Assembly (NCBI RefSeq): GCF_044324875.1
Contig: NZ_CP172187.1
Direction: 5' to 3' (one strand)
Source of the DNA: Escherichia coli
GTDB taxonomy: Bacteria; Pseudomonadota; Gammaproteobacteria; Enterobacterales; Enterobacteriaceae
DNA: 64,000 nucleotides
Shown here: piece by piece, positions 1-64,000 of the stretch
Position numbering within the stretch: position 1 is the first letter of the stretch
Layout of the letters: each line of letters starts with the position of its first letter
Program-made: the position numbers and the translations under genes
The notes under the pieces: generated by a model
What the model saw: only the letters and a program-made list of their open reading frames with translations
What the model was told of the DNA's origin: nothing
Database searches by the model: none

Positions 1-993
1 TAAGGCTCTGCATGCGGCGGCAATAATGTCCCGGCTGTCCTGTGTGGGCAATGGAAGCTTTTCCACAGCGGCATTGCTGTAACAGGGTTCTTTTACTGCA
101 AAGGGGGATGTCCGTACAAATGTCGTCACCTGCCGGCAATACTGACGTTCCCCACGTAGTTTCTCTGCGGCCCGCTCTGCATACTGAACAACAGCCTGGT
201 GCATGGCATCTTTGTCTGTGATTCGTTCACCAAAACTGCGACTACAGACAATCTGCTGTTTTGCCGGTGGTGCTTCTTCCAGGGATATGCAGGACTCGCC
301 GTTGAGTTCGCGTACCGTACGCTCAAGAATGACGCTGAAGTTTTTCCGGATGAATGCCGTGTTAGCCTGCGCCAGCTGCAGTGCTGTGTTAATACCCAGC
401 GCATTCAGCTTTTCCGTCAGTCTGCGTCCTACTCCCCAGACCTCACCAACTGGCTGCAGCCCCAGTAGCTTCAAGGTCCGATTACGGTTTTCTGCCGTCA
501 GCGCGACCACTCCGGAAAACTGTGGCCATTGCTTTGTTGCCCACTGTGCACTTTTAGCCAGCGTTTTTGTAGGCGCAATGCCCACCCCCATGGTGAGTCC
601 TGTCCAGCTCTTTACCTGTTCCCTGAGCTGATGACCAAAAACCTCCGGAGAGATGCAATGATTTATCCCCCGCAAATCAATGAACATTTCATCAATTGAG
701 TAGGGCTCAACTGCGGGAGAAAGCGACTCCAGAACAGCCATAACCCGTTGGCTCATGCTGTGGTACAGCGCATAATTGCTGGAAAATACATGTATTTTCT
801 TCTCCAGGCGCATTTGTCTCACCTGAAACCAGGGCTGCCCCATTCTGATGCCAAGGGCTTTTGCCTCCGGGCTGCGCGCGATCACACAGCCATCGTTATT
901 GCTGAGTACGATGACCGGTTCGTTGCGAAGGTCCGGGCGGAAAACTTTTTCACATGAGGCGTAGAAACTGTTGATATCAGCCAGTGCAAACAT
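1..993 (-). CDS. impB: Y-family translesion DNA polymerase subunit (UmuC/MucB/ImpB-like); 5' part only, gene continues past the left edge
   Basis: Minus-strand ATG is the reverse complement of 991-993 and overlaps the impA stop by 1 nt. Hand translation gives MFALADINSFYASCEKVFRPDLRNEPVIVLS, the conserved UmuC-family N-terminus. Absent from the ORF track because there is no in-window stop; frame beyond ~30 codons not checked by hand. Confidence 0.65.
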   Translation of the reverse strand, partial: MFALADINSFYASCEKVFRPDLRNEPVIVLSNNDGCVIARSPEAKALGIRMGQPWFQVRQMRLEKKIHVFSSNYALYHSMSQRVMAVLESLSPAVEPYSIDEMFIDLRGINHCISPEVFGHQLREQVKSWTGLTMGVGIAPTKTLAKSAQWATKQWPQFSGVVALTAENRNRTLKLLGLQPVGEVWGVGRRLTEKLNALGINTALQLAQANTAFIRKNFSVILERTVRELNGESCISLEEAPPAKQQIVCSRSFGERITDKDAMHQAVVQYAERAAEKLRGERQYCRQVTTFVRTSPFAVKEPCYSNAAVEKLPLPTQDSRDIIAAACRAL

Positions 994-1430
994 CAGCGTA
1001 ACTCCCGCGTCCTGTGTATCACGTGAGTGACAACACCAAAAATACAGATGTTTTCCGGATACAGTGTGCGGAACTCCGGGCTGTCTGAAACCGGCTCCAG
1101 TGCCGGGCGTGGGCGCAACAGCAGTCGTTTGACGGTGAACTCACCATCGATCTCAGCGATAACGATGTCCCCGTGTTGTGGTTTTTCGGCCCTGTCCACT
1201 ACCAGCAGATCACCATTCTGCACGCCAGCCTGGTTCATCGATTCACCGCTGGCGCGCAGAAAGAAGGTGGCTGCAGGTCTGCTGATGCAATAGCTGTTCA
1301 GATCCAGTTCCTGCTCAGCATAATCAGTGGCAGGCGAAGGAAAACCGGCCTGGCAACGATCGGCAAACAACGGTCGCACGTAACTGTCATTGCCTGAAGG
1401 GTCAGCCGGACGGTGATAAACGGTACTCAT
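993..1430 (-). CDS. impA: UmuD/MucA/ImpA-like SOS mutagenesis protein (LexA-type self-cleaving S24 peptidase fold)
   Basis: 145-aa ORF with the conserved segment FFLRASGESMNQAGVQNGDLLVVDR and a catalytic-Lys region typical of UmuD/LexA C-domains; sits between impC and impB. Confidence 0.85.
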   Translation of the reverse strand: MSTVYHRPADPSGNDSYVRPLFADRCQAGFPSPATDYAEQELDLNSYCISRPAATFFLRASGESMNQAGVQNGDLLVVDRAEKPQHGDIVIAEIDGEFTVKRLLLRPRPALEPVSDSPEFRTLYPENICIFGVVTHVIHRTRELR

Positions 1431-1675
1431 GCTGCAGGCAGCCAGCTGTCGTCCTGCCAGATTTCTTCCAGCAGAGACAGGATACGTTCTTTATCCTTGT
1501 CGTTGCGGGCTCCTGTGACAGATACAGACGGGGCGCTGCCCTGGTCTATACGCAGCCAGATTTCCGGGTAGTGTGGTTTCAGACGTCGTTCGATTTCATT
1601 CTGTAGCGCCTGAAGTGTGCCTGATTTGAGGTTTTTTGTGCTCTGGCGGTCGAAAAGAATTTCAATGCGGATCAT
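1427..1675 (-). CDS. impC: ImpC-like small protein, first gene of the impCAB operon
   Basis: ORF-track frame 1427..1735; chosen start is the internal ATG (MIRIEILFDRQ...) preceded by AAGGGAG, which leaves the LexA box outside the CDS. 4-nt overlap with impA. Confidence 0.7.
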   Translation of the reverse strand: MIRIEILFDRQSTKNLKSGTLQALQNEIERRLKPHYPEIWLRIDQGSAPSVSVTGARNDKDKERILSLLEEIWQDDSWLPAA

Positions 1676-1698
1676 GTTCTCATCTCCCTTTTCTTTTG

Positions 1699-1714
1699 CT
1701 GTATGTATATACAG
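1699..1714. promoter_or_regulatory. LexA (SOS) operator upstream of impC
   Basis: Perfect palindromic CTGTATGTATATACAG (CTGT-N8-ACAG) 24 nt upstream of the impC start. Confidence 0.65.
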
Positions 1715-1984
1715 TATTCTAATAACTGAATCCACACACAGTCAAATGTCATTATTGTGACTAAAAAACGCTCAATTCTCTGAGGGTGTGGCTGTATGCC
1801 TGCTGTGGACTGCTGTGTCCAGCTTATCCACAGCATTTTGCGCACGGTTCTGTGAATAAAATACCTGGTTACCCAGGCCGTGCCGGCACGTTAACCGGGC
1901 TGCATCCAATGCAAGTGTGTCGCTGTCGCCGGCATCCTCACCAGGTCACTCAGCAGTCAGGGAGAAAAATGGCGGATGAAGTAT

Positions 1985-2340
1985 GACGGAGACGGTCGGG
2001 CAAGTGCCCGTTTCTTTTCCGACAAAGGATGTCGCCGTGCTCCTCTTTTTACTGCGCCGGCTGACGCGGCGCGGCATAAACGCTGCCTGTGGTCAGTGTC
2101 CCGCGTCCGGCGGGCACGGGACGGGCGCTTTTACCGCTCCCGGCTGGCGTCGGTGACAGTGTACGCCAGCCCGTCGCCCTTTTCTGATGAACGCCCTTCA
2201 AGCCGCTTTCGCGGCATAGCCTTGCCGTCAAAAAGACGACGGCTGCGGTATTCCACGGTCGGCCTGACCCGTTACCGGACGCGGTGAACAGCCCACAGGC
2301 AGCGGGGAACGGGCACCACAGGGGGGCCCTCCCGGTGCTC
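1985..2340. repeat. Leading-region repeat family A, copy 1 (~350 bp, GC-rich, hairpin-rich); candidate Frpo/ssi-like single-strand promoter
   Basis: Near-identical to 3290-3650 (shown by near-identical translations of ORFs 1976..2287 and 3248..3592 and by direct reading); ends immediately upstream of the ATG at 2343. Confidence 0.8.
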
Positions 2341-2342
2341 CT

Positions 2343-3284
2343 GTGAGGAGAATTCCCATGCCAAACTGGTGCTCAAATCGTATGTATTTTTCTGGTGAAC
2401 CAGCACAGATCGCTGAGATTAAACGACTGGCCAGCGGTGCAGTCACACCGCTTTATCGCCGCGCCACAGATGAAGGTATTCAGCTGTTTCTGGCCGGTAG
2501 TGCCGGACTTCTGCAGACCACTGAAGATGTGCGGTTTGAACCATGCCCCGGACTGACGGCTGCCGGACGTGGTGTTGTATCGCCGGAGAATATCGCGTTC
2601 ACCCGCTGGCTGACACACCTGCAGAACGGTGTGCTACTGGATGAAAAAAACTGCCTGATGCTGCATGAACTCTGGCTGCAGAGTGGTACTGGCCAGCGTC
2701 GCTGGGAAGGATTACCGGATGAGGTCAGGGAAAGCATCACCGTGCATTTCACCGCCAAAAGAGGTAACTGGTGTGGCTTCTGGAGTAACGAGGATGTATC
2801 GGTGTGGTGGAACCGTCTGTGTGACAATGTACTGCCGGAAAAAACCATGCCGTTTGACCTGCTGACGGTTCTGCCCACCCGCCTGGATGTTGAAGTGAAT
2901 GGCTTTAACGGTGGTGTTCTGAACGGTGTTCCTTCTGCGTATCACTGGTATACGGAACAGTATGGCGTGAAGTGGCCTGTGGGGTATGAGGTGAATATCA
3001 GCAGTCAGGGAGACAACTTCATTCAGGTTGATTTCGACACGCCGTGGTGTCAGCCGGAAAGCGACGTTATTGCAGAATTAAGCCGCCGTTTCAGTTGCAC
3101 ACTGGAGCACTGGTATGCCGAGCAGGGCTGCAATTTCTGTGGCTGGCAGCGATATGAGCGTGGAGAGCTTGTTGATGTCCTGTGGGGGGAATTGGAATGG
3201 TCTTCCCCGACAGATGACGATGAGCTGCCGGAAGTCACCGGACCTGCGTGGATTGTCGACAAGGTGGCGCATTACGGTGGATGA
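2343..3284 (+). CDS. Hypothetical leading-region protein (313 aa; Cys/Trp-rich), function unknown
   Basis: Long ORF immediately downstream of repeat A copy 1; alternative start ATG at 2358 (MPNWCS...). No motif I can assign. Confidence 0.55.
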   Translation: MRRIPMPNWCSNRMYFSGEPAQIAEIKRLASGAVTPLYRRATDEGIQLFLAGSAGLLQTTEDVRFEPCPGLTAAGRGVVSPENIAFTRWLTHLQNGVLLDEKNCLMLHELWLQSGTGQRRWEGLPDEVRESITVHFTAKRGNWCGFWSNEDVSVWWNRLCDNVLPEKTMPFDLLTVLPTRLDVEVNGFNGGVLNGVPSAYHWYTEQYGVKWPVGYEVNISSQGDNFIQVDFDTPWCQPESDVIAELSRRFSCTLEHWYAEQGCNFCGWQRYERGELVDVLWGELEWSSPTDDDELPEVTGPAWIVDKVAHYGG

Positions 3285-3289
3285 ATTCT

Positions 3290-3650
3290 GACGGAGACGG
3301 GCGGGCAACCGCCCGTTTCTTTTCCGACAAAGGATGTCGCCGTGCTCCTCTTTTTACTGCGCCGGCTGACGCGGCGCGGCATAAACGCTGCCTGTGGTCA
3401 GTGTCCCGCGTCCGGCGGGCACGGGACGGGCGCTTTTACCGCTCCCGGCTGGCACCGGTGACAGTGTACGCCAGCCCGTCGCCCTTTTCTGATGAACGCC
3501 CTTCAAGCCGCTTTCGCGGCATAGCCTTGCCGTCAAAAAGACGACGGCTGCGGTATTCCACGGTCGGCCTGACCCGTTACCGGACGCGGTGAACAGCCCA
3601 CAGGCAGCGGGGAACGGGCACCACAGGGGTGCCCTCCCGGTGCCTTCTGT
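3290..3650. repeat. Leading-region repeat family A, copy 2
   Basis: Direct repeat of 1985-2340 with a few substitutions; ends at the RBS (AAGGAGG) of the methyltransferase gene at 3668. Confidence 0.8.
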
Positions 3651-3667
3651 AAGAGAAGGAGGCTTTT

Positions 3668-4351
3668 ATGTCCCGTTTTATCCTGGGTGACTGCGTGCGA
3701 GTTATGGCCACGTTTCCGGACAATGCTGTCGATTTCATCCTCACCGACCCGCCGTATCTCGTCGGTTTCCGTGACCGTTCCGGGCGCACCATTGCCGGTG
3801 ACGTTAACGATGACTGGTTGCAACCTGCCAGCAATGAGATGTACCGCGTACTCAAAAAAGACGCTCTGTTGGTCAGCTTCTACGGCTGGAACCGTATTGA
3901 CCGCTTTATGGCGGCCTGGAAACGCGCCGGATTCAGCGTGGCAGGGCACCTCGTGTTCACCAAAAACTACACATCCAAATCTGCGTATGTCGCGTACCGC
4001 CACGAATGCGCCTACATCCTGGCAAAAGGCCGTCCACGTCTGCCACAAAACCCGCTGCCGGACGTGCTGGGCTGGAAATATTCGGGCAATCGTCATCACC
4101 CGACGGAAAAGCCTGTTACCAGCCTGCAACCGCTGATTGAGAGCTTCACACACCCGAACGCAATTGTGCTGGACCCGTTTGCAGGCAGCGGCTCAACCTG
4201 CGTTGCCGCCCTCCAGTCCGGACGCCGGTATATCGGTATCGAGCTGCTTGAGCAGTATCACCGTGCCGGACAGCAACGACTGGCTGCCGTTCAACGGGCC
4301 ATGCAGCAGGGGGCCGCGAATGATGACTGGTTTATGCCGGAGGCTGCGTAA
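3668..4351 (+). CDS. Orphan DNA methyltransferase, beta-class (N6-adenine/N4-cytosine type; DPPY motif precedes the SAM-binding FAGSGST motif)
   Basis: 227-aa ORF with TDPPYLVGF near the N-terminus and DPFAGSGSTCVAA near the C-terminus; no adjacent restriction endonuclease gene. Confidence 0.85.
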   Translation: MSRFILGDCVRVMATFPDNAVDFILTDPPYLVGFRDRSGRTIAGDVNDDWLQPASNEMYRVLKKDALLVSFYGWNRIDRFMAAWKRAGFSVAGHLVFTKNYTSKSAYVAYRHECAYILAKGRPRLPQNPLPDVLGWKYSGNRHHPTEKPVTSLQPLIESFTHPNAIVLDPFAGSGSTCVAALQSGRRYIGIELLEQYHRAGQQRLAAVQRAMQQGAANDDWFMPEAA

Positions 4352-4573
4352 ATGAACTATGCCGGACACGAAAAACTTCGCGCCGAAGTGGCGGAGGTGG
4401 CCAACACCATGTGTGACCTTCGGGCCAGGCTGAACGATATGGAGCATCGCTGTCGTTTTGATTCCGATGTGCTTGTTGAACGCCTGACACGCCAGACGCT
4501 GTATCGCGCCAATCGCCTGTTTATGGAGGCGTATACCGAAATTCTTGAACTGGATGCGTGCTTCAAAGATTAA
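4352..4573 (+). CDS. Hypothetical small protein (73 aa)
   Basis: ATG abuts the methyltransferase stop; same strand as all leading-region genes. Confidence 0.5.
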   Translation: MNYAGHEKLRAEVAEVANTMCDLRARLNDMEHRCRFDSDVLVERLTRQTLYRANRLFMEAYTEILELDACFKD

Positions 4574-4585
4574 GGGGGAGACGAA

Positions 4586-5020
4586 ATGTACGGAACATGC
4601 GAAACACTCTGCCGGGAGCTGGCAGCGCAGTATCCGGGAGACACGCCGCTGATGCTGGTTGTCTGGTCCCCGGAAGAGATTCAGGCACTGGCTGACGGTA
4701 TGGAAATTTCTCTGACCGATCATGAAATCAGGACCGTCCTGTCGCGCCTGGAGGACATCCCGGAAGACCAGCGGAGTGAATCCGGTATTTCTTCTGCCGC
4801 TGCGATGGAGATTATCAGCAACGTGAGCGAAAACCGCCAGGTGACCGTCCCTGCTGAACTGCTGGCGTCCCTGATTCAGACCGCCGAACAGGCACTGTGG
4901 AAACGTGAATGGGCCGCCCGTGATAACGGCCTTGCCGTCCCGGAATGTGTTACCCGCCGTCAGGCAGTGATTAATCAGGCCCGCACCCTGCTGAAAAACA
5001 ACACACACGAAAACAACTGA
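4586..5020 (+). CDS. Hypothetical acidic protein (144 aa); paralog of ORF 6497..6919
   Basis: Shares the R(Q/H)VTVPA motif and a similar N-terminal pattern with ORF 6497..6919; RBS GGGGGAG upstream. Confidence 0.6.
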   Translation: MYGTCETLCRELAAQYPGDTPLMLVVWSPEEIQALADGMEISLTDHEIRTVLSRLEDIPEDQRSESGISSAAAMEIISNVSENRQVTVPAELLASLIQTAEQALWKREWAARDNGLAVPECVTRRQAVINQARTLLKNNTHENN

Positions 5021-5134
5021 TGTTATCGCCGCCTGCCCTCTGCCATTCAGAGACTGACCGGAACCGGGGCGGAACTGGTACTGTCCGGCAGTCAGTGGCA
5101 GTCGCTGCCGGTACTTCCGGCAGACGGAACGCAG

Positions 5135-5608
5135 GTGTCTTTCCCGTATGCCGGAGAATGGCTGACCGAAGACGAAATCAGGGCTGTTCTTGATGCGGTG
5201 CACGATGCGGTACGAAGCATCTGTTACCAGGTGGCAGAAGATACGCGGCGTATCCGTGCGGCGCTGACCACCACCGGTCAGACGTTGCTGACCCGCCAGA
5301 CGCGCCGCTTTCGCCTGGTCGTGAAGGAAAGCGATCATCCCTGCTGGCTCGATGAAGATGACGAAAACCTGCCCGTAGTGCTCGATGTCATCGTGAACCG
5401 GGGCGCACGTTTTTCGGCAGTGGAAATGTACCTGGTCAGCGATTGTATTGAGCATATCCTGTCCAGTGGGCTGGCCTGCGATGTGCTGCGTATACCGGAT
5501 GAACCGCCCCGCCGCTGGTTTGACCGTGGTGTTCTGCGGGAGGTGGTCCGGGAAGCCCGGACCGAAATCCGCAGCATGGCGGATGCCCTGGCAAAAATCC
5601 GTAAATGA
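5135..5608 (+). CDS. Hypothetical protein (157 aa)
   Basis: Co-oriented ORF; no recognisable motif. Confidence 0.5.
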
Positions 5609-5749
5609 TGACACTGGCGGGGTAAATCCCCGCCTTTTTCCTGCCGGTCCCCGGACAGAGCACAAAGGAAGTCGCCGCCGGCTCCGCTTTACCCGGCCAT
5701 GCGGGGCATGGCCTTGTGGATTTTCAGTTATGTGGCCTCAGCGTCGTGT

Positions 5750-5990
5750 GCGGGCTGTGCCGTGCCTCCATCGTAGCCGGGCTTCTGCGGGCGGGTTGCA
5801 AGGTAAGGTGAACCGCTGCGGTCACCCGGTCCCTCCTTCCCGTCTGCCGTGATTTTCCGGTCGTTCACCCGCTCAGATTTCGCGGTCTCACCCTCCAACT
5901 CCCGCCAGCCGTGTGCGTCAGGCTGCGGCTTCCCTTGCGCCCTTGCAACCCTGCAGGCCCGGCAAAGATGGAGGCACGGCACCGCCCGGT
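5750..5990. other. Long-range inverted repeat in a GC-rich 415-bp intergenic region upstream of klcA; candidate single-strand hairpin promoter/ssi element
   Basis: GCCGTGCCTCCATC (about 5763) pairs with GATGGAGGCACGGC (about 5968) about 190 nt apart, with further local palindromes; no ORF of note. Confidence 0.4.
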
Positions 5991-6024
5991 GTCGCGGAAT
6001 ATGTGAACAACGGAGGAAAACATC

Positions 6025-6450
6025 ATGCAATATGCGAAACCTGTCACTCTGAATGTTGAAGAGTGCGACCGTCTGTTTTTTCTGCCTTACCTGTTTGGCC
6101 AGGATTTTCTGTATGCCGAGGCATCTGTGTACGCGCTGGCGAAAAAAATGATGCCGGAATATGACGGCGGATTCTGGCACTTCATCCGCCTGCCGGACGG
6201 TGGCGGTTACATGATGCCGGATGGCGACCGTTTTCATCTGGTCAACGGTGAAAACTGGTTTGACCGTACGGTCAGCGCCGATGCCGCAGGCATCATTGTG
6301 ACTTCCCTTGTGATTAACCGTCAGTTGTGGCTGTACCACGACAGCGGTGATGCAGGACTGACTCACCTGTACAGGATGCGCGATGCGCAGTTGTGGAGCC
6401 ACATCGAATTTCACCCCGAATGCAATGCGATTTACGCGGCACTGGACTGA
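6025..6450 (+). CDS. klcA: KlcA/ArdB-family anti-restriction protein
   Basis: 141 aa with family hallmarks FLPYLFG...[16 protein letters not shown]...[11 protein letters not shown], matching my recollection of KlcA/YfjX-type proteins. Confidence 0.8.
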
Positions 6451-6496
6451 TTAACGGACGGGGCGGCAATGCCGCCCCTGTAAAGGAGACGAGAAC

Positions 6497-6919
6497 ATGT
6501 ACTGTACTGTTAAAGAAATTATCCGCGAAGTGCTGGATACAGACGTGCCGGACAGTGAATGCGTTTTTGCCGTGGTGCTGACCCGTGGGGATGTGCGCCA
6601 CATAGCTCAGGACTGGAGTCTGGCAGACGATGAGCTGGAAACCGTCATGCAGCGGCTGGACGATGCCTTTGAGCATGGTGCGGATGTCAGCGTTGTTCAC
6701 GACGTTGTTCGTGAACTGATGGAAGAAAAGCGCGCCAGCCGTCATGTGACAGTCCCGGCGATGATGCTGGAAAAAGTGATGGCGCTGGCAGGCAGTGAAA
6801 TGAAGCGCCTGTATGCCGTCGGAAGTGAGAACGGGGGCGACGGTGACGCATTCGTCAGGGAGGAACGCGAAGCAATGGACGTTGTGTTACAGGCGCTGGA
6901 CGGGGAGACGATGTCATGA
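6497..6919 (+). CDS. Hypothetical acidic protein (140 aa); paralog of ORF 4586..5020
   Basis: Shares the RHVTVPA motif and N-terminal pattern with ORF 4586..5020; RBS AAGGAG upstream. Confidence 0.6.
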   Translation: MYCTVKEIIREVLDTDVPDSECVFAVVLTRGDVRHIAQDWSLADDELETVMQRLDDAFEHGADVSVVHDVVRELMEEKRASRHVTVPAMMLEKVMALAGSEMKRLYAVGSENGGDGDAFVREEREAMDVVLQALDGETMS

Positions 6920-7107
6920 ATATCAGCACAGAAACCCGCGAAATTCTGCGTAATTACAGGGCCGTGATTAATGCGCGGCGTCGTGAAATGGGGCAGAAAC
7001 CGCTCACCACCGCGCAGATTGTTGATGAAATCTGCGATTTTGTGGCGAATCAGCAGGCGGTTTTCCTGGGCGGTCACTACATCTTACAGGGCAGCAGAAA
7101 CAGGTGA
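6916..7107 (+). CDS. Hypothetical small protein (63 aa)
   Basis: ATG overlaps the preceding stop (ATGA), suggesting translational coupling. Confidence 0.4.
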   Translation: MNISTETREILRNYRAVINARRREMGQKPLTTAQIVDEICDFVANQQAVFLGGHYILQGSRNR

Positions 7108-7295
7108 TACAGGGGCAGGCGGTGGAGGCCGCCTGTCAGCCCGCGCGAAAACCCCTGGCAGGCTGACGCCTGCCGGAAGGGAAGCGGGCCACGCTGGCGC
7201 GTCGCCCGTTACCCTTCCCGTCTGTGATGTGTCTGACTCAGGAGTGTTTCTTTCTTATGTTGCGGAACTGTTCCTGATGTTGTTGTTGTTCCTTT

Positions 7296-7895
7296 ATCTG
7301 CTGCTCTGATTCTGACTACTGCAGTGTTGTTCTGTCTGCCGGGCGCACCTTCGGCTCCCGGCTGCCTGGCGGCATCCGGTCGTCAGGCCCGACTCCGACA
7401 GGCAGCTGCTGGCGCACCTGCCAGTCTCCGCCGAACCCGCTGGCGCGGCTTCGGGCTGCCGCTACGGTCCGATGCGTGAAAACCCCGGGCTTGCAGCGAC
7501 CGTTCTGGTCGCGCCGCCTCTGTCGCGCCGTGGCCTGCGCTCCAGGCATCCCGGCAAAAAGACGCCGGGATGTAAGGCGCAACGCCGTTTCGCAAACCGC
7601 GCTTCACGTCGTTGCTGCGGGTCCCTGCTCATTGCCTGCCGGGTGCCACACACCCGTATGAGTCCCTGTCGCCGGGGGCATAGACAGCCACAACCTGCCG
7701 CACTGACTGTCCAGGGTAAATGAACAGCCCACAAAATTTTTTACCCAAAACCCGGTAAAAAATTTTGCGTTCTGCCCAGGACAGGTGCGTCAGGCCGTGG
7801 CAGTGATGCCCCTTGCGGCGAAGGTTCTCAAACGGGTGAAGTTCATACCACAGGGAATACAGCAGCAGGTTCCCGCGAAACGTCAAAACCGCGGC
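7296..7895. repeat. Leading-region repeat family B, copy 1 (~600 bp, GC-rich); candidate Frpo/ssi-like single-strand promoter
   Basis: Shares ...CTGATTCTGACTACTGCAGTGTTGTTCTGTCTGCCGGGCGCACCTTCGGCTCCCGGCTGCC... through ...CGCGGCTCCCGAAACTCAAC with copies at 10651-11280 and 18720-19340. Confidence 0.8.
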
Positions 7896-8148
7896 TCCCG
7901 AAACTCAACGGGTGATGTTCTTTAAAAATCAGGATTTATTTCAGGCTCCGGCAATACGCATTTATGTGTTCTGTCAGTCATCCGGCTGGCAGGTAATGAG
8001 AACGCAGGAACAGAAGGAGGAAAACACCGGAGAACGTCAGACGCAGATATGAAAAAAGCAGGCCGGGGAGGACCTGCTTAATCCACACCGCAAAAACTGT
8101 TCGAGCAGTTTCTGCGGTTCCATTCAACAGTCATAAGGAGTTTCATTT

Positions 8149-8379
8149 ATGACGGTAAGTATTGTTTCACCTTCCGCAGCGGCTGTAAAGCCCCGCCGTC
8201 ATCCCCGTTTCAGACGCGAAGACATCCCCGCGCCGGAAATTGACCCCGTGCTGAAAGCCTTCGGGCGACACATAGCCCGGAGTTTTCACCGGGGGCGTGG
8301 TGTACACATCCCCGCCATGAAAAACACGGCCTTCGGGCAGGTGCTCCGCACACTCGAACTGAAACGCGCTTTTAACTGA
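8149..8379 (+). CDS. Hypothetical small basic protein (76 aa)
   Basis: ORF downstream of repeat B copy 1 with RBS AGGAG. Confidence 0.4.
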   Translation: MTVSIVSPSAAAVKPRRHPRFRREDIPAPEIDPVLKAFGRHIARSFHRGRGVHIPAMKNTAFGQVLRTLELKRAFN

Positions 8380-8430
8380 TGAGGTGAGCCGCCCCGCGAG
8401 GGGCGGCAACAGATGGAAGGAGAACATTTT

Positions 8431-9792
8431 ATGACATTAGCAGCAATCACCATGACCGCCCCGGAAGCCGCCAACCCTGTGCAGATGTACCGCGCGACCT
8501 ACTCACCGGATGACAACAAACTGCGCCTGTATGCCGCGTCACGTCTTGACCCGGAGACGTATAAAAAAGTGCATGATGCCGGTTTTCGCTGGGCACCCAA
8601 ACAGGCGCTGTTTGTCGCGCCAGCCTGGACACCGGGCCGGGAAGACGTGCTCCTCTCACTTGCCGGAGAGATTGAGGATGAAGACAGCACGCTCGCTGAA
8701 CGTCAGGAAGCACGGGCGGAGCGGTTTACCGGATACAGCGGAAAGCGGGCCAGTGAATCCGCACAGGCACTTGATGAAGTGGAAAGACTGGCCGCGATGA
8801 TCCCGCCCGGTCAGCCCATTCTTGTGGGGCATCACAGCGAACGCCGCGCCCGTCGTGATGCGCAGCGTATTGAAAACGGCATGAAACGTGCCGTGATGCT
8901 CTTTGAGCGTGCGGAATACTGGGAGGAGCGGGCGCGGTCGGCACTGCTTCACGCGAAGTATAAAGAACGCCCGGACGTTCGCTGGCGTCGTATCAAAAAA
9001 ATCGAAGCGGATTTGCGCAAGGCTGAAAAGACCATCGCGCAGTCGCAGAAATATCTGACGATGTGGCGGGCTGAATCGCTGGATCTGAATATGGCAAAAC
9101 TCATCAGCAGTCATGACCATATCAGCGCCTGTTTCCCGCTGGACAGGTATCCGCGCCCGGCAGAAAAAAGCCAGTATGAAGGAAGTCGATCGTTATGGTC
9201 GGCCCTGGATGATGACATCATCACCACGGAGCAGGCCCGCGAAATTGCGATCCGCTGTCATGAACGGCAGATTCAGCATCAACAACGCTGGGTTAACCAC
9301 TATCATAACCGCCTGATCTATGAGCGTGCCATGCTGGACGAAAGCGGCGGCGTGGTTACCCGGACACAGGATTTTGAGCCGGGCGGACAGGTTTTCAGCC
9401 GGGGCGAGTGGCTGACCATCATCCGCGTGAACAAAAGCAACGGGGCGGTGAGTTCAGTCACAACGCCGAATTACAGTTTTCTCGGGTACAGCGGCACGAT
9501 GAAAGTGACACCCGATCGCATCACGGACTACAAAGCACCATCGGCAGAAGAGGCTGCCGTCGCCAGTCAGGCCGCGAAGCGTCCGCCGGTAGTCAACTAT
9601 CCGGGGGAAGGTTTCCGGGAAATGACAAAGGCGCAGTGGGCCGCCCTGCCCCGGGACTGTAAGGCCGTGCGCAGTGTGGCAGAGACAGAAGACCACGGGG
9701 CATACCGCTACCGCCGCACAATGGACAATAATTTCCGCCTGGTGAATGTGTATATCACTGACATGAAAATCACGGAAATCCCACAGAAATAA
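8431..9792 (+). CDS. Conserved hypothetical leading-region protein (~453 aa)
   Basis: ORF-track frame 8413..9792; ATG at 8431 follows AAGGAGAA. Charged and coiled-coil-like; no catalytic motif recognised. Confidence 0.55.
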   Translation: MTLAAITMTAPEAANPVQMYRATYSPDDNKLRLYAASRLDPETYKKVHDAGFRWAPKQALFVAPAWTPGREDVLLSLAGEIEDEDSTLAERQEARAERFTGYSGKRASESAQALDEVERLAAMIPPGQPILVGHHSERRARRDAQRIENGMKRAVMLFERAEYWEERARSALLHAKYKERPDVRWRRIKKIEADLRKAEKTIAQSQKYLTMWRAESLDLNMAKLISSHDHISACFPLDRYPRPAEKSQYEGSRSLWSALDDDIITTEQAREIAIRCHERQIQHQQRWVNHYHNRLIYERAMLDESGGVVTRTQDFEPGGQVFSRGEWLTIIRVNKSNGAVSSVTTPNYSFLGYSGTMKVTPDRITDYKAPSAEEAAVASQAAKRPPVVNYPGEGFREMTKAQWAALPRDCKAVRSVAETEDHGAYRYRRTMDNNFRLVNVYITDMKITEIPQK

Positions 9793-9838
9793 GGTATATC
9801 CCCCCGGGAAATCCCCGGGGGATGACGGAGATAATGAC

Positions 9839-10402
9839 ATGCACAGTCAGTTAAGAGAACGTATCCGGCTGATGCGCGCAAGGCTGGATAACGCCGCGCC
9901 GGTTGCTGAAATCCGGGCTGAATCTCAGCTTTTTGTGACTCCTGCCCCGGTCTGTGATCGCCTGGTGACGCTGGCGGAAATCAGCAACCGTGATCACATT
10001 CTGGAACCCTCTGCCGGCACCGGGGCCATACTGCTGGCGATTCGGGATACCGCGCCGGAGGCCATGTGTGATGCGGTGGAGATTAACAGCGGGCTGGTCC
10101 GGTATCTGCGGGAAAATTTTAACGGTGTCAGGGTACAGTGTGGCGACTTCATGGAATGGCAGCCGGTGCAGTATTACAGCCGGATCATTATGAATCCGCC
10201 GTTCAGTCACGGGCAGGATATCCGGCATATCCTGCGGGCTTTTTCCCTGTTGCGTCCGGGGGGCGTTCTGGTTGCCGTCTGTCTCAACGGGCCGCGCCAG
10301 CAGGAGAAGCTGTTACCGTTTTCTGACGTCCGCGAGGAGCTGCCGCGCGGCACGTTTGCTTATACCGATGTCCCGACGATGATTATTCGTTTGCGTGCCT
10401 GA
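9839..10402 (+). CDS. Small SAM-dependent methyltransferase (187 aa); probable second orphan N6-adenine DNA methyltransferase
   Basis: SAM-binding-like LEPSAGTGAILLA followed by IMNPPF (NPPF-type motif IV); too short for a separate target-recognition domain, so substrate is uncertain. Confidence 0.65.
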   Translation: MHSQLRERIRLMRARLDNAAPVAEIRAESQLFVTPAPVCDRLVTLAEISNRDHILEPSAGTGAILLAIRDTAPEAMCDAVEINSGLVRYLRENFNGVRVQCGDFMEWQPVQYYSRIIMNPPFSHGQDIRHILRAFSLLRPGGVLVAVCLNGPRQQEKLLPFSDVREELPRGTFAYTDVPTMIIRLRA

Positions 10403-10581
10403 TGACACAGGGCTGGCGGGAGGATAAATGCCCGTCTGTCCGCGCCGGGAAAAGACCGCGCGCCGGTGGCGCTGAAAGGGGCCGCGCTCACGCGCCGCCC
10501 CTTTCATTACGCGGACGTTCTGATGGGGGCTTCTGTCTTTTCAGACCTGTCATTTGTCTGTTACTGATGATGTTGTTGTTC

Positions 10582-10647
10582 CTGCTACTGCTACTGCTAC
10601 TGCTACTGCTACTGCTACTGCTACTGCTACTGCTACTGCTACTGCTC
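10582..10647. repeat. Hexanucleotide tandem repeat (CTGCTA)x11
   Basis: Eleven perfect units counted directly at the 5' edge of repeat B copy 2; the equivalent position in copies 1 and 3 is not expanded. Confidence 0.9.
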
Positions 10648-10650
10648 TTC

Positions 10651-11280
10651 TTTTTCCTGCTGCTCTGATTCTGACTACTGCAGTGTTGTTCTGTCTGCCG
10701 GGCGCACCTTCGGCTCCCGGCTGCCTGGCGGCATCCGGTCGTCAGGCCCGACTCCGACAGGCAGCTGCTGGCGCACCTGCCAGTCTCCGCCGAACCCGCT
10801 GGCGCGGTTTCGGGCTGCCGCTACGGTCCGATGCGTGAAAACCCGGCTTGCAGCGACCGTTCCGGTCGCGCCGCCCCTGTCGCGCCGTGACCTGCGCTCC
10901 AGGCATCCCGGCAAAAAGACGCCGGGATGTAAGGCGCAACGCCGTTTCGCAAACCGCGCTTCACGTCGTTGCGGCGGGTCCCTGCCCGTTGTTGTGTCCG
11001 GTGCCATTCACCTGTTTAAGCCCCTGTCGCCGGGGGCTGATACAGCCACAACCTGCCGCACTGACTGTCCAGGGTAAATGAACAGCCCACAAAATTTTTT
11101 ACCCAAAACCCGGTAAAAAATTTTGCGTTCTGCCCAGGACAGGTGCGTCAGGCCGTGGCAGTGATGCCCCATGCGGCGAAGGTTCTCAAACAGGTGATGG
11201 TGAATACCGGAGGGAACAAAGAGCAGGTCCCCGCAAAACGTCAAAACCGCGGCTCCCGAAACTCAACAGATGATGGGGGC
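10651..11280. repeat. Leading-region repeat family B, copy 2, directly upstream of ssb
   Basis: Direct sequence identity with copies 1 and 3; the 3' end ...CGAAACTCAACAGATGATGGGGGCTGAAAAC is shared exactly with copy 3. Confidence 0.8.
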
Positions 11281-11308
11281 TGAAAACATCAACAGAAGGA
11301 GACACATC

Positions 11309-11347
11309 ATGGCAGTTCGTGGCATTAACAAGGTCATTCTTGTCGGT
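11309..11347 (+). CDS. ssb: Plasmid single-stranded DNA-binding protein, exon 1 (codons 1-13, MAVRGINKVILVG)
   Basis: ATG with RBS AAGGAG; the 13 codons are the canonical SSB N-terminus; the reading frame is interrupted by GTGCG at 11348. Confidence 0.8.
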
Positions 11348-11960
11348 GTGCGCCGTTGAAGCGCGGTGTTTTATGGAGTGTTGCCTGAAAAGCAACATGG
11401 CTTAGTGGTATAGCCATTGCATACTGTGGTTAGCCTTGCTTGGTAACAGGCTCGGAGATCCTGAAAAGGAGAGGTGAACATAGCATCCACAGAAAAGGGT
11501 GGTGAATATGGAAATCGTTATAAGTATCACCATTCAATGCAAGATGTATATGGATAAACTGGGTTTGTTGAAGTCGAGATCTATGTGGGAAACAGGAAAC
11601 CAATAACGCAGAACGATTGAAGCGTTATTCCCGTACTAGCACAAGAAATCCGTCCGACGTTGATTGTGACCACTCTAACGGGCCAGCTATTGATGAAATA
11701 GTTAAACGATCGAAAGACATCCTAAGTACATCGCATCTCCACACCGTGAAACTACGGGACTACCTAAACTGGATTTATACCCAGCATGGTAGCGGAGTCT
11801 CCATAGTACTCAAGGTCGGCCTGTAATGGGTTCCGGCAGTCCGCATTATACGGAAGCAGCAAAGGTATAAATCAACCGGAAGGAAGATGAAAGCCTCACA
11901 GTGCTGCGGGGAAGGGAGACAGTTGTTAGATACATCAATCTCTAAGAGGAGGGTTAGCCA

Positions 11961-13862
11961 ATGCTGCCTGATGAACTTGAGAAAAGATTAGATGGAATTG
12001 AGGATGCTTCAAAAAAAGGGTATCCAGTACGTAATCTATACAAAATTGCGTGTGAGCCCGGACTGTGGCTGCAAGCCTACGTGAATATACGGGCCAATGC
12101 AGGTGCACTGACTCAAGGTGTATCAACAGATACCATTGATGGCTTTTCTATCGAAAGAGCAGAGAAGCTGGCAAAAACATTGCGGAGTAGAGAATACGTA
12201 GCGAAACCTGTACGCAGAGTTCAGATCCCAAAAAAGGACGGAAAAACCAGACCGCTGGGGATTCCAGGTGGAGACGATAAACTGGCGCAAGAAGTAGCAA
12301 GAATTATTCTGGAAAGGGTTTATGAACCAGTATTCTCTGAACACTCTCATGGATTCAGACCAAAACGTTCGTGTGAAACTGCGCTCAGATCTATTCGTCC
12401 AGTCTGGAACGGAGTTAAATGGATCGTGGATGTTGATATCAAAGGTTTCTTTGACAATATCCCCCACAAACTATTGCTGAATACACTGGCAGAGAAAATT
12501 AAGGATAAGAATTTCCTGAAATTAATCGAACAGTGGCTGAAGGCAGGATATGTGGACAATTGGAAATACCATCGCTCATATTCTGGCACGCCACAAGGTG
12601 GGATAATTTCTCCCTTACTGGCAAATATATACCTCGACAAACTGGACCGTTTTGTAGAACAGAATTTAATTCCTGCATATACAAGCGGTACAAAACGAAG
12701 AGCGAATCCAGATATGAACAGGCTGGCCCATAAGATTCATAAACTACGAAAGAAAGTAGACGGTATGGCAACTGATTCTGAATCAGAAAAAGAAGCCATA
12801 AAGAAAGAAATTGAACGACTGCTTGAAGAAAAACGTTCTATACCATCTCAGGTCATGAACGATCCAAACTTCAGGCGTATGTACTATGTTCGATATGCTG
12901 ATGACTTCGTAATCGGTGTCATCGGCTCGAAGAAAGATGCTGAACATATATCAAGACAGGTCAGAAACTTTATTACTACTTCACTGGGATTGGAAGTTAA
13001 TGAAGCAAAGACCAGGATCCGCCATATCTCAGAAGGAGTTAATTTTTTAGGCTATGAAATCAGACAGGCAGATGCAAAGAAATTGCTGAAGCAGAAAATG
13101 CAAGGGCGGCACGCTCTCCGGAGATCCACCACAGGAATTGTGCAGCTCTTCGTTCCTGACAATATAGCCGCTAAATTTTGTCACCAAAAGAAATATGGCT
13201 GTTATGAGAATGTGAAGGCTGTACATCGTTCAAGTCTACAAAATCTCAGTGAAGCTGAAATTGTTCTGACTTTCAACGCGGAAATGCGCGGATTGGCGAA
13301 CTACTACAGTCTGGCGCTGGACATGAAATATAAATTATCAAAATTATATTTCATATGGCAAATAAGCCTTTTTAAGACCCTGGCGAATAAACGACGTAGT
13401 TCAGTGAATAAAGTCGCCAAATCGCTACGGCAAAATAATGGAGATCTGGCTATTACCGTTCAGGCCAAAAATGGATCCCGAAAGATTGAGGTTTTCAAAC
13501 TCAAACATGTCAATCGCAACCGAACAACGATTGTCGATACGGAACCGAGAACCGCACATATCACAACCCGCACAACAGAGATCATGCGTCGATTAGGGGC
13601 AAGGATCTGCGAGTATTGTGCGAAGACTGGGCGCTGCGAAGTACATCATGTCAGAAAGCTAAAAGACCTGAAGAAAGGTCGTAAGGCCGGATATAAACCC
13701 AGCTTGTGGCAACTAATGATGATCGCACGCCGCCGGAAAACGATGATTTTGTGCGCAAGTTGCCACGACAAGTTACATAGCGGAAAACTACCCGATTTGA
13801 GACAGGAAAAGGGAAGAATACTCCTGCAACCACCTGTCTCAAGCGGGGATTCTGCTAAATGA
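11961..13862 (+). CDS. Group II intron-encoded protein: reverse transcriptase, maturase (X) and HNH endonuclease domains
   Basis: 633 aa with RT motifs (LGIPGGDDKLAQE, SHGFRPKRSCETAL, FFDNIPH, GTPQGGIISPLLANIYL, YVRYADDFVIGV) and a C-terminal Cys/His HNH-like cluster (CEYCAKTGRCEVHHV...CASCHDKLH). Confidence 0.9.
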   Translation: MLPDELEKRLDGIEDASKKGYPVRNLYKIACEPGLWLQAYVNIRANAGALTQGVSTDTIDGFSIERAEKLAKTLRSREYVAKPVRRVQIPKKDGKTRPLGIPGGDDKLAQEVARIILERVYEPVFSEHSHGFRPKRSCETALRSIRPVWNGVKWIVDVDIKGFFDNIPHKLLLNTLAEKIKDKNFLKLIEQWLKAGYVDNWKYHRSYSGTPQGGIISPLLANIYLDKLDRFVEQNLIPAYTSGTKRRANPDMNRLAHKIHKLRKKVDGMATDSESEKEAIKKEIERLLEEKRSIPSQVMNDPNFRRMYYVRYADDFVIGVIGSKKDAEHISRQVRNFITTSLGLEVNEAKTRIRHISEGVNFLGYEIRQADAKKLLKQKMQGRHALRRSTTGIVQLFVPDNIAAKFCHQKKYGCYENVKAVHRSSLQNLSEAEIVLTFNAEMRGLANYYSLALDMKYKLSKLYFIWQISLFKTLANKRRSSVNKVAKSLRQNNGDLAITVQAKNGSRKIEVFKLKHVNRNRTTIVDTEPRTAHITTRTTEIMRRLGARICEYCAKTGRCEVHHVRKLKDLKKGRKAGYKPSLWQLMMIARRRKTMILCASCHDKLHSGKLPDLRQEKGRILLQPPVSSGDSAK

Positions 13863-13888
13863 GTTTATCCCCAATAAGCTAGCAATGG

Positions 13889-13926
13889 AGAGCCGTATGC
13901 ACTGAAAGGTGCACGTACGGTTCGGA
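13889..13926 (+). ncRNA. Group II intron domain V (catalytic hairpin)
   Basis: Matches the conserved domain V consensus as I recall it (GAGCCGUAUGC...GCACGUACGGUUC), about 80 nt from the 3' splice site. Confidence 0.7.
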
Positions 13927-14008
13927 GGGGGGGTAACGGTGATCTAACTCAAGATAAGCAGGACATATTCGCCATTTATCTTGAAAGACCACACGTACCC
14001 TACCCTAC

Positions 14009-14497
14009 CGTCTGGGAAAAGATCCGGAAGTCCGTTACATCCCAAACGGGGGCGCAGTGGCAAACCTGCAGGTGGCCACGTCAGAAAGCTGGCGCGACAA
14101 ACAGACGGGGGAGATACGGGAGCAGACAGAATGGCATCGCGTGGTGCTGTTCGGCAAGCTCGCGGAAGTGGCTGGTGAGTATCTGCGCAAGGGCGCGCAG
14201 GTCTACATCGAAGGTCAGCTTCGCACCCGTAGCTGGGAGGATAACGGTATCACCCGTTACGTCACCGAAATTCTTGTTAAGACCACGGGCACCATGCAGA
14301 TGCTGGGACGTGCCGCAGGTACTCAGACTCAGCCGGAAGAGGCGCAACAGTTCAGCGGTCAGCCTCAGCCGGAATCACAGCCGGAACCGAAAAAAGGAGG
14401 CGCGAAAACGAAAGGCCGTGGACGTAAGGCCGCGCAGCCGGAGCCTCAGCAGCCGTCTGAACCCGCGTATGACTTCGATGACGACATTCCGTTCTAA
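14009..14497 (+). CDS. ssb: Plasmid single-stranded DNA-binding protein, exon 2
   Basis: In frame with ORF 14057..14497 ([19 protein letters not shown]...DDDIPF, acidic SSB tail); upstream in-frame codons [17 protein letters not shown] continue the SSB OB-fold. Confidence 0.8.
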
Positions 14498-14510
14498 CGA
14501 AAGACAGTGA

Positions 14511-14786
<276 letters not shown>

Positions 14787-14849
14787 GAGAGGTGCCGGAC
14801 GGGAACGCGTCCGGCAGACATACAACCATCCCGGTCAAAGGAGAAATAT

Positions 14850-16807
14850 ATGTCAGTTACAGAGTCTAAGACAAAAACGGAGCGTAAATCCAGCCGTAAA
14901 CCTGCAAAAACGCAGGAAACTGCACTGTCTGCCCTGCTGGCGCAGACGGAGGAAGTGAGCGTGCCGCTGGATTCACTGATTAAATCACCGCTGAATGTGC
15001 GCACGGTGCCGTATTCTGCGGAGTCCGTCAGTGAACTGGCTGATTCCATTAAGGGAGTCGGCCTGCTGCAGAATCTGGTTGTTCATGCCCTGCCAGGTGA
15101 CCGTTACGGTGTCGCCGCAGGTGGTCGCCGACTGGCAGCACTCAACATGCTGGCAGAGCGTGACATCATTCAGGCTGACTGGCCTGTCCGCGTGAAAATT
15201 ATTCCGCAGGAGCTGGCGACGGCTGCATCGATGACCGAGAACGGTCATCGTCGGGATATGCACCCTGCCGAACAGATTGCCGGATTCCGCGCAATGGCGC
15301 AGGAAGGCAAAACACCTGCGCAAATCGGTGATTTGCTGGGCTATTCACCCCGCCATGTCCAGCGAATGCTGAAACTGGCTGACCTTGCGCCTGTCATCCT
15401 CGATGCGCTGGCAGAAGACCGCATCACCACCGAACACTGTCAGGCGCTGGCGCTGGAGAACGACACCGCGCGTCAGGTGCAGGTGTTTGAAGCCGCTGCC
15501 AGTCAGGATGGGGTGGAAAACCGGATGTGCGGGTTATCCGCAACCTGATTACGGAAAGTGAAGTGGCGGTGAAGGACAACACTAAATTTCGCTTTGTGGG
15601 GGCTGATGCTTTCTCGCCTGACGAACTGCGCACCGATTTGTTCAGCGATGACGGGGACGGTTATGTCGACCGCGTGGCGCTCGATGCCGCCCTGCTGGAA
15701 AAACTCCAGGTTGTTGCAGAGTCCCTTCGGGAAGCAGAAGGCTGGGAATGGTGCGCCGGGCGCATGGAGCCAGTCGGTGAGTGCCGTGAGGATGCCGGAA
15801 CATACCGCTGTCTGCCGGAGCCGGAAGCGGTGCTGACGGAGGCGGAAGAAGAACGCCTGAACGAACTGATGACGCGTTACGACGCGCTGGAAAACCAGTG
15901 TGAGGAATCCGACCTGCTGGAAGCAGAAATGAAGCTGATGCGCTGCATGGCGAAGGTCAGAGCGTGGACGCCGGAGATACGTGCCGGAAGCGGTGTGGTG
16001 GTGTCCTGGCGTTATGGCAACGTATGTGTCCAGCGTGGTGTGCAGTTGCGCAGTGAAGATGACGCGACTGACGACGCTGACCGCACGGAACAGGTGCAGG
16101 AGAAAGCGTCAGTGGAGGAAATCAGTCTGCCACTGCTGACGAAAATGTCTTCCGAACGCACGCTGGCAGTCCAGGCGGCACTGATGCAGCAACCGGACAA
16201 ATCCCTGACACTGCTGGCATGGACGCTCTGCCTGAATGTGTTTGGCAGCGGAGCGTACAGTAAACCAGCACAAATCAGCCTGGAATGTAAACATTATTCG
16301 CTGACCAGCGATGCGCCGTCAGGGAAGGAAGGTGCCGCATTCATGGCGCTGATGGCAGAAAAAGCCCGTCTTGCGGCCCTGTTACCGGAGGGATGGTCAC
16401 GGGACATGACGACATTCCTTTCACTCAGTCAGGAGGTGCTGTTATCCCTGCTCAGTTTCTGCACCGCGTGCAGCATCCACGGCGTTCAGACCCGCGAGTG
16501 TGGTCACACGTCACGCAGCCCGCTGGACACGCTGGAGAGCGCCATCGGTTTTCACATGCGCGACTGGTGGCAGCCGACAAAAGCAAACTTCTTCGGACAC
16601 CTGAAAAAGCCGCAGATTATCGCAGCCCTGAATGAGGCAGGACTGTCCGGTGCCGCACGGGACGCGGAGAAGATGAAGAAAGGCGATGCGGCTGAACATG
16701 CAGAGTTCCATATGAAAGACAACCGCTGGGTGCCTGGCTGGATGTGTGCACCACGTCCACAGACGGATACCACTGAACGCACTGATAACCTGGCTGATGC
16801 CGCCTGA
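14850..16807 (+). CDS. ParB-like nuclease-domain protein, apparently split by a frameshift into 14850..15548 and 15527..16807
   Basis: N-terminal part has ParB/Srx-like motifs (LQNLVVHALPGDRYGVAAGGRRLAALN, HTH-like region); the second ORF continues in another frame with a 22-nt overlap. Combined length (~650 aa) is that of intact homologues as I recall them. Confidence 0.6.
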
Positions 16808-16858
16808 TGAACAACCACACCGCCCCGCCGGAGACGGGGCGGCAGCAAGGGAGATACC

Positions 16859-17296
16859 GTGATGAAAACTGAACTGACCCTGAATGTCCTGCAGACCATG
16901 AACGCACAGGAATATGAAGATATCCGTGCTGCGGGAAGCGATATGCGCCGTAATCTCACTCACGAGGTGATGCGTAAAGTGGACGCACCGGCTAACTGGA
17001 TGATGAATGGCGAGTATGGCAGTGAGTTCGGGGGCTTTTTCCCCGTCCAGGTTCGTTTCACGCCAGCCCACGAACGTTTTCACCTGGCGTTATGTTCACC
17101 GGGCGATGTCTCTCAGGTCTGGGTGCTGGTTCTGGTGAATGCCGGTGGTGAGCCGTTTGCGGTGGTTCAGGTGCAGCGGCGGTTTGCACCGGAAGCTGTC
17201 AGCCATTCACTGGCACTGGCGGCGTCACTGGATGCGCAGGGGTACAGCGTTAACGACATCATTCATATCCTGATGGCGGAAGGAGGTCAGGCATGA
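16859..17296 (+). CDS. psiB: PsiB, plasmid SOS-inhibition protein
   Basis: 145 aa matching F-plasmid PsiB nearly end to end from memory ([25 protein letters not shown]...). Confidence 0.9.
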
Positions 17297-18012
17297 GCGC
17301 ACGTTCACAGGCACTGGTTCCTCTCAGCACAGAGCAACAGGCCGCATGGCGGGCGGTGGCGGAGACCGAAAAACGCCGCCATCAGGGTAACACGCTGGCT
17401 GAATATCCGTATGCGGGTGCGTTTTTCCGCTGTCTGAACGGAAGCCGCAGGATATCGCTGTCTGACCTGCGATTTTTCATGCCGTCCCTGACCGCAGAAG
17501 AACTGCACGGCAACCGTCTTCAGTGGCTGTATGCCATCGATGTGCTGATTGAAACACAGGGCGAGGTCTGCCTCCTTCCCCTTCCCGGTGATGCAGCAGA
17601 GCGCTTGTTCCCGTCGGTGCGGTTTCGTGTCAGGGAACGCAGTCGCCATAAATCCGCGCTGGTCATGCAGAAGTACAGCCGCCAGCAGGCGAGGGAGGCA
17701 GAGCAGAAAGCCCGTGCGTACCAGGCGCTGGTCGCTCAGGCTGAAATCGAACTGGCATTCCATTCGCCGGAAACAGTCGGAAGCTGGCATGCACGCTGGA
17801 GTGACCGGGTGGCAGAGCATGACCTGGAAACCCTGTTCTGGCAGTGGGGCGAGCGTTTTCCGTCACTGGCCGGAATGGAACGCTGGCAGTGGCAGGATAT
17901 GCCGTTCTGGCAGGTTATTGCGGAAGCCAGTCTTGCAGCAAGAGAGGCCGGTCACGCTGTCCGTGAGATGGAGCGGTGGATGGTGCCGAACAAACTCCGG
18001 GAGGCAGCGTGA
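17293..18012 (+). CDS. psiA: PsiA
   Basis: 239-aa ORF overlapping psiB by 4 nt in the canonical psiB-psiA arrangement; sequence consistent with F PsiA. Confidence 0.85.
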
Positions 18013-18199
18013 TGCGGCAACAATCACACGGATTTCCCGTGAACGGTCTGAATGAGCGGATTATTTTCAGGGAAAGTGAGTGTGGTCAGCGTGCAGGTAT
18101 ATGGGCTATGATGTGCCCGGCGCTTGAGGCTTTCTGCCTCATGACGTGAAGGTGGTTTGTTGCCGTGTTGTGTGGCAGAAAGAAGATAGCCCCGTAGTA

Positions 18200-18270
18200 A
18201 GTTAATTTTCATTAACCACCACGAGGCATCCCTATGTCTAGTCCACATCAGGATAGCCTCTTACCGCGCT
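18200..18270 (-). ncRNA. sok: Sok-type antisense RNA of the hok/mok/sok locus; approximate position
   Basis: Placed by analogy with type I hok/sok systems, where the antisense overlaps the mok start region; exact ends not determinable by eye. Confidence 0.35.
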
Positions 18271-18446
18271 TTGCGCAAGGAGAAGAAGGCCATGAAACTA
18301 CCACGAAGTTCCCTTGTCTGGTGTGTGTTGATCGTGTGTCTCACACTGTTGATATTCACTTATCTGACACGAAAATCGCTGTGCGAGATTCGTTACAGAG
18401 ACGGACACAGGGAGGTGGCGGCTTTCATGGCTTACGAATCCGGTAA
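18234..18446 (+). CDS. mok: Mok/FlmC-like overlapping reading frame that couples hok translation
   Basis: 70-aa ORF overlapping hok in a different frame. Confidence 0.55.
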
Positions 18447-18450
18447 GTAG
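18292..18450 (+). CDS. hok: Hok/FlmA type I toxin (52 aa)
   Basis: Hand translation: [52 protein letters not shown]; too short for the ORF track. Confidence 0.85.
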
Positions 18451-18719
18451 CAACCTGGAGGCGGGCGCAGGCCCGCCTTTTCAGGACTGATGCTGGTCTG
18501 ACTACTGAAGCGCCTTTATAAAGGGGCTGCTGGTTCGCCGGTAGCCCCTTTCTCCTTGCTGATGTTGTACGGGCATGAACAACCTGACTTCAGGAAGGTC
18601 GTTTCCCTTCAGGAACGGGGATGAACGCGCGCCTGCGGCGCCCGTTCTTTTCCCCCGCCTTCTCTGGTTATGGCCTGTCAGAAATCACATCACCTTCCCT
18701 GTGATTATTCTCTTTTTCT

Positions 18720-19340
18720 TCCTGCTCTGATTCTGACTACTGCAGTGTTGTCCTGTCTGCCGGCGCACCTTCGGCTCCCGGCTGCCTGGCGGCATCCGGT
18801 CGTCAGGCCCGACTCCGACAGGCAGCTGCTGGCGCACCTGCCAGTCTCCGCCGAACCCGCTGGCGCGGTTTCGGGCTGTCGCTACGGTCCGATGCGTGAA
18901 AACCCCGGGCTTGCAGCGACCGTTCCGGTCGCGCCGCCTCTGTCGCGCCGTGGCCTGCGCTCCTGGCATCCCGGCAAAAAGACGCCGGGATGTAAGGCGC
19001 AACGCCGTTTCGCAAACCGCGCTTCACGTCGTTGCTGCGGGTCCCTGCCCGTTGTTGTGTCCGGTGCCATTCACCTGTTTAAGCCCCTGTCGCCGGGGGC
19101 TGATACAGCCACAACCTGCCGCACTGACTGTCCAGGGTAAATGAACAGCCCACAAAATTTTTTACCCAAAACCCGGTAAAAAATTTTGCGTTCTGCCCAG
19201 GACAGGTGCGTCAGGCCGTGGCAGTGATGCCCCATGCGGCGAAGGTTCTCAAACAGGTGATGGTGAATACCGGAGGGAACAAAGAGCAGGTCCCCGCAAA
19301 ACGTCAAAACCGCGGCTCCCGAAACTCAACAGATGATGGG
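18720..19340. repeat. Leading-region repeat family B, copy 3
   Basis: Direct identity with copies 1 and 2; ends about 30 nt upstream of the ATG at 19371. Confidence 0.8.
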
Positions 19341-19370
19341 GGCTGAAAACCAGAGAGAGGAGAAAGCTGG

Positions 19371-19658
19371 ATGAGTACCCGAAATATCCACGTTAACACC
19401 GCGTCGTACACGATTCTTGTTGCCGGGAGGGAAAAAAACACCGGGGAAGAGTGGGACGTCCTGGAATTCAGCAGCCTGACTGAGCTGAAAAAATATCGCA
19501 AAAGCCACCCGGAAAAGATGGCCTTCAGCTATAGCTACGCGCTCAGCCGGGGTGTGGATACGCAGTTCCGCCATATCAACATTGCGGAAGCCGATCACTT
19601 CAAACAGTTCCTGCGTCAGATTAAGCGTGCCGGCCTCGATATCCGGGCGATCTGCTGA
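19371..19658 (+). CDS. Hypothetical protein (95 aa) downstream of repeat B copy 3
   Basis: ORF with RBS GGAGAAAG. Confidence 0.5.
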   Translation: MSTRNIHVNTASYTILVAGREKNTGEEWDVLEFSSLTELKKYRKSHPEKMAFSYSYALSRGVDTQFRHINIAEADHFKQFLRQIKRAGLDIRAIC

Positions 19659-19776
19659 CCGGATGTGATGAATATCCCTCCTGATTGTTGCAATCTTGTT
19701 AATGGAGATCGGGAGAGATGATATTAAGCGGAAAAATTTTTTATTAAATTTATTCTTTCATAAAGGAGTAGCTGTT

Positions 19777-20598
19777 ATGCGATTAGCTTCCCGTTTTGGT
19801 CGGTATAATTCCATCCGTCGTGAACGTCCTTTAACGGATGATGAATTAATGCAGTTCGTGCCTTCGGTATTTTCCGGTGATAAACATGAGTCCCGGAGTG
19901 AACGTTATACGTATATTCCAACAATCAATATCATCAATAAGTTACGTGATGAAGGTTTCCAGCCATTCTTTGCCTGTCAGAGTCGGGTTCGTGATTTGGG
20001 ACGCCGCGAATACAGTAAACATATGTTACGTCTTCGCAGGGAAGGGCATATTAACGGGCAGGAAGTTCCTGAAATTATCCTGCTTAATTCACATGATGGT
20101 TCATCCAGTTATCAGATGATCCCCGGAATTTTTCGTTTTGTCTGCACAAATGGCCTGGTGTGCGGAAATAATTTTGGCGAAATCCGTGTTCCACATAAAG
20201 GTGATATTGTCGGGCAGGTTATCGAGGGAGCGTATGAAGTGCTCGGTGTCTTTGATAAGGTCACTGATAATATGGAGGCGATGAAAGAAATTCATCTTAA
20301 CAGTGACGAGCAACATTTATTTGGCAGAGCTGCACTGATGGTCAGGTATGAAGATGAAAATAAAACGCCAGTGACACCTGAACAGATAATTACTCCCCGT
20401 CGTCGGGAAGATAAACAGAACGATCTCTGGACAACCTGGCAGCGGGTTCAGGAGAATATGATAAAAGGTGGATTATCGGGGCGAAGTGCCTCCGGGAAAA
20501 ATACCAGGACAAGAGCCATTACAGGTATTGATGGTGATATAAGAATCAACAAGGCGTTATGGGTGATTGCCGAACAGTTCAGAAAGTGGAAGTCATGA
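19777..20598 (+). CDS. Conserved leading-region protein (273 aa), possibly DUF932/YubP-like
   Basis: ORF-track frame 19696..20598; ATG at 19777 preceded by AAGGAG. Family assignment is from memory and uncertain. Confidence 0.5.
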   Translation: MRLASRFGRYNSIRRERPLTDDELMQFVPSVFSGDKHESRSERYTYIPTINIINKLRDEGFQPFFACQSRVRDLGRREYSKHMLRLRREGHINGQEVPEIILLNSHDGSSSYQMIPGIFRFVCTNGLVCGNNFGEIRVPHKGDIVGQVIEGAYEVLGVFDKVTDNMEAMKEIHLNSDEQHLFGRAALMVRYEDENKTPVTPEQIITPRRREDKQNDLWTTWQRVQENMIKGGLSGRSASGKNTRTRAITGIDGDIRINKALWVIAEQFRKWKS

Positions 20599-20603
20599 TA
20601 ATA

Positions 20604-20641
20604 TAAGTAAAGCCCCGAAAAAATTTTCGGGGCTTTACTTA
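20604..20641. terminator. Bidirectional hairpin terminator between the leading-region genes and gene X
   Basis: Perfect inverted repeat TAAGTAAAGCCCCGAAAA / TTTTCGGGGCTTTACTTA flanked by A/T runs. Confidence 0.6.
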
Positions 20642-20894
20642 TATTATCATTTTTCGGCATTGCTGTGTCGTCTGATATACCTCAATTTCATCGACCGGCT
20701 TTCCGGTTGTCTGTAAATATTGTGCCCGCGAAAAATGGTCTGGCAGGAGGCTGCGCAGTTACCGGGTATATATAAGATGGGTTCCCGCTTCGCGGGGCTT
20801 CGGCCAGTCAGTATTGTCACTCATATGATATTTTTGTGTGTGGCCTTCCATGCCGCTTTTGCGGCATAACCGGTATCTGACAATGTCTGTAAGA

Positions 20895-21404
20895 TTAATT
20901 GTTCTGCACGCTGTTAATTTCCGGAAGTGATTTCTTCGTGGCCGGAAGCCGGATACCTTTACTGCTTTTTATCCCGGTATAAATCCGGTAAACCTCTGAT
21001 GCGTAGGCAAGACGTCTCTGGTTCTGGCGTTCGGATTTCCTGAATCCTGCATTGTATGCACCAACGGCCTCCCAGGTGACGCCCCATTTTTTAAATGCTA
21101 TTGCCAGATAATAAGCACCGGTATAAATGTTCATGCAGGGATCTGTTGTCAGATGTTCTGGCTTAATTCCGTAGCGGGCCAGTTCGTTAAAATGCTGGGA
21201 ATCTACCTGCATCAGTCCGCTGCCATATCCCGTTACCGGATTAATACCGATGGCATTAACCCGGTAACGGGATTCTTTCCATGATATTGCTCTCAGTAAA
21301 TCAGGATCTATTTTGTAATCCCGGCCTGCAAGATCAAAGCAATCAGTGGCATGGCAGATCTCATTTATAAACATCAGGCAGATGGCTAACATCCATTTTT
21401 TCAT
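20895..21404 (-). CDS. Gene X / orf169-type lytic transglycosylase
   Basis: ORF-track frame 20895..21497; internal start [12 protein letters not shown] gives a 169-aa signal-peptide protein with a lytic transglycosylase-like region; adjacent to oriT as in F-like plasmids. Confidence 0.8.
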
Positions 21405-21469
21405 TTTTCCACCTCTGGTGACTTTATCCGTAAATAATTTAACCCACTCCACAAAAAGGCTCAACAGGT

Positions 21470-21830
21470 TGGTGGTTCTCACCACCAAAAGCACCACACA
21501 CTACGCAAAAACAAGTTTTTGCTGATTTGCCACTTGAATCATTAACTTATGTTTTAAATAATGTATTTTAATTTATTTTACATTATAAAAAGGATTCATT
21601 GGTGAATCGCATATGATTCACCAATGAATTTAACACAACTCATAGATGAATCAGTAATAATAAAACAACGAGTTAAAGCGAATTGACTCTAGATTCAATT
21701 CGTGATGTGATTTGCTGCATGAATCGTAATTTTCGTAACTTGCGTCACGATTCGATTCATCGATGAATTGTCATTTTTTTATATGTGAAATAAATTTGAT
21801 GCGATAAGAAAATAAAGAGGTATACATATG
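21470..21830. other. oriT region; predicted nic site on the minus strand at about 21495/21496
   Basis: Minus strand reads ...TTTTTGCGTAGTGTGT|GGTGCTTTTGGTGGTGAG, the F-like nic consensus as I recall it; AT-rich with multiple inverted repeats (e.g. 21590-21630, 21690-21770) in the expected TraM/IHF/TraY binding zone upstream of traM. Confidence 0.7.
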
Positions 21831-22211
21831 GCGAAAGTGCAGGCTTATGTCAGTGACGAAATTGTCTATAAAATAAATAAAATTGTGGAAAGAAGACGTG
21901 CAGAAGGAGCTAAAAGTACAGATGTAAGTTTCTCAAGCATATCCACTATGCTTCTCGAATTAGGGCTTCGTGTATATGAGGCTCAGATGGAGCGTAAAGA
22001 GTCAGCGTTCAATCAGGCTGAGTTTAATAAGGTGCTTCTTGAATGTGCGGTAAAAACACAGTCAACAGTTGCTAAGATTTTAGGTATTGAGTCACTAAGC
22101 CCTCATGTTTCCGGGAATCCAAAGTTTGAATATGCGAATATGGTCGAAGATATCAGGGAGAAGGTGTCATCTGAGATGGAGAGGTTCTTTCCAGAAAATG
22201 ATGAGGATTAA
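21828..22211 (+). CDS. traM: TraM, relaxosome accessory protein
   Basis: 127 aa beginning MAKVQAYVSDEIVYKINKIVERRR. Confidence 0.9.
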   Translation: MAKVQAYVSDEIVYKINKIVERRRAEGAKSTDVSFSSISTMLLELGLRVYEAQMERKESAFNQAEFNKVLLECAVKTQSTVAKILGIESLSPHVSGNPKFEYANMVEDIREKVSSEMERFFPENDED

Positions 22212-22334
22212 AAAAGAATTAAAAGTTGATTTGCTTCAAATAACAGGATTTTGATCTGGTTCAATTTGATGACAATTAACCGCATAAAGGTTATATTAAT
22301 TACGTGGTTAATGCCACGTTAAAAATTGAAACTG

Positions 22335-22415
22335 AAAATCGCCGATGCAGGGAGTTCAGACCTCCCTGCATCGACTGTCCATAGAATCCTTAACGGAGGT
22401 TCCTATGTGTGCGCT
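22335..22415 (-). ncRNA. finP: FinP antisense RNA (approximate)
   Basis: Two stem-loops in the traJ leader: hairpin 22341-22378 and a second hairpin at about 22381-22410 whose loop holds the traJ Shine-Dalgarno (AACGGAGG) and whose stem holds the start codon. Confidence 0.5.
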
Positions 22416-23091
22416 GGATCGTAGAGAAAGGCCACTTAACAGTCAATCTGTAAATAAATACATCCTTAACGTTCAGAATATCTACAGAAATTCTCCCGTT
22501 CCGGTTTGTGTCCGTAACAAAAACCGGAAAATCCTTTATGCCAATGGGGCTTTTATTGAACTCTTTTCCAGAGAAGATAAACCCTTATCCGGAGAGAGTT
22601 ATATACGTCTGCAGGTTGAAATTTTTCTTTCATCACTTGAACTGGAATGCCAGGCTCTTGGACATGGCTCTGCATTTTGTCGTCGTTTTAATTTTCATGG
22701 CGAAATCTATCAGATAAGGATGGAGAATGTTTCTTTTTATAATGACGAATCTGTTGTTTTATGGCAAATTAATCCGTTTCCTGATTATCCATTTTTTGCG
22801 TTAAATCAGAGTGGAAGTAATACAAATACTTCTGATAAATTAACGATATGGAATGATCTTTCTCCAGGGACATTGGTTGTTTTCTCTTTTTATATGCTGG
22901 GTGTTGGTCACGCAACAATTGCCAGAGAGTTGGGTATTACAGACAGAGCATCTGAGGATCGAATTAAACCAGTTAAACGGAAAATAAAAGAATTTTTTGA
23001 ACACTTTGATTTATTCAGAGTGTCATGTATCTATAAAGGAGAAATAGATTCGCTATTAAGTATAATTCGTGAATTTTATAGTATTAAGTAA
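22405..23091 (+). CDS. traJ: TraJ, tra operon activator
   Basis: ORF-track frame 22345..23091; ATG at 22405 follows GGAGG and gives an [10 protein letters not shown]... start. Confidence 0.8.
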
Positions 23092-23102
23092 ATGTTAAAT
23101 AA

Positions 23103-23130
23103 GGCACGCCAATTTTGGCGTGTTTTTTTT
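23103..23130 (+). terminator. Rho-independent terminator after traJ
   Basis: Hairpin CACGCCAA/TTGGCGTG followed by T8. Confidence 0.7.
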
Positions 23131-23184
23131 CGTCGGTTTCTGTGCAATCATGATTTTATTAGTCAGGAAACAGAGGTGAATTGA

Positions 23185-23412
23185 GTGAGGAGGCGTAACG
23201 CGAGAGGCGGGATAAGCAGAACAGTCTCAGTGTATCTCGATGAAGATACAAATAACCGACTTATTCGGGCCAAAGATCGTAGCGGTAGAAGTAAAACTAT
23301 AGAGGTTCAGATCCGTCTCAGAGATCATCTGAAACGGTTTCCTGATTTCTATAATGAAGAAATATTCAGGGAGGTGATCGAAGAGAACGAGTCAACATTT
23401 AAAGAACTTTAG
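23185..23412 (+). CDS. traY: TraY, relaxosome accessory protein (short R100-type)
   Basis: 75-aa ORF with a non-ATG start, in the canonical position. Confidence 0.75.
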   Translation: MRRRNARGGISRTVSVYLDEDTNNRLIRAKDRSGRSKTIEVQIRLRDHLKRFPDFYNEEIFREVIEENESTFKEL

Positions 23413-23445
23413 TTTTTATCTATCAATATTAAACAGAGGAATCAT

Positions 23446-23805
23446 ATGAATACTGTTTTAAGTGTTCAGGGTGCTTCTGCGCCTGTTGAAAAGAAATCGT
23501 TTTTTTCTAAATTCACTCGTCTGAATATGCTTCGCCTGGTTCGCGCAGTGATCCCGGTTGCTGTTCTGATGATGTTCTTCCCGCAACTGGCAATGGCAGC
23601 ACAGGGCCAGGACCTGATGCAGAGTGGTAACTCCACGGTTAAGGCGACCTTCGGTAAGGACTCCAGTGTTGTTAAATGGGTTGTTCTGGCTGAAGTTCTG
23701 GTCGGTGCTGTCATGTACATGATGACCAAAAACGTCAAGTTCCTGGCCGGTTTTGCCATCATCTCTGTATTTATTGCTGTGGGTATGGCCGTCGTTGGCC
23801 TCTGA
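23446..23805 (+). CDS. traA: TraA propilin
   Basis: 119 aa; long leader then hydrophobic pilin core. Confidence 0.9.
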
Positions 23806-23819
23806 CAGGAAATAAAACG

Positions 23820-24131
23820 ATGTCGGGAGACGAGAATAAACTTAAGAAATATCGTTTCCCGGAAACACTGACCAACCAGAGCCGCTGGTTTGGCCTGCCA
23901 CTGGATGAACTGATCCCCGCAGCAATCTGTGTTGGCTGGGGTATCACAACATCGAAATATCTGTTCGGTATTGGTGCAGCTGTTCTGGTTTATTTCGGGA
24001 TTAAAAAACTGAAAAAAGGGCGGGGCAGTTCCTGGTTACGTGACCTGATTTACTGGTATATGCCAACAGCCCTGCTGCGCGGTATTTTTCATAATGTTCC
24101 CGATTCGTGTTTCCGGCAGTGGATTAAATAG
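23820..24131 (+). CDS. traL: TraL
   Basis: Small membrane protein in canonical position. Confidence 0.85.
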
Positions 24132-24152
24132 AACTGATATCAGGATTGTTAT

Positions 24153-24719
24153 ATGGAACACGGTGCCCGTTTAAGTACCAGTCGTGTAATGGCCATCGCC
24201 TTTATATTTATGTCAGTGCTTATTGTTCTCAGCCTCTCTGTTAACGTCATTCAGGGGGTGAATAACTACCGCCTTCAGAATGAGCAACGCACTGCCGTGA
24301 CGCCAATGGCATTTAATGCCCCCTTTGCCGTGTCACAGAACAGTGCCGACGCCTCTTATTTACAGCAGATGGCGCTGTCATTTATTGCCCTCCGTCTGAA
24401 TGTTTCATCAGAAACCGTCGATGCCTCACATCAGGCGCTTCTGCAATATATCCGCCCGGGCGCACAGAACCAGATGAAAGTTATTCTGGCTGAAGAAGCG
24501 AAGCGTATTAAAAACGATAACGTGAACTCAGCCTTTTTCCAGACCAGTGTTCGTGTCTGGCCTCAGTATGGCCGTGTGGAAATTCGTGGTGTGCTTAAAA
24601 CCTGGATTGGTGATTCAAAACCTTTCACTGATATCAAACATTACATCCTTATTCTGAAGCGGGAAAACGGGGTGACCTGGCTGGATAATTTCGGGGAAAC
24701 AGACGATGAGAAAAAATAA
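24153..24719 (+). CDS. traE: TraE
   Basis: 188 aa, N-terminal transmembrane segment; canonical position. Confidence 0.85.
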
Positions 24720-25434
24720 TACGGCAATAATATTCGGCGGCCTGTTTTTTTCCTGCAGCGTGATGGCCGCAAACGGTACGCTGGCCCCCACTGTGGTGCC
24801 AATGGTGAACGGTGGTCAGGCCAGTATTGCCATCAGCAATACCAGCCCGAATCTGTTTACCGTTCCCGGTGACCGGATTATCGCCGTGAACAGTCTGGAT
24901 GGTGCCCTGACCAATAATGAGCAGACCTCCTCCGGCGGTGTGGTGGTGGCCACCGTCAACAAAAAGCCCTTTACGTTCATTCTGGAAACAGAACGTGGTC
25001 TGAATCTTTCCATTCAGGCCGTTCCCCGTGAAGGCGCGGGGCGTACCATTCAGCTGGTCAGTGACCTGCGCGGAACCGGAGAAGAAGCCGGTGCGTGGGA
25101 AACGTCCACGCCTTACGAATCCCTGCTTGTGACCATCAGCCAGGCTGTCCGTGGCGGAAAATTACCTGCAGGCTGGTATCAGGTTCCTGTGACAAAGGAA
25201 ACCCTGCAGGCCCCGGCGGGGCTGTCTTCAGTGGCAGATGCCGTATGGACGGGGAATCACCTGAAGATGGTCCGCTTTACCGTGGAAAATAAAACGCTGT
25301 CTGCCCTGAATATCCGGGAAAGTGATTTCTGGCAGCCGGGAACCCGTGCCGTGATGTTCAGCCAGCCTGCCAGCCAGTTACTGGCAGGTGCGCGCATGGA
25401 TGTGTATGTCATCCGTGACGGGGAGGGCAACTGA
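24706..25434 (+). CDS. traK: TraK
   Basis: 242 aa; canonical position. Confidence 0.85.
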
Positions 25435-26861
25435 TGGCCAGTATCAACACCATTGTGAAACGCAAGCAGTACCTGTGGCTGGGGATTGTGGTTGTCGGTG
25501 CAGCCTCCGCGATTGGTGGGGCACTGTATCTGTCTGATGTGGACATGTCCGGTAACGGTGAGGCGGTGGCTGAACAGGAGCCTGTACCGGATATGACCGG
25601 TGTGGTGGATACGACCTTTGATGACAAGGTGCGTCAGCATGCCACCACAGAGATGCAGGTGACGGCAGCGCAGATGCAGAAGCAGTATGAGGAAATCCGT
25701 CGTGAGCTGGATGTCCTGAACAAACAGCGCGGTGATGACCAGCGTCGTATTGAAAAGCTGGGACAGGATAATGCTGCCCTGGCAGAGCAGGTAAAAGCCC
25801 TGGGTGCAAATCCCGTCACCGCGACCGGTGAGCCAGTACCGCAGACGCCAGCCTCACCGCCCGGCCCGGAAGGCGAACCACAGCCAGGAAACACACCCGT
25901 ATCTTTCCCGCCGCAGGGCAGCGTTGCTGTTCCACCGCCGACGGCGTTTTATCCCGGGAATGGTGTCACGCCACCACCACAGGTGACGTACCAGTCTGTG
26001 CCGGTGCCTAACCGGATACAGCGTAAGGTGTTTACCCGTAATGAGGGAAAACAGGGACCATCACTGCCGTACATTCCGTCAGGAAGTTTTGCGAAAGCCA
26101 TGCTGATTGAAGGGGCGGATGCCAATGCCTCTGTCACCGGTAATGAATCCACGGTGCCGATGCAGCTGCGTATCACCGGCCTGGTGGAAATGCCGAACAG
26201 CAAGACGTATGACGCAACGGGATGTTTTGTGGGTCTGGAAGCCTGGGGGGATGTGTCCAGTGAGCGTGCCATTGTACGCACCCGCAATATCAGCTGCCTG
26301 AAGGACGGCAAAACTATTGATATGCCGATTAAGGGGCATGTCAGCTTCCGGGGTAAAAACGGTATCAAGGGCGAAGTGGTGATGCGTAACGGCAAAATCC
26401 TCGGCTGGGCATGGGGCGCGGGATTTGTTGACGGTATCGGTCAGGGAATGGAGCGTGCCTCCCAGCCGGCTGTCGGGCTGGGTGCCACCGCTGCTTACGG
26501 GGCCGGCGATGTCCTTAAAATGGGTATCGGTGGCGGCGCATCGAAAGCCGCACAGACGCTCAGTGACTACTACATCAAACGTGCCGAACAGTATCACCCG
26601 GTGATACCGATTGGTGCGGGCAACGAAGTGACCGTGGTGTTCCAGGACGGCTTCCAGCTGAAAACCGTGGAAGAGATGGCGCTGGAACGCACGCAGAGCA
26701 GAGCTGAAGAAGACAATCCGGAAAGTCCGGTTCCTGTTCCGCCATCGGCTGAAAGTCATCTTAACGGCTTTAATACTGACCAGATGCTGAAGCAGCTGGG
26801 CAACCTGAATCCGCAGCAGTTTATGTCCGGCAGCCAGGGAGGGGGCAACGATGGCAAATAA
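25434..26861 (+). CDS. traB: TraB
   Basis: 475 aa with N-terminal TM segment, coiled coil and Pro-rich linker. Confidence 0.85.
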   Translation: MASINTIVKRKQYLWLGIVVVGAASAIGGALYLSDVDMSGNGEAVAEQEPVPDMTGVVDTTFDDKVRQHATTEMQVTAAQMQKQYEEIRRELDVLNKQRGDDQRRIEKLGQDNAALAEQVKALGANPVTATGEPVPQTPASPPGPEGEPQPGNTPVSFPPQGSVAVPPPTAFYPGNGVTPPPQVTYQSVPVPNRIQRKVFTRNEGKQGPSLPYIPSGSFAKAMLIEGADANASVTGNESTVPMQLRITGLVEMPNSKTYDATGCFVGLEAWGDVSSERAIVRTRNISCLKDGKTIDMPIKGHVSFRGKNGIKGEVVMRNGKILGWAWGAGFVDGIGQGMERASQPAVGLGATAAYGAGDVLKMGIGGGASKAAQTLSDYYIKRAEQYHPVIPIGAGNEVTVVFQDGFQLKTVEEMALERTQSRAEEDNPESPVPVPPSAESHLNGFNTDQMLKQLGNLNPQQFMSGSQGGGNDGK

Positions 26862-27435
26862 TATGTCACTCCGTCAGATATGCCATGCCACCCGGTATGT
26901 TGTTGTCCGGGGCCTGTGTTGGTTGTTCTGGTGTCTGAAATACGCCGTCATTCTGCCACTGGCCACAATGGCCCTGATGGCTCTGTTTGTTTTATGGAAG
27001 GACAACACCACACCGGGAAAATTACTGGTTCAGGAAATTGACTTCGTAAGACAAACAGCCCCTGCCGGGCAGTTTCCTGTAAGAGAATGTTTGCCTTCTC
27101 TGCATGATCTTCCAGGAGCAGAAGAGAAAATCTGCCGTTACCGTGCTGCTGATGCTGCAGATTATGTCAGGGAGACTGACCGGTCACTGATGCAACTGGT
27201 CACCGCATTCTGGGCAACGCTGGCACTTATGTATATGTCGTTTGCGGCAGGCACCGGGAAATATCCGGTGCGACCCGGAAAAATGAAATGTGTCCGTGTG
27301 GCAACAGCAGATGAGCGTCTGAAGGAAGTTCTTGCAGAAGACACTTCCCTGCCGGGAAAAATCAGGGAATGCCATGTTTATTTCCCTGATGACAGAACAA
27401 TCAGAAACAACGGAGATAAAAATGAACATGCGTAA
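26851..27435 (+). CDS. traP: TraP
   Basis: 194-aa membrane protein in canonical position. Confidence 0.75.
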   Translation: MANNMSLRQICHATRYVVVRGLCWLFWCLKYAVILPLATMALMALFVLWKDNTTPGKLLVQEIDFVRQTAPAGQFPVRECLPSLHDLPGAEEKICRYRAADAADYVRETDRSLMQLVTAFWATLALMYMSFAAGTGKYPVRPGKMKCVRVATADERLKEVLAEDTSLPGKIRECHVYFPDDRTIRNNGDKNEHA

Positions 27436-27742
27436 TATTAATGTTATTACTGCCCGCTCTGTACCGGATAAAAGCGTATCAGATGATTTTATGCATGCTG
27501 TTCTCAGTAACTGCACCACAAGAATCGTACTTCCTGCACCGAAGGAATTCAGTTCTGAATCATTGCCGCACAATTTTAATATGGCTGCTGTCGGTGTGAT
27601 GAAGAAGGGTATGTCGATGAGCTTATTTTCTTCTCCGGGGCATATTGTGGTTGCCGGACAATCCGGTGGCGGAAAATCTGTTCCGGTGAAAGAACTAATC
27701 GACAGAATTATTCAGAAATATAAGGAACCCTTCGATGAATAA
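27422..27742 (+). CDS. trbD: TrbD (start uncertain)
   Basis: ORF-track frame 27332..27742; ATG at 27422 overlaps the traP stop; contains a P-loop-like GQSGGGKS. Confidence 0.55.
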   Translation: MNMRNINVITARSVPDKSVSDDFMHAVLSNCTTRIVLPAPKEFSSESLPHNFNMAAVGVMKKGMSMSLFSSPGHIVVAGQSGGGKSVPVKELIDRIIQKYKEPFDE

Positions 27743-27986
27743 GCTGGTTTCTGATGGCAGCGTCAAAAAAATAAATTATCCGGTGCTGTATGAATCCGGA
27801 ATAACACCTCCGTTATGTGAAGTCAGTGCGCCAGAACCTGATGCGGGGGGGAAACGCATTGTGGCATATGTTTATAAATCATCACGGAATACGGTTTTTG
27901 AAAATCCTGACATTGTAAAAACCTGTACGGTCAGGGATTTGAAGAATGATTTTGTGAACTGCGATGAGAAAGGTGAGGGACAATGA
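27735..27986 (+). CDS. trbG: TrbG
   Basis: 83 aa; canonical position. Confidence 0.75.
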   Translation: MNKLVSDGSVKKINYPVLYESGITPPLCEVSAPEPDAGGKRIVAYVYKSSRNTVFENPDIVKTCTVRDLKNDFVNCDEKGEGQ

Positions 27987-28498
27987 AACAGATTTCTTTA
28001 TTTATTCCTCTGCTGGGGACCTTATTACTTTCCGGCTGTGCCGGAACCAGTACGGAATTTGAGTGTAACGCCACCACATCCGATACCTGTATGACGATGG
28101 AGCAGGCCAATGAGAAGGCCAAAAAACTGGAGCAGTCCTCAGAAGCAAAGCCGGTTGCGGCATCACTGCCGCGCCTGGCTGAAGGGAACTTCCGGACAAT
28201 GCCGGTGCAGACCATTACCGCGACCACTCCGTCCGGCAGCAGACCTGCGGTGACAGCACATCCGGAGCAGAAACTGCTGGCACCACGCCCGCTGTTTACC
28301 GCTGCCCGGGAAGTGAAAACGGTTGTTCCGGTCAGTTCAGTTACGCCGGTAACACCTCCTCGTCCGCTAAGAACGGGTGAGCAGACGGCAGCATTATGGA
28401 TAGCGCCTTATATTGATAACCAGGATGTTTATCATCAGCCATCCAGCGTGTTTTTTGTTATTAAACCGTCTGCGTGGGGAAAGCCACGTATTAATTAA
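27983..28498 (+). CDS. traV: TraV lipoprotein
   Basis: 171 aa with lipobox LLLSGCAG. Confidence 0.85.
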   Translation: MKQISLFIPLLGTLLLSGCAGTSTEFECNATTSDTCMTMEQANEKAKKLEQSSEAKPVAASLPRLAEGNFRTMPVQTITATTPSGSRPAVTAHPEQKLLAPRPLFTAAREVKTVVPVSSVTPVTPPRPLRTGEQTAALWIAPYIDNQDVYHQPSSVFFVIKPSAWGKPRIN

Positions 28499-28632
28499 CT
28501 GGCCCTGAAGTTGTATATCAGCCGGCAATGTCGGCGGGCTTTCTGTATTCAAAATCTGCCTGTAAAACGAGTGCCCTGTGCGTGAAAAGGGATGGGCGGT
28601 AGCGTGTCAGAACATGTCGGGAGGAATATTCC

Positions 28633-28854
28633 GTGAGTGATGAAGCCGATGAAGCATATTCAGTGACAGAACAACTGACCATGACAGGAATAAACCTGAT
28701 ACGCCAGAAAATAAATGCTCATGGTATTCCTGTTTATCTCTGTGAAGCATGCGGAAATCCTATTCCGGAAGCCCGGCGGAAAATATTTCCCGGTGTGACG
28801 TTGTGCGTTGAATGTCAGGCGTATCAGGAAAGGCAGAGGAAACACTATGCATAA
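28633..28854 (+). CDS. traR: TraR (DksA/TraR-family zinc finger)
   Basis: 73 aa with CEACGNPIPEARRKIFPGVTLCVECQ. Confidence 0.85.
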   Translation: MSDEADEAYSVTEQLTMTGINLIRQKINAHGIPVYLCEACGNPIPEARRKIFPGVTLCVECQAYQERQRKHYA

Positions 28855-29320
28855 ATCAGAAGCTGAAAAAATAGATTCTATTCTGGATGAACATCAACAG
28901 ATATATCGCAGACATAACCGAATAGATAACATCCTGGCGTTTTGTGCGTGTATTGCATGGGTTCCCTGTATTATTGCTGCGTTCGGCGTTGATGGTATAT
29001 ATCTGAAAATACTGTTTGCGGTCCTTGCCTGCTGTGGTGCGGTATGCTTTTTTATTTTCTTCTTCACCCTCCTGCCGGAATCACTCATGGTCCTCAGCCG
29101 TCAGAGCCTGCTTCAGCTTATGCGTCTGACTGAAGACGTACCGGATGCGAGACAGGAACTGCTTAACCGTCTGCTGTCCGGTAAAAAACTGACTGGTCGG
29201 GATGAACAGGATATCCGGCGTCTCTGGCAGGAGAAAGTGGATGCAATGCAGGAGTCTGCCACCCGTCAGCGTGAACAGGATACTATTCGGAAGTTTACTG
29301 AAGGGAATAAATCCGAATGA
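28847..29320 (+). CDS. Hypothetical membrane protein, accessory ORF between traR and traC
   Basis: ORF-track frame 28808..29320; ATG at 28847 overlaps the traR stop; two predicted TM helices. Confidence 0.5.
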   Translation: MHKSEAEKIDSILDEHQQIYRRHNRIDNILAFCACIAWVPCIIAAFGVDGIYLKILFAVLACCGAVCFFIFFFTLLPESLMVLSRQSLLQLMRLTEDVPDARQELLNRLLSGKKLTGRDEQDIRRLWQEKVDAMQESATRQREQDTIRKFTEGNKSE

Positions 29321-29368
29321 GAATCTGCAGTGTTTTATGACCTCATAAGTTAACTGAAGGGATATTCA

Positions 29369-29614
29369 GTGATTAATATACAAGCGGAGATAATAAAGAA
29401 TGCATACCTTTATTTTTCTTGTGCTGATAAAAATATTAACGGTGGCGGAAGCTGGAATATTACACCCATGCCAAATACGGACGTATGCGTGCAGGTTCTT
29501 CGGACAATCGAGTCACACGGAGGCAGGGGATTTGGAAATACAGGGGAATGTATTGAAGTTAAAACAAATAAACCTTTGAACAACGTGATGGATACACTGA
29601 ATGGGGGGCAATGA
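29369..29614 (+). CDS. Hypothetical small protein (81 aa)
   Basis: AT-rich ORF between traR and traC. Confidence 0.4.
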   Translation: MINIQAEIIKNAYLYFSCADKNINGGGSWNITPMPNTDVCVQVLRTIESHGGRGFGNTGECIEVKTNKPLNNVMDTLNGGQ

Positions 29615-30004
29615 GTGCTTACTGCTTCAAAGGAAAATGAAATGAAGTCGATATATTTAGAATCTGTTCTGGCTTTTATATTTGTTGGCGTTATGGCTAT
29701 GTTGATATGTGGTCTTTTTTACAATGACTACCTTGAGCAACAACCTGCAACACCAGAACAACTGAGAGAGATTACACAGGATATCCCCTGTGCAGCAGAA
29801 GCATTTAAGGAAGCTATTAAGTCTGACACATCTGATTATCAGCCTGAACCTTTAAGTCTTGGTAAGGCAAAAGAGCTTGCATCAGCGTGTAGAGAAAGAA
29901 ACGAAATGGCAGAGGTGAAACGGGTAAGAGAAAATGAGCGCAATAAGATTCGCGAAAAACAAATTCAGGCATTAAATGATGCTCATTCAGTAAAGGAACG
30001 TTAA
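29615..30004 (+). CDS. Hypothetical protein with N-terminal TM segment (129 aa)
   Basis: AT-rich ORF; alternative start ATG at 29642. Confidence 0.45.
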   Translation: MLTASKENEMKSIYLESVLAFIFVGVMAMLICGLFYNDYLEQQPATPEQLREITQDIPCAAEAFKEAIKSDTSDYQPEPLSLGKAKELASACRERNEMAEVKRVRENERNKIREKQIQALNDAHSVKER

Positions 30005-30129
30005 TCCTGGTTTCCTGTTAAAAGCCTCCATCTCTTATTTGTGCTGTGGTTTCAGGAATGGCACTGCGTGATATATCCACGGCCACAGACTGATATTTTC
30101 CTTTTTTAAACGCACTAAGGAATACGCAT

Positions 30130-32760
30130 ATGAGTAATAACCCACTTGAGGCCGTCACTCAGGCGGTTAACTCCCTCGTCACAGCACTGAAACTGCCTGA
30201 CGAATCAGCAAAGGCCAATGAAGTGCTGGGCGAAATGAGCTTCCCGCAGTTCAGCCGTCTGCTGCCGTACCGTGATTACAACCAGGAATCCGGTCTGTTC
30301 ATGAATGACACCACGATGGGCTTTATGCTGGAAGCCATTCCCATCAATGGGGCGAATAAGTCCATTGTGGAGGCACTCGATCACATGCTGCGCACCAAAC
30401 TGCCGCGCGATATTCCGTTGTGTATCCATCTGATGTCCAGTCAGCTGGTTGGTGACAGGATTGAATACGGGCTGCGTGAGTTCTCCTGGTCAGGTGAACA
30501 GGCTGAACGGTTTAACGCCATTACCCGGGCCTATTATATGAAAGCGGCAGCGACACAGTTTCCGCTGCCGGAGGGGATGAATCTGGCCCTGACCCTGCGC
30601 CATTACCGGGTGTTTATCTCGTACTGTTCTCCTTCGAAGAAAAAAAGCCGGGCCGACATTCTGGAAATGGAAAACCTGGTGAAAATCATCCGGGCGTCGT
30701 TACAGGGGGCCAGTATCACCACACAGACGGTGGATGCACAGGCCTTTATCGATATTGTCGGGGAGATGATTAACCATAACCCGGACTCCCTGTACCCGAA
30801 AAGACGTCAGCTGGACCCGTATTCTGATCTGAATTATCAGTGTGTGGAGGACAGTTTTGATCTGAAAGTCCGGGCTGATTACCTGACGCTGGGCCTGCGT
30901 GAGAACGGCAGGAACAGCACGGCCCGCATCCTGAATTTCCATCTGGCCCGTAACCCGGAAATCGCCTTCCTGTGGAACATGGCCGACAACTACAGCAACC
31001 TGCTGAACCCGGAACTGTCCATCTCCTGTCCGTTCATCCTGACGCTGACTCTGGTGGTGGAAGACCAGGTGAAAACCCACAGCGAAGCCAACCTGAAGTA
31101 CATGGACCTGGAGAAAAAGTCGAAGACCTCCTATGCCAAATGGTTTCCGTCCGTGGAGAAAGAGGCGAAGGAGTGGGGGGAACTGCGTCAGCGGCTGGGC
31201 TCCGGTCAGTCCTCCGTGGTGTCCTACTTCCTCAACATCACAGCATTCTGCAAGGACAATAATGAAACGGCGCTGAAAGTGGAGCAGGACATCCTGAACA
31301 GCTTTCGTAAAAACGGTTTTGAGCTGATTTCACCGCGCTTTAACCACATGCGCAATTTCCTGACCTGCCTGCCCTTTATGGCCGGGAAAGGGCTGTTTAA
31401 ACAGCTGAAAGAGGCCGGAGTGGTTCAGCGCGCAGAGAGCTTTAATGTGGCCAACCTGATGCCGTTAGTGGCGGATAACCCCCTGACACCGGCAGGTCTG
31501 CTGGCACCCACCTACCGTAACCAGCTGGCGTTTATCGATATTTTCTTCCGGGGGATGAATAACACCAATTACAACATGGCGGTCTGTGGCACCTCCGGGG
31601 CCGGTAAAACCGGGCTGATACAGCCACTTATCCGCAGCGTGCTGGACTCCGGGGGCTTTGCCGTGGTGTTCGACATGGGGGATGGCTACAAGTCCCTGTG
31701 TGAGAACATGGGGGGCGTATATCTGGACGGTGAAACCCTGCGCTTTAACCCGTTTGCGAACATCACCGATATTGACCAGTCAGCGGAGCGTGTCCGCGAC
31801 CAGCTGTCGGTGATGGCCAGCCCCAACGGTAACCTGGATGAAGTGCATGAAGGTCTGCTGCTGCAGGCGGTCAGGGCATCATGGCTGGCCAAAGAGAACA
31901 GGGCTCGTATTGATGACGTGGTGGATTTCCTGAAAAACGCCAGTGACAGCGAGCAGTATGCCGGGTCACCGACTATCCGCAGCCGTCTGGACGAAATGAT
32001 TGTGCTGCTTGACCAGTACACTGCCAACGGCACTTACGGCCAGTATTTTAACTCTGATGAGCCGTCCCTGCGGGATGACGCAAAAATGGTGGTGCTGGAG
32101 CTGGGCGGACTGGAAGACCGTCCGTCACTGCTGGTTGCGGTGATGTTCTCCCTGATTATCTACATCGAGAACAGGATGTACCGCACGCCGCGTAACCTCA
32201 AGAAACTGAACGTTATTGATGAAGGCTGGCGTCTGCTGGACTTCAAAAATCACAAGGTCGGTGAATTTATTGAGAAAGGCTACCGTACGGCCCGCCGTCA
32301 TACCGGTGCCTATATCACCATCACACAGAACATCGTCGACTTTGACTCTGACAAGGCCTCCAGTGCTGCCCGCGCGGCATGGGGTAACTCCTCCTACAAA
32401 ATTATCCTCAGACAGAGTGCGAAGGAGTTCGCGAAATACAACCAGCTGTATCCGGACCAGTTCCAGCCACTGCAGCGCGACATGATTGGTAAGTTTGGTG
32501 CGGCCAAAGACCAGTGGTTCAGTTCCTTCCTGCTGCAGGTGGAAAACCATTCCTCCTGGCACCGCCTGTTTGTGGACCCGTTAAGCCGCGCCATGTACAG
32601 CTCTGACGGCCCGGATTTTGAGTTTGTGCAGCAGAAACGTAAAGAGGGGCTGAGTATTCATGAGGCGGTGTGGCAGCTGGCGTGGAAGAAGTCAGGGCCG
32701 GAGATGGCTTCGCTGGAAGCCTGGCTGGAAGAACATGAGAAATACAGGAGTGTTGCATGA
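30130..32760 (+). CDS. traC: TraC, VirB4-family type IV secretion ATPase
   Basis: 876 aa with Walker A GTSGAGKTG. Confidence 0.95.
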   Translation: MSNNPLEAVTQAVNSLVTALKLPDESAKANEVLGEMSFPQFSRLLPYRDYNQESGLFMNDTTMGFMLEAIPINGANKSIVEALDHMLRTKLPRDIPLCIHLMSSQLVGDRIEYGLREFSWSGEQAERFNAITRAYYMKAAATQFPLPEGMNLALTLRHYRVFISYCSPSKKKSRADILEMENLVKIIRASLQGASITTQTVDAQAFIDIVGEMINHNPDSLYPKRRQLDPYSDLNYQCVEDSFDLKVRADYLTLGLRENGRNSTARILNFHLARNPEIAFLWNMADNYSNLLNPELSISCPFILTLTLVVEDQVKTHSEANLKYMDLEKKSKTSYAKWFPSVEKEAKEWGELRQRLGSGQSSVVSYFLNITAFCKDNNETALKVEQDILNSFRKNGFELISPRFNHMRNFLTCLPFMAGKGLFKQLKEAGVVQRAESFNVANLMPLVADNPLTPAGLLAPTYRNQLAFIDIFFRGMNNTNYNMAVCGTSGAGKTGLIQPLIRSVLDSGGFAVVFDMGDGYKSLCENMGGVYLDGETLRFNPFANITDIDQSAERVRDQLSVMASPNGNLDEVHEGLLLQAVRASWLAKENRARIDDVVDFLKNASDSEQYAGSPTIRSRLDEMIVLLDQYTANGTYGQYFNSDEPSLRDDAKMVVLELGGLEDRPSLLVAVMFSLIIYIENRMYRTPRNLKKLNVIDEGWRLLDFKNHKVGEFIEKGYRTARRHTGAYITITQNIVDFDSDKASSAARAAWGNSSYKIILRQSAKEFAKYNQLYPDQFQPLQRDMIGKFGAAKDQWFSSFLLQVENHSSWHRLFVDPLSRAMYSSDGPDFEFVQQKRKEGLSIHEAVWQLAWKKSGPEMASLEAWLEEHEKYRSVA

Positions 32761-33143
32761 CCATAACGCAAAAAACGACGGATGTTACAGCCCCCCGACG
32801 CAGCCACTGGTGGTGGACGGTGCCGGGATACCTGGCAATGGTGTTACTGAACGCAGCCATCAGTTACGGCATTGTCAGACTGAACGCACCGGTGACTGCC
32901 GCCTTCAACATGAAACAGACCGTGGATGCGTTTTTTGACAGCGCCAGTCAGAAACAACTGTCAGAAGCACAGTCAAAAGCCCTTTCAGCGCGTTTTAACA
33001 CGGCACTGGAAGCCAGCCTGCAGGCGTGGCAGCAGAAACACCACGCGGTCATTCTGGTGTCGCCTGCTGTGGTACAGGGGGCACCGGATATCACCCGGGA
33101 AATCCAGCAGGATATTGCCCGGCGAATGAGGGCGGAGCCATGA
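32757..33143 (+). CDS. trbI: TrbI
   Basis: 128 aa; start overlaps the traC stop. Confidence 0.8.
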   Translation: MTITQKTTDVTAPRRSHWWWTVPGYLAMVLLNAAISYGIVRLNAPVTAAFNMKQTVDAFFDSASQKQLSEAQSKALSARFNTALEASLQAWQQKHHAVILVSPAVVQGAPDITREIQQDIARRMRAEP

Positions 33144-33772
33144 GATGCCGGGGGCTGATTGCCCTGCTGATATGGGGGCAGAGTGTGGCCGCCGCCGATC
33201 TTGGTACCTGGGGCGATCTGTGGCCGGTAAATGAGCCGGACATGCTGACGGTGATCATGCAGCGCCTGACGGCACTGGAGCAGTCCGGTGAGATGGGCCG
33301 GAAAATGGATGCCTTTAAGGAGCGGGTGATCCGCAACAGTCTGCGGCCCCCTGCCGTGCCCGGTATCGGACGCACGGAGAAATACGGCAGCCGGTTGTTT
33401 GACCCGTCCGTCAGACTGGCTGCGGATATCCGGGATAACGAAGGGCGGGTGTTTGCCCGTCAGGGTGAAGTGATGAATCCATTGCAGTATGTTCCTTTTA
33501 ACCAGACGCTGTATTTCATCAATGGCGATGATCCGGCGCAGGTGGCCTGGATGAAACGCCAGACGCCGCCCACACTGGAGAGCAAAATTATCCTCGTGCA
33601 GGGCAGTATCCCGGAGACGCAGAAGTCTCTGGACAACCGTGTTTACTTTGACCAGAACGGTGTGCTCTGCCAGCGCCTCGGCATTGATCAGGTCCCGGCA
33701 CGGGTGAGCGCCGTTCCCGGCGATCGCTTCCTGAAGGTGGAATTTATTCCGGCAGAGGAGGGCAGAAAATGA
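33140..33772 (+). CDS. traW: TraW
   Basis: ORF-track frame 33026..33772; internal ATG at 33140 gives a 210-aa signal-peptide protein overlapping the trbI stop. Confidence 0.8.
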   Translation: MRCRGLIALLIWGQSVAAADLGTWGDLWPVNEPDMLTVIMQRLTALEQSGEMGRKMDAFKERVIRNSLRPPAVPGIGRTEKYGSRLFDPSVRLAADIRDNEGRVFARQGEVMNPLQYVPFNQTLYFINGDDPAQVAWMKRQTPPTLESKIILVQGSIPETQKSLDNRVYFDQNGVLCQRLGIDQVPARVSAVPGDRFLKVEFIPAEEGRK

Positions 33773-34761
33773 AGCGAAGCCTGTGGCTGCTGATGTTATT
33801 CCTTCTCGCCGGTCATGTCCCTGCAGCGTCTGCGGATTCTGCCTGTGAGGGGCGTTTTGTAAACCCGATCACGGATATCTGCTGGAGCTGTATTTTCCCG
33901 CTCTCGCTGGGCAGTATCAAAGTCAGTCAGGGTAAGGTCCCCGACACGGCGAACCCGTCGATGCCCATTCAGATTTGTCCGGCACCGCCGCCGCTGTTCA
34001 GGCGTATCGGGCTGGCCATTGGTTACTGGGAGCCGATGGCGCTGACGGACGTCACCCGATCACCGGGATGCATGGTTAACCTGGGCTTCAGCCTGCCGGC
34101 TTTTGGTAAAACGGCACAGGGAACGGCGAAAAAGGATGAGAAGCAGGTGAACGGGGCGTTCTATCACGTTCACTGGTACAAATACCCGCTGACGTACTGG
34201 CTTAACATCATCACATCGCTGGGCTGTCTGGAAGGTGGTGACCTGGATATCGCTTATCTTTCTGAAATCGACCCCACCTGGACGGACAGCAGCCTGACCA
34301 CCATTCTCAATCCGGAAGCTGTCATCTTTGCCAATCCGATAGCACAGGGGGCCTGTGCAGCAGATGCCATTGCCAGCGCCTTTAATATGCCTCTCGATGT
34401 TCTGTTCTGGTGTGCCGGTTCGCAGGGCAGTATGTACCCGTTCAATGGCTGGGTGAGTAATGAGTCCAGTCCGTTGCAGTCCTCCCTGCTGGTCAGTGAA
34501 CGCATGGCGTTCAAGCTGCACCGTCAGGGCATGATTATGGAAACCATCGGGAAAAATAACGCCGTCTGTAATGAATATCCGTCCCCAATCCTGCCCAAAG
34601 AACGCTGGCGTTACCAGATGGTGAATATGTACCCGGACAGCGGACAGTGCCACCCGTTCGGGCGCAGTGTGACCCGCTGGGAGACGGGAAAAAATCCGCC
34701 CAACACAAAGAAAAACTTCGGCTACCTGATGTGGCGTAAACGTAACTGTGTGTTCCTGTAA
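33769..34761 (+). CDS. traU: TraU
   Basis: 330 aa with signal peptide. Confidence 0.9.
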   Translation: MKRSLWLLMLFLLAGHVPAASADSACEGRFVNPITDICWSCIFPLSLGSIKVSQGKVPDTANPSMPIQICPAPPPLFRRIGLAIGYWEPMALTDVTRSPGCMVNLGFSLPAFGKTAQGTAKKDEKQVNGAFYHVHWYKYPLTYWLNIITSLGCLEGGDLDIAYLSEIDPTWTDSSLTTILNPEAVIFANPIAQGACAADAIASAFNMPLDVLFWCAGSQGSMYPFNGWVSNESSPLQSSLLVSERMAFKLHRQGMIMETIGKNNAVCNEYPSPILPKERWRYQMVNMYPDSGQCHPFGRSVTRWETGKNPPNTKKNFGYLMWRKRNCVFL

Positions 34762-34789
34762 GTCATGTTAATCAATAAGAGGATCGATT

Positions 34790-35101
34790 ATGAAGGTGGG
34801 GGTAATAAGAAATAAGCACGCAGAGGACTTCAGAAAAATATGTCTTCTGTTTATCCGGTTAACGAGCAATGTATTAAAACTGTTTCCTTTTGCTATGGTG
34901 ATGTGCTCTGTGGTGTGGTTTTATTTTTGCCCTGAACATATTCTCTCAGACATTGTTAACGACTGGCACGATGCAGATACACTGGAAAAAATACGGATTG
35001 TCAGACTGTATCTGAAGACGTCTTTTATTCTGACAGTGGTGGGCGTTGTTATTTCATATCTTTCTTCAGATAAGTTTATGCCCGTTAAGCGCAGGAAATG
35101 A
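34790..35101 (+). CDS. Hypothetical membrane protein (103 aa), accessory ORF between traU and trbC
   Basis: AT-rich ORF with two predicted TM helices. Confidence 0.45.
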   Translation: MKVGVIRNKHAEDFRKICLLFIRLTSNVLKLFPFAMVMCSVVWFYFCPEHILSDIVNDWHDADTLEKIRIVRLYLKTSFILTVVGVVISYLSSDKFMPVKRRK

Positions 35102-35163
35102 GTCTGGCGGTTCTCATAAATATAACCGTGTGTGCATGTGTACAATATAAGTAAAGGTGCGTT

Positions 35164-35685
35164 ATGGGATTTTTCTCGTTTTTACGAAAGATAAGTAATA
35201 AAGAAAAAGGGGTGGTTATCTATGAGAAGCAGTGGTTCTCACTGCTGGAAAAGGTGAGTGCTTTTGATGAGGTCAGACAATGGGCTGAAAGTAATGGTGG
35301 AGCATATTATCCTCTGCTGGAGTGTCGTCGGCTTACAGACAGTGAAGATGTCAGGAAATCAGAGGATATACTGAACCGACTGGAGTTTATTGACAGAAGA
35401 TTTCGGGAATTCATCAGCATTATGTCTGAACATATTAATAATGATAAAACTAAATCCATGTGGGAGAGGGAATTGTCTGAATATCCACCGGAAAAAATAT
35501 ACCAGGTCCGGAGAGAGGGAGAACATCTGTCATTAAAAAATTACGGTGATGATATTACTCTGAACAGAGATACCGCCGTGGCTACGGTGCAGATTACTGT
35601 CAGCAGAAAATGCATTACTCAGGAAGAAATGGATGAATTATATGCATTGTCTGAGAGACTGAAAGAAAAGTGCGCCGGTAATTAA
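35164..35685 (+). CDS. Hypothetical protein (173 aa), accessory ORF between traU and trbC
   Basis: AT-rich ORF; no recognised motif. Confidence 0.45.
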   Translation: MGFFSFLRKISNKEKGVVIYEKQWFSLLEKVSAFDEVRQWAESNGGAYYPLLECRRLTDSEDVRKSEDILNRLEFIDRRFREFISIMSEHINNDKTKSMWERELSEYPPEKIYQVRREGEHLSLKNYGDDITLNRDTAVATVQITVSRKCITQEEMDELYALSERLKEKCAGN

Positions 35686-35711
35686 ATTATATCACTGTGC
35701 CGGGAGATGAT

Positions 35712-36350
35712 ATGAGCCGGAAAATATTTGTACTTTTTGCCCTGACAGCAGGACTGTTTATTTCTGCCCATGCTTCGGAAAATGTGAATACACCCGAAAA
35801 CCGCCAGTTCCTGAAGCAGCAGGAAACACTGAGTCAGCAGTTACGTGAAAAACCGGACACACAGCTGCAGGCATGGGCAGAACAGCAGGTCAGGGCGAAT
35901 CCCCTTCAGCATTCCGATAACCAGTTTCTCGATGAACTGGTCCGTAAACAGCAGGCTTCGCAGGGTGATAAACCACAGCAGGGTGCCCTGTATTTTGTGT
36001 CGTTTTCCATACCCGAAGAGGGGCTGAAACGGATGCTGGGTGAAACCCGGCACTACGGTATTCCGGCCACGCTGCGGGGCATGGTGAACAACGACCTGAA
36101 GACCACCGCTGAAGCCGTGCTGTCCCTGGTGAAAGACGGCGCGACTGATGGTGTTCAGATCGACCCGACGCTGTTTTCACAGTACGGCATTCGCAGCGTT
36201 CCGGCCCTGGTGGTGTTCTGCAGCCAGGGGCACGACATCATCCGGGGAAACCTGCGCGTCAGGCAGGCGCTGGAGAAAGTGGCCGCCACAGGAGACTGCC
36301 GGCAGGTGGCTCAGGGACTGCTGGACGGCACCGGGGATAAATCGCAATAA
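35712..36350 (+). CDS. trbC: TrbC
   Basis: ORF-track frame 35697..36350; ATG at 35712 gives a 212-aa protein with signal peptide (MSRKIFVLFALTAGLFISAHA). Confidence 0.85.
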   Translation: MSRKIFVLFALTAGLFISAHASENVNTPENRQFLKQQETLSQQLREKPDTQLQAWAEQQVRANPLQHSDNQFLDELVRKQQASQGDKPQQGALYFVSFSIPEEGLKRMLGETRHYGIPATLRGMVNNDLKTTAEAVLSLVKDGATDGVQIDPTLFSQYGIRSVPALVVFCSQGHDIIRGNLRVRQALEKVAATGDCRQVAQGLLDGTGDKSQ

Positions 36351-36406
36351 GTTTACCTGCAGGCTATTACCGGATTGACCCGGACATCCGTGCACTGGTG
36401 TCCGCG

Positions 36407-36718
36407 ATGAACGTGCATGGATTTCGTACATATGCGTCCTGTCAGGGGCATGGCTTCCCTGTTACGAAACTGCCGCCTTATATCGCCTTTTCCTGTCCGG
36501 TAAAAATGGCTGCCCTTCTGGAGCAGCGACTGCGGCAGGATGCTGAATCAGCAATACCACGTCTGACATGGGGATGGTCGGTGAAGGGGACTTTTAACAG
36601 TGATTTTCAGCTTTGCTTCCGGCTTCAGCCTGAAAGCCCTCATCACTGGTATCACCGGTACTGTCGCCGCTCACTGCGTGCAGACTTCAGGACGCTGGTC
36701 CGCTTACTGAATCCGTAA
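36407..36718 (+). CDS. Hypothetical Cys/His/Trp-rich protein (start uncertain)
   Basis: ORF-track frame 36398..36718; the frame stays open upstream of the first ATG. Confidence 0.4.
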   Translation: MNVHGFRTYASCQGHGFPVTKLPPYIAFSCPVKMAALLEQRLRQDAESAIPRLTWGWSVKGTFNSDFQLCFRLQPESPHHWYHRYCRRSLRADFRTLVRLLNP

Positions 36719-36742
36719 ATCTGTTCCCGTAAGGAGGCATTG

Positions 36743-37165
36743 ATGGCGCTGACAAAGAAGCAGCGGGAAAAACTGCGTATGAAATTCGGCGGTCGTTGTG
36801 CGTACTGCGGCTGTGAACTGCCGGAAAAAGGCTGGCATGCCGACCATGTTCAGGCGGTGCTCCGCAAGTCAGAGCAGTGCATGAAGGCTGCAGAAAAGCG
36901 CATTTTCAGGCTGAAATCCACCGGTGATGTTTTCAGACCGGAGGCCGACTGTCCGGAAAACCTCGTCCCGGCCTGTGCGCCGTGCAACCTGCTGAAAACA
37001 ACATATTCGCTGGAGATGTTCAGAACGCAGGTGTCCCTGCAGGTTGAACGGGGGCGAAGAAGCAGCGTGAATTTCAGGACCGCAGAACGGTTCGGGCTGA
37101 TTCAGGTGGTGAACAAACCAGTCGTGTTCTGGTTTGAGCAATATCAGAGGGAGAGTGAGGTATGA
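36743..37165 (+). CDS. HNH endonuclease
   Basis: CAYCGCEL...HADHV...CAPCNLLK motif set; ATG at 36743 follows AAGGAGG. Confidence 0.75.
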   Translation: MALTKKQREKLRMKFGGRCAYCGCELPEKGWHADHVQAVLRKSEQCMKAAEKRIFRLKSTGDVFRPEADCPENLVPACAPCNLLKTTYSLEMFRTQVSLQVERGRRSSVNFRTAERFGLIQVVNKPVVFWFEQYQRESEV

Positions 37166-39012
37166 AACGTCTTCTGCCATTGCTGCTGGGGCTGGCAGTC
37201 AGTGTGGCACAGGCTGACAGCAACAGTGATTACCGGGCGGGTTCTGATTTTGCCCGTCAGATTCAGGGGCAGGGTACAGGCAGTATTCAGGGCTTTAAGC
37301 CACAGGAGAGTATCCCCGGCTATAACGCGAATCCGGACGAGACAAAATATTACGGTGGAGTGACTGCCGGCGGGGATGGCGGCCTGAAAAATGACGGCAC
37401 CACGGAATGGGCGACCGGTGAAACCGGAAAAACTATCACAGAGTCATTCATGAACAAGCCGAAAGACATTCTTTCACCGGATGCGCCGTTTATCCAGACC
37501 GGCAGGGATGTGGTGAACCGGGCTGACAGCATTGTGGGAAACACCGGGCAGCAGTGCAGTGCGCAGGAGATAAACCGCAGTGAATTCACAAACTATACCT
37601 GTGAGCGGGACACGATGGTGGAGGAGTACTGCACACGGACTGCCAGTATCACCGGGGACTGGAAATACACGGATGAATATCGTGAGGTGACGATACCGCA
37701 CTCACAGTTCCAGTTCAGTATGAACGGGCTGAAACTGGTGTTCAGTGTCACGGCTCCGGTAACCGGTACAGTGGAAAGTGCATCATTGTCTGTATACGCC
37801 GCTTTTTTCTTCCTGAATTCTCGTTATACCTTCATGAATTCGACGTTCAATGTTGGCCTGGTAAACGGGCAGTCGGGTACTTTCCCCTTGTCCGGGGCGA
37901 CAGGTTTGCAGGTGACACAGGGGCAGGTTCTGACCGGTAGTGGCTGTACTGCAAACGGTAATTGCCTCCCGCACGGGAACGGTGACAGGAAAGTCTATGA
38001 ATCGCTTGTCAGTGGTGCTTCCACCTTTACGCTGAAACTCAGGATGAAGGTCCGTGATAAAGAATGGGTTCCCCGGGTGGAGTGGGTGGAGAGTTGTCCG
38101 TTTAATAAAGCGGATGGCGTGCTGAAAGGCACTGAGTGTTCAGAGCCGGGGGGTACGAAAACGGGTGTGATGGAAGGTAAACCCTGGAGCATCACACAGG
38201 CATGCTGGGCATACCGGGATAAATATGTCACACAGTCCGCAGATAACGGCACCTGTCAGAAATATGTCGATAATCCGGCCTGTACGCTGGCCTCACGTCA
38301 GTGCGCGTTTTATTCCGATGAGGGAATCTGTCTGCATGAGTATGCCACGTACTCCTGCGAGTCCAGAACATCAGGAAAAGTGATGGTCTGTGGTGGTGAT
38401 GTCTTCTGCCTTGACGGTGAATGCGATAAGGCACAGAGCGGAAAAAGCAGTGATTTTGGTGAGGCTGTATCACAGCTGGCTGCGCTTGCCGCCGCAGGTA
38501 AGGATGTTGCCGCCCTGAATGGTGTGGATGTCAGGGCTTTCACGGGCGAGGCGAAATTCTGCCGTAAGGCCGCAGCCGGCTTCAGTAACTGCTGTAAGGA
38601 TGGTGGCTGGGGTCAGGATGTGGGGCTGGCGAAGTGCAACAGTGAAGAAAAGGCACTGGGAAAGGCAAAGGACAACAAACTGACGGTGAGTGTGGGCGAG
38701 TTCTGTTCGAAAAAGGTACTCGGTGTCTGCCTGCAGAAAAAGCGCAGCTACTGCCAGTTTGATTCGAAACTGGCGCAGATAGTCCAGCAGCAGGGGCGTA
38801 ACGGGCAGCTGCGTATCGGGTTTGGCAGCGCCAAAAGTCCTGACTGCCGTGGAATAACCGTGGATGAACTACAGCGTATTAAGTTCGACCAGCTGGACTT
38901 CACTAACTTCTACGAAGACCTGATGAATAACCAGAAAATCCCGGACAGTGGCGTTCTGACGCAGAAAGTGAAAGAGCAGATTGCTGACCAGCTGAAGCAG
39001 GCAGGACAATAA
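37162..39012 (+). CDS. traN: TraN, outer-membrane mating-pair stabilisation protein
   Basis: 616 aa, signal peptide, Cys-rich. Confidence 0.9.
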   Translation: MKRLLPLLLGLAVSVAQADSNSDYRAGSDFARQIQGQGTGSIQGFKPQESIPGYNANPDETKYYGGVTAGGDGGLKNDGTTEWATGETGKTITESFMNKPKDILSPDAPFIQTGRDVVNRADSIVGNTGQQCSAQEINRSEFTNYTCERDTMVEEYCTRTASITGDWKYTDEYREVTIPHSQFQFSMNGLKLVFSVTAPVTGTVESASLSVYAAFFFLNSRYTFMNSTFNVGLVNGQSGTFPLSGATGLQVTQGQVLTGSGCTANGNCLPHGNGDRKVYESLVSGASTFTLKLRMKVRDKEWVPRVEWVESCPFNKADGVLKGTECSEPGGTKTGVMEGKPWSITQACWAYRDKYVTQSADNGTCQKYVDNPACTLASRQCAFYSDEGICLHEYATYSCESRTSGKVMVCGGDVFCLDGECDKAQSGKSSDFGEAVSQLAALAAAGKDVAALNGVDVRAFTGEAKFCRKAAAGFSNCCKDGGWGQDVGLAKCNSEEKALGKAKDNKLTVSVGEFCSKKVLGVCLQKKRSYCQFDSKLAQIVQQQGRNGQLRIGFGSAKSPDCRGITVDELQRIKFDQLDFTNFYEDLMNNQKIPDSGVLTQKVKEQIADQLKQAGQ

Positions 39013-39035
39013 GGTATGGAAAATAACCGGGGGAA

Positions 39036-39284
39036 ATGATGAAGGTCATATTCACGTCGAACCGTTTTATTGATTTTCTTATCCGGCTTTTGATTACAGC
39101 GATTGTCATTTCCCCGGTAATTATCTGGTCGTGGGATACGGTAAAAGAAACCACGGCAGACGGGATGCCTGCCGCTGCTTTCGTTATCCTTTACTCCGGT
39201 GTGCTCCTGTTTATTCTGTATTTTTGTTTTTCTGCCCTGACCTGCAGAAAACCGATGAAAGAAAAAATGATGAAAGGAATGAAG
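39036..39284 (+). CDS. trbE: TrbE-like small membrane protein; reading frame continues into traF without a stop
   Basis: Upstream portion of ORF-track frame 39036..40028; no in-frame stop separates it from the traF start at 39285. Confidence 0.45.
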
Positions 39285-40028
39285 ATGAATAAAGCATTAC
39301 TGCCACTGTTACTCTGCTGCTTTATTTTTCCGGCGTCAGGGAAAGATGCAGGCTGGCAGTGGTATAACGAGAAAATAAATCCGAAGGAAAAAGAAAATAA
39401 ACCTGTACCTGCAGCCCCCCGTCAGGAGCCGGATATTATGCAGAAACTGGCCGCGCTGCAGACGGCAACAAAGCGGGCGCTGTACGAAGCCATTCTGTAT
39501 CCCGGCGTGGATAATTTTGTGAAATATTTCCGGCTGCAGAATTACTGGACTCAGCAGGCCGGGCTTTTCACCATGAGTGCTAAAAAAGCTATGCTGGCAC
39601 ATCCCGAACTGGACTATAACCTGCAGTACAGCCATTACAACGGCACGGTCCGGAACCAGCTGGCGGCAGACCAGGCGCAGCAGCGACAGGCCATTGCGAA
39701 ACTGGCTGAACACTACGGCATCATGTTCTTTTACCGGGGGCAGGACCCCATCGACGGGCAGCTGGCGCAGGTCATTAATGGCTTCAGGGATACCTATGGT
39801 CTGAGTGTTATTCCCGTTTCCGTGGATGGTGTGATTAATCCGCTGTTGCCGGATTCCCGGACTGACCAGGGGCAGGCGCAGCGCCTCGGCGTGAAATATT
39901 TCCCGGCCATGATGCTGGTTGACCCGAAACAGGGCAGTGTTCGCCCGTTATCATACGGCTTTATTTCGCAGGACGACCTGGCAAAACAATTCCTGAACGT
40001 TTCTGAAGATTTTAAACCCAATTTTTAA
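39285..40028 (+). CDS. traF: TraF, thioredoxin-fold pilus assembly protein
   Basis: Internal ATG giving MNKALLPLLLCCFIFPASG..., 247 aa. Confidence 0.85.
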   Translation: MNKALLPLLLCCFIFPASGKDAGWQWYNEKINPKEKENKPVPAAPRQEPDIMQKLAALQTATKRALYEAILYPGVDNFVKYFRLQNYWTQQAGLFTMSAKKAMLAHPELDYNLQYSHYNGTVRNQLAADQAQQRQAIAKLAEHYGIMFFYRGQDPIDGQLAQVINGFRDTYGLSVIPVSVDGVINPLLPDSRTDQGQAQRLGVKYFPAMMLVDPKQGSVRPLSYGFISQDDLAKQFLNVSEDFKPNF

Positions 40029-40043
40029 TCGCGGATTTGATTT

Positions 40044-40391
40044 ATGAGTGAAGATTATTTGAAACTGTTTACAGGTGTTGTTCTGTTAATATTTGTCATT
40101 ATTGCCGGTTATTTCTTTTCTGAGCGTAATGACAGGAAAATGTTTCTCCTGGGCTCACTGGTTTTCCTTGTTATTAATATCGCGTGTTTATATGTGCTGA
40201 CTGCCAGTCTCTGGTTTCTGTGTGGTGCAATTATGAATCAGGGCGCAGCAATGGTTGTTCCAATGGTTATTGGCTCATTACCGAACGTTACGAGCTTCGA
40301 CGGGTTCAGAAGAATATTTATCTGTATTATGTTGTCATCAGTATGGTCCGGAGTGATGTGGTTTTTTATAAGGGGGCTTATGACAGGCTAA
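40044..40391 (+). CDS. trbA: TrbA
   Basis: 115-aa membrane protein in canonical position. Confidence 0.75.
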   Translation: MSEDYLKLFTGVVLLIFVIIAGYFFSERNDRKMFLLGSLVFLVINIACLYVLTASLWFLCGAIMNQGAAMVVPMVIGSLPNVTSFDGFRRIFICIMLSSVWSGVMWFFIRGLMTG

Positions 40392-40392
40392 G

Positions 40393-40707
40393 TCATATAA
40401 AACGGTCATAAAAACCATGCAAAATAATGAGGTTGATTACTGAAGACCATATGATAAACCATACCGCAATCCAGTGGCTTCTGAATAGCTCACAAAAATA
40501 AATATAGATAATTGAAAATAACCATAATACAACGATGCCTGCTGCGATACTTAATAAACTTATTACAAGATAGTCAGGGAAGGCATTGACCGGTAATGAA
40601 TGTGATGCTGCATATATCAGCGCAATAATTGCCGCATTTCCCAGTAACGACTCTCTTATTATGTTTCTGATTATTTCCAGTTTTTCTTTAAAAGATCGCT
40701 TTTCCAT
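40393..40707 (-). CDS. artA: ArtA (anti-tra strand ORF)
   Basis: 104-aa minus-strand ORF between trbA and traQ, same length and position as F artA. Confidence 0.65.
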   Translation of the reverse strand: MEKRSFKEKLEIIRNIIRESLLGNAAIIALIYAASHSLPVNAFPDYLVISLLSIAAGIVVLWLFSIIYIYFCELFRSHWIAVWFIIWSSVINLIILHGFYDRFI

Positions 40708-40787
40708 TTGTACCTCTGATTAATATCACACAAACGCGAATATTACAGACATGAATACTCTCATGTAAATAATAACCGGAGTTTAAC

Positions 40788-41072
40788 ATGATAAGTAAAC
40801 GCAGATTCTCTTTACCCCGGCTTGATATTACGGGAATGTGGGTATTTTCCCTGGGTGTCTGGTTTCATATCGTCGCCCGTCTTGTTTACAGCAAACCCTG
40901 GATGGCTTTTTTTCTGGCGGAGCTGATTGCGGCCATCCTTGTGCTGTTCGGCGCATACCAGGTGCTGGATGCATGGATTGCCCGTGTCAGCCGGGAAGAG
41001 CGTGAGGCACTGGAAGCCAGGCAACAGGCCATGATGGCAGAGCAGCAGGAGGGCGGACATGTCTCTCACTAA
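40788..41072 (+). CDS. traQ: TraQ, pilin chaperone
   Basis: 94-aa membrane protein in canonical position. Confidence 0.8.
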   Translation: MISKRRFSLPRLDITGMWVFSLGVWFHIVARLVYSKPWMAFFLAELIAAILVLFGAYQVLDAWIARVSREEREALEARQQAMMAEQQEGGHVSH

Positions 41073-41604
41073 ATTACTGCCGGTCATTTTGTTGATGATG
41101 GCCACAGGTGTGCAGGCCTCCACCCGGGATGAAATTGAACGACTCTGGAATCCGCAGGGTATGGCCGCGCAGCCTGCACAACCGGCAGCAGGCACGTCAG
41201 CCAGGACAGAAAAGCCGGCCCCCCGCTGGTTCCGCCTCAGCAACGGCAGGCAGGTTAACCTGGCCGACTGGAAGGTGGTGCTGTTTATGCAGGGGCATTG
41301 CCCTTACTGTCACCAGTTTGACCCGGTACTGAAACAGCTGGCACAGCAGTACGGCTTTTCCGTTTTTCCCTACACCCTGGATGGTCAGGGTGATACCGCC
41401 TTTCCAGAGGCATTGCCGGTGCCACCGGACGTGATGCAGACCTTCTTCCCGAATATCCCGGTGGCCACACCGACCACCTTCCTGGTCAACGTCAACACGC
41501 TGGAAGCATTACCGCTTTTACAGGGGGCAACGGATGCCGCCGGTTTTATGGCGCGGATGGATACCGTTCTGCAGATGTACGGAGGAAAAAAGGGTGCGAA
41601 ATAA
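41059..41604 (+). CDS. trbB: TrbB, thioredoxin-like disulfide isomerase
   Basis: 181 aa with CPYC motif and signal peptide. Confidence 0.85.
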   Translation: MSLTKLLPVILLMMATGVQASTRDEIERLWNPQGMAAQPAQPAAGTSARTEKPAPRWFRLSNGRQVNLADWKVVLFMQGHCPYCHQFDPVLKQLAQQYGFSVFPYTLDGQGDTAFPEALPVPPDVMQTFFPNIPVATPTTFLVNVNTLEALPLLQGATDAAGFMARMDTVLQMYGGKKGAK

Positions 41605-41908
41605 GCAGGTGGTGTTACTCATTGCCGGAATATCCGGCATCGCGACGGGAATAATCGTCAGCCTGAATATCACCTTTATTCGTCAGGGACTTTTTTATCC
41701 CGCCAGCCCTGTAGAAATTGTCGTTTCGCTGTGTCTTACCTTTTCTGTTTCTGTTGTGTTTTTTGTGGGGGCAATTGTGGGATGGATTTTGGTGTCTGAA
41801 ATATATTACAGCCGCATGACCGGTCTGAATGAATCATCAGTAATTTCAGAGGAAACTTATAATGACAGAAAACAAAAAGAATCAGGAATTCAAAATAAGA
41901 AAAATTAG
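41534..41908 (+). CDS. trbJ: TrbJ (start uncertain)
   Basis: Membrane-protein ORF in canonical position; the true start is probably internal (about 41594). Confidence 0.6.
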   Translation: MPPVLWRGWIPFCRCTEEKRVRNKQVVLLIAGISGIATGIIVSLNITFIRQGLFYPASPVEIVVSLCLTFSVSVVFFVGAIVGWILVSEIYYSRMTGLNESSVISEETYNDRKQKESGIQNKKN

Positions 41909-42254
41909 ACGGAATATTGAGTATAGTTTCAGAGGTTCTGACAGATATTTTGATTTGTTTTTTGTTTTCCTTGTTGCCGGAATTGTTTTATGGGCAGTTA
42001 TGCACGTTATTTTCGATGTCTGTATTGATTCGTGGATGGCCGACCCGAAATTACTTAATTTCCAGTATATGTGGAATGTTCTGATGAAAGTCATTCCGTT
42101 TACGTTATGGGCGCTGGCAGCAGGGTTTCTTGTTACATTTTTTCTGTCCCCAATGTGCGAATTAATATTCGGAAATATCGGGATATTCCTGCTGAAATGT
42201 CGTATGCGCCGGGAGAACAAATTAAGGGAGGGCAAGAATGATGCCACGCATTAA
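41862..42254 (+). CDS. trbF: TrbF
   Basis: 130-aa membrane protein in canonical position. Confidence 0.7.
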   Translation: MTENKKNQEFKIRKIRRNIEYSFRGSDRYFDLFFVFLVAGIVLWAVMHVIFDVCIDSWMADPKLLNFQYMWNVLMKVIPFTLWALAAGFLVTFFLSPMCELIFGNIGIFLLKCRMRRENKLREGKNDATH

Positions 42255-43614
42255 ACCTCTTCTGGTTCTTTGTGCCGCTTTACTGACGGTCACACCCGCA
42301 GCGTCAGCGGATGTGAACAGCGACATGAATCAGTTCTTTAATAAGCTGGGATTTGCTTCCAATACCACACAGCCGGGCGTCTGGCAGGGGCAGGCCGCCG
42401 GCTATGCTTACGGTGGCTCCCTGTATGCCCGTACTCAGGTCAAAAATGTTCAGCTGATTTCCATGACGCTGCCGGATATCAATGCCGGATGTGGTGGCAT
42501 CGACGCCTACCTCGGTTCGTTCAGTTTTATTAATGGCGAGCAGTTGCAGCGTTTTGTTAAGCAGATTATGAGCAATGCTGCCGGTTACTTTTTTGACCTT
42601 GCCCTGCAGACAACGGTGCCGGAAATAAAAACCGCAAAAGACTTCGTACAGAAAATGGCAAGCGACATTAACAGTATGAACCTCAGTTCCTGCCAGGCTG
42701 CACAGGGGATTATCGGCGGGCTTTTCCCCCGGACGCAGGTGTCCCAGCAGAAAGTCTGTCAGGACATTGCCGGTGAGAGCAATATTTTTGCTGACTGGGC
42801 GGCTTCCCGGCAGGGATGTACCGTTGGCGGGAAATCTGACAGCGTCAGGGATAAAGCCAGCGACAAGGATAAGGAGCGGGTGACCAAAAACATCAACATC
42901 ATGTGGAATGCGCTTTCCAAAAACAGAATGTTTGACGGCAACAAAGAGCTGAAAGAGTTTGTGATGACGCTGACCGGCTCACTGGTGTTTGGTCCCAACG
43001 GCGAAATCACACCGCTGTCGGCCAGAACCACTGACCGCTCAATTATCCGGGCCATGATGGAAGGCGGCACAGCAAAAATTTATCACTGCAACGATTCGGA
43101 CAAGTGTCTGAAGGTGGTGGCGGATGCAAATGTGACCATCGCCCGGGATAAAGCCCTGAAGTCACAGATTACAAAACTGCTCACCAGTATTCAGAATAAA
43201 GCGGTCAGCGACACGCCTCTGGATGACAGGGAAAAAGGCTTCATTTCCAGCACCACCATCCCCGTCTTTAAATATCTGATTGACCCGCAGATGCTCGGTG
43301 TTTCCAACAGTATGATTTACCAGCTGACGGACTATATCGGTTACGACATCCTGCTGCAGTACATTCAGGAGCTGATACAGCAGGCCCGGGCGATGGTGGC
43401 CACAGGAAATTATGACGAAGCAGTTATCGAACATATTAACGACAACATGAATGATGCCACCCAGCAGATTGCGGCGTTTCAGTCACAGGTGCAGGTACAG
43501 CAGGATGCGCTGCTGGTTGTCGATCGTCAGATGAGCTACATGCGTCAGCAGCTTTCCGCCCGCATGCTCAGTCGTTACCAGAACAACTATCACTTCGGAG
43601 GGAGCACGCTGTGA
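42238..43614 (+). CDS. traH: TraH
   Basis: 458 aa with signal peptide. Confidence 0.9.
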   Translation: MMPRIKPLLVLCAALLTVTPAASADVNSDMNQFFNKLGFASNTTQPGVWQGQAAGYAYGGSLYARTQVKNVQLISMTLPDINAGCGGIDAYLGSFSFINGEQLQRFVKQIMSNAAGYFFDLALQTTVPEIKTAKDFVQKMASDINSMNLSSCQAAQGIIGGLFPRTQVSQQKVCQDIAGESNIFADWAASRQGCTVGGKSDSVRDKASDKDKERVTKNINIMWNALSKNRMFDGNKELKEFVMTLTGSLVFGPNGEITPLSARTTDRSIIRAMMEGGTAKIYHCNDSDKCLKVVADANVTIARDKALKSQITKLLTSIQNKAVSDTPLDDREKGFISSTTIPVFKYLIDPQMLGVSNSMIYQLTDYIGYDILLQYIQELIQQARAMVATGNYDEAVIEHINDNMNDATQQIAAFQSQVQVQQDALLVVDRQMSYMRQQLSARMLSRYQNNYHFGGSTL

Positions 43615-46433
43615 ATGAAGTTTATGTGATTGCCGGTGGTGAGTGGTTGCGGAATAACCTGAATGCCATTGCCGCCTTTATGGGAACCAGAACGTGGGAT
43701 TCCATTGAAAAAATTGCGCTCACATTGTCTGTTCTCGCGGTGGCCGTAATGTGGGTACAGCGGCACAACGTGATGGATTTGCTGGGCTGGGTGGCCGTGT
43801 TTGTGCTTATCAGCCTGCTGGTTAATGTCCGTACATCGGTGCAGATTATTGATAACAGTGACCTGGTCAAAGTTCACCGGGTGGATAATGTGCCGGTCGG
43901 ACTGGCGATGCCACTTTCACTGACGACCCGTATCGGGCATGCAATGGTGGCCAGTTACGAGATGATCTTCACGCAACCGGACAGTGTCACCTACAGCAAA
44001 ACGGGGATGCTGTTTGGCGCAGAACTGGTATCAAAAAGCACCGACTTTTTGTCCCGTAATCCGGAAATCGCCAATCTTTTCCAGGATTATGTGCAGAACT
44101 GCGTGATGGGGGATATTTACCTGAACCACAAATATACGCTGGAGGAGCTGATGGCCTCCGCTGATCCCTACACGCTGATTTTTTCCCGCCCCAGCCCGCT
44201 GCGGGGCGTTTATGACAGCAATAATAATTTCGTAACCTGTAAGGACGCTTCGGTTTCGCTGAAAGACAAGCTGAATCTGGACACACAGAGTGGCGGAAAA
44301 ACCTGGCATTATTATGCCCAGCAGCTATTTGGCGGACGCCCTGATCCTAACCTGCTGTTCAGTACGCTGATTGGCGACAGTTACAGTTACTTCTATGGCT
44401 CAAGTAAATCAGCCAGCCAGATCATCCGCCAGAATGTCACCATCAATGCGCTGAAGGAGGGGATCACCAGTTATGCCGCACGTAATGGTGATTCGGCCAG
44501 CCTGGTGAATCTGGCCACCACGTCATCGATGGAGAAACAACGTCTGGCACATGTATCAATCGGTCATGTGGCGATGCGGACACTGCCCATGACGCAGACC
44601 ATCCTGACGGGGATCGCCATCGGTATTTTCCCGCTCCTGGTACTGGCGGCTGTATTCAACAAACTGACGCTGTCCGTCCTGAAAGGCTATGTGTTTGCCC
44701 TGATGTGGTTGCAGTCATGGCCAATGTTGTACGCCATTCTGAACAGCGCCATGACATTTTATGCAAAGCAGAATGGTGCACCGGTGGTGCTCTCGGAAAT
44801 TTCACAGATACAGCTGAAATACTCCGATCTGGCTTCCACTGCCGGGTATCTTTCCATGATGATCCCGCCATTATCCTGGATGATGGTCAGGGGGCTCGGG
44901 GCAGGATTTTCCAGTGTGTACAGCCATTTCGCTTCCTCTGCTATCAGCCCGACCGCCAGTGCAGCAGGCAGTGTGGTTGACGGTAATTACTCCTACGGCA
45001 ACATGCAGACGGAGAACGTGAACGGCTTCAGCTGGAGCACCAACAGCACCACGTCGTTTGGTCAGATGATGTACCAGACCGGCAGTGGCGCAACTGCCAC
45101 ACAGACCCGTGACGGTAATATGGTGATGGATGCAAGCGGAGCGATGTCCCGGTTACCGGTCGGCATCAATGCAACGCGTCAGATTGCGGCGGCACAACAG
45201 GAAATGGCCCGGGAAGCATCGAACAGAGCAGAAAGTGCCCTGCATGGGTTCAGCAGCAGTATTGCCAGTGCCTGGAACACGCTCAGTCAGTTTGGTTCTA
45301 ACCGGGGGAGCAGTGATTCTGTCACCGGTGGCGCTGACAGTACGATGAGCGCACAGGACTCCATGATGGCCAGCCGTATGCGCAGTGCAGTGGAAAGCTA
45401 TGCGAAGGCGCATAATATCAGTAATGAGCAGGCGACTCAGGAACTGGCATCCAGAAGTACGAGAGCTTCTGCCGGGATGTATGGAGATGCTCATGCTGAA
45501 TGGGGGGTTAAACCTAAAATTCTTGGTGTTGGTGGAGGATTAGGTGTTAAAGGTGGTGGTCGCGCTGGTATTGATTGGGAAGATAATGATGCGCATACGG
45601 CAAGTAGTAATACTCAGTCGAGCCATAATGCTCGTCATGATATCGATGCCAGAGCTACACAAGACTTTAAAGAGGCCAGCGATTACTTTACCAGTCGCAA
45701 GGTCAGTGAGTCCGGCAGCCATACTGACAATAATGCTGATTCCCGTGTGGATCAGTTGTCTGCAGCCCTGAACTCAGCAAAACAGAGTTACGACCAGTTC
45801 ACGACGAATATGACCCGCAGCCATGAATATGCTGAAATGGCATCCCGTACTGAAAGCATGAGTGGGCAGATGAGTGAAGACCTGTCGCAACAGTTTGCAC
45901 AGTATGTGATGAAACACGCGCCGCAGGATGCCGAAGCTATTCTGACAAACACCAGTTCACCGGAGATTGCAGAACGCCGTCGGGCTATGGCGTGGTCTTT
46001 TGTTCAGGAACAGGTGCAGCCTGGTGTTGATAATGCCTGGCGTGAATCCCGTGGGGACATCGGTAAAGGAATGGAGAGCGTACCTTCGGGTGGTGGCAGC
46101 CAGGATATTATTGCTGATCATCAGGGGCATCAGGCCATTATTGAGCAAAGAACGCAGGACAGTAATATCCGTAATGATGTAAAACATCAGGTTGATAATA
46201 TGGTCACAGAATACCGAGGCAATATCGGAGATACTCAGAGCAGCATACGTGGCGAAGAAAATATTGTAGGAAGACAGTATTCTGAACTACAAAATCACCA
46301 TAAAACAGAGGCATTATCTCAGAATAATAAATATAATGAAGAAAAATCGGGTCAGGAAAGAATGCCCGGGGCTGACAGTCCACAGGAACTGATGAAAAGA
46401 GCAAAGGAGTATCAGGATAAGCACAAGCAATAA
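43611..46433 (+). CDS. traG: TraG, mating-pair stabilisation and entry-exclusion determinant
   Basis: 940-aa polytopic membrane protein. Confidence 0.9.
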   Translation: MNEVYVIAGGEWLRNNLNAIAAFMGTRTWDSIEKIALTLSVLAVAVMWVQRHNVMDLLGWVAVFVLISLLVNVRTSVQIIDNSDLVKVHRVDNVPVGLAMPLSLTTRIGHAMVASYEMIFTQPDSVTYSKTGMLFGAELVSKSTDFLSRNPEIANLFQDYVQNCVMGDIYLNHKYTLEELMASADPYTLIFSRPSPLRGVYDSNNNFVTCKDASVSLKDKLNLDTQSGGKTWHYYAQQLFGGRPDPNLLFSTLIGDSYSYFYGSSKSASQIIRQNVTINALKEGITSYAARNGDSASLVNLATTSSMEKQRLAHVSIGHVAMRTLPMTQTILTGIAIGIFPLLVLAAVFNKLTLSVLKGYVFALMWLQSWPMLYAILNSAMTFYAKQNGAPVVLSEISQIQLKYSDLASTAGYLSMMIPPLSWMMVRGLGAGFSSVYSHFASSAISPTASAAGSVVDGNYSYGNMQTENVNGFSWSTNSTTSFGQMMYQTGSGATATQTRDGNMVMDASGAMSRLPVGINATRQIAAAQQEMAREASNRAESALHGFSSSIASAWNTLSQFGSNRGSSDSVTGGADSTMSAQDSMMASRMRSAVESYAKAHNISNEQATQELASRSTRASAGMYGDAHAEWGVKPKILGVGGGLGVKGGGRAGIDWEDNDAHTASSNTQSSHNARHDIDARATQDFKEASDYFTSRKVSESGSHTDNNADSRVDQLSAALNSAKQSYDQFTTNMTRSHEYAEMASRTESMSGQMSEDLSQQFAQYVMKHAPQDAEAILTNTSSPEIAERRRAMAWSFVQEQVQPGVDNAWRESRGDIGKGMESVPSGGGSQDIIADHQGHQAIIEQRTQDSNIRNDVKHQVDNMVTEYRGNIGDTQSSIRGEENIVGRQYSELQNHHKTEALSQNNKYNEEKSGQERMPGADSPQELMKRAKEYQDKHKQ

Positions 46434-46435
46434 TA

Positions 46436-46933
46436 TTGTATGGGGAGATGATAATGAGATGTTTAACCCATATTGCTCTGGTAACGGTGATACAGTTTAT
46501 CGCCTGTTATCTGGCTGGTTGGGGGAATGCCGAAACAATTTTTATGCTGTTCTTCATAGTACTATGGCAGGGACTGTTTATATGGTTGTTCTCTCAAATA
46601 CGAAAAAAACGGAATGTGTCGGATGAGTTTAAGTTTAGTAAAGGCGTTTGGTATATAACGATGCCAGTATCTTCCTTACTCTCTCCATTATTAAGCCTGA
46701 TGGTTTTTATCATTGGTACACTATACGAATTAAGGCGAGTTAGTGGTTGTGTAAGTGTAAGAGAATGGATGCAATCTCAGGTAAATGAACAAACTAATGA
46801 AGATTTGCATCTGGATTTTGATAATATGGATTTTCATCGTACTAATCCTGCAACAGGGTTACCTATGTCAGGTATTGGTGTGGATATCGGCGGTAATTCA
46901 TATGGTTATAGTTCAAAACGATATGATGAGTGA
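46436..46933 (+). CDS. traS: TraS, entry exclusion
   Basis: 165-aa AT-rich membrane protein between traG and traT. Confidence 0.75.
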   Translation: MYGEMIMRCLTHIALVTVIQFIACYLAGWGNAETIFMLFFIVLWQGLFIWLFSQIRKKRNVSDEFKFSKGVWYITMPVSSLLSPLLSLMVFIIGTLYELRRVSGCVSVREWMQSQVNEQTNEDLHLDFDNMDFHRTNPATGLPMSGIGVDIGGNSYGYSSKRYDE

Positions 46934-46978
46934 ATCTTAATTTGTATATTATGACGTTTTATTCAATATGAAGGAACA

Positions 46979-47713
46979 TTGATGAAAATGAAAAAATTGA
47001 TGATGGTTGCACTGGTCAGTTCCACTCTGGCCCTTTCAGGGTGTGGTGCGATGAGCACAGCAATCAAGAAGCGTAACCTTGAGGTGAAGACTCAGATGAG
47101 TGAGACCATCTGGCTTGAACCCGCCAGCGAACGCACGGTATTTCTGCAGATCAAAAACACGTCTGATAAAGACATGAGTGGGCTGCAGGGTAAAATTGCT
47201 GATGCTGTGAAAGCAAAAGGATATCAGGTGGTGACTTCTCCGGATAAAGCCTACTACTGGATTCAGGCGAATGTGCTGAAGGCCGATAAGATGGATCTGC
47301 GGGAGTCTCAGGGATGGCTGAACCGTGGTTATGAAGGCGCAGCTGTTGGTGCAGCGTTAGGTGCCGGTATTACCGGCTATAACTCAAATTCTGCCGGTGC
47401 CACACTCGGTGTAGGCCTTGCTGCTGGTCTGGTGGGTATGGCTGCAGATGCGATGGTGGAAGATGTGAACTATACCATGATCACGGATGTGCAGATTGCA
47501 GAGCGTACTAAGGCAACGGTGACAACGGATAATGTTGCCGCCCTGCGTCAGGGCACATCAGGTGCGAAAATTCAGACCAGTACTGAAACAGGTAACCAGC
47601 ATAAATACCAGACCCGTGTGGTCTCAAATGCGAACAAGGTTAACCTGAAATTTGAAGAGGCGAAGCCTGTTCTCGAAGACCAGCTGGCCAAATCAATCGC
47701 AAATATTCTCTGA
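46979..47713 (+). CDS. traT: TraT, surface exclusion lipoprotein
   Basis: 244 aa with lipobox LALSGCGA; matches F TraT from memory. Confidence 0.95.
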
Positions 47714-47915
47714 ACCTCGTCAGGAGGCTGATCTGACCGGCCTCCTTGCTGACGCCTCGCGTTGCTCGTTGTCCAACCCCGGGATGTAACAAAATAAATT
47801 TTGTCACCTCCCGGCGTTTCCGAAATAAATATGAAAACACTGAGCGGTTGTGCAAATTCTTTGTGCGACCGTGAAGTGTTGCCGGCGAAGCCGGGATCTT
47901 CCGGAGAAAGTCATT

Positions 47916-48704
47916 ATGACATCAGACAATATCGCTGAATATGTTGGTGAGAATAATCAATTTACTGAGAAGCCTGTAACTGAATACCCCCCGGTGATAC
48001 AGGATAATACAGTGACCACTAAAGACTATCTGTACAGCAATAATATTGATACTGACCTTTTAGTGGTTATCGGAGGGCTTATTGTTATATTGTTTCTCAT
48101 GATGCTTATCATGTACTTTATTAATTCTCTCAGGCATAAGGAATTAACTGAAATACTGACAAAAATATCTTTTCCTGAAAAATCCGGGAGCAATTCGCTT
48201 AAACCGGAAGCGGTCAGCTGTAATTTGTTGTCCCTGTGTGTGCTGGCACCGGTATTCTGTACACCCAAAAAGCTGGCTGAAGTTTCCAGGGAGATCATCG
48301 TGGCGAGTGCGCAGGAGATTGCATGGACGCCGGGGAGCAGTCGTATTGATGGTCATCAGGGCGAAAATATTACCTGGTCTCTGTCGTCACAGTCTCATGC
48401 CGATAAATACGAGCTCATCAATAAAACGTCCCGTGTTTCTCCTGACAGTGGCCGTTTTTATGAACCGGACACAGTTCTGGATCACCGTGAACGGGTACGC
48501 CTTTTTATTCAGATCCAGTTTCCGCATGGGAGTGACTGGTCTGAAGTATTGCGCCTGACTGACATTGTTGCAGAGAAGGTCTCTTCCGGCAGGACTGCAG
48601 GTGCGTATTCCGCTCTATTCGATCACGGATTGGCATCGAAGTCCGATCAGCGATTCGCATCCATTCGATCAACCGGGAACTTAACTTTTTCTACCGCTTT
48701 TTAA
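47916..48704 (+). CDS. Hypothetical single-pass membrane protein (262 aa) inserted between traT and traD; 3' end runs into the IS terminal repeats
   Basis: ORF-track frame 47850..48704; ATG at 47916; TM helix LLVVIGGLIVILFLMMLIMYFI; the last ~30 codons overlap the IS21-type terminal repeats beginning at about 48602. Confidence 0.5.
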   Translation: MTSDNIAEYVGENNQFTEKPVTEYPPVIQDNTVTTKDYLYSNNIDTDLLVVIGGLIVILFLMMLIMYFINSLRHKELTEILTKISFPEKSGSNSLKPEAVSCNLLSLCVLAPVFCTPKKLAEVSREIIVASAQEIAWTPGSSRIDGHQGENITWSLSSQSHADKYELINKTSRVSPDSGRFYEPDTVLDHRERVRLFIQIQFPHGSDWSEVLRLTDIVAEKVSSGRTAGAYSALFDHGLASKSDQRFASIRSTGNLTFSTAF

Positions 48705-49456
48705 CGCGTTTTTTCGCTGCTTTCCACTACCGGGGGATTTTTCCTCAGTGACTCTCCCTGAAGGACCACTCGGTGTGAGTTATGTACCAGTCTGTCCAGG
48801 ATGGCATCTGCTGTTGTTGGGTTCTCCATCAGACCATGCCATTTATCTACCGGGAACTGGCTTACCACTATCGTGCTGCTTTGTCCGTAACGATCCTCTA
48901 TGAGCTCCAGAAGGTCATTACACTGGGCGTTACTTAACTGTTCCAGCCCCAGATCGTCCAGGATTAGAACCTGTATTTTTTGCAACTGTTTCAGATATTT
49001 CAGCCAGCTGCCATCAACACGTCCCTGAGCCAGTTGTTCCAGTAATCGCCCGGTTCTACAGTACCGGACGCTGTGTTTCTGTCGACATGCCTGTTCGCCC
49101 AGCGCATTGGCTATCCAGCTCTTGCCACATCCTGTCGGACCGGTTATCAGCAGGTTTTTCCTGTGGGTTATGTAGTGGCCGTTCAGCAGTTCTCTCATCT
49201 GTTCAGCCCGCAGACCTCTTGAGGCCGGATAGCGCAGCCCTTCCGGTGTTGCCTGGTATTTCAGGCCGGCATTTTTTCTCAACCGTGCCACACGGCTGTT
49301 TTCCCTGCTCAGAAGCTCGTCATCAACCAGCAGCGTCAGCCTTTCCTCGAACGACAGTTCGTCGTAGGTCTGAGGCGTTTCCCGCTGCCGTATCAGGCTC
49401 CCGGCCATCGCCGGGAGTTTCAGTTGGGTCAGTTTGTTTAACAGGTTATCACTCAT
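48701..49456 (-). CDS. istB: IstB-like AAA+ ATPase transposition helper
   Basis: ORF-track frame 48701..49699; internal start MSDNLL...; Walker A GPTGCGKSW and Walker B LILDDLG. Confidence 0.8.
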   Translation of the reverse strand: MSDNLLNKLTQLKLPAMAGSLIRQRETPQTYDELSFEERLTLLVDDELLSRENSRVARLRKNAGLKYQATPEGLRYPASRGLRAEQMRELLNGHYITHRKNLLITGPTGCGKSWIANALGEQACRQKHSVRYCRTGRLLEQLAQGRVDGSWLKYLKQLQKIQVLILDDLGLEQLSNAQCNDLLELIEDRYGQSSTIVVSQFPVDKWHGLMENPTTADAILDRLVHNSHRVVLQGESLRKNPPVVESSEKTR

Positions 49457-49472
49457 ACTGTTGTTCCTTCTG

Positions 49473-51119
49473 TCAGTGGTAGTAGCCCGGACCACGCAGG
49501 TTTTCATGCTCTGAAGCATATGCCGGATGTTGTTCGCCCTGGCGGGATAATGGAAGCTCCAGGTTCTCCCGATGGTGACGCAGCAGATTGTCGATAAAGC
49601 GTCTGTCAGGGGCGTTATAGTGCAGGGCAACGTAACAGGCCTTTTCCAGCCGTTCCGGGCCGTATTTTTTCTGAAGTGCCAGCAGCCCCAGAACTGCACG
49701 ATAAGCCAGTTCCGGATGGGGTTTTGCCTTCAGCATGGATTCAACCACCCGGCCTGTGGACGGGCCCGTACGTTTTCCCTGCTCGATCAGGCGTTCCGGT
49801 GTCCATGTCCCGTGCTGCCGGTGGCGCTCTGGCATGTGAAGCGGATTGGTTGTGTGTTTATATTCATGTGTGCTGCGCGGATGTTGCGCCACACACTGCC
49901 CCTTGTGCCAGAGCTGTACCACCGACTGCCCCGCCTTCAGTGACAGACGCTGACCGACCAGTTCGTGTGGAACGGAGTACCAGTGACGGGCATATTCAAC
50001 GTGGTAGTCAGGGCCAACCTTCACAGCTTTGTATTCCGTGTATTCATAAGGTGCCAGAGGCAGCGGAGAGAGTGCTGGCGCATCCAGTATGCGGAAGCGT
50101 TCTGCACGGGTTTGATTGCCGTACCCCTTCATTGGCCGGTTATTCATGTCTGTCAGTAACTCCCTAAGGCGCGCATTCAGCGCCCTGAGCGTGTGGAAGG
50201 TTTCATTACGGATGCGGGCAAGAAGCCATCGTTCAACGATGAGGACGCCGTTTTCTGCTTTTGGTTTATCTTTAGGTTTGCGTGGTCGGGCCGGGATGAT
50301 AACCGTGCCATAGTGCTCAGCCAGTGCCTGATAACTGTCGTTGATGACAGGCTCATATCGATCGGCCTTTTTCACTGCGCTTCTGAGGTTATCGGGGATG
50401 AGCAGCTTCGGTACGCCGCCCAGGAAGGTCAGGCAACGGCTGTGGGCATTTAACCATGACATCATGTCCTGACCTTCGCACGCTTCAACGTAGGTATAGT
50501 TGGACGCCCCCATTACGGCCACGAAGATTGCCACGCGGCGTATCTCACCGGTGTCCGGATTAATAACAGGAACCGTAGGACCACAGAAGTCGATAAAAAG
50601 CTTTTCGCCGGCACGATGCTCCTGGCGCATGGAGAGACGTCGCGTTTTTTTCCACTCCCGGTAGCAACGGCAGAAGTGCGAGTATCCCATCGCTTTGTTA
50701 CCCGCCTGTGCCTTGTATTCCATCCACAACAGTTGCCGCGTCACACCTGGTTTTCTCATTTCCGTATCGAAGTACAACATGTCAGGCATTACAAGCTCTG
50801 ATGCAAAGGTGTCTTTGGGCGGAAAAATGAGTTTCTCCAGCGTGTCATGGGATATATCAGCAGGTAATGGCCATGACAGAGAAGAGGCTTTGAAGCGGGC
50901 AAGAACCTCAAAAACGGTTGAGGCGCTGATGTGTAACGTCAGTCCGATACAACGGTTAGTCAGCTTCTTGTCGAACTTGAGCTGAAGGATCTTAAAACAG
51001 GTTTCCATAGTGCTCCTGGATTTTCTCTTTCTGGACATTGACGTCTCCACTGGTTTAAACACGGCAATGGAGACTGTGGTGAAAAGAGTTAATTCCCGGA
51101 GTGACTGGCAGGATGCCAA
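49473..51119 (-). CDS. istA: IstA-like transposase (start uncertain)
   Basis: 548-aa ORF whose 3' end overlaps istB; HTH-like N-terminus; two-gene arrangement diagnostic of the IS21 family. Confidence 0.75.
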   Translation of the reverse strand: MASCQSLRELTLFTTVSIAVFKPVETSMSRKRKSRSTMETCFKILQLKFDKKLTNRCIGLTLHISASTVFEVLARFKASSLSWPLPADISHDTLEKLIFPPKDTFASELVMPDMLYFDTEMRKPGVTRQLLWMEYKAQAGNKAMGYSHFCRCYREWKKTRRLSMRQEHRAGEKLFIDFCGPTVPVINPDTGEIRRVAIFVAVMGASNYTYVEACEGQDMMSWLNAHSRCLTFLGGVPKLLIPDNLRSAVKKADRYEPVINDSYQALAEHYGTVIIPARPRKPKDKPKAENGVLIVERWLLARIRNETFHTLRALNARLRELLTDMNNRPMKGYGNQTRAERFRILDAPALSPLPLAPYEYTEYKAVKVGPDYHVEYARHWYSVPHELVGQRLSLKAGQSVVQLWHKGQCVAQHPRSTHEYKHTTNPLHMPERHRQHGTWTPERLIEQGKRTGPSTGRVVESMLKAKPHPELAYRAVLGLLALQKKYGPERLEKACYVALHYNAPDRRFIDNLLRHHRENLELPLSRQGEQHPAYASEHENLRGPGYYH

Positions 51120-51347
51120 TCAATGATCGGAAGCATGCCAAATCGTGATCGATTGTGATGCCAAACTGTGATCGGAGATGGATGCCAAATCATGATCGAT
51201 TCGAATGCCAAACTGCGATCGATTCAGATGCCATTTTGCAGCAGGCGGGTATCACCACCGGCATACAGGGTACACCTGGTCTGTTTCTGTGAATTAACCC
51301 CACATCATCCTTTTCTGCCCTGTTCCAGATTTTCCCGGAGTTTCATC

Positions 51348-53546
51348 ATGAGTTTTAACGCAAAGGATATGACCCAGGGCGGTCAGATTGCGTCCATGCG
51401 TATCCGCATGTTCAGCCAGATCGCCAATATCATGCTTTACTGCCTGTTTATTTTTTTCTGGATACTCGTTGGTCTGGTTTTATGGGTAAAAATAAGCTGG
51501 CAGACGTTTGTGAACGGCTGTATTTACTGGTGGTGTACCACGCTGGAAGGCATGCGGGATTTAATCAAGTCCCAGCCAGTATATGAGATTCAGTATTACG
51601 GCAAAACCTTCCGGATGAACGCTGCCCAGGTACTGCATGATAAATATATGATCTGGTGCGGTGAGCAGCTATGGTCCGCATTCGTTCTGGCGTCTGTCGT
51701 GGCCCTGGTTATTTGCCTGATCACCTTCTTTGTTGTCTCCTGGATTCTGGGGCGTCAGGGTAAACAACAGAGCGAAAATGAAGTCACAGGTGGTCGTCAG
51801 CTGACAGACAATCCGAAAGACGTTGCCCGGATGCTGAAAAAAGACGGCAAGGACTCCGATATCCGGATTGGCGACCTGCCGATTATCCGGGATTCCGAAA
51901 TCCAGAACTTCTGTCTGCACGGCACGGTCGGGGCCGGTAAGTCGGAGGTTATCCGTCGTCTGGCCAACTACGCCCGTCAGCGCGGTGATATGGTGGTGAT
52001 TTATGACCGTTCAGGGGAATTTGTTAAAAGTTACTATGATCCCTCCATCGATAAAATCCTGAATCCGCTGGATGCCCGCTGTGCCGCATGGGATTTGTGG
52101 AAGGAGTGCCTGACACAGCCGGATTTTGATAATACCGCAAATACTCTGATCCCTATGGGTACAAAAGAGGACCCGTTCTGGCAGGGTTCAGGACGTACCA
52201 TTTTTGCGGAAGCGGCGTACCTGATGCGTAATGACCCCAACCGCAGCTACAGCAAACTGGTGGACACACTGCTTTCCATCAAAATTGAAAAACTGCGTAC
52301 CTTCCTGCGTAATTCACCGGCAGCCAACCTGGTGGAAGAGAAAATTGAGAAAACGGCGATTTCCATCCGTGCTGTGCTGACCAACTACGTGAAAGCCATC
52401 CGTTACCTGCAGGGGATTGAGCATAACGGTGAGTCTTTTACCATCCGTGACTGGATGCGTGGTGTCCGGGAAGATCAGAAAAACGGCTGGCTGTTTATCT
52501 CGTCGAATGCCGACACCCATGCCTCCCTGAAGCCGGTGATCTCCATGTGGCTGTCCATTGCCATTCGTGGTCTGCTGGCAATGGGAGAAAACCGTAACCG
52601 TCGTGTGTGGTTTTTCTGTGACGAGTTACCCACGTTACACAAACTGCCGGACCTGGTGGAGATCCTGCCGGAAGCCCGTAAGTTCGGAGGCTGTTATGTG
52701 TTTGGTATCCAGTCCTATGCCCAGCTGGAAGATATCTACGGTGAGAAAGCGGCGGCCACGCTGTTTGACGTCATGAACACCCGTGCTTTTTTCCGTTCCC
52801 CGAGCCATAAGATTGCAGAGTTCGCTGCCGGTGAGATTGGTGAGAAAGAGCACCTGAAAGCCAGCGAGCAGTATTCCTACGGTGCTGACCCGGTACGTGA
52901 CGGGGTATCGACCGGTAAGGATATGGAGCGTCAGACACTGGTCAGTTATTCCGACATTCAGTCTCTGCCGGATCTGACCTGCTATGTCACTCTGCCCGGA
53001 CCGTATCCGGCAGTAAAACTCTCCCTGAAATATCAGGCACGACCGAAGGTCGCTCCGGAGTTTATTCCGCGTGACATCAACCCGGAAATGGAGAACCGTC
53101 TGAGTGCCGTACTTGCTGCAAGGGAAGCAGAAGGTCGCCAGATGGCCAGCCTCTTCGAACCGGAGGTTGCCTCCGGAGAAGGCGTGACTCAGGCTGAACA
53201 GCCACAACAGCCACAACAGCCACAACAGCCACAACAGCCACAACAGCCACAACAGCCACAACAGCCAGTGTCTTCTGTCATGAATGATAAGAAGTCAGAT
53301 GCAGGTGTGAGTGTTCCGGCAGGGGGGATCGAGCAGGAGCTGAAAATGAAACCGGAAGAAGAGATGGAACAGCAACTGCCACCCGGGATCAGTGAATCCG
53401 GTGAAGTGGTGGATATGGCCGCTTATGAGGCATGGCAACAGGAAAATCATCCGGACATCCAGCAGCAGATGCAGCGTCGTGAAGAGGTGAACATTAATGT
53501 GCACCGGGAGCGCGGGGAGGATGTTGAGCCGGGAGATGATTTCTGA
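51348..53546 (+). CDS. traD: TraD, type IV coupling protein
   Basis: ORF-track frame 51168..53546; true start [22 protein letters not shown] at 51348; Walker A GTVGAGKS; matches F TraD from memory. Confidence 0.95.
53199..53261 (+). repeat. 9-bp tandem repeat (CAGCCACAA)x7 encoding the TraD C-terminal (QQP)n tract
   Basis: Counted directly in the sequence. Confidence 0.9.
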
Positions 53547-56500
53547 TGTTGAGTTTTAGCGTTGTTAAATCGGCAGGCAGTGCCGGAAACTATTACACCG
53601 ACAAGGATAATTACTATGTGCTGGGTAGCATGGGAGAACGCTGGGCCGGTCAGGGGGCTGAACAGCTTGGGCTGCAGGGCAGCGTCGATAAGGATGTTTT
53701 TACCCGTCTTCTGGAGGGCAGGCTGCCGGACGGGGCGGATTTAAGCCGCATGCAGGATGGCAGTAATAAGCATCGTCCCGGCTACGACCTGACCTTCTCC
53801 GCCCCCAAAAGTGTCTCCATGATGGCCATGCTCGGGGGGGATAAACGTCTTATTGATGCACATAACCAGGCTGTGGATTTTGCTGTCCGTCAGGTGGAGG
53901 CGCTGGCTTCCACACGGGTGATGACGGACGGACAGTCAGAAACGGTGCTGACCGGTAATCTGGTGATGGCACTGTTTAACCATGACACCAGTCGCGATCA
54001 GGACCCACAGTTACACACGCATGTGGTGGTGGCTAATGTCACGCAGCATAACGGCGAGTGGAAGACACTGAGCAGTGACAAAGTGGGGAAAACCGGATTT
54101 TCCGAGAACGTGCTCGCGAACCGGATTGCGTTCGGGAAAATATATCAGAGTGAGTTACGTCAGCGCGTTGAGGCGCTGGGTTATGAAACCGAAGTGGTCG
54201 GTAAGCACGGTATGTGGGAGATGCCGGGCGTACCGGTGGAGGCCTTTTCCGGACGCTCACAGGCTATCCGGGAGGCCGTCGGGGAAGATGCCTCGCTGAA
54301 ATCCCGGGATGTGGCGGCACTGGATACGCGAAAATCCAAACAGCACGTCGATCCGGAAATCAGAATGGCTGAATGGATGCAGACGCTGAAGGAAACCGGG
54401 TTCGACATCCGGGCATATCGTGACGCGGCGGATCAGCGTGCGGAGACCCGCACGCAGGCGCCCGGGGCTGTTTCACAGGAGGGGCCGGATGTGCAGCAGG
54501 CGGTGACACAGGCCATTGCCGGATTAAGTGAACGAAAAGTGCAGTTCACGTATACGGACGTGCTGGCCAGGACGGTCGGCATACTGCCGCCGGAAAATGG
54601 TGTGATTGAACGGGCACGCGCCGGTATCGATGAGGCCATCAGCCGTGAGCAGCTTGTCCCCCTCGATCGTGAGAAGGGGCTGTTCACGTCCGGGATTCAT
54701 GTGCTCGATGAGCTGTCAGTCCGGGCACTCAGTCGTGACATCATGAAACAGAACCGGGTGACCGTACATCCGGAGAAAAGTGTCCCCCGGACGGCCGGTT
54801 ACAGCGATGCCGTCAGTGTTCTGGCACAGGATCGCCCGTCGCTGGCCATTGTGTCCGGGCAGGGCGGTGCAGCCGGGCAGCGTGAGCGGGTGGCTGAACT
54901 GGTCATGATGGCCCGGGAGCAGGGGCGGGAGGTGCAGATTATCGCTGCTGACCGTCGCTCGCAGATGAACCTGAAGCAGGATGAACGGCTGTCCGGTGAG
55001 CTGATAACCGGACGTCGTCAGCTGCAGGAGGGCATGGTCTTCACGCCGGGCAGTACCGTTATCGTTGACCAGGGCGAAAAACTCTCCCTGAAAGAGACGT
55101 TAACCCTGCTGGACGGTGCCGCACGTCATAACGTACAGGTCCTGATAACCGACAGCGGGCAGCGAACCGGTACAGGCAGTGCGCTGATGGCCATGAAGGA
55201 TGCCGGGGTGAACACGTATCGCTGGCAGGGCGGAGAACAGCGACCGGCCACCATCATCAGTGAACCGGACCGGAATGTCCGCTATGACCGGCTGGCCGGA
55301 GATTTTGCGGCCAGCGTGAAAGCCGGAGAAGAGAGCGTGGCACAGGTCAGCGGGGTACGGGAACAGGCCATACTGACACAGGCCATTCGCAGTGAGCTGA
55401 AAACACAGGGCGTGCTCGGACACCCGGAGGTGACCATGACCGCCCTGTCACCGGTCTGGCTGGACAGCCGGAGCCGTTATCTGCGGGATATGTACCGACC
55501 GGGGATGGTGATGGAGCAGTGGAACCCGGAGACACGCAGTCATGACCGCTATGTTATCGACCGGGTGACGGCGCAGAGTCACAGCCTGACCCTGCGGGAT
55601 GCGCAGGGCGAAACGCAGGTGGTGCGTATTTCCTCCCTGGACAGCAGCTGGTCGCTGTTCCGGCCGGAAAAAATGCCGGTGGCAGACGGCGAGCGACTGA
55701 GGGTGACAGGGAAAATTCCCGGACTCCGCGTCTCCGGCGGTGACCGCCTGCAGGTGGCATCCGTCAGTGAAGATGCGATGACGGTTGTTGTGCCGGGGCG
55801 GGCTGAACCGGCCACCCTGCCTGTGGCTGATTCACCGTTCACGGCACTGAAGCTGGAGAACGGCTGGGTGGAAACGCCCGGGCATTCCGTCAGCGACAGT
55901 GCGAAGGTTTTTGCCTCCGTCACACAGATGGCAATGGACAACGCCACCCTGAACGGTCTGGCCCGCAGTGGTCGTGATGTCCGGCTGTATTCTTCACTGG
56001 ATGAAACCCGTACTGCGGAAAAACTTGCCCGCCATCCCTCCTTTACGGTGGTTTCTGAGCAGATAAAGGCGCGTGCCGGTGAGACATTGCTGGAAACCGC
56101 TATCAGTCTGCAGAAAGCCGGGCTTCACACGCCGGCACAGCAGGCTATTCATCTGGCCCTTCCTGTGCTGGAAAGTAAAAACCTGGCCTTCAGCATGGTG
56201 GACCTGCTGACAGAGGCGAAGTCGTTTGCTGCAGAAGGAACCAGTTTTACTGAACTGGGAGGGGAAATCAATGCGCAGATAAAACGCGGTGATTTACTGT
56301 ATGTGGATGTGGCAAAAGGCTATGGCACAGGCCTGCTGGTTTCCCGTGCGTCGTATGAGGCAGAAAAGAGCATTCTTCGCCATATTCTCGAAGGTAAGGA
56401 GGCGGTCACGCCGCTGATGGAGAGAGTACCTGGCGAACTCATGGAGAAACTGACATCAGGACAGCGTGCCGCCACCCGCATGATACTGGAAACGTCCGAC

Positions 56501-58816
56501 CGTTTCACGGTGGTGCAGGGCTATGCCGGTGTGGGTAAGACCACACAGTTCCGGGCGGTGATGTCAGCCGTGAACATGCTGCCGGAGAGTGAGCGTCCCC
56601 GTGTCGTTGGGCTGGGTCCCACGCACCGCGCGGTCGGGGAGATGCGCAGCGCCGGCGTGGATGCACAGACACTGGCGTCCTTTCTGCATGACACGCAGCT
56701 GCAGCAGCGCAGCGGAGAAACGCCGGATTTCAGCAACACGCTGTTCCTGCTCGATGAGAGCTCAATGGTGGGCAATACCGACATGGCACGGGCATACGCC
56801 CTGATTGCGGCCGGTGGCGGTCGTGCTGTGGCCAGCGGTGACACGGACCAGCTGCAGGCCATCGCGCCCGGTCAGCCTTTCCGTCTCCAGCAGACGCGCA
56901 GTGCTGCCGATGTGGTCATCATGAAGGAGATTGTGCGTCAGACGCCGGAACTGCGGGAGGCGGTATACAGCCTGATTAACCGGGATGTGGAAAGGGCACT
57001 GTCCGGGCTTGAGAGTGTGAAACCGTCTCAGGTTCCCCGTCAGGAGGGCGCATGGGCACCGGAGCACTCCGTGACGGAGTTCAGTCACAGCCAGGAAGCG
57101 AAACTGGCAGAAGCGCAGCAGAAGGCGATGCTGAAAGGCGAGGCTTTCCCGGATATCCCCATGACACTGTATGAAGCCATTGTCCGCGACTATACCGGCA
57201 GGACACCGGAAGCACGGGAGCAGACGCTGATTGTCACACACCTGAATGAGGACCGGCGCGTACTGAACAGCATGATTCATGATGCACGGGAAAAGGCCGG
57301 TGAGCTGGGCAAAGAGCAGGTCATGGTGCCTGTCCTGAACACAGCGAATATACGTGACGGAGAACTGCGTCGTCTCTCCACCTGGGAGAATAACCCGGAT
57401 GCCCTTGCCCTGGTGGATAGTGTGTATCACCGGATTGCCGGTATCAGCAAGGATGACGGGCTGATAACCCTGCAGGATGCGGAAGGTAACACGCGGCTGA
57501 TTTCGCCCCGGGAGGCGGTGGCTGAAGGCGTCACACTGTACACCCCGGACACCATCCGGGTGGGAACCGGTGACCGGATGCGCTTCACGAAGAGTGACCG
57601 GGAGCGCGGTTATGTGGCCAACAGCGTCTGGACGGTGACAGCGGTTTTAGGTGACAGTGTCACGTTGTCGGACGGACAGCAGACCCGGGTGATTCGCCCC
57701 GGTCAGGAGCGGGCAGAGCAACATATTGACCTGGCTTATGCCATCACCGCCCACGGTGCGCAGGGGGCAAGTGAAACCTTTGCCATCGCGCTTGAAGGCA
57801 CGGAAGGTAACCGGAAACTGATGGCAGGCTTTGAGTCAGCTTATGTAGCCCTGTCGCGTATGAAGCAGCATGTGCAGGTGTACACCGATAACCGTCAGGG
57901 CTGGACGGATGCCATCAACAATGCCGTACAGAAAGGAACTGCCCACGATGTGTTTGAACCGAAACCGGACCGGGAGGTCATGAATGCAGAGCGGCTGTTC
58001 AGTACGGCGCGGGAGCTGCGGGACGTGGCGGCAGGCCGTGCCGTTCTTCGTCAGGCGGGACTTGCCGGGGGAGACAGTCCTGCACGGTTTATTGCTCCGG
58101 GACGTAAATATCCGCAACCGTATGTGGCACTGCCGGCTTTTGACCGTAACGGCAGGTCCGCCGGTATCTGGCTGAACCCGCTGACCACGGATGACGGAAA
58201 CGGGCTGCGGGGATTCAGCGGTGAAGGCCGGGTGAAAGGCAGCGGGGATGCACAGTTTGTGGCCCTGCAGGGCAGCCGTAACGGAGAGAGCCTGCTGGCT
58301 GATAATATGCAGGATGGTGTCCGGATTGCCCGTGATAATCCTGACAGCGGTGTGGTGGTGAGAATCGCCGGTGAAGGCCGTCCGTGGAATCCCGGTGCCA
58401 TCACCGGTGGTCGCGTGTGGGGGGATATCCCGGACAACAGCGTCCAGCCGGGGGCCGGAAATGGTGAACCGGTTACAGCTGAAGTGCTGGCACAGCGGCA
58501 GGCTGAAGAGGCCATCCGCCGTGAAACGGAACGTCGCGCAGATGAAATTGTCCGTAAAATGGCAGAGAACAAACCTGACCTGCCGGATGGCAGAACAGAG
58601 CAGGCTGTCAGGGAGATTGCCGGGCAGGAGCGTGACCGGGCTGCCATAACTGAACGGGAAGCCGCGCTGCCGGAGAGTGTGCTGCGTGAATCACAACGGG
58701 AGCGGGAAGCGGTCCGGGAGGTTGCCCGGGAAAATCTGCTGCAGGAGCGTCTGCAGCAGATGGAGCGGGATATGGTCCGTGACCTGCAGAAAGAGAAAAC
58801 CCTGGGCGGAGACTGA
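53546..58816 (+). CDS. traI: TraI, relaxase-helicase
   Basis: 1756 aa; start overlaps the traD stop; matches F TraI from memory. Confidence 0.95.
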   Translation: MLSFSVVKSAGSAGNYYTDKDNYYVLGSMGERWAGQGAEQLGLQGSVDKDVFTRLLEGRLPDGADLSRMQDGSNKHRPGYDLTFSAPKSVSMMAMLGGDKRLIDAHNQAVDFAVRQVEALASTRVMTDGQSETVLTGNLVMALFNHDTSRDQDPQLHTHVVVANVTQHNGEWKTLSSDKVGKTGFSENVLANRIAFGKIYQSELRQRVEALGYETEVVGKHGMWEMPGVPVEAFSGRSQAIREAVGEDASLKSRDVAALDTRKSKQHVDPEIRMAEWMQTLKETGFDIRAYRDAADQRAETRTQAPGAVSQEGPDVQQAVTQAIAGLSERKVQFTYTDVLARTVGILPPENGVIERARAGIDEAISREQLVPLDREKGLFTSGIHVLDELSVRALSRDIMKQNRVTVHPEKSVPRTAGYSDAVSVLAQDRPSLAIVSGQGGAAGQRERVAELVMMAREQGREVQIIAADRRSQMNLKQDERLSGELITGRRQLQEGMVFTPGSTVIVDQGEKLSLKETLTLLDGAARHNVQVLITDSGQRTGTGSALMAMKDAGVNTYRWQGGEQRPATIISEPDRNVRYDRLAGDFAASVKAGEESVAQVSGVREQAILTQAIRSELKTQGVLGHPEVTMTALSPVWLDSRSRYLRDMYRPGMVMEQWNPETRSHDRYVIDRVTAQSHSLTLRDAQGETQVVRISSLDSSWSLFRPEKMPVADGERLRVTGKIPGLRVSGGDRLQVASVSEDAMTVVVPGRAEPATLPVADSPFTALKLENGWVETPGHSVSDSAKVFASVTQMAMDNATLNGLARSGRDVRLYSSLDETRTAEKLARHPSFTVVSEQIKARAGETLLETAISLQKAGLHTPAQQAIHLALPVLESKNLAFSMVDLLTEAKSFAAEGTSFTELGGEINAQIKRGDLLYVDVAKGYGTGLLVSRASYEAEKSILRHILEGKEAVTPLMERVPGELMEKLTSGQRAATRMILETSDRFTVVQGYAGVGKTTQFRAVMSAVNMLPESERPRVVGLGPTHRAVGEMRSAGVDAQTLASFLHDTQLQQRSGETPDFSNTLFLLDESSMVGNTDMARAYALIAAGGGRAVASGDTDQLQAIAPGQPFRLQQTRSAADVVIMKEIVRQTPELREAVYSLINRDVERALSGLESVKPSQVPRQEGAWAPEHSVTEFSHSQEAKLAEAQQKAMLKGEAFPDIPMTLYEAIVRDYTGRTPEAREQTLIVTHLNEDRRVLNSMIHDAREKAGELGKEQVMVPVLNTANIRDGELRRLSTWENNPDALALVDSVYHRIAGISKDDGLITLQDAEGNTRLISPREAVAEGVTLYTPDTIRVGTGDRMRFTKSDRERGYVANSVWTVTAVLGDSVTLSDGQQTRVIRPGQERAEQHIDLAYAITAHGAQGASETFAIALEGTEGNRKLMAGFESAYVALSRMKQHVQVYTDNRQGWTDAINNAVQKGTAHDVFEPKPDREVMNAERLFSTARELRDVAAGRAVLRQAGLAGGDSPARFIAPGRKYPQPYVALPAFDRNGRSAGIWLNPLTTDDGNGLRGFSGEGRVKGSGDAQFVALQGSRNGESLLADNMQDGVRIARDNPDSGVVVRIAGEGRPWNPGAITGGRVWGDIPDNSVQPGAGNGEPVTAEVLAQRQAEEAIRRETERRADEIVRKMAENKPDLPDGRTEQAVREIAGQERDRAAITEREAALPESVLRESQREREAVREVARENLLQERLQQMERDMVRDLQKEKTLGGD

Positions 58817-58835
58817 TACAGGAAGACAAACACTG

Positions 58836-59582
58836 ATGACAACGGATAACACGAATACGACACGTAACGATTCACTGGCTGCACGGACCGATACCTGGTT
58901 GCAGTCGTTTCTGGTCTGGTCACCCGGACAGCGGGATATCATCAAAACGGTGGCACTGGTGCTGATGGTACTGGACCACATCAATCTGATATTCCAGCTG
59001 AAGCAGGAATGGATGTTTCTGGCCGGGCGAGGAGCCTTTCCGCTGTTTGCCCTGGTGTGGGGGCTGAATCTGTCCCGTCATGCGCATATCCGGCAACCGG
59101 CCATTAACCGGCTGTGGGGATGGGGAATTATTGCCCAGTTCGCATATTATCTGGCCGGCTTTCCCTGGTATGAGGGGAATATCCTGTTTGCCTTTGCAGT
59201 GGCGGCACAGGTGCTGACGTGGTGTGAAACGCGCAGTGGGTGGCGTACAGCAGCGGCCATTCTTCTGATGGCCCTGTGGGGGCCCTTGTCCGGCACCAGT
59301 TACGGCATTGCCGGGCTGCTGATGCTGGCAGTCAGCCACCGGCTGTACCGGGCGGAAGACAGAGCGGAACGTCTGGCGCTGGTCGCCTGCCTGCTGGCTG
59401 TTATTCCGGCGCTTAACCTTGCCACCAGTGATGCAGCGGCGGTGGCCGGTCTTGTGATGACGGTGCTGACCGTTGGTCTGGTGTCGTGTGCAGGAAAATC
59501 ATTACCCCGTTTCTGGCCCGGGGATTTTTTCCCGGTATTCTACGCCTGTCATCTGGCTGTGCTGGGCGTTCTGGCGCCGTGA
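58836..59582 (+). CDS. traX: TraX, pilin N-acetylase
   Basis: ORF-track frame 58677..59582; ATG at 58836 (MTTDNTNTTRNDS...) gives a 248-aa membrane protein. Confidence 0.85.
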   Translation: MTTDNTNTTRNDSLAARTDTWLQSFLVWSPGQRDIIKTVALVLMVLDHINLIFQLKQEWMFLAGRGAFPLFALVWGLNLSRHAHIRQPAINRLWGWGIIAQFAYYLAGFPWYEGNILFAFAVAAQVLTWCETRSGWRTAAAILLMALWGPLSGTSYGIAGLLMLAVSHRLYRAEDRAERLALVACLLAVIPALNLATSDAAAVAGLVMTVLTVGLVSCAGKSLPRFWPGDFFPVFYACHLAVLGVLAP

Positions 59583-59636
59583 CGGGTGTGGTATCTTTGA
59601 CCGTAACAGGATGATTCGTCAGAGGCAGAACACAGC

Positions 59637-60197
59637 ATGACAGAGCAGAAGCGACCGGTACTGACACTGAAGCGGAAAACGGAAGGGGAGACGCCTGTCC
59701 GCAGCCGGAAAACCATCATCAATGTCACCACGCCACCAAAGTGGAAGGTGAAAAAGCAGAAGCTGGCCGAGAAAGCAGCCCGGGAAGCAGAGCTGGCGGC
59801 AAAAAAAGCGCAGGCCAGACAGGCACTGTCCATTTATCTGAACCTGCCCACGCTGGATGAGGCCGTGAATACCCTGAAACCCTGGTGGCCGGGATTGTTT
59901 GACGGTGACACGCCCCGGCTTCTGGCCTGCGGTATCCGGGACGTGTTACTGGAAGACGTGGCGCAGCGGAATATCCCGCTCTCGCATAAAAAACTGCGCA
60001 GGGCGCTGAAGGCCATCACCCGTTCAGAAAGCTATCTGTGTGCCATGAAAGCCGGTGCCTGCCGGTATGACACGGAAGGGTATGTGACGGAGCATATTTC
60101 TCAGGAGGAGGAAGCGTATGCGGCAGCGCGTCTGGATAAAATCCGCCGCCAGAACCGGATAAAGGCAGAACTTCAGGCCGTGCTTGATGAGAAATAA
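59637..60197 (+). CDS. finO: FinO, RNA chaperone for fertility inhibition; intact
   Basis: 186 aa, basic N-terminus; uninterrupted. Confidence 0.9.
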
Positions 60198-60327
60198 AAA
60201 AGCCTCCGTCAGAGAGAGGAGGCAGGGAAATAAGGCTTAAAGGAAATAACTTCCGTACCCAAAAGGAAATCGGTCCACTGAATTATTTAACACCATAATG
60301 CTGACGGGTTAAAGAGGAGTGATAAAG

Positions 60328-60540
60328 ATGAATGGATTCAGAAACAGTTCACGGAACGGTCAGGTCTGGCGCTGGCAGCGTGCCGGAAGCCGGGCCGTTA
60401 TTCTGGAGGTCAGTGGACGCTGGATGGAAGCGGCAGAAGCATGGCGACGGGCTGCCGGTGTTGCACCCCGGACAGACTGGCAGCAGTTTGCCCGAAAAAG
60501 GGCTGAACAATGCCACCGACGCTGCCGGGGAAGGGTGTAA
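60328..60540 (+). CDS. Hypothetical small Arg/Trp-rich protein
   Basis: Short ORF; could be spurious. Confidence 0.3.
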   Translation: MNGFRNSSRNGQVWRWQRAGSRAVILEVSGRWMEAAEAWRRAAGVAPRTDWQQFARKRAEQCHRRCRGRV

Positions 60541-60787
60541 CGAAAAAGCAGCCTTCATTACTCCAGGGATTCAGAAGGCTGAATAATGCATGAGATTTGC
60601 TTTTTTTAATATCCGGTCGGGCAGTATGACCGGACAGTTCTGAGTAGCACAGAGTTTTTTCCGTATTAAGTCGTGATTTTATATTTTGTGATTAATTTCG
60701 CAAAATAAGGTGTTATTCAGTGTGTGCTGCGATATTCAGGATTACCTGAAATACAGGTGCCATTTATCTGATATGGAGAATAATATG

Positions 60788-61246
60788 AGGAAATATATTC
60801 CACTGGTATTATTTATCTTTTCATGGCCGGTATTGTGTGCAGATATTCATGGACGGGTTGTTCGTGTACTGGACGGTGATACCATCGAGGTCATGGACTC
60901 ACGGAAGGCAGTGCGGATCAGGCTGGTAAATATTGATGCACCGGAAAGGAAACAGGATTATGGCCGGTGGTCAACGGACATGATGAAATCACTGGTTGCA
61001 GGAAAAACGGTTACCGTCACATATTTTCAGCGAGATCGTTATGGTCGTATTCTCGGGCAGGTTTATGCACCAGACGGAATGAATGTTAATCAGTTTATGG
61101 TCCGGGCCGGGGCTGCCTGGGTATATGAGCAGTACAACACAGATCCCGTGCTGCCTGTCCTTCAGAACGAAGCCAGACAACAAAAACGTGGGCTCTGGTC
61201 AGATGCTGATCCGGTTCCCCCCTGGATATGGAGACACCGTAAATAA
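60788..61246 (+). CDS. Secreted thermonuclease (SNase/micrococcal nuclease-like)
   Basis: ORF-track frame 60710..61246; internal start MRKYIPLVLFIFSWPVLCA (signal peptide); motifs VRVLDGDTIEV, RLVNIDAPE. Confidence 0.8.
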   Translation, partial: RKYIPLVLFIFSWPVLCADIHGRVVRVLDGDTIEVMDSRKAVRIRLVNIDAPERKQDYGRWSTDMMKSLVAGKTVTVTYFQRDRYGRILGQVYAPDGMNVNQFMVRAGAAWVYEQYNTDPVLPVLQNEARQQKRGLWSDADPVPPWIWRHRK

Positions 61247-61291
61247 AGCGATGGCAATCTTATCATTCATCTGTTCTCAGCGGGAATAAAA

Positions 61292-61501
61292 ATGGCGAAA
61301 ACAAAACAGGAATGGCTGTATCAGTTACGGCGATGTTCATCAGTCAATACGCTGGAAAAAATTATTCATAAAAACAGAGACAGTTTATTAAACAGTGAAC
61401 GTGAATCATTTAATTCAGCAGCAGACCACCGGTTAGCGGAATTAATCACCGGAAAGTTATATGACAGGATACCAAAAGAGATATGGAAATATGTAAGGTA
61501 A
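61292..61501 (+). CDS. Hypothetical small protein (69 aa)
   Basis: AT-rich ORF. Confidence 0.4.
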   Translation: MAKTKQEWLYQLRRCSSVNTLEKIIHKNRDSLLNSERESFNSAADHRLAELITGKLYDRIPKEIWKYVR

Positions 61502-61538
61502 TAATTCAACATAATTAATTTCCAGGAACAGATAAATA

Positions 61539-62129
61539 ATGAAGTTGATTATTTTTATTCTCATTGTTCTGATTATTGCAGCGTTACTTATCCGGATTAT
61601 CCTCAGAAGTGTAAATCAGCATTCTCCTTTGCTGATGCAGTTACATGCGGCAGGTATACGGACCGGTGATGCAGAGCGAATACTGTCCGGCGGTGAATAC
61701 TGGCAACGTCAGAAGACGCTGCTGACAGAAAGGGAAGTCAGTTTTATGAAAGGACTGTTCAGAATTGTGGATATGAAGCGGTGGTATCTGTGTCCGCAGG
61801 TACGGGTCGCGGATATCGTCCAGCTGAACGGGAATATCCGGCCACGATCACGCCAGTGGTGGCAGTTATTCAGGATGGTGTCTCAGTGGCATGTTGATGT
61901 GGTTATCGTTGAGCAGCGTTCGTTCAGTATTGTTGCAGCAGTAGAGCTGGATGATGCCAGCCATTTACGACCGGAACGCAGACGCCGGGATATTCTTCTG
62001 GAAGAGGTTCTGAGGCAGGCTGGTATTCCGTTGCTCAGAAGCCACGATGCCAGAAAACTGCTGCAGATGACCGGAGAATGGCTGAATACAACAGGGGCTG
62101 ATCAGCAGTCCCCGGAACATCGTAGCTGA
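61539..62129 (+). CDS. Membrane-anchored protein, possibly DUF2726-like
   Basis: 196 aa with N-terminal TM helix; family assignment from memory and uncertain. Confidence 0.5.
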   Translation: MKLIIFILIVLIIAALLIRIILRSVNQHSPLLMQLHAAGIRTGDAERILSGGEYWQRQKTLLTEREVSFMKGLFRIVDMKRWYLCPQVRVADIVQLNGNIRPRSRQWWQLFRMVSQWHVDVVIVEQRSFSIVAAVELDDASHLRPERRRRDILLEEVLRQAGIPLLRSHDARKLLQMTGEWLNTTGADQQSPEHRS

Positions 62130-62283
62130 CGCCTTCGCGTTGCTCAGTTGTCCAACCCCGGAAACGGGAAAAAGCAAGTTTTCCCCGCTCCCGGCGTTTC
62201 CGTAATAAAAAACGGGAAATGGTGGTCACAGAATAAATTCCGGAACTACCTGTACCCAAACTTTATATAATAAAGGTGAATAT

Positions 62284-62733
62284 ATGGAATATGATGATGT
62301 ATCAGAATTGATGATTAAGCGTGAACACAATATTCTTATTGTTGGGAATTCTGCCTCCCACATTGATAAGTTTTTTAAGGAGTATTCTATACCAAGTTCT
62401 AAATATTATGATTTCACTCAGATTAACAGTGATTCAGATGTAGAGAGAAATGAGAATGCTGTCTCTTTTATCAGGGATGCAATGAATAGTGAAGAGCTCA
62501 CAATCATTTTTAATTGCGTTGGGTGGCCTGATTTAGGTGGTGGAGCAGCAGTATCACAGTTTGCAATGATGGCCAGAAAATTTGGTAAACAACTTATTGT
62601 CGCTGTAAGTGAAAAGGATGCCATCAAATTAAAAGACAACTTTGATATTATTGGGATGTTGTCATATGGTAAAGAAAATTTTATTGCCATGAGTCATACG
62701 AAAAGCGAGTTAACTGGAGGGAAACGTCGGTAA
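62284..62733 (+). CDS. Hypothetical protein (149 aa), markedly AT-rich
   Basis: ORF with RBS AAAGGTG; Rossmann-like pattern (ILIVGNS...IIFNCVGWPDLGGGAA). Confidence 0.5.
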   Translation: MEYDDVSELMIKREHNILIVGNSASHIDKFFKEYSIPSSKYYDFTQINSDSDVERNENAVSFIRDAMNSEELTIIFNCVGWPDLGGGAAVSQFAMMARKFGKQLIVAVSEKDAIKLKDNFDIIGMLSYGKENFIAMSHTKSELTGGKRR

Positions 62734-62947
62734 CGGATTAAAAATAGATGTAAATAAAAAGCATACTTATTGGCTGGAGTGACGCCTTCGTGCTTCGGTA
62801 GTAAAAAACGGGAAATGAAGGTAATAGTCAGCAACAGGGAATGTGGTATTATCGCGGCGGGTGTCTGAGCCTTTCTGGTTCAGGCAAGACGCAGGTACCA
62901 GAAATGCGAAGACCCCACTTGTTAATCCATTAACTCGTGAGGTCTGC

Positions 62948-63154
62948 ATGAAGTACTTGAACACTACTGATTGTAGCCTCTTCCTTGCAGAGAGGTCAAA
63001 GTTTATGACGAAATATGCCCTTATCGGGTTGCTCGCCGTGTGCGCCACGGTGTTGTGTTTTTCACTGATATTCAGGGAACGGTTATGTGAACTGAATATT
63101 CACAGGGGAAATACAGTGGTGCAGGTAACTCTGGCCTACGAAGCACGGAAGTAA
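62948..63154 (+). CDS. SrnB' leader reading frame (mok analogue)
   Basis: ATG at 62948 (MKYLNTTD...) in frame with srnB. Confidence 0.5.
   Translation: MKYLNTTDCSLFLAERSKFMTKYALIGLLAVCATVLCFSLIFRERLCELNIHRGNTVVQVTLAYEARK
63005..63154 (+). CDS. srnB: SrnB/PndA-type Hok-family toxin (49 aa)
   Basis: MTKYALIGLLAVCATVLCFSLIFRERLCELNIHRGNTVVQVTLAYEARK. Confidence 0.85.
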   Translation: MTKYALIGLLAVCATVLCFSLIFRERLCELNIHRGNTVVQVTLAYEARK

Positions 63155-63437
63155 GCTGCCGGGCGGGGACGGAAGTCCCCGCTTTCCGGGAGTGTGAGGT
63201 ATTTCAGGGGCAGACACCCTACACGTCAGAAACCGCCGGTCCCGCCCGGGGCCGGCACACAGGTTAAGGCATTTCCTGTTTTTCAGCCATTTCGCAACAA
63301 AATTCACACTAAACGACAGTAATCCCCGTTGATTTGTGCGCCAACACAGATCTTCGTCACAATTCTCAAGTCGCTGATTTCAAAAAACTGTAGTATCCTC
63401 TGCGAAACGATCCCTGTTTGAGTATTGAGGAGGCGGG

Positions 63438-63698
63438 ATGTCGCAGATCGAAAATGCAGTAACTTCCTCACCGAAACGCATTTACAGAAAAGGTAATCCG
63501 TTAACCGGAGCCGAGAAACAACGTATATCTGTTTCCCGGAAAAAGGGGACACATAAAGCGATTAATGTTTTCATCCAGAGTGAACTCAAAGATGATTTGA
63601 CACAGCTTTGTAAAGATTCGGGCTTAACTCAAAAAGAAATGATAGAGCACTGGATTTTGAAAGAAAAAGCTGCGATGGATAATGCGAATAGAAGGTAA
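63438..63698 (+). CDS. copB: CopB/RepA2 repressor of the RepFIIA replicon
   Basis: 86-aa basic protein resembling IncFII CopB from memory (MSQ.ENAVTSS...). Confidence 0.75.
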   Translation: MSQIENAVTSSPKRIYRKGNPLTGAEKQRISVSRKKGTHKAINVFIQSELKDDLTQLCKDSGLTQKEMIEHWILKEKAAMDNANRR

Positions 63699-63933
63699 CT
63701 AAGTTACTTTCTTGAACATTTGAATTGCGGATGCTAGATTACTGATCGTTTAAGGAATTTTGTGGCTGGCCACGCCGTAAGGTGGCAGGGAACTGGTTCT
63801 GATGTGGATTTACAGGAGCCAGAAAAGTGAAAACCCCGATAATCTTCAGCAAGTTTGGCGACTAAGAGAAGATTAACGGGGCCATCTAAAAACCGTATAG
63901 CCAACAATTCAGCTATGCGGGGAGTATAGTTAT

Positions 63934-64000
63934 ATGCCCGGAAAAGTTCAAGACTTCTTTCTGTGCTCGCTCCTTCTGCGCATTGTAAGTGCAGGATGGT
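63934..64000 (+). CDS. Leader peptide (tap/repA6-like) preceding repA1; truncated by the window end
   Basis: ATG at 63934 ([22 protein letters not shown]...), about 235 nt downstream of copB, where the CopA/CopT region is expected. Confidence 0.4.

Follow-up and report, generated by a model that had tools for sequence, protein, structure and literature searches.

A LexA-controlled impCAB operon at the distal end of the leading region of an F-type plasmid, transcribed away from that region

Introduction

The purpose of plasmid umu-like operons, and the reason why they lie at the end of the leading region, is the question behind the locus described here, and the benefit of these operons is still described as unclear (PMC11541004). 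Within the 64-kb stretch of DNA that was analysed, hereafter the window, an impCAB mutagenesis operon meets the far end of a leading region that encodes PsiB, an inhibitor of the SOS response. An SOS-inducible polymerase and an SOS suppressor are therefore found on one plasmid, which is an apparent paradox. An earlier, sequence-only reading of the window had pointed to this pairing and implied that the mutator would fire when the plasmid enters a recipient as single-stranded DNA. The narrower question is whether the genes, control sites and strand polarity at this junction are compatible with such firing.

Results

Open reading frames and profile searches over the 64-kb window place three genes on the minus strand at its left end, in the order impC, impA and impB, with overlapping stop and start codons. 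The first, impC (1675-1427), encodes a DinI-like product of 82 aa and overlaps the start of impA by 4 nt. ImpC matched Pfam DinI at 66 bits (cut-off 24) and the DinI structure 1GHH (E 1.6e-6), and it scored under the cut-off of the NCBIfam DinI equivalog (42.7 vs 111). A DinI-like first cistron upstream of impA is the mark of the three-gene imp subtype, to which this operon belongs. The second gene, impA (1430-993), encodes a predicted UmuD-like self-cleaving subunit of 145 aa and overlaps the start of impB by 1 nt; its product matched Pfam Peptidase_S24 and the NCBIfam UmuD subfamily (143 bits vs 110). Alignment of ImpA to UmuD (8gmt, 1umu) brought out an Ala28-Gly29 cleavage site, Ser64 in the motif GESM and Lys101 in FTVKR, corresponding to C24-G25, S60 and K97 of UmuD, respectively.

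The third gene, impB (993-1), is predicted to encode a UmuC-like Y-family polymerase, of which the first 331 of about 424 codons are present before the window edge. The frame is open over all 331 codons, and approximately 93 C-terminal codons lie beyond the edge. The translated part carries the Pfam domains IMS, IMS_HHH and IMS_C, scores 624 bits against the NCBIfam UmuC subfamily (cut-off 431), and is identical at 329 of 331 residues to the N-terminus of the 424-aa ImpB of pCP55-141k; the catalytic residues D6 and D101-E102 align with those of DinB. As in UmuC, the region of the beta-clamp motif, which reads QPGLF in pCP55-141k, would be located in the last ~93 codons of ImpB, outside the window. 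We assume from the relatives that the polymerase is intact, with its C-terminal region for partner and clamp binding located past the window edge. Judged by these profile and residue matches, the locus appears to be a UmuDC-type SOS mutagenesis operon, the plasmid counterpart of umuDC together with a DinI-like gene. For other imp operons, RecA-dependent UV protection and damage-induced mutagenesis are mentioned, as reports cited by others, in PMC10286972 and PMC12211044.

The operon is preceded by a predicted sigma-70 promoter (1745-1716, minus strand), composed of a -35 hexamer TTGACT (1745-1740), an 18-nt spacer and a -10 hexamer TAGAAT (1721-1716), which together match the consensus at 10 of 12 positions. 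This was the only promoter-like site in 1400-2400, and its -10 hexamer abuts or overlaps the main LexA operator (1697-1716, minus strand; TACTGTATATACATACAGCA). The operator agrees with the consensus TACTG(TA)5CAGTA at 18 of 20 positions, and it is the sole site within three mismatches of that consensus in 64 kb, a match not seen in any of 100 shuffles. It had been described beforehand as a perfect SOS box, which holds for the CTGT-N8-ACAG core only, given the two mismatches in the full 20 positions. An identical 20-mer lies at the impCAB operon of pTF2, where its heterology index is 1.60 (PMC12211044). A second, weak LexA-like box with a CTG...CAG core (1724-1743; AACTGAATCCACACACAGTC) overlaps the -35 hexamer, and for the identical sequence in pTF2 the heterology index is 13.49 (PMC12211044). 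In a lexA-defective strain, the products of a near-identical operon were up, ImpC 21-fold, ImpA 9-fold and ImpB 2-fold (PMC12211044). Promoter and operator are 99% conserved across four relatives of the IncF, IncK and IncI types. The three genes and their operator thus lie on the minus strand where the sequence-only reading had placed a LexA-controlled impCAB operon, at 1-1735, although that interval is too short, leaving out the -35 hexamer and part of the weak box.

Three further candidates for LexA-dependent control were considered and rejected. As for LexA control of the leading genes through other sites, no further operator within three mismatches of the consensus exists in the 64 kb, and the second CTGT-N8-ACAG match in the window (50335) lies inside an IS21-family transposase gene. 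The looser pattern CTGNNTN7CAG occurred 28 times against 8.8 in shuffles, an excess which is due to CTG/CAG trinucleotide bias, as 25.8 sites are expected from trinucleotide frequencies and the spacing is not preferred. SOS induction of the neighbouring DUF1281 gene, from a divergent promoter on the plus strand under the same LexA box, was discarded because 1400-2400 holds no promoter-like site besides that of imp.

Where the imp module ends and the leading-region module begins can be told by comparison with F plasmids that lack imp. Megablast homology to the imp-less pEK499 group starts at 1786, and the interval 1786-1970 is the leftmost stretch common to imp-less F plasmids; in pEK499 it is sopB, not imp, that lies upstream of the matching stretch. 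The imp operon therefore directly adjoins the distal end of the leading region, as had been proposed from the sequence. To the right of this stretch, and upstream of the DUF1281 gene, lies a structured, GC-rich element, here named repeat A (copy 1, 1971-2352), which is 97% identical to a copy at 3276-3657 and which RefSeq annotates in relatives as a 103-aa hypothetical protein. Folded as single-stranded DNA it gave a z-score of -4.8, with both strands folding equally well; repeat A showed no BLAST similarity to the published Frpo/ssi set and contained no consensus hexamers.

The other end of the leading region is given by the nick site of oriT (21504-21488, minus strand), in which GTAGTGTGT and GGTGCTTT stand on either side of the nick, with two mismatches to the F nick sequence; we take this variant to be of the R100/R1 type. 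The window belongs to a plasmid of the F type, and its nick site, of the R100 type, lies between the SLT/orf169 gene and traM (21828-22211), the same position as in pEK499. The minus strand, which carries the nick site, is therefore the one transferred, with its 5' end at 21495 and running leftwards. From the nick site leftwards to the imp promoter the leading region spans about 19.75 kb. It adjoins oriT on the side away from tra, and its genes point towards oriT, with the transferred strand as their template, as is expected of an F-type leading region. All of the leading genes, including ssb, psiB and psiA, are on the plus strand, opposite to imp.

The most distal leading gene encodes a DUF1281-family product (2358-3284, plus strand; Pfam DUF1281 and DUF1281_C) and is followed by the gene of an orphan DNA methyltransferase (3668-4351, plus strand; Pfam N6_N4_Mtase). 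Nearer to oriT lie the SOS inhibitor gene psiB (16862-17296, plus strand; Pfam PsiB, 203 bits) and psiA (17293-18012, plus strand; Pfam PsiA, 134 bits). The presence of psiB in the leading region, noted earlier from the letters of the window, is confirmed by the Pfam match and by the NCBIfam PsiB equivalog NF010255, which covers residues 1-144 of 144 at 274 bits vs 100. Upstream of ssb we found a homologue of F ssiD/Frpo, a putative single-strand promoter (10930-11279, minus strand; 87% identical to F ssiD), and the 651-nt region there folds as a long hairpin (z -10.7). Further ssiD-like copies lie at 18993-19342 and 7573-7906, every copy having the polarity of the transferred strand. In all, the Frpo/ssi homologues comprise three ssiD-like elements (80-87% identical), one ssiE (98%) and one Frpo'4-like element (79%), all on the minus strand. 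Two lesions were also observed in the window: a 1-nt deletion that splits a parB-like leading gene, and an IS21-family insertion between traT and traD.

The junction is widespread. Coverage of 80% or more of the junction query was found in at least 1,707 PLSDB records, and 1,249 of the 5,426 complete E. coli genomes reach that coverage for window positions 1-4000. The best matches in PLSDB and among complete E. coli RefSeq genomes were 99.1% and 98.9% identical, respectively, and neither set held an exact record. The order parM-stability, impBAC, leading region also occurs in IncK2/Z, IncI-gamma/K1 and IncF records, and the adjacency of imp and leading region is a conserved backbone arrangement in I-complex and F-type plasmids. 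Positions 1-6000 are 99-100% identical to an IncK2/Z plasmid, except for a more divergent patch at 3501-4000, and the similarity turns F-type at about 6.5-7 kb. NZ_CP070073.1 has a tra region 99% identical to that of the window and lacks imp. Through recombination inside the leading region, imp and the distal leading region pass as an intact block between I-complex and F-type backbones.

Discussion

The locus is very probably an ordinary impCAB operon that borders an F-type leading region at its distal end, transcribed away from it, silent early in transfer and restrained by LexA and PsiB. In an established plasmid, host LexA would occupy the strong box next to the -10 hexamer, covering the predicted transcription start, and the weak second box over the -35 hexamer would act with the strong box to hold the operon off. 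Upon DNA damage, RecA filaments would stimulate the self-cleavage of LexA and imp would be transcribed. ImpA would then be cut at Ala28-Gly29 to give ImpA', and ImpA'2-ImpB would form a Pol V-type translesion polymerase conferring UV protection and mutagenesis, with the DinI-like ImpC tempering the co-protease activity of RecA.

Conjugation would proceed differently. For imp, the transferred strand is sense and not template, therefore imp cannot be read from the incoming single strand; its expression needs the complementary strand to be made, and hence duplex DNA, where host LexA binds. We thus expect imp, about 19.75 kb from the nick site, to be silent while the DNA is single-stranded, when the leading genes including psiB would be read from the incoming strand through the Frpo/ssi hairpin promoters. 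The established mode of action of PsiB is the binding of free RecA. With RecA bound by PsiB, LexA would stay intact and ImpA uncleaved as the imp promoter turns duplex, and from this binding we expect PsiB to prevent, in new transconjugants, both the induction of imp and the processing of ImpA. PsiB is expressed from single-stranded DNA, reaches its peak about 5 min past duplex conversion and is no longer produced after 25-35 min; vegetative cells lack it (PMC9849209). The SOS suppressor and the SOS-inducible polymerase would accordingly be active at different times, so they do not conflict and the apparent paradox is resolved. That one plasmid carries both a mutator and a suppressor of SOS stands; that the mutator fires upon single-stranded entry is not supported, as imp has the wrong polarity for it.

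Spelled out, that idea is a mutator burst coupled to transfer, in which entry induces SOS, imp is derepressed once it is duplex, and a brief hypermutable phase follows because damping by PsiB is only partial. The co-occurrence of imp and psiB on one plasmid fits such a burst, PsiB may act poorly on the divergent RecA of foreign hosts, and there is precedent, at least for the concept as put forward in PMC4151985, for plasmid error-prone polymerases speeding adaptation after horizontal transfer. We nevertheless consider it improbable, since the polarity of imp is wrong for early expression (see also PMC11541004) and since the recipient already contains LexA, a host protein, leaving no repressor-free interval of the kind that occurs with plasmid-encoded repressors. 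Moreover, the PsiB peak coincides with duplex conversion (PMC9849209), overexpression of impCAB is toxic (PMC10286972), and deletion of impA, impB, impC or impCAB does not significantly change conjugation frequency (PMC12211044). A related proposal, that the reverse orientation of imp at the last-entering edge of the leading region is itself a timing device giving a mutator pulse where PsiB fails on the RecA of the recipient, is to us a long shot. If true, new transconjugants would pass through a short, host-dependent mutator pulse, in distant hosts or where the transferred DNA is damaged, and such a pulse would speed the co-adaptation of plasmid and host.

The operon could instead be a decaying passenger, non-functional in this plasmid, for example through a break in impB just beyond the window, such that its position beside the leading region has no present function. 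Decay of this kind occurs in the F-type relative pDEC5B-5, where impB is interrupted by an IS21-like element, and the split parB-like gene and the insertion between traT and traD could be seen in the same light. Yet the impB frame is uninterrupted over the 331 codons in the window, where its product shares 99% identity with a full-length ImpB, and the catalytic residues are preserved, as are the conserved promoter and operator. The reported dN/dS values, 0.11 for impB and about 0.001 for impC and impA, point to purifying selection (PMC10286972), making decay a decidedly improbable account. A role in establishment or anti-defence, with ImpAB completing or repairing the incoming strand or countering host defence as part of the leading-region island, would suit the conserved position at the edge of anti-defence islands (PMC11541004) and a transposon screen that flagged impB as a possible conjugation repressor (PMC10286972), but is extremely improbable because the orientation excludes expression from single-stranded DNA and because neither an impB mutation (PMC10286972) nor the imp deletions mentioned above (PMC12211044) had an effect on conjugation frequency.

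The arrangement is already known: it is a textbook plasmid operon in its usual place, explicitly described in a 2024 paper (PMC11541004). Roughly one in four complete E. coli genomes has it, the window being one more instance, and the sole handle that the window adds is the intact movement of imp and the distal-leading block between I-complex and F-type backbones.

Among known systems, the nearest are the impCAB operons of I-complex plasmids (TP110, pTF2, pMS7163B and pCP55-141k), which share the three-gene order with its overlaps between stop and start codons; pTF2 and the window are identical in the promoter and in both LexA boxes. In these plasmids imp is likewise flanked on one side by the leading region, and parM and stability genes lie on the other side in relatives. 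The backbones differ, as imp in the window sits on an F-type backbone (R100-type nick, F-type tra operon) whereas I-complex imp is found on IncI/MOBP plasmids. Repeat A has an additional copy, between imp and the DUF1281 gene, in the window and in pCP55-141k but not in pC23-89 or pEK499.

The chromosomal umuDC and dinI genes of E. coli are alike in that ImpA aligns with UmuD over the cleavage site and the Ser/Lys dyad, ImpB scores above the cut-off of the UmuC subfamily and ImpC is similar to DinI, and in having a LexA box at the promoter. They differ in the cleavage site, which is Ala-Gly in ImpA and Cys-Gly in UmuD, and in that imp is plasmid-borne, with a DinI-like gene as the first cistron of the operon whose product falls under the DinI equivalog cut-off. 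Other plasmid LexA-controlled homologues of UmuDC that provide UV protection and mutagenesis include mucAB (pKM101), samAB (Salmonella plasmids) and impCAB of the Shigella virulence plasmid, of which muc and sam are not known to have a DinI-like first gene.

On a wider scale, umu-like operons form the end boundary of leading-region anti-defence islands, about 90% of them in the non-transferred orientation (Samuel & Burstein 2024, PMC11541004). The arrangement described in that study is that of the window, with oriT at one end and the umu-like operon at the other, running against the direction of transcription from the transferred strand.

Results

The left edge of the window carries impCAB, a UmuDC-like mutagenesis operon whose three genes, as read from the sequence, all lie on the minus strand of 1-1735. 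impC (1675-1427) encodes 82 aa matching Pfam DinI at 66 bits (cut-off 24) and the DinI structure 1GHH (E 1.6e-6), impA (1430-993) encodes 145 aa with a Peptidase_S24 domain, scoring 143 bits against 110 for the NCBIfam UmuD subfamily, and impB runs from 993 off the window edge with 331 open codons and IMS, IMS_HHH and IMS_C domains, this partial product scoring 624 bits with the NCBIfam UmuC subfamily model (cut-off 431). The cistrons overlap by 4 nt (impC/impA) and 1 nt (impA/impB). Alignment to UmuD places the ImpA cleavage site at Ala28-Gly29, opposite UmuD Cys24-Gly25, with catalytic Ser64 and Lys101 present, and alignment to DinB finds the catalytic Asp6 and Asp101-Glu102 in ImpB. The visible part of impB (codons 1-331) is intact, with ~93 further codons beyond the window, and 329 of its 331 residues are identical to the N-terminus of the 424-aa ImpB of pCP55-141k, an IncK2/Z (I-complex) relative. 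In one F-type relative impB is broken by an IS21-like element, thus impB inactivation does happen in this lineage.

A LexA box (TACTGTATATACATACAGCA, minus strand, 1716-1697) is the sole site in the 64 kb with three or fewer mismatches from TACTG(TA)5CAGTA, and 0 of 100 shuffled sequences gave such a site. The box begins on the final base of the -10 hexamer of a promoter-like match on the minus strand (-35 TTGACT, 1745-1740; 18-nt spacer; -10 TAGAAT, 1721-1716) and reaches downstream across the predicted start region; no other promoter-like site was found in 1400-2400. The sequence-only reading had described a perfect SOS box within an operon spanning 1-1735: the CTGT-N8-ACAG core is indeed exact, but the whole box deviates from the consensus at two positions, and the interval holds the three genes but leaves the -35 hexamer slightly outside. 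Promoter and operator are ~99% conserved in IncF, IncK2/Z and IncI-gamma/K1 relatives. According to a 2025 study, the IncI1 plasmid pTF2 carries the identical 20-mer at impCAB (heterology index 1.60) together with a second, weak LexA box, AACTGAATCCACACACAGTC (index 13.49) (PMC12211044), which corresponds to window 1724-1743 and overlies the -35 hexamer. As a lexA-defective strain shows ImpC raised 21-fold, ImpA 9-fold and ImpB 2-fold (PMC12211044), LexA control is experimentally supported for exactly this operator.

The window is a segment of an F-type plasmid, with traM through traI running on from 21.8 kb. Its nick sequence, GTAGTGTGT/GGTGCTTT (nick at the slash), occupies 21504-21488 of the minus strand and is a two-base variant that we take to be R100-type. 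It follows that the minus strand is the one transferred; it has its 5' end at 21495 and enters leftwards, the imp promoter lying ~19.75 kb from the nick. Between traT and traD there is an IS21-family element (48701-51062) with istA-like (rve and Mu-transposase C domains) and istB-like genes, both on the minus strand, adjoined by a 284-aa ORF (47850-48704); this insertion might alter traD expression and transfer proficiency.

From nick to imp, every leading gene is encoded by the plus strand: DUF932 (19702-20598), psiA (17293-18012), psiB (16862-17296; NCBIfam equivalog, 274 bits against 100), a parB-like gene (14850-16807), ssb (11309-11347 and 14009-14497), a methyltransferase (9839-10402), DUF3560 (8413-9792), an antirestriction-family gene (6025-6450), DUF1380 (4586-5020), a DNA methylase (3668-4351) and DUF1281 (2358-3284). 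The parB-like gene, 652 aa in the imp-less F plasmid pEK499, has a 1-nt deletion relative to it at ~15495, leaving 232-aa and 347-aa ORFs, which reflects either genuine pseudogenization or an error in sequencing. A group II intron (11348-14008; 5' GTGCG, 3' ...CTAC) with an ltrA reverse transcriptase/maturase ORF (11961-13862) interrupts ssb, and joining the two exons regains the full SSB reading frame; making SSB early from incoming DNA would thus require the intron to be spliced out. The same insertion is found in pEK499.

A BLAST comparison of the window with the published set of Frpo/ssi single-strand promoters (supplement of PMC11541004) gave five minus-strand homologues, all with the polarity of the transferred strand: three ssiD-like copies (10930-11279, 18993-19342 and 7573-7906), an ssiE copy (20712-20900) and a Frpo'4-like element (5661-5995; 335 nt, 79% identical to a published candidate single-strand promoter), the last directly upstream of the antirestriction-family gene. 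Folding of the ssiD-like region predicts a very long hairpin (z -10.7). Either side of DUF1281 lie two GC-rich ~380-nt copies of a repeat, repeat A (1971-2352 and 3276-3657; 97% identical), labelled by RefSeq in relatives as 103-aa hypothetical proteins. With a single-strand fold of z -4.8, they rather look like structured non-coding DNA, and they have no similarity to the published Frpo/ssi sequences of that supplement (PMC11541004). In most of the relatives compared, a single copy is present, between DUF1281 and the methylase; pCP55-141k shares with the window the additional copy beside imp. In the interval that separates repeat A from the imp promoter, a 67-nt stretch (1877-1942, minus strand) is 79% identical to the low-certainty candidate 'Frpo*1' (Samuel & Burstein supplement), beside a terminator-like hairpin (1878-1863, minus strand).

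Sequence shared with imp-less F plasmids such as pEK499 begins at 1786, ~40 nt past the imp -35 hexamer, and in pEK499 the same leading-region end adjoins sopAB instead, so it is accurate to say, as had been proposed, that imp directly abuts the distal leading region. Window 1-6000 is 99-100% identical to pCP55-141k, except for 3501-4000 at 92%, and best matches turn to F-type plasmids from ~6.5-7 kb. This mosaic of 1-7200 suggests a crossover within the conserved leading region; judging by these matches, recombination within that shared region has evidently swapped the imp and distal-leading block between backbones of the I-complex and F types.

Discussion

The sequence-only reading placed an SOS-inducible mutator beside an SOS suppressor. 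The adjacency is confirmed, with minor corrections, and the inventory of imp operon and psiB stands, but the implied conflict is removed by strand polarity and timing. Transcripts of imp are identical in sense to the transferred strand, which rules out the incoming strand as their template; imp, as a conventional LexA-repressed operon read from duplex DNA, becomes transcribable only once the complementary strand is made, and for the leading genes the opposite holds. F makes PsiB and its neighbours from single-stranded DNA via Frpo hairpins, with their output peaking ~5 min after duplex conversion, ending after 25-35 min and undetectable in vegetative cells (PMC9849209). PsiB blocks RecA activation. 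Given this activity and the timing of its production, PsiB should keep host LexA intact and ImpA uncleaved when the imp promoter first turns duplex; afterwards PsiB would be lost and imp would act as another member of the host SOS regulon. We infer the link from PsiB to imp, the other steps having their basis in the present analysis or cited work. With suppressor and polymerase apart in time, there is no paradox.

The arrangement of imp and leading region is already published. A transposon study of the I-complex placed impCAB in the leading transfer region, found its genes in >80% of I-complex plasmids and its overexpression toxic, and gave dN/dS values of 0.11 (impB) and ~0.001 (impC, impA); an impB mutant conjugated unchanged (PMC10286972), as did pTF2 without impA, impB, impC or the entire operon (PMC12211044). 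In a search limited to 5,000 records, at least 1,707 PLSDB entries cover ≥80% of a 1.2-kb junction query, and among 5,426 complete E. coli genomes 1,249 reach ≥80% coverage of window 1-4000. In IncK2/Z, IncI-gamma/K1 and IncF records alike, parM is followed by a stability gene, then by impB-impA-impC and the leading region.

Follow-up and report, generated by a model that had tools for sequence, protein, structure and literature searches.

Single-stranded DNA (ssDNA) promoters of conjugative plasmids are the closest described counterparts of the repeats studied here. The hairpin upstream of the M.EcoGIX gene in plasmid pESBL is known from published work as an ssDNA promoter of 'class 3', with no sequence relationship to the Frpo/ssi elements (Wen et al., NAR 2025, PMC12672017). 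According to that account, 5' RACE in transconjugants located the class-3 start, induction is early, the element is conserved in F, and the homologous F operon was likewise reported to be induced. The published starts are said to have 'matched their in silico predictions' of promoter boxes inside the hairpins (PMC12672017). In a more recent preprint, the class-3 element of F is named ssp3 and is described as having served as an ssDNA promoter 'of equivalent strength' to ssp2; ssp2 is presented there as a replication roadblock, and ssp3 is reported without roadblock activity (10.64898/2026.01.09.698686).

The window analyzed here, that is, the whole stretch of 64,000 nucleotides, belongs to an IncF plasmid. 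At the gathering score, ten Rfam matches were found in the window, including the traJ 5' UTR, FinP, CopA and sok RNAs, and none of them falls within 1900-3700. From 22.3 kb onward the + strand carries the tra genes and traJ/FinP, a counterpart of F ssiE is located at 20712-20900 with oriT near 21 kb, and the leading-region genes have the + orientation too, which makes the minus strand the transferred strand (T-strand). Two copies of a repeat (family A), termed A1 and A2, are placed directly 5' of + strand genes, for which the transferred minus strand is the template. The protein of the first gene, earlier called ORF313, matches PDB 2IJR 'hypothetical protein api92' (E 9e-49) and has no NCBIfam family match, while the second gene product is assigned to NCBIfam NF010253 with 489 bits. 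The features of the two cassettes and their downstream genes are collected in Table 1.

Table 1. Features of the two class-3 cassettes and the genes that follow them (window coordinates).
Feature	Position	A2 position	Strand	Remark
Class-3 cassette, copy A1	1971..2341		-	would direct + strand transcription into DUF1281; repeat of 3276-3646
Class-3 cassette, copy A2	3276..3646		-	predicted to drive methyltransferase operon; orthologue of M.EcoGIX promoter
Terminator-like hairpin CGGGCAAGTGCCCG followed by T-run TTTCTTTTCC	1997..2020	3302-3325	+	A1 upstream edge, from terminator scan; A2 equivalent, directly past the DUF1281 stop codon, placed by the 1305-bp offset and unflagged in the scan
P6 small hairpin, motif AGAGGAGCACGGCGACATCCTTT	2024..2046	3329-3351	-	largely invariant in homologues
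P1 3' arm, proposed non-template mimic	2082..2111	3387-3416	-	inverted repeat with 2275-2304
P5/P4 side arm	2123..2196	3428-3501	-	covariation in helix 10
P3 hairpin, most conserved block	2198..2267	3503-3572	-	junction columns invariant
P1 5' arm, proposed promoter template strand	2274..2303	3579-3608	-	pairing
P0 leader hairpin, between predicted start and RBS	2306..2332	3611-3637	+	
DUF1281 gene	2358..3284		+	protein 93% identical to pESBL DUF1281
Orphan DNA methyltransferase gene, M.EcoGIX orthologue	3668..4351		+	93% identical to pESBL enzyme

By repeat search, MAFFT alignment and base count, A1 (1971-2338) and A2 (3276-3643) are the two members of one direct repeat, shifted by 1305 bp along the whole of a gap-free alignment. 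The near-identical direct repeats that the earlier note had drawn at 1985-2340 and 3290-3650 are thus real, and its left edge was right to about 15 nt. A comparison of 1971-2341 with 3276-3646 shows 12 mismatches among 371 nt (96.8% identity), and for 1985-2340 the count is 8 among 356 nt (97.8%); beyond about 1970 on the left and about 2338 on the right, the similarity is lost. The structured core (2082-2303 against 3387-3608) differs at only two positions, 2149 and 2150, and repeats this long and this similar cannot have arisen by chance. Both 3' ends stop about 20 nt short of a + strand start codon, A1 being followed by the ribosome-binding site (RBS) GAGGAG at 2345-2350 and ATG 2358, and A2 by AAGGAGG at 3656-3662 and ATG 3668, so that each repeat abuts the start of a + strand gene, as had been observed before.

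Both copies are 95-98% identical to the DNA adjoining the 5' side of the M.EcoGIX gene in pESBL (NC_018659.1) and of the methyltransferase gene in F (NC_002483.1), the range for A1 taken by itself being 94-98%. They align end to end with pESBL 54391-54781 (4492-4882 in locus L004) and with F at a mean column identity of 95%, and the family profile recovers both window copies with an E of about 1e-101. Taken with the folding, the covariation and the orientation described below, this homology leads us to regard A1 and A2 as copies of the class-3 ssDNA promoter of enterobacterial conjugative plasmids, acting in the recipient before complementary-strand synthesis, with a probability of roughly 0.8. 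The suggestion that there is a second single-strand promoter class, distinct from family B, was right, yet this class is the already published class 3; what is new here is only the second class-3 copy, ahead of DUF1281, which the accessible parts of the published class-3 and ssp3 accounts do not mention. The proposal that the repeats drive distal leading-region genes stands for A2, whose orthologue is the published promoter, while for A1 it is drawn from the near-identity to A2 and keeps the standing of a prediction.

Rather than folding poorly as ssDNA, the minus strand of A1 reaches -103.3 kcal/mol (z -6.7) and that of A2 -106.8 kcal/mol (z -6.6), and none of 100 shuffled sequences was as stable in either case. 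In a fold scan after Wen et al., with 300-nt windows, DNA parameters and a threshold of -75 kcal/mol over 1-22 kb, the T-strand windows of A1 and A2 gave -89.0 and -90.5 kcal/mol against a regional mean of -48.8 +/- 14.2. The windows past the threshold were those of A1, A2, the class-2 element, three Frpo copies and one marginal stretch. One fold result speaks against the T-strand reading: taken as a single sequence, A1 is slightly more stable on the + strand than on the T-strand (-89.6 vs -87.6 kcal/mol).

For the covariation analysis, diverged class-3 homologues with 73-79% identity were obtained from five other enterobacterial sources; these were reached via protein homologues and their contigs, the best 5000 records of PLSDB blastn/tblastn searches all being at least 90% identical. 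Among nine sequences, down to 73% identity, the branched hairpin has 95.7% of its cells paired, and 26 pairs are changed on both sides; shuffles give 11.5 +/- 2.2 such pairs, and sliding the partners gives 2-6. The three P1 helices contribute 10 of 24 pairs changed on both sides, and in P0 this holds for 4 of 10. The window holds exactly two instances of the P6 motif pattern, where none would be expected. A P6-related motif is also seen in the class-2 element (element X), near 5662-5690. No class-3 hairpin was found upstream of two methyltransferase homologues of 72% and 88% identity (L011 and L012), nor in an Erwinia locus (L007), where the upstream motif alone is kept.

A1 might be an inert by-product of recent duplication or recombination, with no part in DUF1281 expression. 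It includes the terminal codons of a DUF1281 gene (ATGGCGGATGA...), while 16 nt at 1950-1965 are identical to the DUF1281-internal 2998-3013, which together indicate an origin by rearrangement; moreover, neither F nor pESBL has an A1 copy upstream of DUF1281, and both manage without it. However, the structured core of A1 is only two positions away from that of A2, and its distance to the RBS and start codon is the same. Of 5426 complete E. coli genomes, 165 (about 3%) have A1 ahead of DUF1281, and the junction recurs in 194 PLSDB records; IncF as well as I-complex plasmids carry it. In addition, one Salmonella contig carries a diverged class-3 copy 5' of DUF1281, in which the stems are kept through compensatory changes. 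An inert A1 is consequently considered unlikely.

The hairpins could also act chiefly as ssi signals for complementary-strand synthesis, with primosome/primase action or RNA polymerase transcripts supplying the primers and gene expression being secondary. Frpo/ssiD transcripts are reported to prime DNA synthesis in vitro, transcription-dependent early conversion downstream of ssp1a and ssp1b has been described in vivo, and a transferred strand that forms a stable, branched hairpin would suit such a role; the P3 block is also weakly like F ssiE at 20842-20871 (nhmmer E 0.013). That likeness, however, is at chance level, and each copy ends in a conserved leader hairpin, RBS and start codon, which suits expression. 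What has been published for class 3 is an mRNA start that was mapped and a downstream operon that is induced (PMC12672017), and no priming or early-conversion result appears in the accessible accounts of class 3 (ssp3). A mainly ssi function is thus judged improbable.

It is less probable still that the structure is a long folded 5' leader RNA, regulatory or stabilizing, of a + strand mRNA made from an ordinary upstream promoter. Covariation alone is blind to strand, and the P0 hairpin by the RBS is very likely present in the mRNA. In the consensus fold, on the other hand, the T-strand reaches -63.8 kcal/mol against -50.7 for the + strand, about 13 kcal/mol better, and the wobble pairs are asymmetric, with 52 G.T against 11 A.C, favoring the minus strand. 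A double-strand scan found no conventional sigma-70-like + strand promoter in 1700-3800, the upstream edge of the cassette carries a terminator-like hairpin with a T-run, and the agreement of published starts with predicted hairpin boxes quoted above also argues against a leader read from outside. Finally, that the repeats encode a small protein can be practically dismissed, since the RefSeq 'hypothetical protein' open reading frames at 1976-2287 and 3248-3592 (103 and 114 codons), with annotated equivalents in p135-2 (NZ_CP080262.1), F and pESBL, are set against homologue indels that are not multiples of three (single-base ones in P1 columns, 2-3-nt ones and an 11-nt deletion), three of five diverged loci with no gene called there (L005, L006, L008), and substitutions falling as compensatory pairs, a signature of nucleic-acid structure.

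For the class-3 promoter reading, candidate boxes can be placed in the folded T-strand. The -10 mimic would be GACACT at 2095-2100 (A-11 at 2099 and T-7 at 2095; 3400-3405 in A2), which matches 3 of 6 consensus positions. All ten sequences have nAnACT as the corresponding hexamer of the P1 3' arm, and in every case its A and T face a mismatch. The -35 is proposed to be a composite TTGACC, made of TTGA at 2198-2201 from the base of P3 and CC at 2119-2120 from the top of P2 (3503-3506 and 3424-3425 in A2), while its template, GGTCAG at 2264-2269, is continuous. On the non-template side this candidate -35 is split by a 79-nt side arm. Coaxial stacking of P2 and P3 is suggested because there is no unpaired template-side base between them. 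The spacer would be 18-19 nt on the non-template strand and 15 nt on the other. Under the rule of 7 nt downstream of the putative -10, transcription is predicted to start near + strand A2297 for A1 and A3602 for A2, the latter corresponding to pESBL position 54717 within 3 nt. A promoter of this kind would be unusual, in that its -35 would exist only with two helices stacked across a three-way junction and its two flipped-out -10 bases would be conserved mismatches.

Other placements of the promoter were tried. No site was returned when the folded T-strand was searched under strict sigma-70 settings, with a minimum of 8 matches out of 12, A2 and T6 obligatory and a spacer of 15-19. A promoter that combines TAnAnT of the P4 loop with TTGAAG, an invariant hexamer 29-32 nt ahead of it, was rejected because the spacer is too long, a 12-nt closed loop cannot give both strands of an open complex, and P4 together with its loop is absent from the diverged Salmonella copy upstream of DUF1281. 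The combination GGGACA-18 nt-TATGCC at the base of P1 was likewise rejected, as F has CCTGCC there and the diverged homologues differ at that place. The P4 loop itself carries the invariant TA(A/C)A(C/A)T at 2158-2163 (3463-3468 in A2), a second conserved -10-like hexamer TAnAnT for which the promoter model does not account.

In the proposed mechanism, the minus strand would enter the recipient 5' end first, from oriT, and each 370-nt cassette, while single-stranded, would fold into the long P1/P2 stem with the side arms P3 and P5/P4. The stem would then mimic a sigma-70 promoter, the 5' arm serving as template and the 3' arm as non-template, the latter with the 18-19-nt spacer that includes a 4-nt GCCC bulge. 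Host RNA polymerase might start near the two predicted sites, producing a short structured leader and then the downstream gene, while the terminator-like hairpin at the upstream edge would block read-through. The duplex form would offer CTGACC-15 nt-TGAACA, with neither critical -10 base, so that the promoter would be off once the complementary strand has been made. The outcome would be a brief burst of expression on entry, in which A2 would supply the anti-restriction methyltransferase and A1 would place DUF1281 under the same control.

The first minutes of expression after the arrival of a resistance plasmid in a new host are set by ssDNA promoters, which thereby contribute to its escape from restriction or its failure to do so. 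With class 3 on record since 2025, the present repeats are no new kind of element; the covariation, the strand asymmetry and the conserved mismatches add comparative evidence for class-3 promoter mimicry and name specific bases to mutate. More tentatively, class 3 may be a portable cassette complete in itself, from the terminator and upstream motif through the single-strand promoter to the leader hairpin and RBS, with a -35 formed across a three-way junction, which can be copied to recruit genes into the entry burst, and DUF1281 (Api92-like) might then be an establishment or anti-defense gene in plasmids with A1. The duplication of the cassette, with a second copy in about 3% of complete E. 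coli genomes, nominates the uncharacterized DUF1281 as an early-expressed establishment factor. The finding also carries a warning for annotation: the RefSeq 'hypothetical protein' frames spanning the hairpins in three annotated records (F, pESBL and p135-2) are very probably not genes.

Among the known systems, the class-1 elements, which include Frpo/ssiD of F and ssi1-3 of ColIb-P9 (Masai and Arai 1997; Bates et al. 1999), have no detectable sequence similarity to family A. No BLAST match to family A was obtained with five references (F ssiD and ColIb-P9 ssi1-3 among them) or with the Frpo candidates of Samuel et al. 2024 (Supplementary Table 2); on the window these queries match family B, element X and ssiE, and never 1971-2341 or 3276-3646. 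The comparison with ColIb-P9 ssi elements that the earlier note proposed thus sets family A apart as a separate class. The class-1 Frpo copies of the window, that is, family B, are located at 7573-7906, 10930-11279 and 18993-19342. Between family A and either family B or element X, local BLAST gave only short collinear matches with E of at least 0.07 (13-39 nt in the case of family B), and homology of the hairpins was rejected, in agreement with the earlier view that families A and B differ in sequence. The logic of class 1 is nevertheless the same as that of family A: a T-strand hairpin 5' of leading genes that mimics a sigma-70 promoter only while single-stranded. The architecture differs, class 3 having a branched stem with two side arms, whereas class 1 has an A/T-rich apical region that is absent in class 3.

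Class 2, found 5' of ardA and klcA in pESBL and as ssp2 5' of yfgB in F, has a hairpin sequence unrelated to class 3, and its copy in the window lies at 5661-5995. Its layout is nonetheless like that of class 3, with a terminator-like hairpin, the motif GGAGC...GCGAC(A/T)TCCTTTG, a long imperfect hairpin and an RBS, and family A and element X have a common upstream motif of 20-25 nt. By our reading of the boxes, the two classes would also be alike in having a -10 mimic on the 3' arm near the stem base and a GCCC bulge in the spacer. The closest relatives are pESBL class 3 and F ssp3, which resemble A2 in sequence (95-98% identity), in the same site 5' of the methyltransferase, in the same orientation relative to oriT and in high folding. 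The plasmid described here differs from pESBL and F in the extra copy A1 before DUF1281, where those two have about 100 nt of unrelated sequence.

Family A consists of a single direct repeat in two copies, A1 and A2, which lie at a constant offset of 1305 bp and differ by 12 mismatches in 371 nt (97.8% identity within the range first proposed), with differences at two bases only in the structured core. Each copy contains a 30-nt inverted repeat whose arms are 164 nt apart and is immediately followed on its 3' side by a ribosome-binding site and a start codon. Repeat search, MAFFT alignment and direct count thereby bear out the claim of the earlier note that two near-identical direct repeats each run up to a + strand gene. 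The DUF1281 product behind A1 resembles solely the uncharacterised Api92 protein (PDB 2IJR), and the methyltransferase behind A2 is 93% identical to M.EcoGIX, the methyltransferase of pESBL.

Over their full length, both copies are 95-98% identical to the DNA directly 5' of the F methyltransferase (NC_002483.1) and of M.EcoGIX in pESBL (NC_018659.1). Wen et al. (NAR 2025, PMC12672017) describe a scan of the pESBL leading region that found six hairpins, the start site of each being mapped by 5' RACE on transconjugant RNA. They also report that F conserves both class 2 and class 3 and shows early induction of the operons concerned. The class names ssp1, ssp2 and ssp3 come from a 2026 preprint (10.64898/2026.01.09.698686), in which ssp3 is employed as an ssDNA promoter of strength similar to ssp2, and replication-roadblock activity is ascribed to ssp2 and not to ssp3. 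The upstream match and the published class together therefore identify family A as the class-3 promoter; the repeats are real, and the element is already known. The earlier suggestion of a second class of single-strand promoter was thus essentially correct, and the present additions are modest, namely a second copy 5' of DUF1281 and a comparative model of the promoter boxes. The proposed separation from family B (the class-1 Frpo/ssi copies) also held when the window was compared with five reference Frpo/ssi sequences and with the candidates that Samuel et al. 2024 put forward; family B matched F ssiD, while family A matched none of these references and candidates. The rival reading, a priming (ssi) role, is less probable for class 3 and may exist side by side with the promoter role.

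The RNAs recognized by Rfam comprise the traJ 5' UTR and FinP at 22.3 kb, CopA, two sok RNAs and antisense RNAs of F-type tra genes; this set marks the window as an IncF plasmid whose tra operon lies on the + strand. The leading region lies below about 21 kb. Its genes read towards oriT, which makes the minus strand of the window the transferred T-strand, and this strand passes into the recipient beginning with its high coordinates. Part of ssiE (20842-20871, GGTTATGCCCGCAAAAGCGGCATGGAAGG) weakly resembles the invariant block (GGCTATGCCGCGAAAGCGGCTTGAAGG) of P3, a side arm of the class-3 fold (nhmmer E 0.013), which may be chance. Tandem repeats of 12 nt and CTGCTA type occupy 10558-10680, just 5' of the second Frpo copy, and a related stretch lies at 7268-7315.

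Positions of the elements and genes discussed (window coordinates unless another contig is named)
Feature	Position	Strand	Remark
Repeat A1 (class 3)	1971-2341
Repeat A2 (class 3)	3276-3646
DUF1281 gene	ATG 2358	+	downstream of A1
DNA methyltransferase gene	ATG 3668	+	227 aa; downstream of A2
GACACT, window form of nAnACT	2100 to 2095; 3405 to 3400	T-strand
Class-2 ssDNA-promoter homologue	5661-5995	minus	79% identity to "Frpo' 4" (Samuel et al. 2024)
Class-1 Frpo/ssiD, three copies (family B)	7573-7906; 10930-11279; 18993-19342		80-87% identity to F ssiD
F ssiE	20712-20900		98% identity
Leading-region genes (ssb, psiB, psiA, antirestriction gene, methylase)		+, all
DUF1281-side class-3 copy, locus L010	L010 59-350		Salmonella contig AALQTE010000027.1

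The class-2 element stands directly 5' of the antirestriction gene (6025-6450) and carries a 32-nt inverted repeat with arms 174 nt apart; by our reading, its layout is comparable to that of class 3, with TTGCAA, a GCCC bulge in the spacer and TACGAT on the 3' arm. The T-strand motif GGAGC...GCGAC(A/T)TCCTTTG is conserved at 2024-2046, 3329-3351 and about 5662-5690, where it separates the terminator-like hairpin from the main one, and is common to the class-2 and class-3 cassettes, which are unrelated in the rest. It also occurs in "Frpo' 4" and "Frpo* 3" of Samuel et al., and the Erwinia locus L007 keeps it (L007 2224-2258 and 4455-4476) without the class-3 hairpin.

Poor folding as ssDNA, named in the earlier note as grounds against its reading, was not observed, as the minus strands of A1 and A2 fold at -103.3 and -106.8 kcal/mol (z -6.7 and -6.6). 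When the scan of Wen et al. was repeated over 1-22 kb (300-nt windows, DNA parameters, threshold -75 kcal/mol), it flagged A1 (-89.0), A2 (-90.5), the class-2 element (-86.0) and the three Frpo copies (-94 to -98 kcal/mol) against a background of -48.8 +/- 14.2 kcal/mol. The one other flagged stretch (15081-15510, minus strand) is marginal, at -75 to -77 kcal/mol; it lies about 1 kb past a leading-region match to a group II intron catalytic domain (13888-14008, Rfam), a position at which an ltrA reverse transcriptase is annotated in related plasmids.

Natural variation was sampled through methyltransferase homologues of 72-88% identity and their contigs, among which the class-3 element was found in the same place, at 73-79% identity, in five sources (Salmonella, a Klebsiella-type contig, Edwardsiella, Serratia and Pectobacterium). 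RNAalifold on the nine-sequence T-strand alignment gave 94 pairs with 95.7% of cells paired, and 26 pairs were changed on both sides; column shuffles gave 11.5 +/- 2.2 such pairs, and sliding the partners by 1-3 columns gave 2-6. The wobble count, 52 G.T versus 11 A.C, speaks for the T-strand but is somewhat biased, since the prediction itself used the alignment of that strand; the unbiased comparison of consensus energies gave -63.8 for the T-strand versus -50.7 kcal/mol for the complement (DNA parameters). That the hairpins instead form an RNA leader is disfavoured by this strand asymmetry, by a terminator-like hairpin plus T-run that marks the cassette's upstream edge, and by a search of the + strand at 1700-3800 for an upstream promoter, in which no conventional sigma-70 site was found. 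A coding role for the hairpins, to which open + strand frames of 103 and 114 codons (1976-2287 and 3248-3592) and "hypothetical protein" entries for equivalent ORFs in the RefSeq records of p135-2, F and pESBL would point, is contradicted by frame-breaking indels among homologues, absent gene calls in three diverged loci and the compensatory pattern of substitutions.

As an ssDNA promoter, the class-3 element most likely folds into a long stem (P1 continued by P2) with two arms, the almost invariant P3 and the variable, covarying P5/P4. On the model of Frpo, the template would be the stem's 5' arm, continuous with the gene, and the 3' arm would mimic the non-template strand. The hexamer nAnACT is present on the 3' arm of P1 in 10/10 sequences, and in every one its A (-11) and T (-7) lie opposite mismatches, with two bases between them paired. 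In -10 recognition, the -11 A and -7 T are the bases flipped out of the helix by sigma-70. GACACT is thus placed as a putative -10 mimic; the duplex form at its position, TGAACA, lacks both bases. The template strand runs unbroken from P2 into P3 as GGTCA(G/A). Facing it, P3 contributes TTGA and P2 contributes CC, each from its 3' side, and the two would form TTGACC, a -35 box (5/6 match to consensus), only if both helices stack. None of these residues varies. The non-template spacer, which contains the 4-nt GCCC bulge, measures 18-19 nt and the template-side one 15 nt. Transcription is predicted to start near A2297 and A3602, which would give leaders of 61 and 66 nt holding the covarying hairpin P0. 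A second conserved -10-like hexamer, TA(A/C)A(C/A)T, occurs at the stem-loop junction of P4 (2158-2163 and 3463-3468, minus strand) and is preceded, at a distance of 29-32 nt, by an invariant TTGAAG; as a -10 it is ruled out by the geometry of the closed 12-nt loop, and its hairpin is absent from one natural copy, the Salmonella DUF1281-side one.

The class-3 element is present in more than 5000 PLSDB plasmids at no less than 90% identity and in 2833 of 5426 complete E. coli genomes. The junction of the repeat with DUF1281 is found in 194 of the best 5000 PLSDB records and in 165 of the 5426 genomes. This corresponds to about 4% of records with the element; the I-complex plasmid p135-2 is among the carriers. 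A1 begins with the final codons of a DUF1281 gene, and the 16-nt TCAGCAGTCAGGGAGA occurs exactly twice (0 expected), just left of A1 (1950-1965) and inside DUF1281 (2998-3013), in different reading frames; it looks like the scar of the rearrangement behind A1. Together, the end codons and the 16-nt identity suggest that A1 probably arose by duplication and deletion of a DUF1281-plus-promoter unit. Moreover, a profile search (E 7.6e-51) placed a diverged class-3 copy directly 5' of DUF1281 in the Salmonella locus L010, its stems kept through compensatory changes and two small ORFs separating it from the methyltransferase copy, so that DUF1281 under a class-3 promoter is not unique to the lineage of the window. 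Compared with known plasmids, the window carries three Frpo/ssiD copies versus two in F itself; F and pESBL each have a single class-3 element, 5' of the methyltransferase, and about 100 nt of unrelated sequence 5' of DUF1281, whereas the window has A1 there.

Follow-up and report, generated by a model that had tools for sequence, protein, structure and literature searches.

Co-oriented genes and transferred-strand hairpins in the probable leading region of an F-like plasmid of Escherichia coli

Genes and hairpin elements of the co-oriented block

The window, i.e., the whole stretch of 64,000 nucleotides of Escherichia coli contig NZ_CP172187.1 that was analyzed, belongs to an IncF plasmid. 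The interval 2343–20598 contains 22 protein-coding genes, all of them (22/22) on the plus strand and together covering 75% of its length. These genes are grouped into six operons, each with a large minus-strand hairpin upstream (Table 1).

Table 1. Features of the co-oriented block, its boundaries, and the oriT-proximal region (window coordinates).
Feature	Coordinates	Strand	Evidence or remark
umuD	993-1430	-	Pfam; left boundary of block
dinI-like gene	1427-1735	-	Pfam; left boundary of block
Class-3-like element, second copy (97%), upstream of DUF1281	1971..2287	-	z -5.9; left end of block
Operon 1: DUF1281 gene	2343..3284	+	Pfam DUF1281 1.2e-47; pN/pS 0.22
Structured element upstream of methylase	3276..3592	-	z -7.2; pN/pS 1.97; flat GC by codon position
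Operon 2	3668..5608	+	Pfam; pN/pS 0.12-0.24
DNA methylase	3668-4351	+	
73-aa ORF	4352-4573	+	
DUF1380	4586-5020	+	
5'-truncated ORF	5135-5608	+	
490-aa ORF	4193..5665	-	longest ORF in interval apart from ltrA; shadow of four plus genes
Class-2-type hairpin upstream of antirestriction gene	5609..6024	-	z -6.0; class defined in PMC12672017
Operon 3	6025..7107	+	pN/pS 0.10-0.23
KlcA-type antirestriction gene	6025-6450	+	Pfam Antirestrict 1.3e-26
DUF1380	6497-6919	+	
63-aa ORF	6916-7107	+	
Class-1 (Frpo-type) repeat, copy 1, upstream of operon 4	7284..7932	-	F Frpo comparison
AS-pc01 antisense RNA	8053..8154	-	Rfam RF02875, 89.7 bits vs gathering score 79
Operon 4	8149..10668	+	Pfam; annotation of relatives
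76-aa ORF	8149-8379	+	
DUF3560	8413-9792	+	
Methyltransferase	9839-10402	+	
88-aa ORF	10402-10668	+	
Class-1 (Frpo-type) repeat, copy 2, upstream of ssb	10643..11290	-	~320-nt hairpin, z -12.2
Operon 5	11309..18012	+	Pfam; Rfam Intron_gpII; pN/pS 0.16-0.34
ssb exon 1	11309-11347	+	
Group II intron	11348-14008	+	Rfam Intron_gpII
ltrA, inside group II intron	11961-13862	+	
ssb exon 2	14009-14497	+	
DUF905	14526-14786	+	
ParB-like gene, frameshift-split	14850-15548 / 15527-16807	+	
psiB	16859-17296	+	
psiA	17293-18012	+	
Sok/FlmB antisense RNA (inferred; approximate coordinates)	18178..18241	-	sequence reading and hok/sok architecture (PMC4398462)
mok, type I toxin gene	18234-18446	+	Pfam DUF5431 2.6e-41
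hok, type I toxin gene	18292-18450	+	Pfam HOK_GEF 1.2e-21
Class-1 (Frpo-type) repeat, copy 3, upstream of operon 6	18704..19353	-	hairpin on transferred strand
Operon 6	19371..20598	+	
orf95	19371-19658	+	substitutions too few to judge pN/pS
DUF932 gene	19696-20598	+	Pfam DUF932 3.1e-52; pN/pS 0.14
Terminator, perfect 20-bp palindrome	20599..20646		between convergent DUF932 gene and gene X
Gene X / ORF169 (ygfA), lytic transglycosylase	20895..21404	-	Pfam SLT 1.4e-21
oriT nick motif GTGT/GGTGCTTT (slash, nick)	21488..21499	-	F-type nick sequence and F oriT comparison (PMC3074121)

Pfam family matches were found for 16 of the 22 genes (15 above the Pfam cutoff, the second DUF1380 below it), and annotations of F, pEC958, pTB-nb3, and a pair of IncI1-type plasmids place all the genes on the same strand. 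The plus frames are under purifying selection: where relatives diverge enough, pN/pS is 0.10–0.34, and substitutions fall mostly at third positions. The original prediction that all convincing genes of the leading region lie on the plus strand is borne out by these data. Its left limit at 2343 has to be corrected to 1971–1976, where the block (1971–20598) adjoins the minus-strand dinI-umuD genes; umu operons have been described as island boundaries (Samuel et al. 2024, PMC11541004).

This copy contains several damaged genes: a frameshift splits the ParB-like gene, one ORF lacks its 5' part, and the 2.66-kb intron interrupts ssb. Given such damage, not all operons need be functional. Joining the ssb exons restores the N-terminus of F SSB. 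In addition, Rfam RF01794 matches positions 18118–18294 in the sense of the hok mRNA.

As for the hairpin elements, single-stranded minus-strand DNA folds into a large hairpin 5' of each operon (z −5.9 to −12.2). In the class-1 and class-2 elements, the minus-strand fold is 6–13 kcal/mol more stable than that of the plus strand. The z values of the full class-3-like elements refer to minus-strand folds alone, and the 111-nt and 94-nt stretches directly 5' of the methylase and DUF1281 genes showed no gain in stability of the minus over the plus strand. The hairpin part of the three ~650-nt class-1 repeats is 89–94% identical to the F elements that precede ssb and orf95, which by position are Frpo2 and Frpo1, respectively. 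A homologous copy of the class-2 element sits 5' of ardA in IncI1-type plasmids, where Wen et al. likewise describe a class-2 paralogue (PMC12672017). The element at 3276–3592, which other annotations list as a 103-aa hypothetical protein, was rejected as a gene on the basis of its pN/pS and codon-position GC; it probably represents the class-3 ssDNA promoter of the methylase operon, and an element of this type occupies the equivalent position in F and in IncI1-type loci. A linear scan for sigma-70 −35/−10 pairs (at least 8/12 matches) detected none on either strand of the six hairpin elements; the sequence thus gave no positions for promoter boxes or start sites.

Minus-strand ORFs and antisense RNAs

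The interval contains 60 minus-strand ORFs of at least 60 aa. Searches with 58 of the 60 gave no match in NCBIfam and, in Pfam, a single chance-level hit (E = 0.0013). The 18 ORFs that reach 100 aa or more all overlap plus-strand genes or sit in non-coding repeats and are broken in relatives; in 12 of them, the frame is a codon-aligned shadow over all or part of the overlap. The 490-aa ORF, also without a family match, was rejected as a gene, being a codon-aligned shadow of four plus-strand genes. In its own frame, 191 of 297 substitutions fall at the first codon position, codon changes are 213 non-synonymous vs 42 synonymous, and relatives carry stop codons (3/4) and frameshifting indels (4/4). 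The expectation that the minus-strand ORFs are likely artefacts thus agrees with the absence of family matches, the shadow frames, and the disruption in relatives. In this interval, small hypothetical proteins on the minus strand are predicted time and again by the NCBI annotation pipeline. ORFs 7383–7607, 10742–10939, and 18803–19027 lie at equivalent places in the three copies of the repeat; ORF 10742–10939 has third positions in common with an overlapping plus-strand ORF that is itself seemingly non-coding (pN/pS 4.56).

The predicted asymmetry is strict for ORFs and does not extend to RNA genes. By its sequence, AS-pc01 appears to be a complete minus-strand transcription unit with a promoter-like site (8189–8161) and a terminator (8079–8056). 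Its 5' end is complementary to the Shine–Dalgarno sequence (8135–8140) and ATG (8149) of the 76-aa ORF, and its middle stem shows compensatory changes. By homology with hok/sok systems, the minus strand must likewise encode Sok, the antisense RNA to mok/hok; a candidate promoter, TTGCGC-17-TATCCT, can be read at 18276–18248. Minus-strand transcription in the interval would thus be that of short antisense RNAs and not of ORFs.

Transferred strand and related leading regions

A single copy of the F-type nick sequence, GTGTGGTGCTTT, is present, on the minus strand; as in F-family oriT, the nick site is presumably between 21496 and 21495. The context of the motif, gcaaaaacttgtttttgcgtagtgtgt/ggtgctttt, matches the F oriT oligonucleotide GCAAAAACTTGTTTTTGCGTGGGGTGTGGTGCTTT (PMC3074121) with R100-type differences. 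The 5' end is bound by TraI (PMC3074121); therefore, the minus strand is the one transferred, entering 5' to 3' in descending coordinates, and every plus-strand gene is templated by it. It had been proposed that gene X and oriT together define this strand; the nick motif does so, and gene X itself does not. Gene X, which starts at an ATG (21404) preceded by a Shine–Dalgarno sequence, is the first gene to enter and the sole protein gene between nic and the co-oriented block, in opposite orientation. It is readable only once synthesis of the complementary strand is done; in F, YgfA expression is delayed (PMC9849209).

The window shares with F the gene set and its order from oriT (gene X, DUF932/orf95, hok/mok, psiA, psiB, ParB-like gene, DUF905, ssb, KlcA-type gene, and methylase), the orientation, in which gene X is the one protein gene on the opposite strand, and the hairpin repeats that head ssb and orf95. 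Masai and Arai reportedly described, in 1997, the ssDNA promoters Frpo1 and Frpo2 in the F leading region. Unlike F, which has no class-1 copy at the position of 7284–7932, the window carries a third copy there, at the head of an additional operon (76-aa ORF, DUF3560, and methyltransferase). It further differs from F in the group II intron in ssb, the duplication of the class-3-like element around DUF1281, the R100-type nick region, and the frameshift in the ParB-like gene.

High similarity was noted with the pEC958/pEK499-type IncF plasmids of E. coli ST131 (PMC4398462), with ~97% (96.8%) identity over the whole interval, three class-1 repeats, and the intron, named E.c.I11 in that work. Unlike these plasmids, the window is mosaic: positions 3600–7200 are 99.9% identical to pTB-nb3, with a ~240-bp deletion at 5020/5027, and the left flank is umuDC-dinI, not sopAB. 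In addition, psiA is intact in the window, whereas it is frameshifted in pEC958.

The IncI1 leading region (ColIb-P9, pESBL) contains ssi1-3 and class-2/class-3 ssDNA promoters, with six hairpin-headed operons in pESBL (Wen et al. 2025, PMC12672017). The IncI1-type loci L005 and L006 carry a homologous DUF1281-to-psiA block, oriented toward oriT and bounded by umuDC-dinI, with the class-2 element (and its paralogue upstream of ardA) and, before the methylase, a class-3-like element. In IncI1, the relaxase and mating system (MOBP/MPF_I) are unrelated to those of the window. Near oriT, IncI1 has ardA and further genes, a few minus-strand regulators among them, whereas the window has hok/mok and orf95-DUF932 instead.

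Interpretation of the co-orientation

We estimate a probability of about 0.9 for the joint reading that the interval is the leading region of an F-like (MOBF/MPF_F) conjugative plasmid, with hairpin-headed operons templated by the incoming single strand. TraI would nick the minus strand at 21496/21495, and this strand would enter the recipient 5'-first, in descending coordinates. Since the protein genes in 1971–20598 are all on the plus strand, the incoming strand would be the template for all of them, as had been predicted. The long imperfect hairpins heading the six operons (two class-3-like, one class-2, and three class-1) would, by homology with F and pESBL, be read as promoters on ssDNA by host RNA polymerase. 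The resulting burst would supply proteins for establishment, among them anti-restriction proteins, methylase, SSB, and PsiB/PsiA. Once the complementary strand is synthesized, the hairpins would be lost and the promoters switched off; gene X, AS-pc01, and Sok, on the other strand, would be readable only after conversion to double-stranded DNA.

Both promoter activity on ssDNA and this timing are extrapolated from published work on F and pESBL. Frpo1 and Frpo2 are needed for early expression from ssDNA, before double-strand conversion (Couturier et al. 2023, PMC9849209). Expression of the leading-region operons of F and pESBL rises by up to ~500-fold in the first 15 min, and early-transconjugant RNA-seq with 5' RACE placed start sites at the hairpins (PMC12672017); the RNA-seq experiment originally proposed is thus already in the literature for these two plasmids. 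Leading-region anti-defence families are encoded exclusively for templating by the T-strand, an anti-CRISPR on the complementary strand is far less effective, and, across plasmid families, the orientation bias of leading-region genes relative to oriT is reported to be significantly stronger than that of cargo or maintenance genes (Samuel et al. 2024, PMC11541004).

Orientation alone is weak, non-discriminating evidence. The chance of 22/22 co-oriented genes is ~2e-7 if the genes are independent, and about 0.016–0.03 when six operons are counted in this one window. In the pGF4-A region homologous to the tra-to-repA part of the window, 51/52 annotated features are on the plus strand; hence, in this one window, the asymmetry is not confined to the leading region. 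GC skew is positive in 30/32 bins across the window. It was originally argued that polarity supports the single-strand-promoter reading of the repeats; by itself, co-orientation supports it weakly, since it also holds for the tra operon, whose transcription does not start from ssDNA. The same figures would fit a general F-like backbone polarity, inherited as operon blocks without selection for ssDNA transcription. We consider this improbable, however, as the block keeps its orientation to oriT alongside the unrelated relaxase and mating system of the IncI1-type loci, stops exactly at the start of minus-strand umuD/dinI, and has a transferred-strand hairpin at every operon, while published orientation-swap (PMC11541004) and Frpo-deletion (PMC9849209) experiments show a functional effect.

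Even less probably, the genes are co-oriented mainly for co-directionality with complementary-strand synthesis, avoiding head-on transcription–replication collisions. The geometry would indeed make transcription and this synthesis (in ascending coordinates) co-directional, and ssDNA promoters may also provide RNA primers (Wen et al., PMC12672017); but collision avoidance explains the failure of an opposite-strand anti-CRISPR with its own Frpo no further than the template argument does, and it complements the main explanation without replacing it. That the asymmetry arose by chance or from ORF calling, real minus-strand protein genes having been missed, is hardly credible, judging by the ORFs of at least 60 aa. 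Minus-strand ORFs are annotated in relatives, namely, a 62-aa ORF matching 18024–18212, a 74-aa ORF in pTB-nb3 (by position, 7383–7607), and a 118-aa ORF in F, and ORF 7383–7607 has 14/18 substitutions at its own third position. Yet these ORFs have no family match (Pfam, NCBIfam) and sit within hairpin repeats or over the sok region, stops or frameshifts disrupt them in roughly half of the relatives, and the F ORF, judged by position, has no counterpart in the window.

Like the anti-defence islands of Samuel et al. (2024, PMC11541004), the region combines anti-restriction, methylase, SSB, SOS-inhibitor, and toxin–antitoxin genes templated by the transferred strand with Frpo-like promoters and a umu operon at the far boundary. 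The co-orientation is real and its interpretation, with the incoming strand as the template, is right, both being already published (Couturier 2023, Samuel 2024, Wen 2025); the window is an instance of the statistical pattern of Samuel et al. (PMC11541004), with no substantive difference from it.

Gene orientation and the transferred strand

All 22 protein-coding genes of the interval 2343–20598 are located on the plus strand, as the original prediction had claimed for every supported gene. They encode a DUF1281 protein, DNA methylase, a 73-aa ORF, a DUF1380 protein, a 5'-truncated ORF, a KlcA-type antirestriction protein, a second DUF1380 protein, 63-aa and 76-aa ORFs, a DUF3560 protein, methyltransferase and an 88-aa ORF; the others are ssb, ltrA, DUF905, ParB-like, psiB, psiA, mok, hok, orf95 and DUF932. 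These genes take up 75% of the interval. A Pfam family match was found for 16 of them, 15 above the Pfam cutoff and one (the second DUF1380 gene) below it. In comparison with five plasmids (pEC958, F, pTB-nb3 and two of IncI1 type), genes with enough differences showed pN/pS of 0.10–0.34 and a strong third-position excess (substitutions by codon position: methylase, 49/30/205; ParB-like, 67/47/249).

The region 2000–21800 is matched by thousands of IncF plasmids, the best full-length match being of the pEC958/pEK499 type (about 96.8%), and 3600–7200 is 99.9% identical to pTB-nb3. The annotated relatives have the classic F leading-region order, and Pfam and synteny with F indicate the conserved leading genes ssb, psiB, psiA, hok/flm, the ORF95/DUF932 pair and gene X (ORF169/ygfA, lytic transglycosylase). 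At 5020–5027, about 240 bp of pEC958 and F are absent, leaving a 258-aa ORF without its 5' end; pTB-nb3 has the same deletion. The ParB-like gene, a single 652-aa ORF in relatives, is represented by 232-aa and 426-aa ORFs owing to a one-base indel near 15527–15548, which is either a pseudogene mutation or a sequencing error.

The transferred strand was assigned from the nick motif. A single copy of GTGTGGTGCTTT is present, on the minus strand and in the context gcaaaaacttgtttttgcgtagtgtgt/ggtgctttt; going by F-family oriT, the nick is presumably located between 21496 and 21495. This region is the counterpart of the F oriT oligonucleotide GCAAAAACTTGTTTTTGCGTGGGGTGTGGTGCTTT (Dostal et al., PMC3074121), with R100-type substitutions in the window. 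Since TraI remains on the 5' end of the nicked strand (PMC3074121), transfer of the minus strand into the recipient proceeds toward lower coordinates, and this strand templates the plus-strand genes, all 22 of them in the leading region. The interval adjoins oriT and lies at lower coordinates than the motif, on the side entered from that 5' end. Thus, the minus strand was correctly predicted to be the transferred one, but it is the nick motif, not gene X, that defines it. Gene X, which has an SLT domain (Pfam) and an ATG with a Shine-Dalgarno sequence, lies 91 nt from the nick. It converges with the DUF932 gene on a perfect palindrome with a 20-bp stem, likely a bidirectional terminator. To the right of the interval are the traJ leader with FinP (Rfam), traM and the whole tra operon.

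The ssb gene is interrupted after codon 13 by a group II intron in sense orientation, which begins with GTGCG and has a domain V/VI matched by Rfam; joining 11347 to 14009 gives 21 residues that match F SSB exactly. In the pEC958 paper this intron is called E.c.I11, without mention of its location in ssb, just after a predicted ssDNA promoter (PMC4398462). A speculative idea is that the intron, because it closely follows a class-1 hairpin, takes advantage of the burst of expression on entry to produce its reverse transcriptase whenever a new host is reached. In L005, an IncI1-type locus of Klebsiella, the stretch between the 63-aa ORF and ssb holds a different group II intron, in minus-strand orientation; judging by position, this is where other plasmids carry the class-1 element. 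Mobile insertions are exempt from the orientation rule.

Coordinates of the analyzed features (in the window unless a comparison locus is named)
Feature	Position	Strand	Remark
umuD	993–1430	minus	left of block
dinI-like gene	1427–1735	minus	left of block
Class-3-like element, copy upstream of DUF1281	1971–2287		z −5.9
Class-3-like element, second copy	3276–3592		z −7.2
Class-2 element	5609–6024		416 nt; z −6.0
Class-1 element, copy 1	7284–7932
Class-1 element, copy 2	10643–11290
Class-1 element, copy 3	18704–19353
AS-pc01	8053–8154	minus	Rfam RF02875
AS-pc01 promoter-like site	8189–8161	minus
AS-pc01 terminator	8079–8056	minus	hairpin + T6
ssb	11309–14497	plus	interrupted
Group II intron in ssb	11348–14008	plus	2661 nt
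ltrA	11961–13862	plus
ParB-like	14850–16807	plus	split
RF01794 matches	18118–18294; 62859–63015	plus
Palindrome	20599–20646
Gene X	20895–21404	minus
Nick motif	21488–21499	minus
traM	21828
FinP	22335–22411	minus	Rfam
AS-traG	44330–44415	minus	Rfam
AS-traI	56395–56471	minus	Rfam
AS-pc02	60437–60620	minus	Rfam
CopA	63825–63916	minus	Rfam
490-aa ORF	4193–5665	minus
Low-pN/pS ORFs	2480–2878; 4357–4566; 5335–5577; 16552–16959	minus	third codon positions shared with plus gene
Low-pN/pS ORFs	3050–3262; 16012–16200	minus	wholly within plus-strand genes
DUF1472/YubH ORFs	L006 18110–18682; L006 25212–25682; L003 3618–4190		comparison loci
Group II intron, L005	20053–21720	minus	comparison locus

Hairpin elements heading the operons

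The genes form six operons, and a structured element was found ahead of each; all z values given here and in the table are for folds of the minus strand as ssDNA. The class-1 (Frpo-type) repeat folds, as minus-strand ssDNA, into a hairpin of about 320 nt (−139 kcal/mol, z −12.2). Its three copies are 93–98% alike and show 88.9–93.7% identity with the F regions upstream of ssb and orf95; for example, 10834–11290 is 93.7% identical to F 12171–12625 (upstream of ssb) and 88.9% identical to F 17559–18012 (upstream of orf95). By position, these F regions are Frpo2 and Frpo1, respectively, of Couturier et al. In all three copies the minus-strand fold is about 13 kcal/mol more stable than the plus-strand one; for class-1 and class-2 elements together, the difference is 6–13 kcal/mol.

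The element upstream of the antirestriction gene has copies of 87–89% identity directly upstream of ardA in L005 and L006, another IncI1-type locus. In the scheme of Wen et al. (2025), class-2 ssDNA promoters comprise a hairpin preceding klcA and, in IncI1 plasmids, a similar one that precedes ardA (PMC12672017); the paralogue upstream of ardA places this element in class 2. As for the element of about 317 nt, its two copies are 97% identical, and it is located directly upstream of the methylase in every locus, where class 3 was placed by Wen et al. (M.EcoGIX-type methylase; PMC12672017). The copy at 3276–3592 is thus a putative class-3 element, assigned by position. Folding 3500–3700 alone cuts this element (z −2.4), whereas the full 3270–3670 stretch gives z −7.2. 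Relatives have it annotated as a 103-aa hypothetical protein, but the element seems not to code for protein, with pN/pS of about 2 and GC that is even over the codon positions, and it folds into a large minus-strand hairpin. The two copies form a direct duplication flanking the DUF1281 gene; the copy upstream of DUF1281 was absent from all five relatives compared, and other plasmids match window positions 1–2400 at >99%.

A linear sigma-70 scan of the six hairpin elements revealed no −35/−10 pair at the tool threshold, and no pair with at least 8/12 matches and 16–18 nt spacing was present in them on either strand. Bulges may alter the −35/−10 spacing in the class-1 stem, and a possible UP element is the A/T-rich tract at the tip of the hairpin. 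In the comparison loci, ORFs annotated as "DUF1472 domain-containing protein" or "YubH family protein" overlie the class-2 hairpins upstream of klcA and ardA and may be spurious calls on structured DNA. DUF1472 was considered as a minus-strand gene and rejected, being in fact on the plus strand over the class-2 hairpin.

Minus-strand reading frames and antisense RNAs

The existence of hidden minus-strand protein genes is not supported by the analysis of the 60 minus-strand ORFs of at least 60 aa in the interval. No NCBIfam match was detected among the 58 ORFs scanned, and Pfam gave a single chance-level match (E = 0.0013). Sixteen of the 18 ORFs of at least 100 aa overlap supported plus genes by at least 57%, and the remaining two lie inside non-coding repeats and are broken in relatives. 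In 12 of the ORFs of this size the antisense frame is codon-aligned over all or part of the overlap; such long frames arise by chance because antisense stops correspond to rare sense codons. Small minus-strand "hypothetical proteins" called in relatives by the NCBI pipeline are located within hairpin repeats or over the sok region, belong to no family and are interrupted in about half of the relatives. The prediction that minus-strand ORFs are likely artefacts is supported by these observations.

Two kinds of candidates were rejected. The 490-aa ORF is a shadow of four plus genes sharing one frame: 191 of its 297 substitutions fall at its own first codon position, its codon changes are 213 non-synonymous versus 42 synonymous, and of four relatives, three have stops within it and every one has frameshifting indels. 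The first pN/pS pass needed 60% coverage in one alignment, and this ORF, whose alignment is broken at the 5020/5027 deletion, was scored piecewise. Six other ORFs looked coding (pN/pS 0.14–0.42), but the low ratio was read as borrowed from the plus genes; third codon positions were shared with the overlapping plus gene in all four ORFs checked. Base composition by codon position was dropped as a homology-free test of real versus shadow genes in favor of substitution patterns, since GC1 is close to GC3 in the plus genes and composition does not distinguish codon-aligned antisense frames.

The asymmetry is strict for ORFs and not for genes in the wider sense. AS-pc01 was identified on the minus strand with 89.7 bits (gathering score 79) over model positions 1–99 of 99. 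It is preceded by a promoter-like site TTTACA-17-AACAAT with TG, the predicted start being at about 8154; in a comparison of five plasmids, compensatory changes occur in its middle stem. R100 is among the roughly 4000 plasmids that carry the locus. The initial 25 nt of the RNA are the complement of a segment with the Shine-Dalgarno sequence and the start codon of the 76-aa ORF, the first gene after class-1 copy 1. With its own promoter-like site and terminator (8053–8189), AS-pc01 is a complete minus-strand transcription unit. The hok/mok locus was recognized by HOK_GEF (1.2e-21), DUF5431 (2.6e-41) and RF01794 (88.9 bits). Sok is antisense to mok/hok in this family (PMC4398462), and by family architecture it must presumably lie on the minus strand here, where a candidate promoter was read from the sequence. 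As regards strand, the name of the RF01794 "sok" family is potentially misleading: its two matches both lie on the plus strand. They were discarded as evidence on the strand of Sok, the model being hok-mRNA sense, ending at the hok AUG and representing the leader of the hok mRNA. A search of literature on flmB and pHK01 yielded citations and no primary data.

Within the block, the only credible minus-strand transcription units are short antisense RNAs over translation-initiation regions of plus genes, AS-pc01 covering the start of operon 4 (Shine-Dalgarno sequence and ATG of its first gene) and Sok presumably covering mok. Elsewhere in the window, Rfam supports no minus-strand features other than further antisense RNAs (FinP, AS-traG, AS-traI, AS-pc02 and CopA), and the minus strand across the whole window carries regulators, not protein genes. 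A speculative and rather doubtful idea is that the strand rule works both ways as a timer, the antisense RNAs silencing hairpin-driven genes after conversion. Since their template, the plus strand, is absent until the complementary strand is made, expression from hairpin promoters would be unopposed in the single-stranded phase. If so, shut-off after conversion would be active silencing, beyond the loss of the hairpins.

Limits of the block, competing explanations and significance

Co-orientation holds throughout the predicted block, but its left edge is not at 2343; the true start is at about 1971. Further left, umuD and the dinI-like gene are on the minus strand, and such an umu boundary of leading-region islands was described by Samuel et al. 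(PMC11541004). The count of 22/22 is less surprising than 2^−22 because the leading region is not alone in being co-oriented in the window; in pGF4-A, the plus strand carries 51 of the 52 features annotated from traY through repA. Counted as six operons, the chance probability is about 0.02–0.03. The orientation of this block toward oriT is conserved in MOBP/IncI1-type plasmids, which is stronger evidence of selection than the within-window count.

A general backbone polarity could cause such co-orientation and explains that of the tra genes, but it leaves without explanation the hairpins, the sharp umu boundary and the orientation-swap experiments. In those, an anti-CRISPR with its own Frpo gave good protection only when templated by the T-strand in the leading region (PMC11541004). 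Across 21,907 elements, the leading anti-defence, methylase, SSB and toxin-antitoxin families are exclusively T-strand-templated (PMC11541004). A common direction of transcription and complementary-strand synthesis also fits the data and may contribute to the effect. The geometry, orientation, hairpins and hairpin homology are direct observations, and they support, by analogy with studied plasmids, the predicted reading that the incoming single strand would serve as a template with single-strand promoters. In F, production of the leading proteins precedes ss-to-ds conversion and depends on Frpo1/2, and the opposite-strand ygfA (gene X) product appears only after conversion (PMC9849209). Early-transconjugant RNA-seq and 5' RACE for pESBL and F showed six hairpin-headed operons induced up to ~500-fold, so that the RNA-seq proposed as a check is already published for these plasmids (PMC12672017). 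Early transient expression before conversion was demonstrated for F and pESBL only (PMC9849209, PMC12672017), and it would apply to the window by analogy.

The observation is confirmed and its interpretation supported, both being already known; residual interest lies in the speculative timer role of the minus-strand antisense RNAs and in annotation. Long minus-strand ORFs can be discarded, several "hypothetical protein" calls in hairpin elements are probably non-coding DNA, and the block is truly bounded by umuD/dinI and, at its opposite end, by gene X. The polarity allows a conjugative plasmid to make anti-restriction, anti-SOS and DNA-protecting proteins from the incoming single strand ahead of host defences. 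Because of this early expression, it is central to the establishment of resistance plasmids in new hosts, an importance already acknowledged, with experimental support, for F and IncI1 plasmids.

Follow-up and report, generated by a model that had tools for sequence, protein, structure and literature searches.

The closest described relative of the first enzyme analysed here is the DNA methyltransferase M.EcoGIX, the product of the gene at 54782-55465 of plasmid pESBL-EA11, with homologues in F and R64 (PMC4288162). M.EcoGIX introduces m6A specifically into single-stranded DNA (ssDNA) at SAY, and the protection that it confers depends on orientation (PMC7736820). The original strain is unmodified in ordinary growth, and the enzyme has no conventional recognition sequence and acts on single strands only (PMC7736820, PMC4288162). 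A deletion mutant transfers more poorly into EcoGIII or EcoRI recipients (PMC4288162). The gene is induced early from an upstream class 3 ssDNA promoter mapped by 5'RACE (PMC12672017). An anti-restriction role for an enzyme of this type is already known. A second group of plasmid proteins, the YdbA and YdcA families (1957 and 1913 members), was placed by Samuel et al. at the adjacent median ORF positions 11 and 12. Our literature search recovered no functional study or experiment on either family, and methyltransferase surveys of E. coli strains that draw on REBASE include the M.EcoGIX homologue and no YdcA-type enzyme.

The window, a stretch of 64,000 nucleotides of Escherichia coli DNA, belongs to an IncF conjugative plasmid of the R100/F type and represents its leading (first-transferred) region. 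The original prediction had placed two unrelated orphan methyltransferases in an early-expressed region, and the surroundings bear this out: the order is umuD-dinI ... ssb-parB-psiB-psiA-hok/sok-SLT, then traM and nic at ~21.49 kb, the gene order being that of pO86A1, F and pESBL. Positions 1-12000 are matched by at least 5000 PLSDB records. A pattern match and a reading of the sequence place TTTTGCGTAGTGTGT/GGTGCTTTT on the minus strand at 21488-21502, which we take, from the F and R100 oriT sequences, to be an R100-type nic. With nic on the minus strand, it follows that the minus strand is the one transferred and the template for both methyltransferase genes. The claim that neither has a cognate restriction gene nearby also stands, as the collinear plasmid pO86A1 has no annotated restriction endonuclease over 35 kb. 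The features around the first gene are:

1984-2335, minus strand: second copy of the class 3 element, directly 5' of the DUF1281 gene at 2343-3284 (repeat alignment)
3285-3640, minus strand: hairpin element 5' of MTase1, similar in sequence to the class 3 ssDNA promoter of M.EcoGIX (alignment, fold)
3668-4351, plus strand: MTase1, predicted beta-class N6-adenine DNA methyltransferase, M.EcoGIX orthologue (YfeA of F, YfbB of R64) (ORF, NCBIfam, Pfam)
21488-21502, minus strand: oriT nic region, presumably R100-type (pattern match, sequence read)

Both open reading frames have exactly the boundaries first given, and their DPPY and NPPF motifs were confirmed. Since plasmid homologues number at least 5000 for each, with dN/dS within 0.16-0.30 against diverged plasmids, these are not chance ORFs; they are real but ordinary leading-region components, and the finding overall is ordinary and mostly known. 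In the MTase1 product (227 aa), DPPY occupies residues 27-30 and the FxGxG SAM motif (FAGSG) residues 171-175, and this placement of motif IV N-terminal to motif I gives the beta-class order. The protein matches Pfam N6_N4_Mtase (8e-38) and, over its full length, NCBIfam PRK13699 (488.8 bits, cut-off 244). To the pESBL-EA11 enzyme it is identical at 210 of 227 residues (93%) along its entire length, with the beta-class DPPY architecture in common; the 17 substitutions fall mainly in the N-terminal 60 residues. The neighbours umuD-dinI-DUF1281-MTase-DUF1380-klcA/ardB are also common to both, although MTase1 is borne on an IncF and M.EcoGIX on an IncI1 plasmid; M.BceJIII was named beside M.EcoGIX as a closest system. 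MTase1 is the IncF orthologue of M.EcoGIX and, by orthology, very probably an early-made enzyme that methylates ssDNA at SAY and partially shields the entering plasmid from recipient restriction. Of the earlier proposal that it evades restriction by pre-methylating DNA, the evasion therefore survives through the published enzyme, but the pre-methylation does not: that enzyme is reported to act on the entering ssDNA in the recipient (PMC4288162, PMC7736820).

The element 5' of MTase1 matches the sequence upstream of M.EcoGIX in pESBL at 98% identity over 352 nt and the F equivalent at 96%. The minus strand of 3285-3667 has a folding energy of -110 kcal/mol (z = -6.8), and from the pESBL match we predict that this structure on the transferred strand is a promoter for rightward transcription. 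The copy at 1984-2335 is 98.3% identical to 3289-3640. In the parts of F, pESBL and pO86A1 compared, the element is single-copy; the window thus differs from pESBL in having an additional copy before the DUF1281 gene.

The second methyltransferase gene lies in a cassette accompanied by repeats of another kind:

7284-7932, minus strand: additional Frpo/ssi-type (class 1) ssDNA promoter repeat 5' of the orf76-ydbA-ydcA operon (repeat family, alignment, fold)
8053-8154, minus strand: AS-pc01 antisense RNA, overlapping the orf76 start codon (Rfam RF02875)
8149-8379, plus strand: orf76, a small conserved gene that opens the operon (ORF, conservation)
8431-9792, plus strand: YdbA, a DUF3560 protein and proposed non-catalytic targeting subunit of MTase2 (Pfam, fusion homologues)
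9839-10402, plus strand: MTase2 (YdcA), minimal gamma-order NPPF methyltransferase catalytic domain (ORF, profile and fold matches)
10643-11290, minus strand: Frpo/ssi-type repeat copy 5' of ssb, right boundary of the cassette (repeat family, alignment with F)

The Frpo/ssi-type family has three copies in the window. The one at 7284-7932 aligns with the F plasmid Frpo elements upstream of ssb and yfjA, and minus strand 7480-7940 folds at -137 kcal/mol (z = -10.5); early expression of ydbA-ydcA from it is probable. F and pESBL carry the ssb-upstream element without the cassette. Orf76 is 82% identical to its equivalent on a Serratia IncFII plasmid (dN/dS 0.13), and no orf76 was found beside the distant DUF3560-methyltransferase fusion genes. 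AS-pc01 scores 89.7 bits (gathering score 79) and encloses a terminator-like hairpin at 8079-8056 of the minus strand. Its overlap with the operon start was counted against expression of the cassette from the Frpo copy.

YdcA (187 aa) bears EPSAGTG at residues 56-62 and NPPF at 119-122, and this order makes it gamma-class. Its relation to MTase1 was fairly described as none at the sequence level: in BLASTP (E 0.067) nothing beyond the SAM-binding loop is detectably in common. It has every catalytic motif, and 14 homologues of 51-68% identity show no variation in any of them. In the AF2 model (pLDDT 86.5) the chain ends with the Rossmann fold. Pfam gives only generic matches (MTS 1e-7, RrnaAD 3e-4), and none of the curated DNA methyltransferase models in NCBIfam and Pfam reaches threshold (Pfam N6_Mtase E 0.12); plasmid records annotate the protein as a putative adenine DNA methylase. 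Its nearest relatives are DNA enzymes: M.TaqI, the best PDB sequence match (2e-5); the N-terminal domain of P1 DarB (residues 72-267; hhalign probability 92%, E 6e-7); Mad2 of MADS (PADLOC mad2, 1e-20); and PHROG internal domains of giant phage proteins (1e-32 to 1e-20).

The description of the short enzyme as devoid of a target-recognition domain holds for the polypeptide, but YdcA is not stand-alone: the DUF3560 gene 46 nt upstream, in a different frame and with a GC-rich palindrome in the gap, is fused to it in many relatives. The ydbA ORF opens at 8413, the annotated start in related plasmids being 8431, and residues 95-212 of YdbA match Pfam DUF3560 (1e-36). Among the 150 best-scoring YdcA cluster representatives, about 80 combine a full-length YdbA homologue with the YdcA domain in one chain of 600-700 aa, and in 81 of 255 retrieved proteins, mostly of 570-730 aa, YdbA homology lies N-terminal to that domain. 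At least 45 fusions have a full-length YdbA homologue as their N-terminal portion (E 1e-60 to 1e-143), and Pfam DUF3560 and MTS co-occur in 46 of 46 aligned ones. Fusions in AFDB come from Pandoraea, Pelobacter and a deltaproteobacterium, and there is also a 95%-identical, 624-aa Klebsiella fusion. The separate order ydbA-ydcA, with a ~47-nt gap, recurs at 60% identity in IncFII plasmids of Klebsiella and Serratia, and both genes are under purifying selection (dN/dS 0.08 for YdbA, 0.30 for YdcA). Because so many relatives fuse the two, YdbA and YdcA are, by homology, a conserved split enzyme with YdcA as its C-terminal catalytic half. YdbA, rich in invariant Arg and Trp residues, yielded no recognisable DNA-binding domain or structural homologue in Pfam, PDB sequence searches or fold comparison, yet it most likely supplies the target-recognition part absent from YdcA. 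The AF2 model of the concatenated pair has a pTM of only 0.58, without a confident interface; nonetheless, complex formation is likely.

On balance, we favour an M.EcoGIX orthologue and a split YdbA-YdcA anti-restriction enzyme acting side by side in the leading region. The minus strand would enter the recipient 5'-first from nic and serve as template for all rightward genes, with hairpin ssDNA promoters firing before the complementary strand is made. MTase1, like its published orthologue an early product of its own class 3 promoter, would methylate adenines in the loose SAY context on ssDNA, so that the new duplex would carry many hemimethylated sites and be partly protected against the restriction enzymes of the recipient. 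YdbA and YdcA, made from the extra Frpo-type copy, would assemble. In the complex YdbA would bind the substrate, a function missing from the Rossmann domain, and adenines of the incoming plasmid would be N6-methylated. That DNA is its substrate is fairly likely; that it thereby protects, as a second, independent anti-restriction device, has an even chance. F and pESBL transfer well without the cassette, an observation counted against this reading.

An RNA or protein substrate, raised as an alternative in the original prediction, is less likely. YdcA, alone or with YdbA as activator, could be an RNA N6-adenine methyltransferase like METTL5-TRMT112 or Erm/KsgA, one that adjusts translation soon after entry by modifying host rRNA or tRNA, or a transcript of the plasmid, and does not protect DNA. 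Part of this suggestion endures, in that the RNA m6A enzymes DIMT1, METTL5, PH1948 and TrmN stand level with DNA enzymes in the fold comparison and that the best sub-threshold NCBIfam matches are rRNA and protein methyltransferases. We still consider it unlikely: Erm, KsgA and PrmC lie far below curated cut-offs (33 against 212 bits for the RNA enzymes), DNA methyltransferase families match many orders of magnitude more strongly, and YdcA, stopping at the Rossmann fold, has no Erm/KsgA C-terminal RNA-binding domain. Moreover, its FVTP motif and LP.GTF tail align with M.TaqI and DarB, and its domain recurs within giant phage proteins and beside phage DNA-metabolism genes.

Alternatively, YdbA-YdcA might protect DNA or hinder host defence without catalysis, either in cis like DarB or by binding ssDNA or restriction complexes as a decoy; the methyltransferase fold would then serve mainly for binding. 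The similarity of YdcA to DarB, whose own methyltransferase is only putative in its record, is compatible with this, and the invariant Arg and Trp of YdbA would suit nucleic-acid binding; but the invariance of the SAM-binding and catalytic motifs argues for retained catalysis and YdbA is dissimilar to DarB (probability 0.2%), making it quite improbable. Slightly less probable still is that both are ordinary sequence-specific orphan dsDNA methyltransferases acting in the donor before transfer, a common mode among such phage and plasmid enzymes (reviewed in PMC11541004); the MTase1 orthologue is silent in ordinary growth and confined to ssDNA without a conventional site (PMC7736820, PMC4288162), ssDNA-promoter hairpins precede both genes, and YdcA lacks its own recognition domain. 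Least credible is a PrmC/HemK N5-glutamine or PrmA type protein methyltransferase targeting a host factor, a defence protein or YdbA, for although NPPF resembles the NPPY motif of PrmC, weak matches occur (NCBIfam PrmC 7e-7, HemK 8e-5; PDB HemK E 0.016) and one fusion homologue is source-named protein-L-isoaspartate O-methyltransferase, the scores are ~29 bits against a cut-off of 199, the HemK N-terminal domain is missing and the DNA methyltransferase similarities are much stronger.

Among the systems compared with the proposed split enzyme is METTL5-TRMT112, the eukaryotic 18S rRNA m6A methyltransferase. Its identity is 17%, and nothing but the class I fold suggests shared ancestry; it acts on RNA, and DUF3560 is no relative of TRMT112. 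Compared with M.TaqI and other gamma-class N6-adenine DNA methyltransferases (HsdM, M.BseCI, CamA, PacII M), YdcA is only 187 residues long, has neither a target-recognition domain nor a specificity subunit of known kinds, stays under the threshold of every curated DNA methyltransferase model and lacks a cognate nuclease. With P1 DarB, a known anti-restriction factor, it shares the methyltransferase domain, and with the giant polyvalent phage proteins it aligns within chains of 1200-3900 aa; all are borne on invading DNA. However, YdbA is unrelated to DarB, and neither a helicase nor any further DarB domain occurs in the pair. DarB also arrives as part of the virion, while YdcA would need synthesis in the recipient. 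Further counterparts are the uncharacterised single-chain DUF3560-methyltransferases of phages and mobile elements (for example UniProt A0A212J123, A0AAW7MGQ8 and A0R835; 570-730 aa), to which YdbA and YdcA align end to end at 41-50% identity, the domain order repeating the gene order: what is a single chain there is split into two genes in the window.

The two methyltransferase genes lie in DNA whose gene order is that of a classical IncF leading region. Window positions 1-12000 match at least 5000 PLSDB plasmid records at 90-99% identity, mostly conjugative plasmids of Escherichia, Klebsiella, Salmonella and Shigella with MOBF relaxases and F-type mating-pair formation. In the collinear plasmid pO86A1, the order runs from umuD through a dinI-like gene, DUF1281, a DNA methylase, small ORFs, an antirestriction protein of the KlcA/ArdB type and DUF1380 to DUF3560, a class I SAM methyltransferase, ssb, DUF905, a parB-like gene, psiB and hok, and then to DUF932, an SLT transglycosylase on the opposite strand, traM, traJ, traY and traA. 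The hok/sok (flm) post-segregational killing locus, expected in IncF leading regions, is marked in the window by an Rfam match to the sok antitoxin RNA (18118-18294, +). The adjoining sequences TTTTGCGTAGTGTGT and GGTGCTTTTGGTGG, on the minus strand at about 21488-21502, are what we take to be the R100-type nic sequence, which makes the minus strand the transferred one. This strand goes in 5'-first, in the direction of lower coordinates, and serves as template for every rightward gene, both methyltransferases included. From nic, it is about 17 kb to the end of the beta-class DPPY enzyme (MTase1; 3668-4351, +) and about 11 kb to the end of the NPPF enzyme YdcA (MTase2; 9839-10402, +), some 2.7 kb of the latter distance being a group II intron.

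Both ORFs stand where the original prediction placed them, and dN/dS values of 0.16-0.30 against diverged plasmids indicate that both are maintained coding genes. The description of the pair as unrelated is borne out, as they have just the glycine loop in common, and their orphan status likewise holds across five related plasmids. No restriction endonuclease gene is annotated near the methyltransferases in 35 kb of pO86A1, nor in the homologous regions of F, pESBL and Serratia/Klebsiella plasmids; with no adjacent cognate endonuclease gene annotated, a restriction-modification system is not indicated. The finding is thus real and correctly placed, and it describes leading-region biology of plasmids that is standard and, in large part, already published.

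MTase1 is an enzyme of the M.EcoGIX type, one more copy of a known enzyme to which nothing new is added here. In its 227 residues, the DPPY motif (27-30) comes before FAGSG (171-175), a version of the FxGxG SAM loop, which is the beta-class order. It matches Pfam N6_N4_Mtase (8e-38), the PADLOC model PDLC03228 (7.6e-143) and, over its full length (residues 1-227 of 227), the NCBIfam model NF010253 (PRK13699) with 488.8 bits, twice the curated cut-off of 244 bits. The E. coli O104:H4 plasmid pESBL-EA11 has one DNA methylase in the same neighborhood, at 54782-55465, an ORF named M.EcoGIX in the published gene table (PMC4288162); the two enzymes are identical at 210 of 227 positions, making them orthologs with 93% identity. 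M.EcoGIX, for which a DPPY to APPA mutation has been used, places m6A in a loose SAY context, acting incompletely and exclusively on single strands, and is silent in ordinary growth of its original strain (PMC7736820). A pESBL deletion mutant transfers more poorly into EcoGIII or EcoRI recipients, a defect that is gone once the donor also has the same restriction-modification system, and homologs are common in IncI1 and IncF plasmids, such as YfeA of F with 91% identity (PMC4288162). In transconjugants, the M.EcoGIX gene is switched on strongly within minutes by a "class 3" ssDNA hairpin promoter of its own, whose start site has been mapped by 5'RACE (PMC12672017). By analogy with the 93%-identical ortholog, MTase1 probably catalyzes the same single-strand SAY m6A methylation and protects the entering plasmid (PMC7736820, PMC4288162). 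The anti-restriction role proposed for the two enzymes thereby stands for MTase1 by way of the published work on its ortholog; the accompanying idea that the DNA is methylated beforehand in the donor does not, since the modification is described on the entering strand in the recipient. Papers on E. coli methylomes list the M.EcoGIX homolog and do not list a YdcA-type enzyme.

The location of MTase1 agrees with this assignment, as it is a leading-region gene templated by the transferred strand with a class-3 ssDNA promoter upstream. The 352 nt 5' of the gene share 98% identity with the pESBL element and 96% with its counterpart in F, and the transferred strand of this element folds at -110 kcal/mol (z = -6.8), far better than shuffled sequences. 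The element occurs twice in the window, at 1984-2335 and 3289-3640, as 98% identical direct repeats flanking the DUF1281 gene, whereas the compared parts of F, pESBL and pO86A1 have a copy upstream of the methylase only; judged from the sequence, the DUF1281 gene may thereby have been turned into an early gene in this plasmid.

The second enzyme, YdcA, also belongs to a known, abundant and annotated family, present in at least 5000 plasmid records at 60-100% identity. Its 187 residues have EPSAGTG (56-62) before NPPF (119-122), which is the gamma-class order; together with FVTP (32-35), E81, DF (103-104) and LPRGTF (168-173), they give the series X, I, II, III, IV ... VIII in one Rossmann domain. 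The catalytic motifs are invariant or nearly so in an alignment of 14 homologs with 51-68% identity and can be aligned to those of M.TaqI and DarB. The catalytic domain of M.TaqI is also the best sequence match in the PDB (E 2e-5), and the AF2 model (pLDDT 86.5), a bare Rossmann fold preceded by one 18-residue helix, retrieves M.TaqI, PacII M, HsdM and TrmN in Foldseek at a TM of about 0.70. PHROG matches (1e-32 to 1e-20) are always internal domains of very large phage proteins or families named DNA methyltransferase, and PADLOC matches comprise mad2 of the MADS system (1e-20) and type II methyltransferases (1e-11), the DNA methyltransferase families matched in both collections being uncurated. 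Among curated DNA methyltransferase models none is significant (Pfam N6_Mtase, E = 0.12; no NCBIfam DNA methyltransferase match), and the Pfam matches are generic only. YdcA looks like the catalytic domain of a DNA adenine methyltransferase.

The original prediction had allowed that YdcA might instead act on RNA or protein. An rRNA adenine dimethyltransferase of the Erm/KsgA type is what the best NCBIfam matches would suggest, but these are sub-threshold (Erm 33.4 bits vs. 212, KsgA 30.2 vs. 171), and YdcA stops at the last Rossmann strand, where the RNA-binding helical domain of these enzymes would follow. A protein glutamine methyltransferase of the PrmC/HemK type fares no better, with 29 bits for PrmC against a cut-off of 199.1 and a single 18-residue helix in place of the N-terminal HemK domain.

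The absence of a target-recognition domain, remarked on from the start, is confirmed by the bare Rossmann fold of the model and the lack of an HsdS-like gene; neither such a domain nor a specificity subunit of a known kind was found for YdcA, the candidate partner being YdbA, the DUF3560 protein encoded at 8431-9792 (+). A profile search with YdcA across 1.84 billion cluster representatives recovered 14,689 relatives (479 at E <= 1e-30), and many of the top matches are proteins of 570-730 aa with the YdcA domain at the C-terminus (E 1e-41 to 1e-49 for the C-termini of the fusions). With the 459-aa YdbA as a query, a local phmmer search detected homology N-terminal to the YdcA domain in 81 of 255 retrieved proteins, extending in about 45 of them over nearly the whole of YdbA (residues ~25-457; E 1e-60 to 1e-143); Pfam DUF3560 and MTS are both found in 46 of 46 aligned fusions. 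Such fusions are present in the AFDB from Pandoraea, Pelobacter propionicus and an uncultured deltaproteobacterium (A0A212J123). The AFDB also holds a single 624-aa chain from a Klebsiella pneumoniae plasmid (A0A6G9HLN5), 95% identical to the concatenated YdbA and YdcA of the window, which looks like either a recent natural re-fusion of the split genes, in a plasmid closely related to this one, or an artifact of annotation or assembly. The fusion genes adjoin genes for HNH, VapE, DnaB, integrase, KilA-N/ANT and LPD29 in phage-like or integrative contexts; DUF3560 is essentially absent from isolated phages, so that the fusion characterizes metagenomic and integrated elements, not cultured phages.

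In the window, ydbA and ydcA are in different frames, separated by 46 nt that contain a GC-rich palindrome as well as a GGAG ribosome-binding site. The palindrome, ATCCCCCCGGGAAATCCCCGGGGGAT (9798-9823), takes up most of this gap and falls exactly at the linker position of the fused homologs. The gene order is the domain order of the fusions and the adjacency is conserved: Klebsiella and Serratia IncFII plasmids have the same two-gene layout, with identities of 60% for YdcA and 76% for YdbA. This conservation and the dN/dS of 0.08 for YdbA point to a stable split and not to decay. A recent frameshift that broke a fused gene into pseudogene pieces would also leave two neighboring ORFs; against it, the two-gene form persists at 51-68% identity, the spacing is kept in the Klebsiella and Serratia plasmids, YdcA has a conserved helix of its own at the N-terminus and purifying selection acts on both genes. 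As for other partners, no Pfam domain recurs in 33 other N-terminally extended homologs, and orf76 (8149-8379, +), the first gene of the operon, is conserved within enterobacterial plasmids only. Hence, we predict that YdcA is one half of a split DUF3560-methyltransferase, the one addition of the present work, which would explain its missing recognition domain and means that the two genes should be studied jointly.

Both families have been listed before, in Supplementary Table 1 of Samuel et al., among those enriched in leading regions with the transferred strand as template (PMC11541004). There, family 26, an "adenine-specific DNA-methyltransferase", has 1957 members at a median ORF position of 11 from oriT, and family 28, DUF3560/YdbA, has 1913 members at a median position of 12; family 8, an adenine-specific DNA methyltransferase with 3753 members at a median position of 21 (PMC11541004), would, judging by its label, size and position, be the MTase1 type. 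Family 28 was annotated through structural similarity to A0A212J123 (PMC11541004), so the link between YdbA and a methyltransferase is implicit in that table. Our literature search on DUF3560, ydbA and ydcA returned annotations, CRISPR-spacer matches and one expression table, with no functional study, and no text reading the two proteins as a single split enzyme.

The orf76-ydbA-ydcA cassette is preceded by the first of three copies of a repeat of about 650 nt:

Frpo-type repeats in the window
7284-7932, first copy
10643-11290, second copy
18704-19353, third copy

All three share homology with the elements that precede ssb and yfjA in F, which are Frpo/ssi class 1 ssDNA promoters (PMC12672017, PMC11541004). 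On the transferred strand the first copy folds at -137 kcal/mol (z = -10.5). Neither this copy nor the cassette is present in F or pESBL, for which reason the cassette looks like a module with its own early promoter, and we infer that it is expressed early from this Frpo copy. The start codon of orf76 is overlapped by an Rfam AS-pc01 antisense RNA (8053-8154, -; 89.7 bits), which carries a terminator-like hairpin of its own; as this RNA would be made only after the complementary strand has been synthesized, it may serve as a shut-off following establishment. Just 3' of ydcA, where the Frpo-type repeat before ssb has its left edge, is a perfect hexanucleotide tandem repeat (CTGCTA x 10.8; 10582-10646); simple repeats of this sort vary between the left edges of the three Frpo copies. 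The plasmid ssb that follows (11310-14500) is broken after codon 13 (MAVRGINKVILVG) by a group II intron in the sense orientation (~11348-14006), with a 633-aa reverse transcriptase/maturase ORF (11961-13862) and an Rfam Intron_gpII domain (13888-14008). Production of SSB, one of the key early proteins of the leading region, would then depend on splicing.

The AF2 model of the concatenated YdbA-YdcA, built from the fusion alignment (pLDDT 90, pTM 0.58; relative domain placement unreliable, and no interface confidence), divides the chain as follows:

Parts of the concatenated YdbA-YdcA chain in the AF2 model
YdbA ~20-83, small alpha/beta domain
YdbA 88-212, three very long helices (the Pfam DUF3560 part)
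YdbA 219-304, helical segment
YdbA 320-446, beta-rich region
after the YdbA parts, methyltransferase domain

YdbA has no sequence homolog in the PDB, and structure searches returned family members or methyltransferase matches only. It has many invariant arginine and tryptophan residues, which would suit nucleic-acid binding. A rather improbable view of the pair is that it is no DNA-protecting methylase at all, DUF3560, as a substrate adaptor of a new kind, steering the minimal NPPF methyltransferase to host RNA or protein just after entry and so reprogramming the recipient in the first minutes of conjugation, for which the partner-methyltransferase pairing of TRMT112-METTL5 offers a model; in a milder version, DUF3560 would be a new ssDNA-targeting module, part of a second and independent system for single-strand methylation that is common among phages and mobile elements.

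For antibiotic resistance in E. coli and Klebsiella, IncF plasmids are the principal vehicles, and it is up to the genes of their leading region whether a plasmid withstands the defenses of the recipient after transfer. YdcA and YdbA are among the most abundant gene families of this region, with about 1900 members each in a 2024 Nature survey and at least 5000 plasmid records. The useful result therefore concerns the second gene: YdcA and YdbA as predicted halves of one enzyme, to be expressed jointly or as a natural fusion. Should this split enzyme methylate DNA, many clinical plasmids would have two methylation shields independent of each other, a point of relevance to efforts to stop plasmids from spreading by means of restriction or CRISPR-based tools.

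YdcA-like domains also occur in 226 isolated-phage records. In Vibrio phage 252E42.2, the domain lies inside a 3066-aa protein (record 5670-14870). More than 100 Vibrio phage genomes have it embedded in a hypothetical protein of about 3066 aa, and these giant multi-domain proteins resemble injected anti-defense proteins of the DarB type. YdbA is unrelated to DarB, the anti-restriction protein of P1; the likeness lies in the methyltransferase half, as the N-terminal methyltransferase domain of DarB (residues 72-267) aligns with the YdcA family profile (probability 92%) and has the motifs TP, LEPSAGTG, N(P/V)PF and LP.GTF in common with it.
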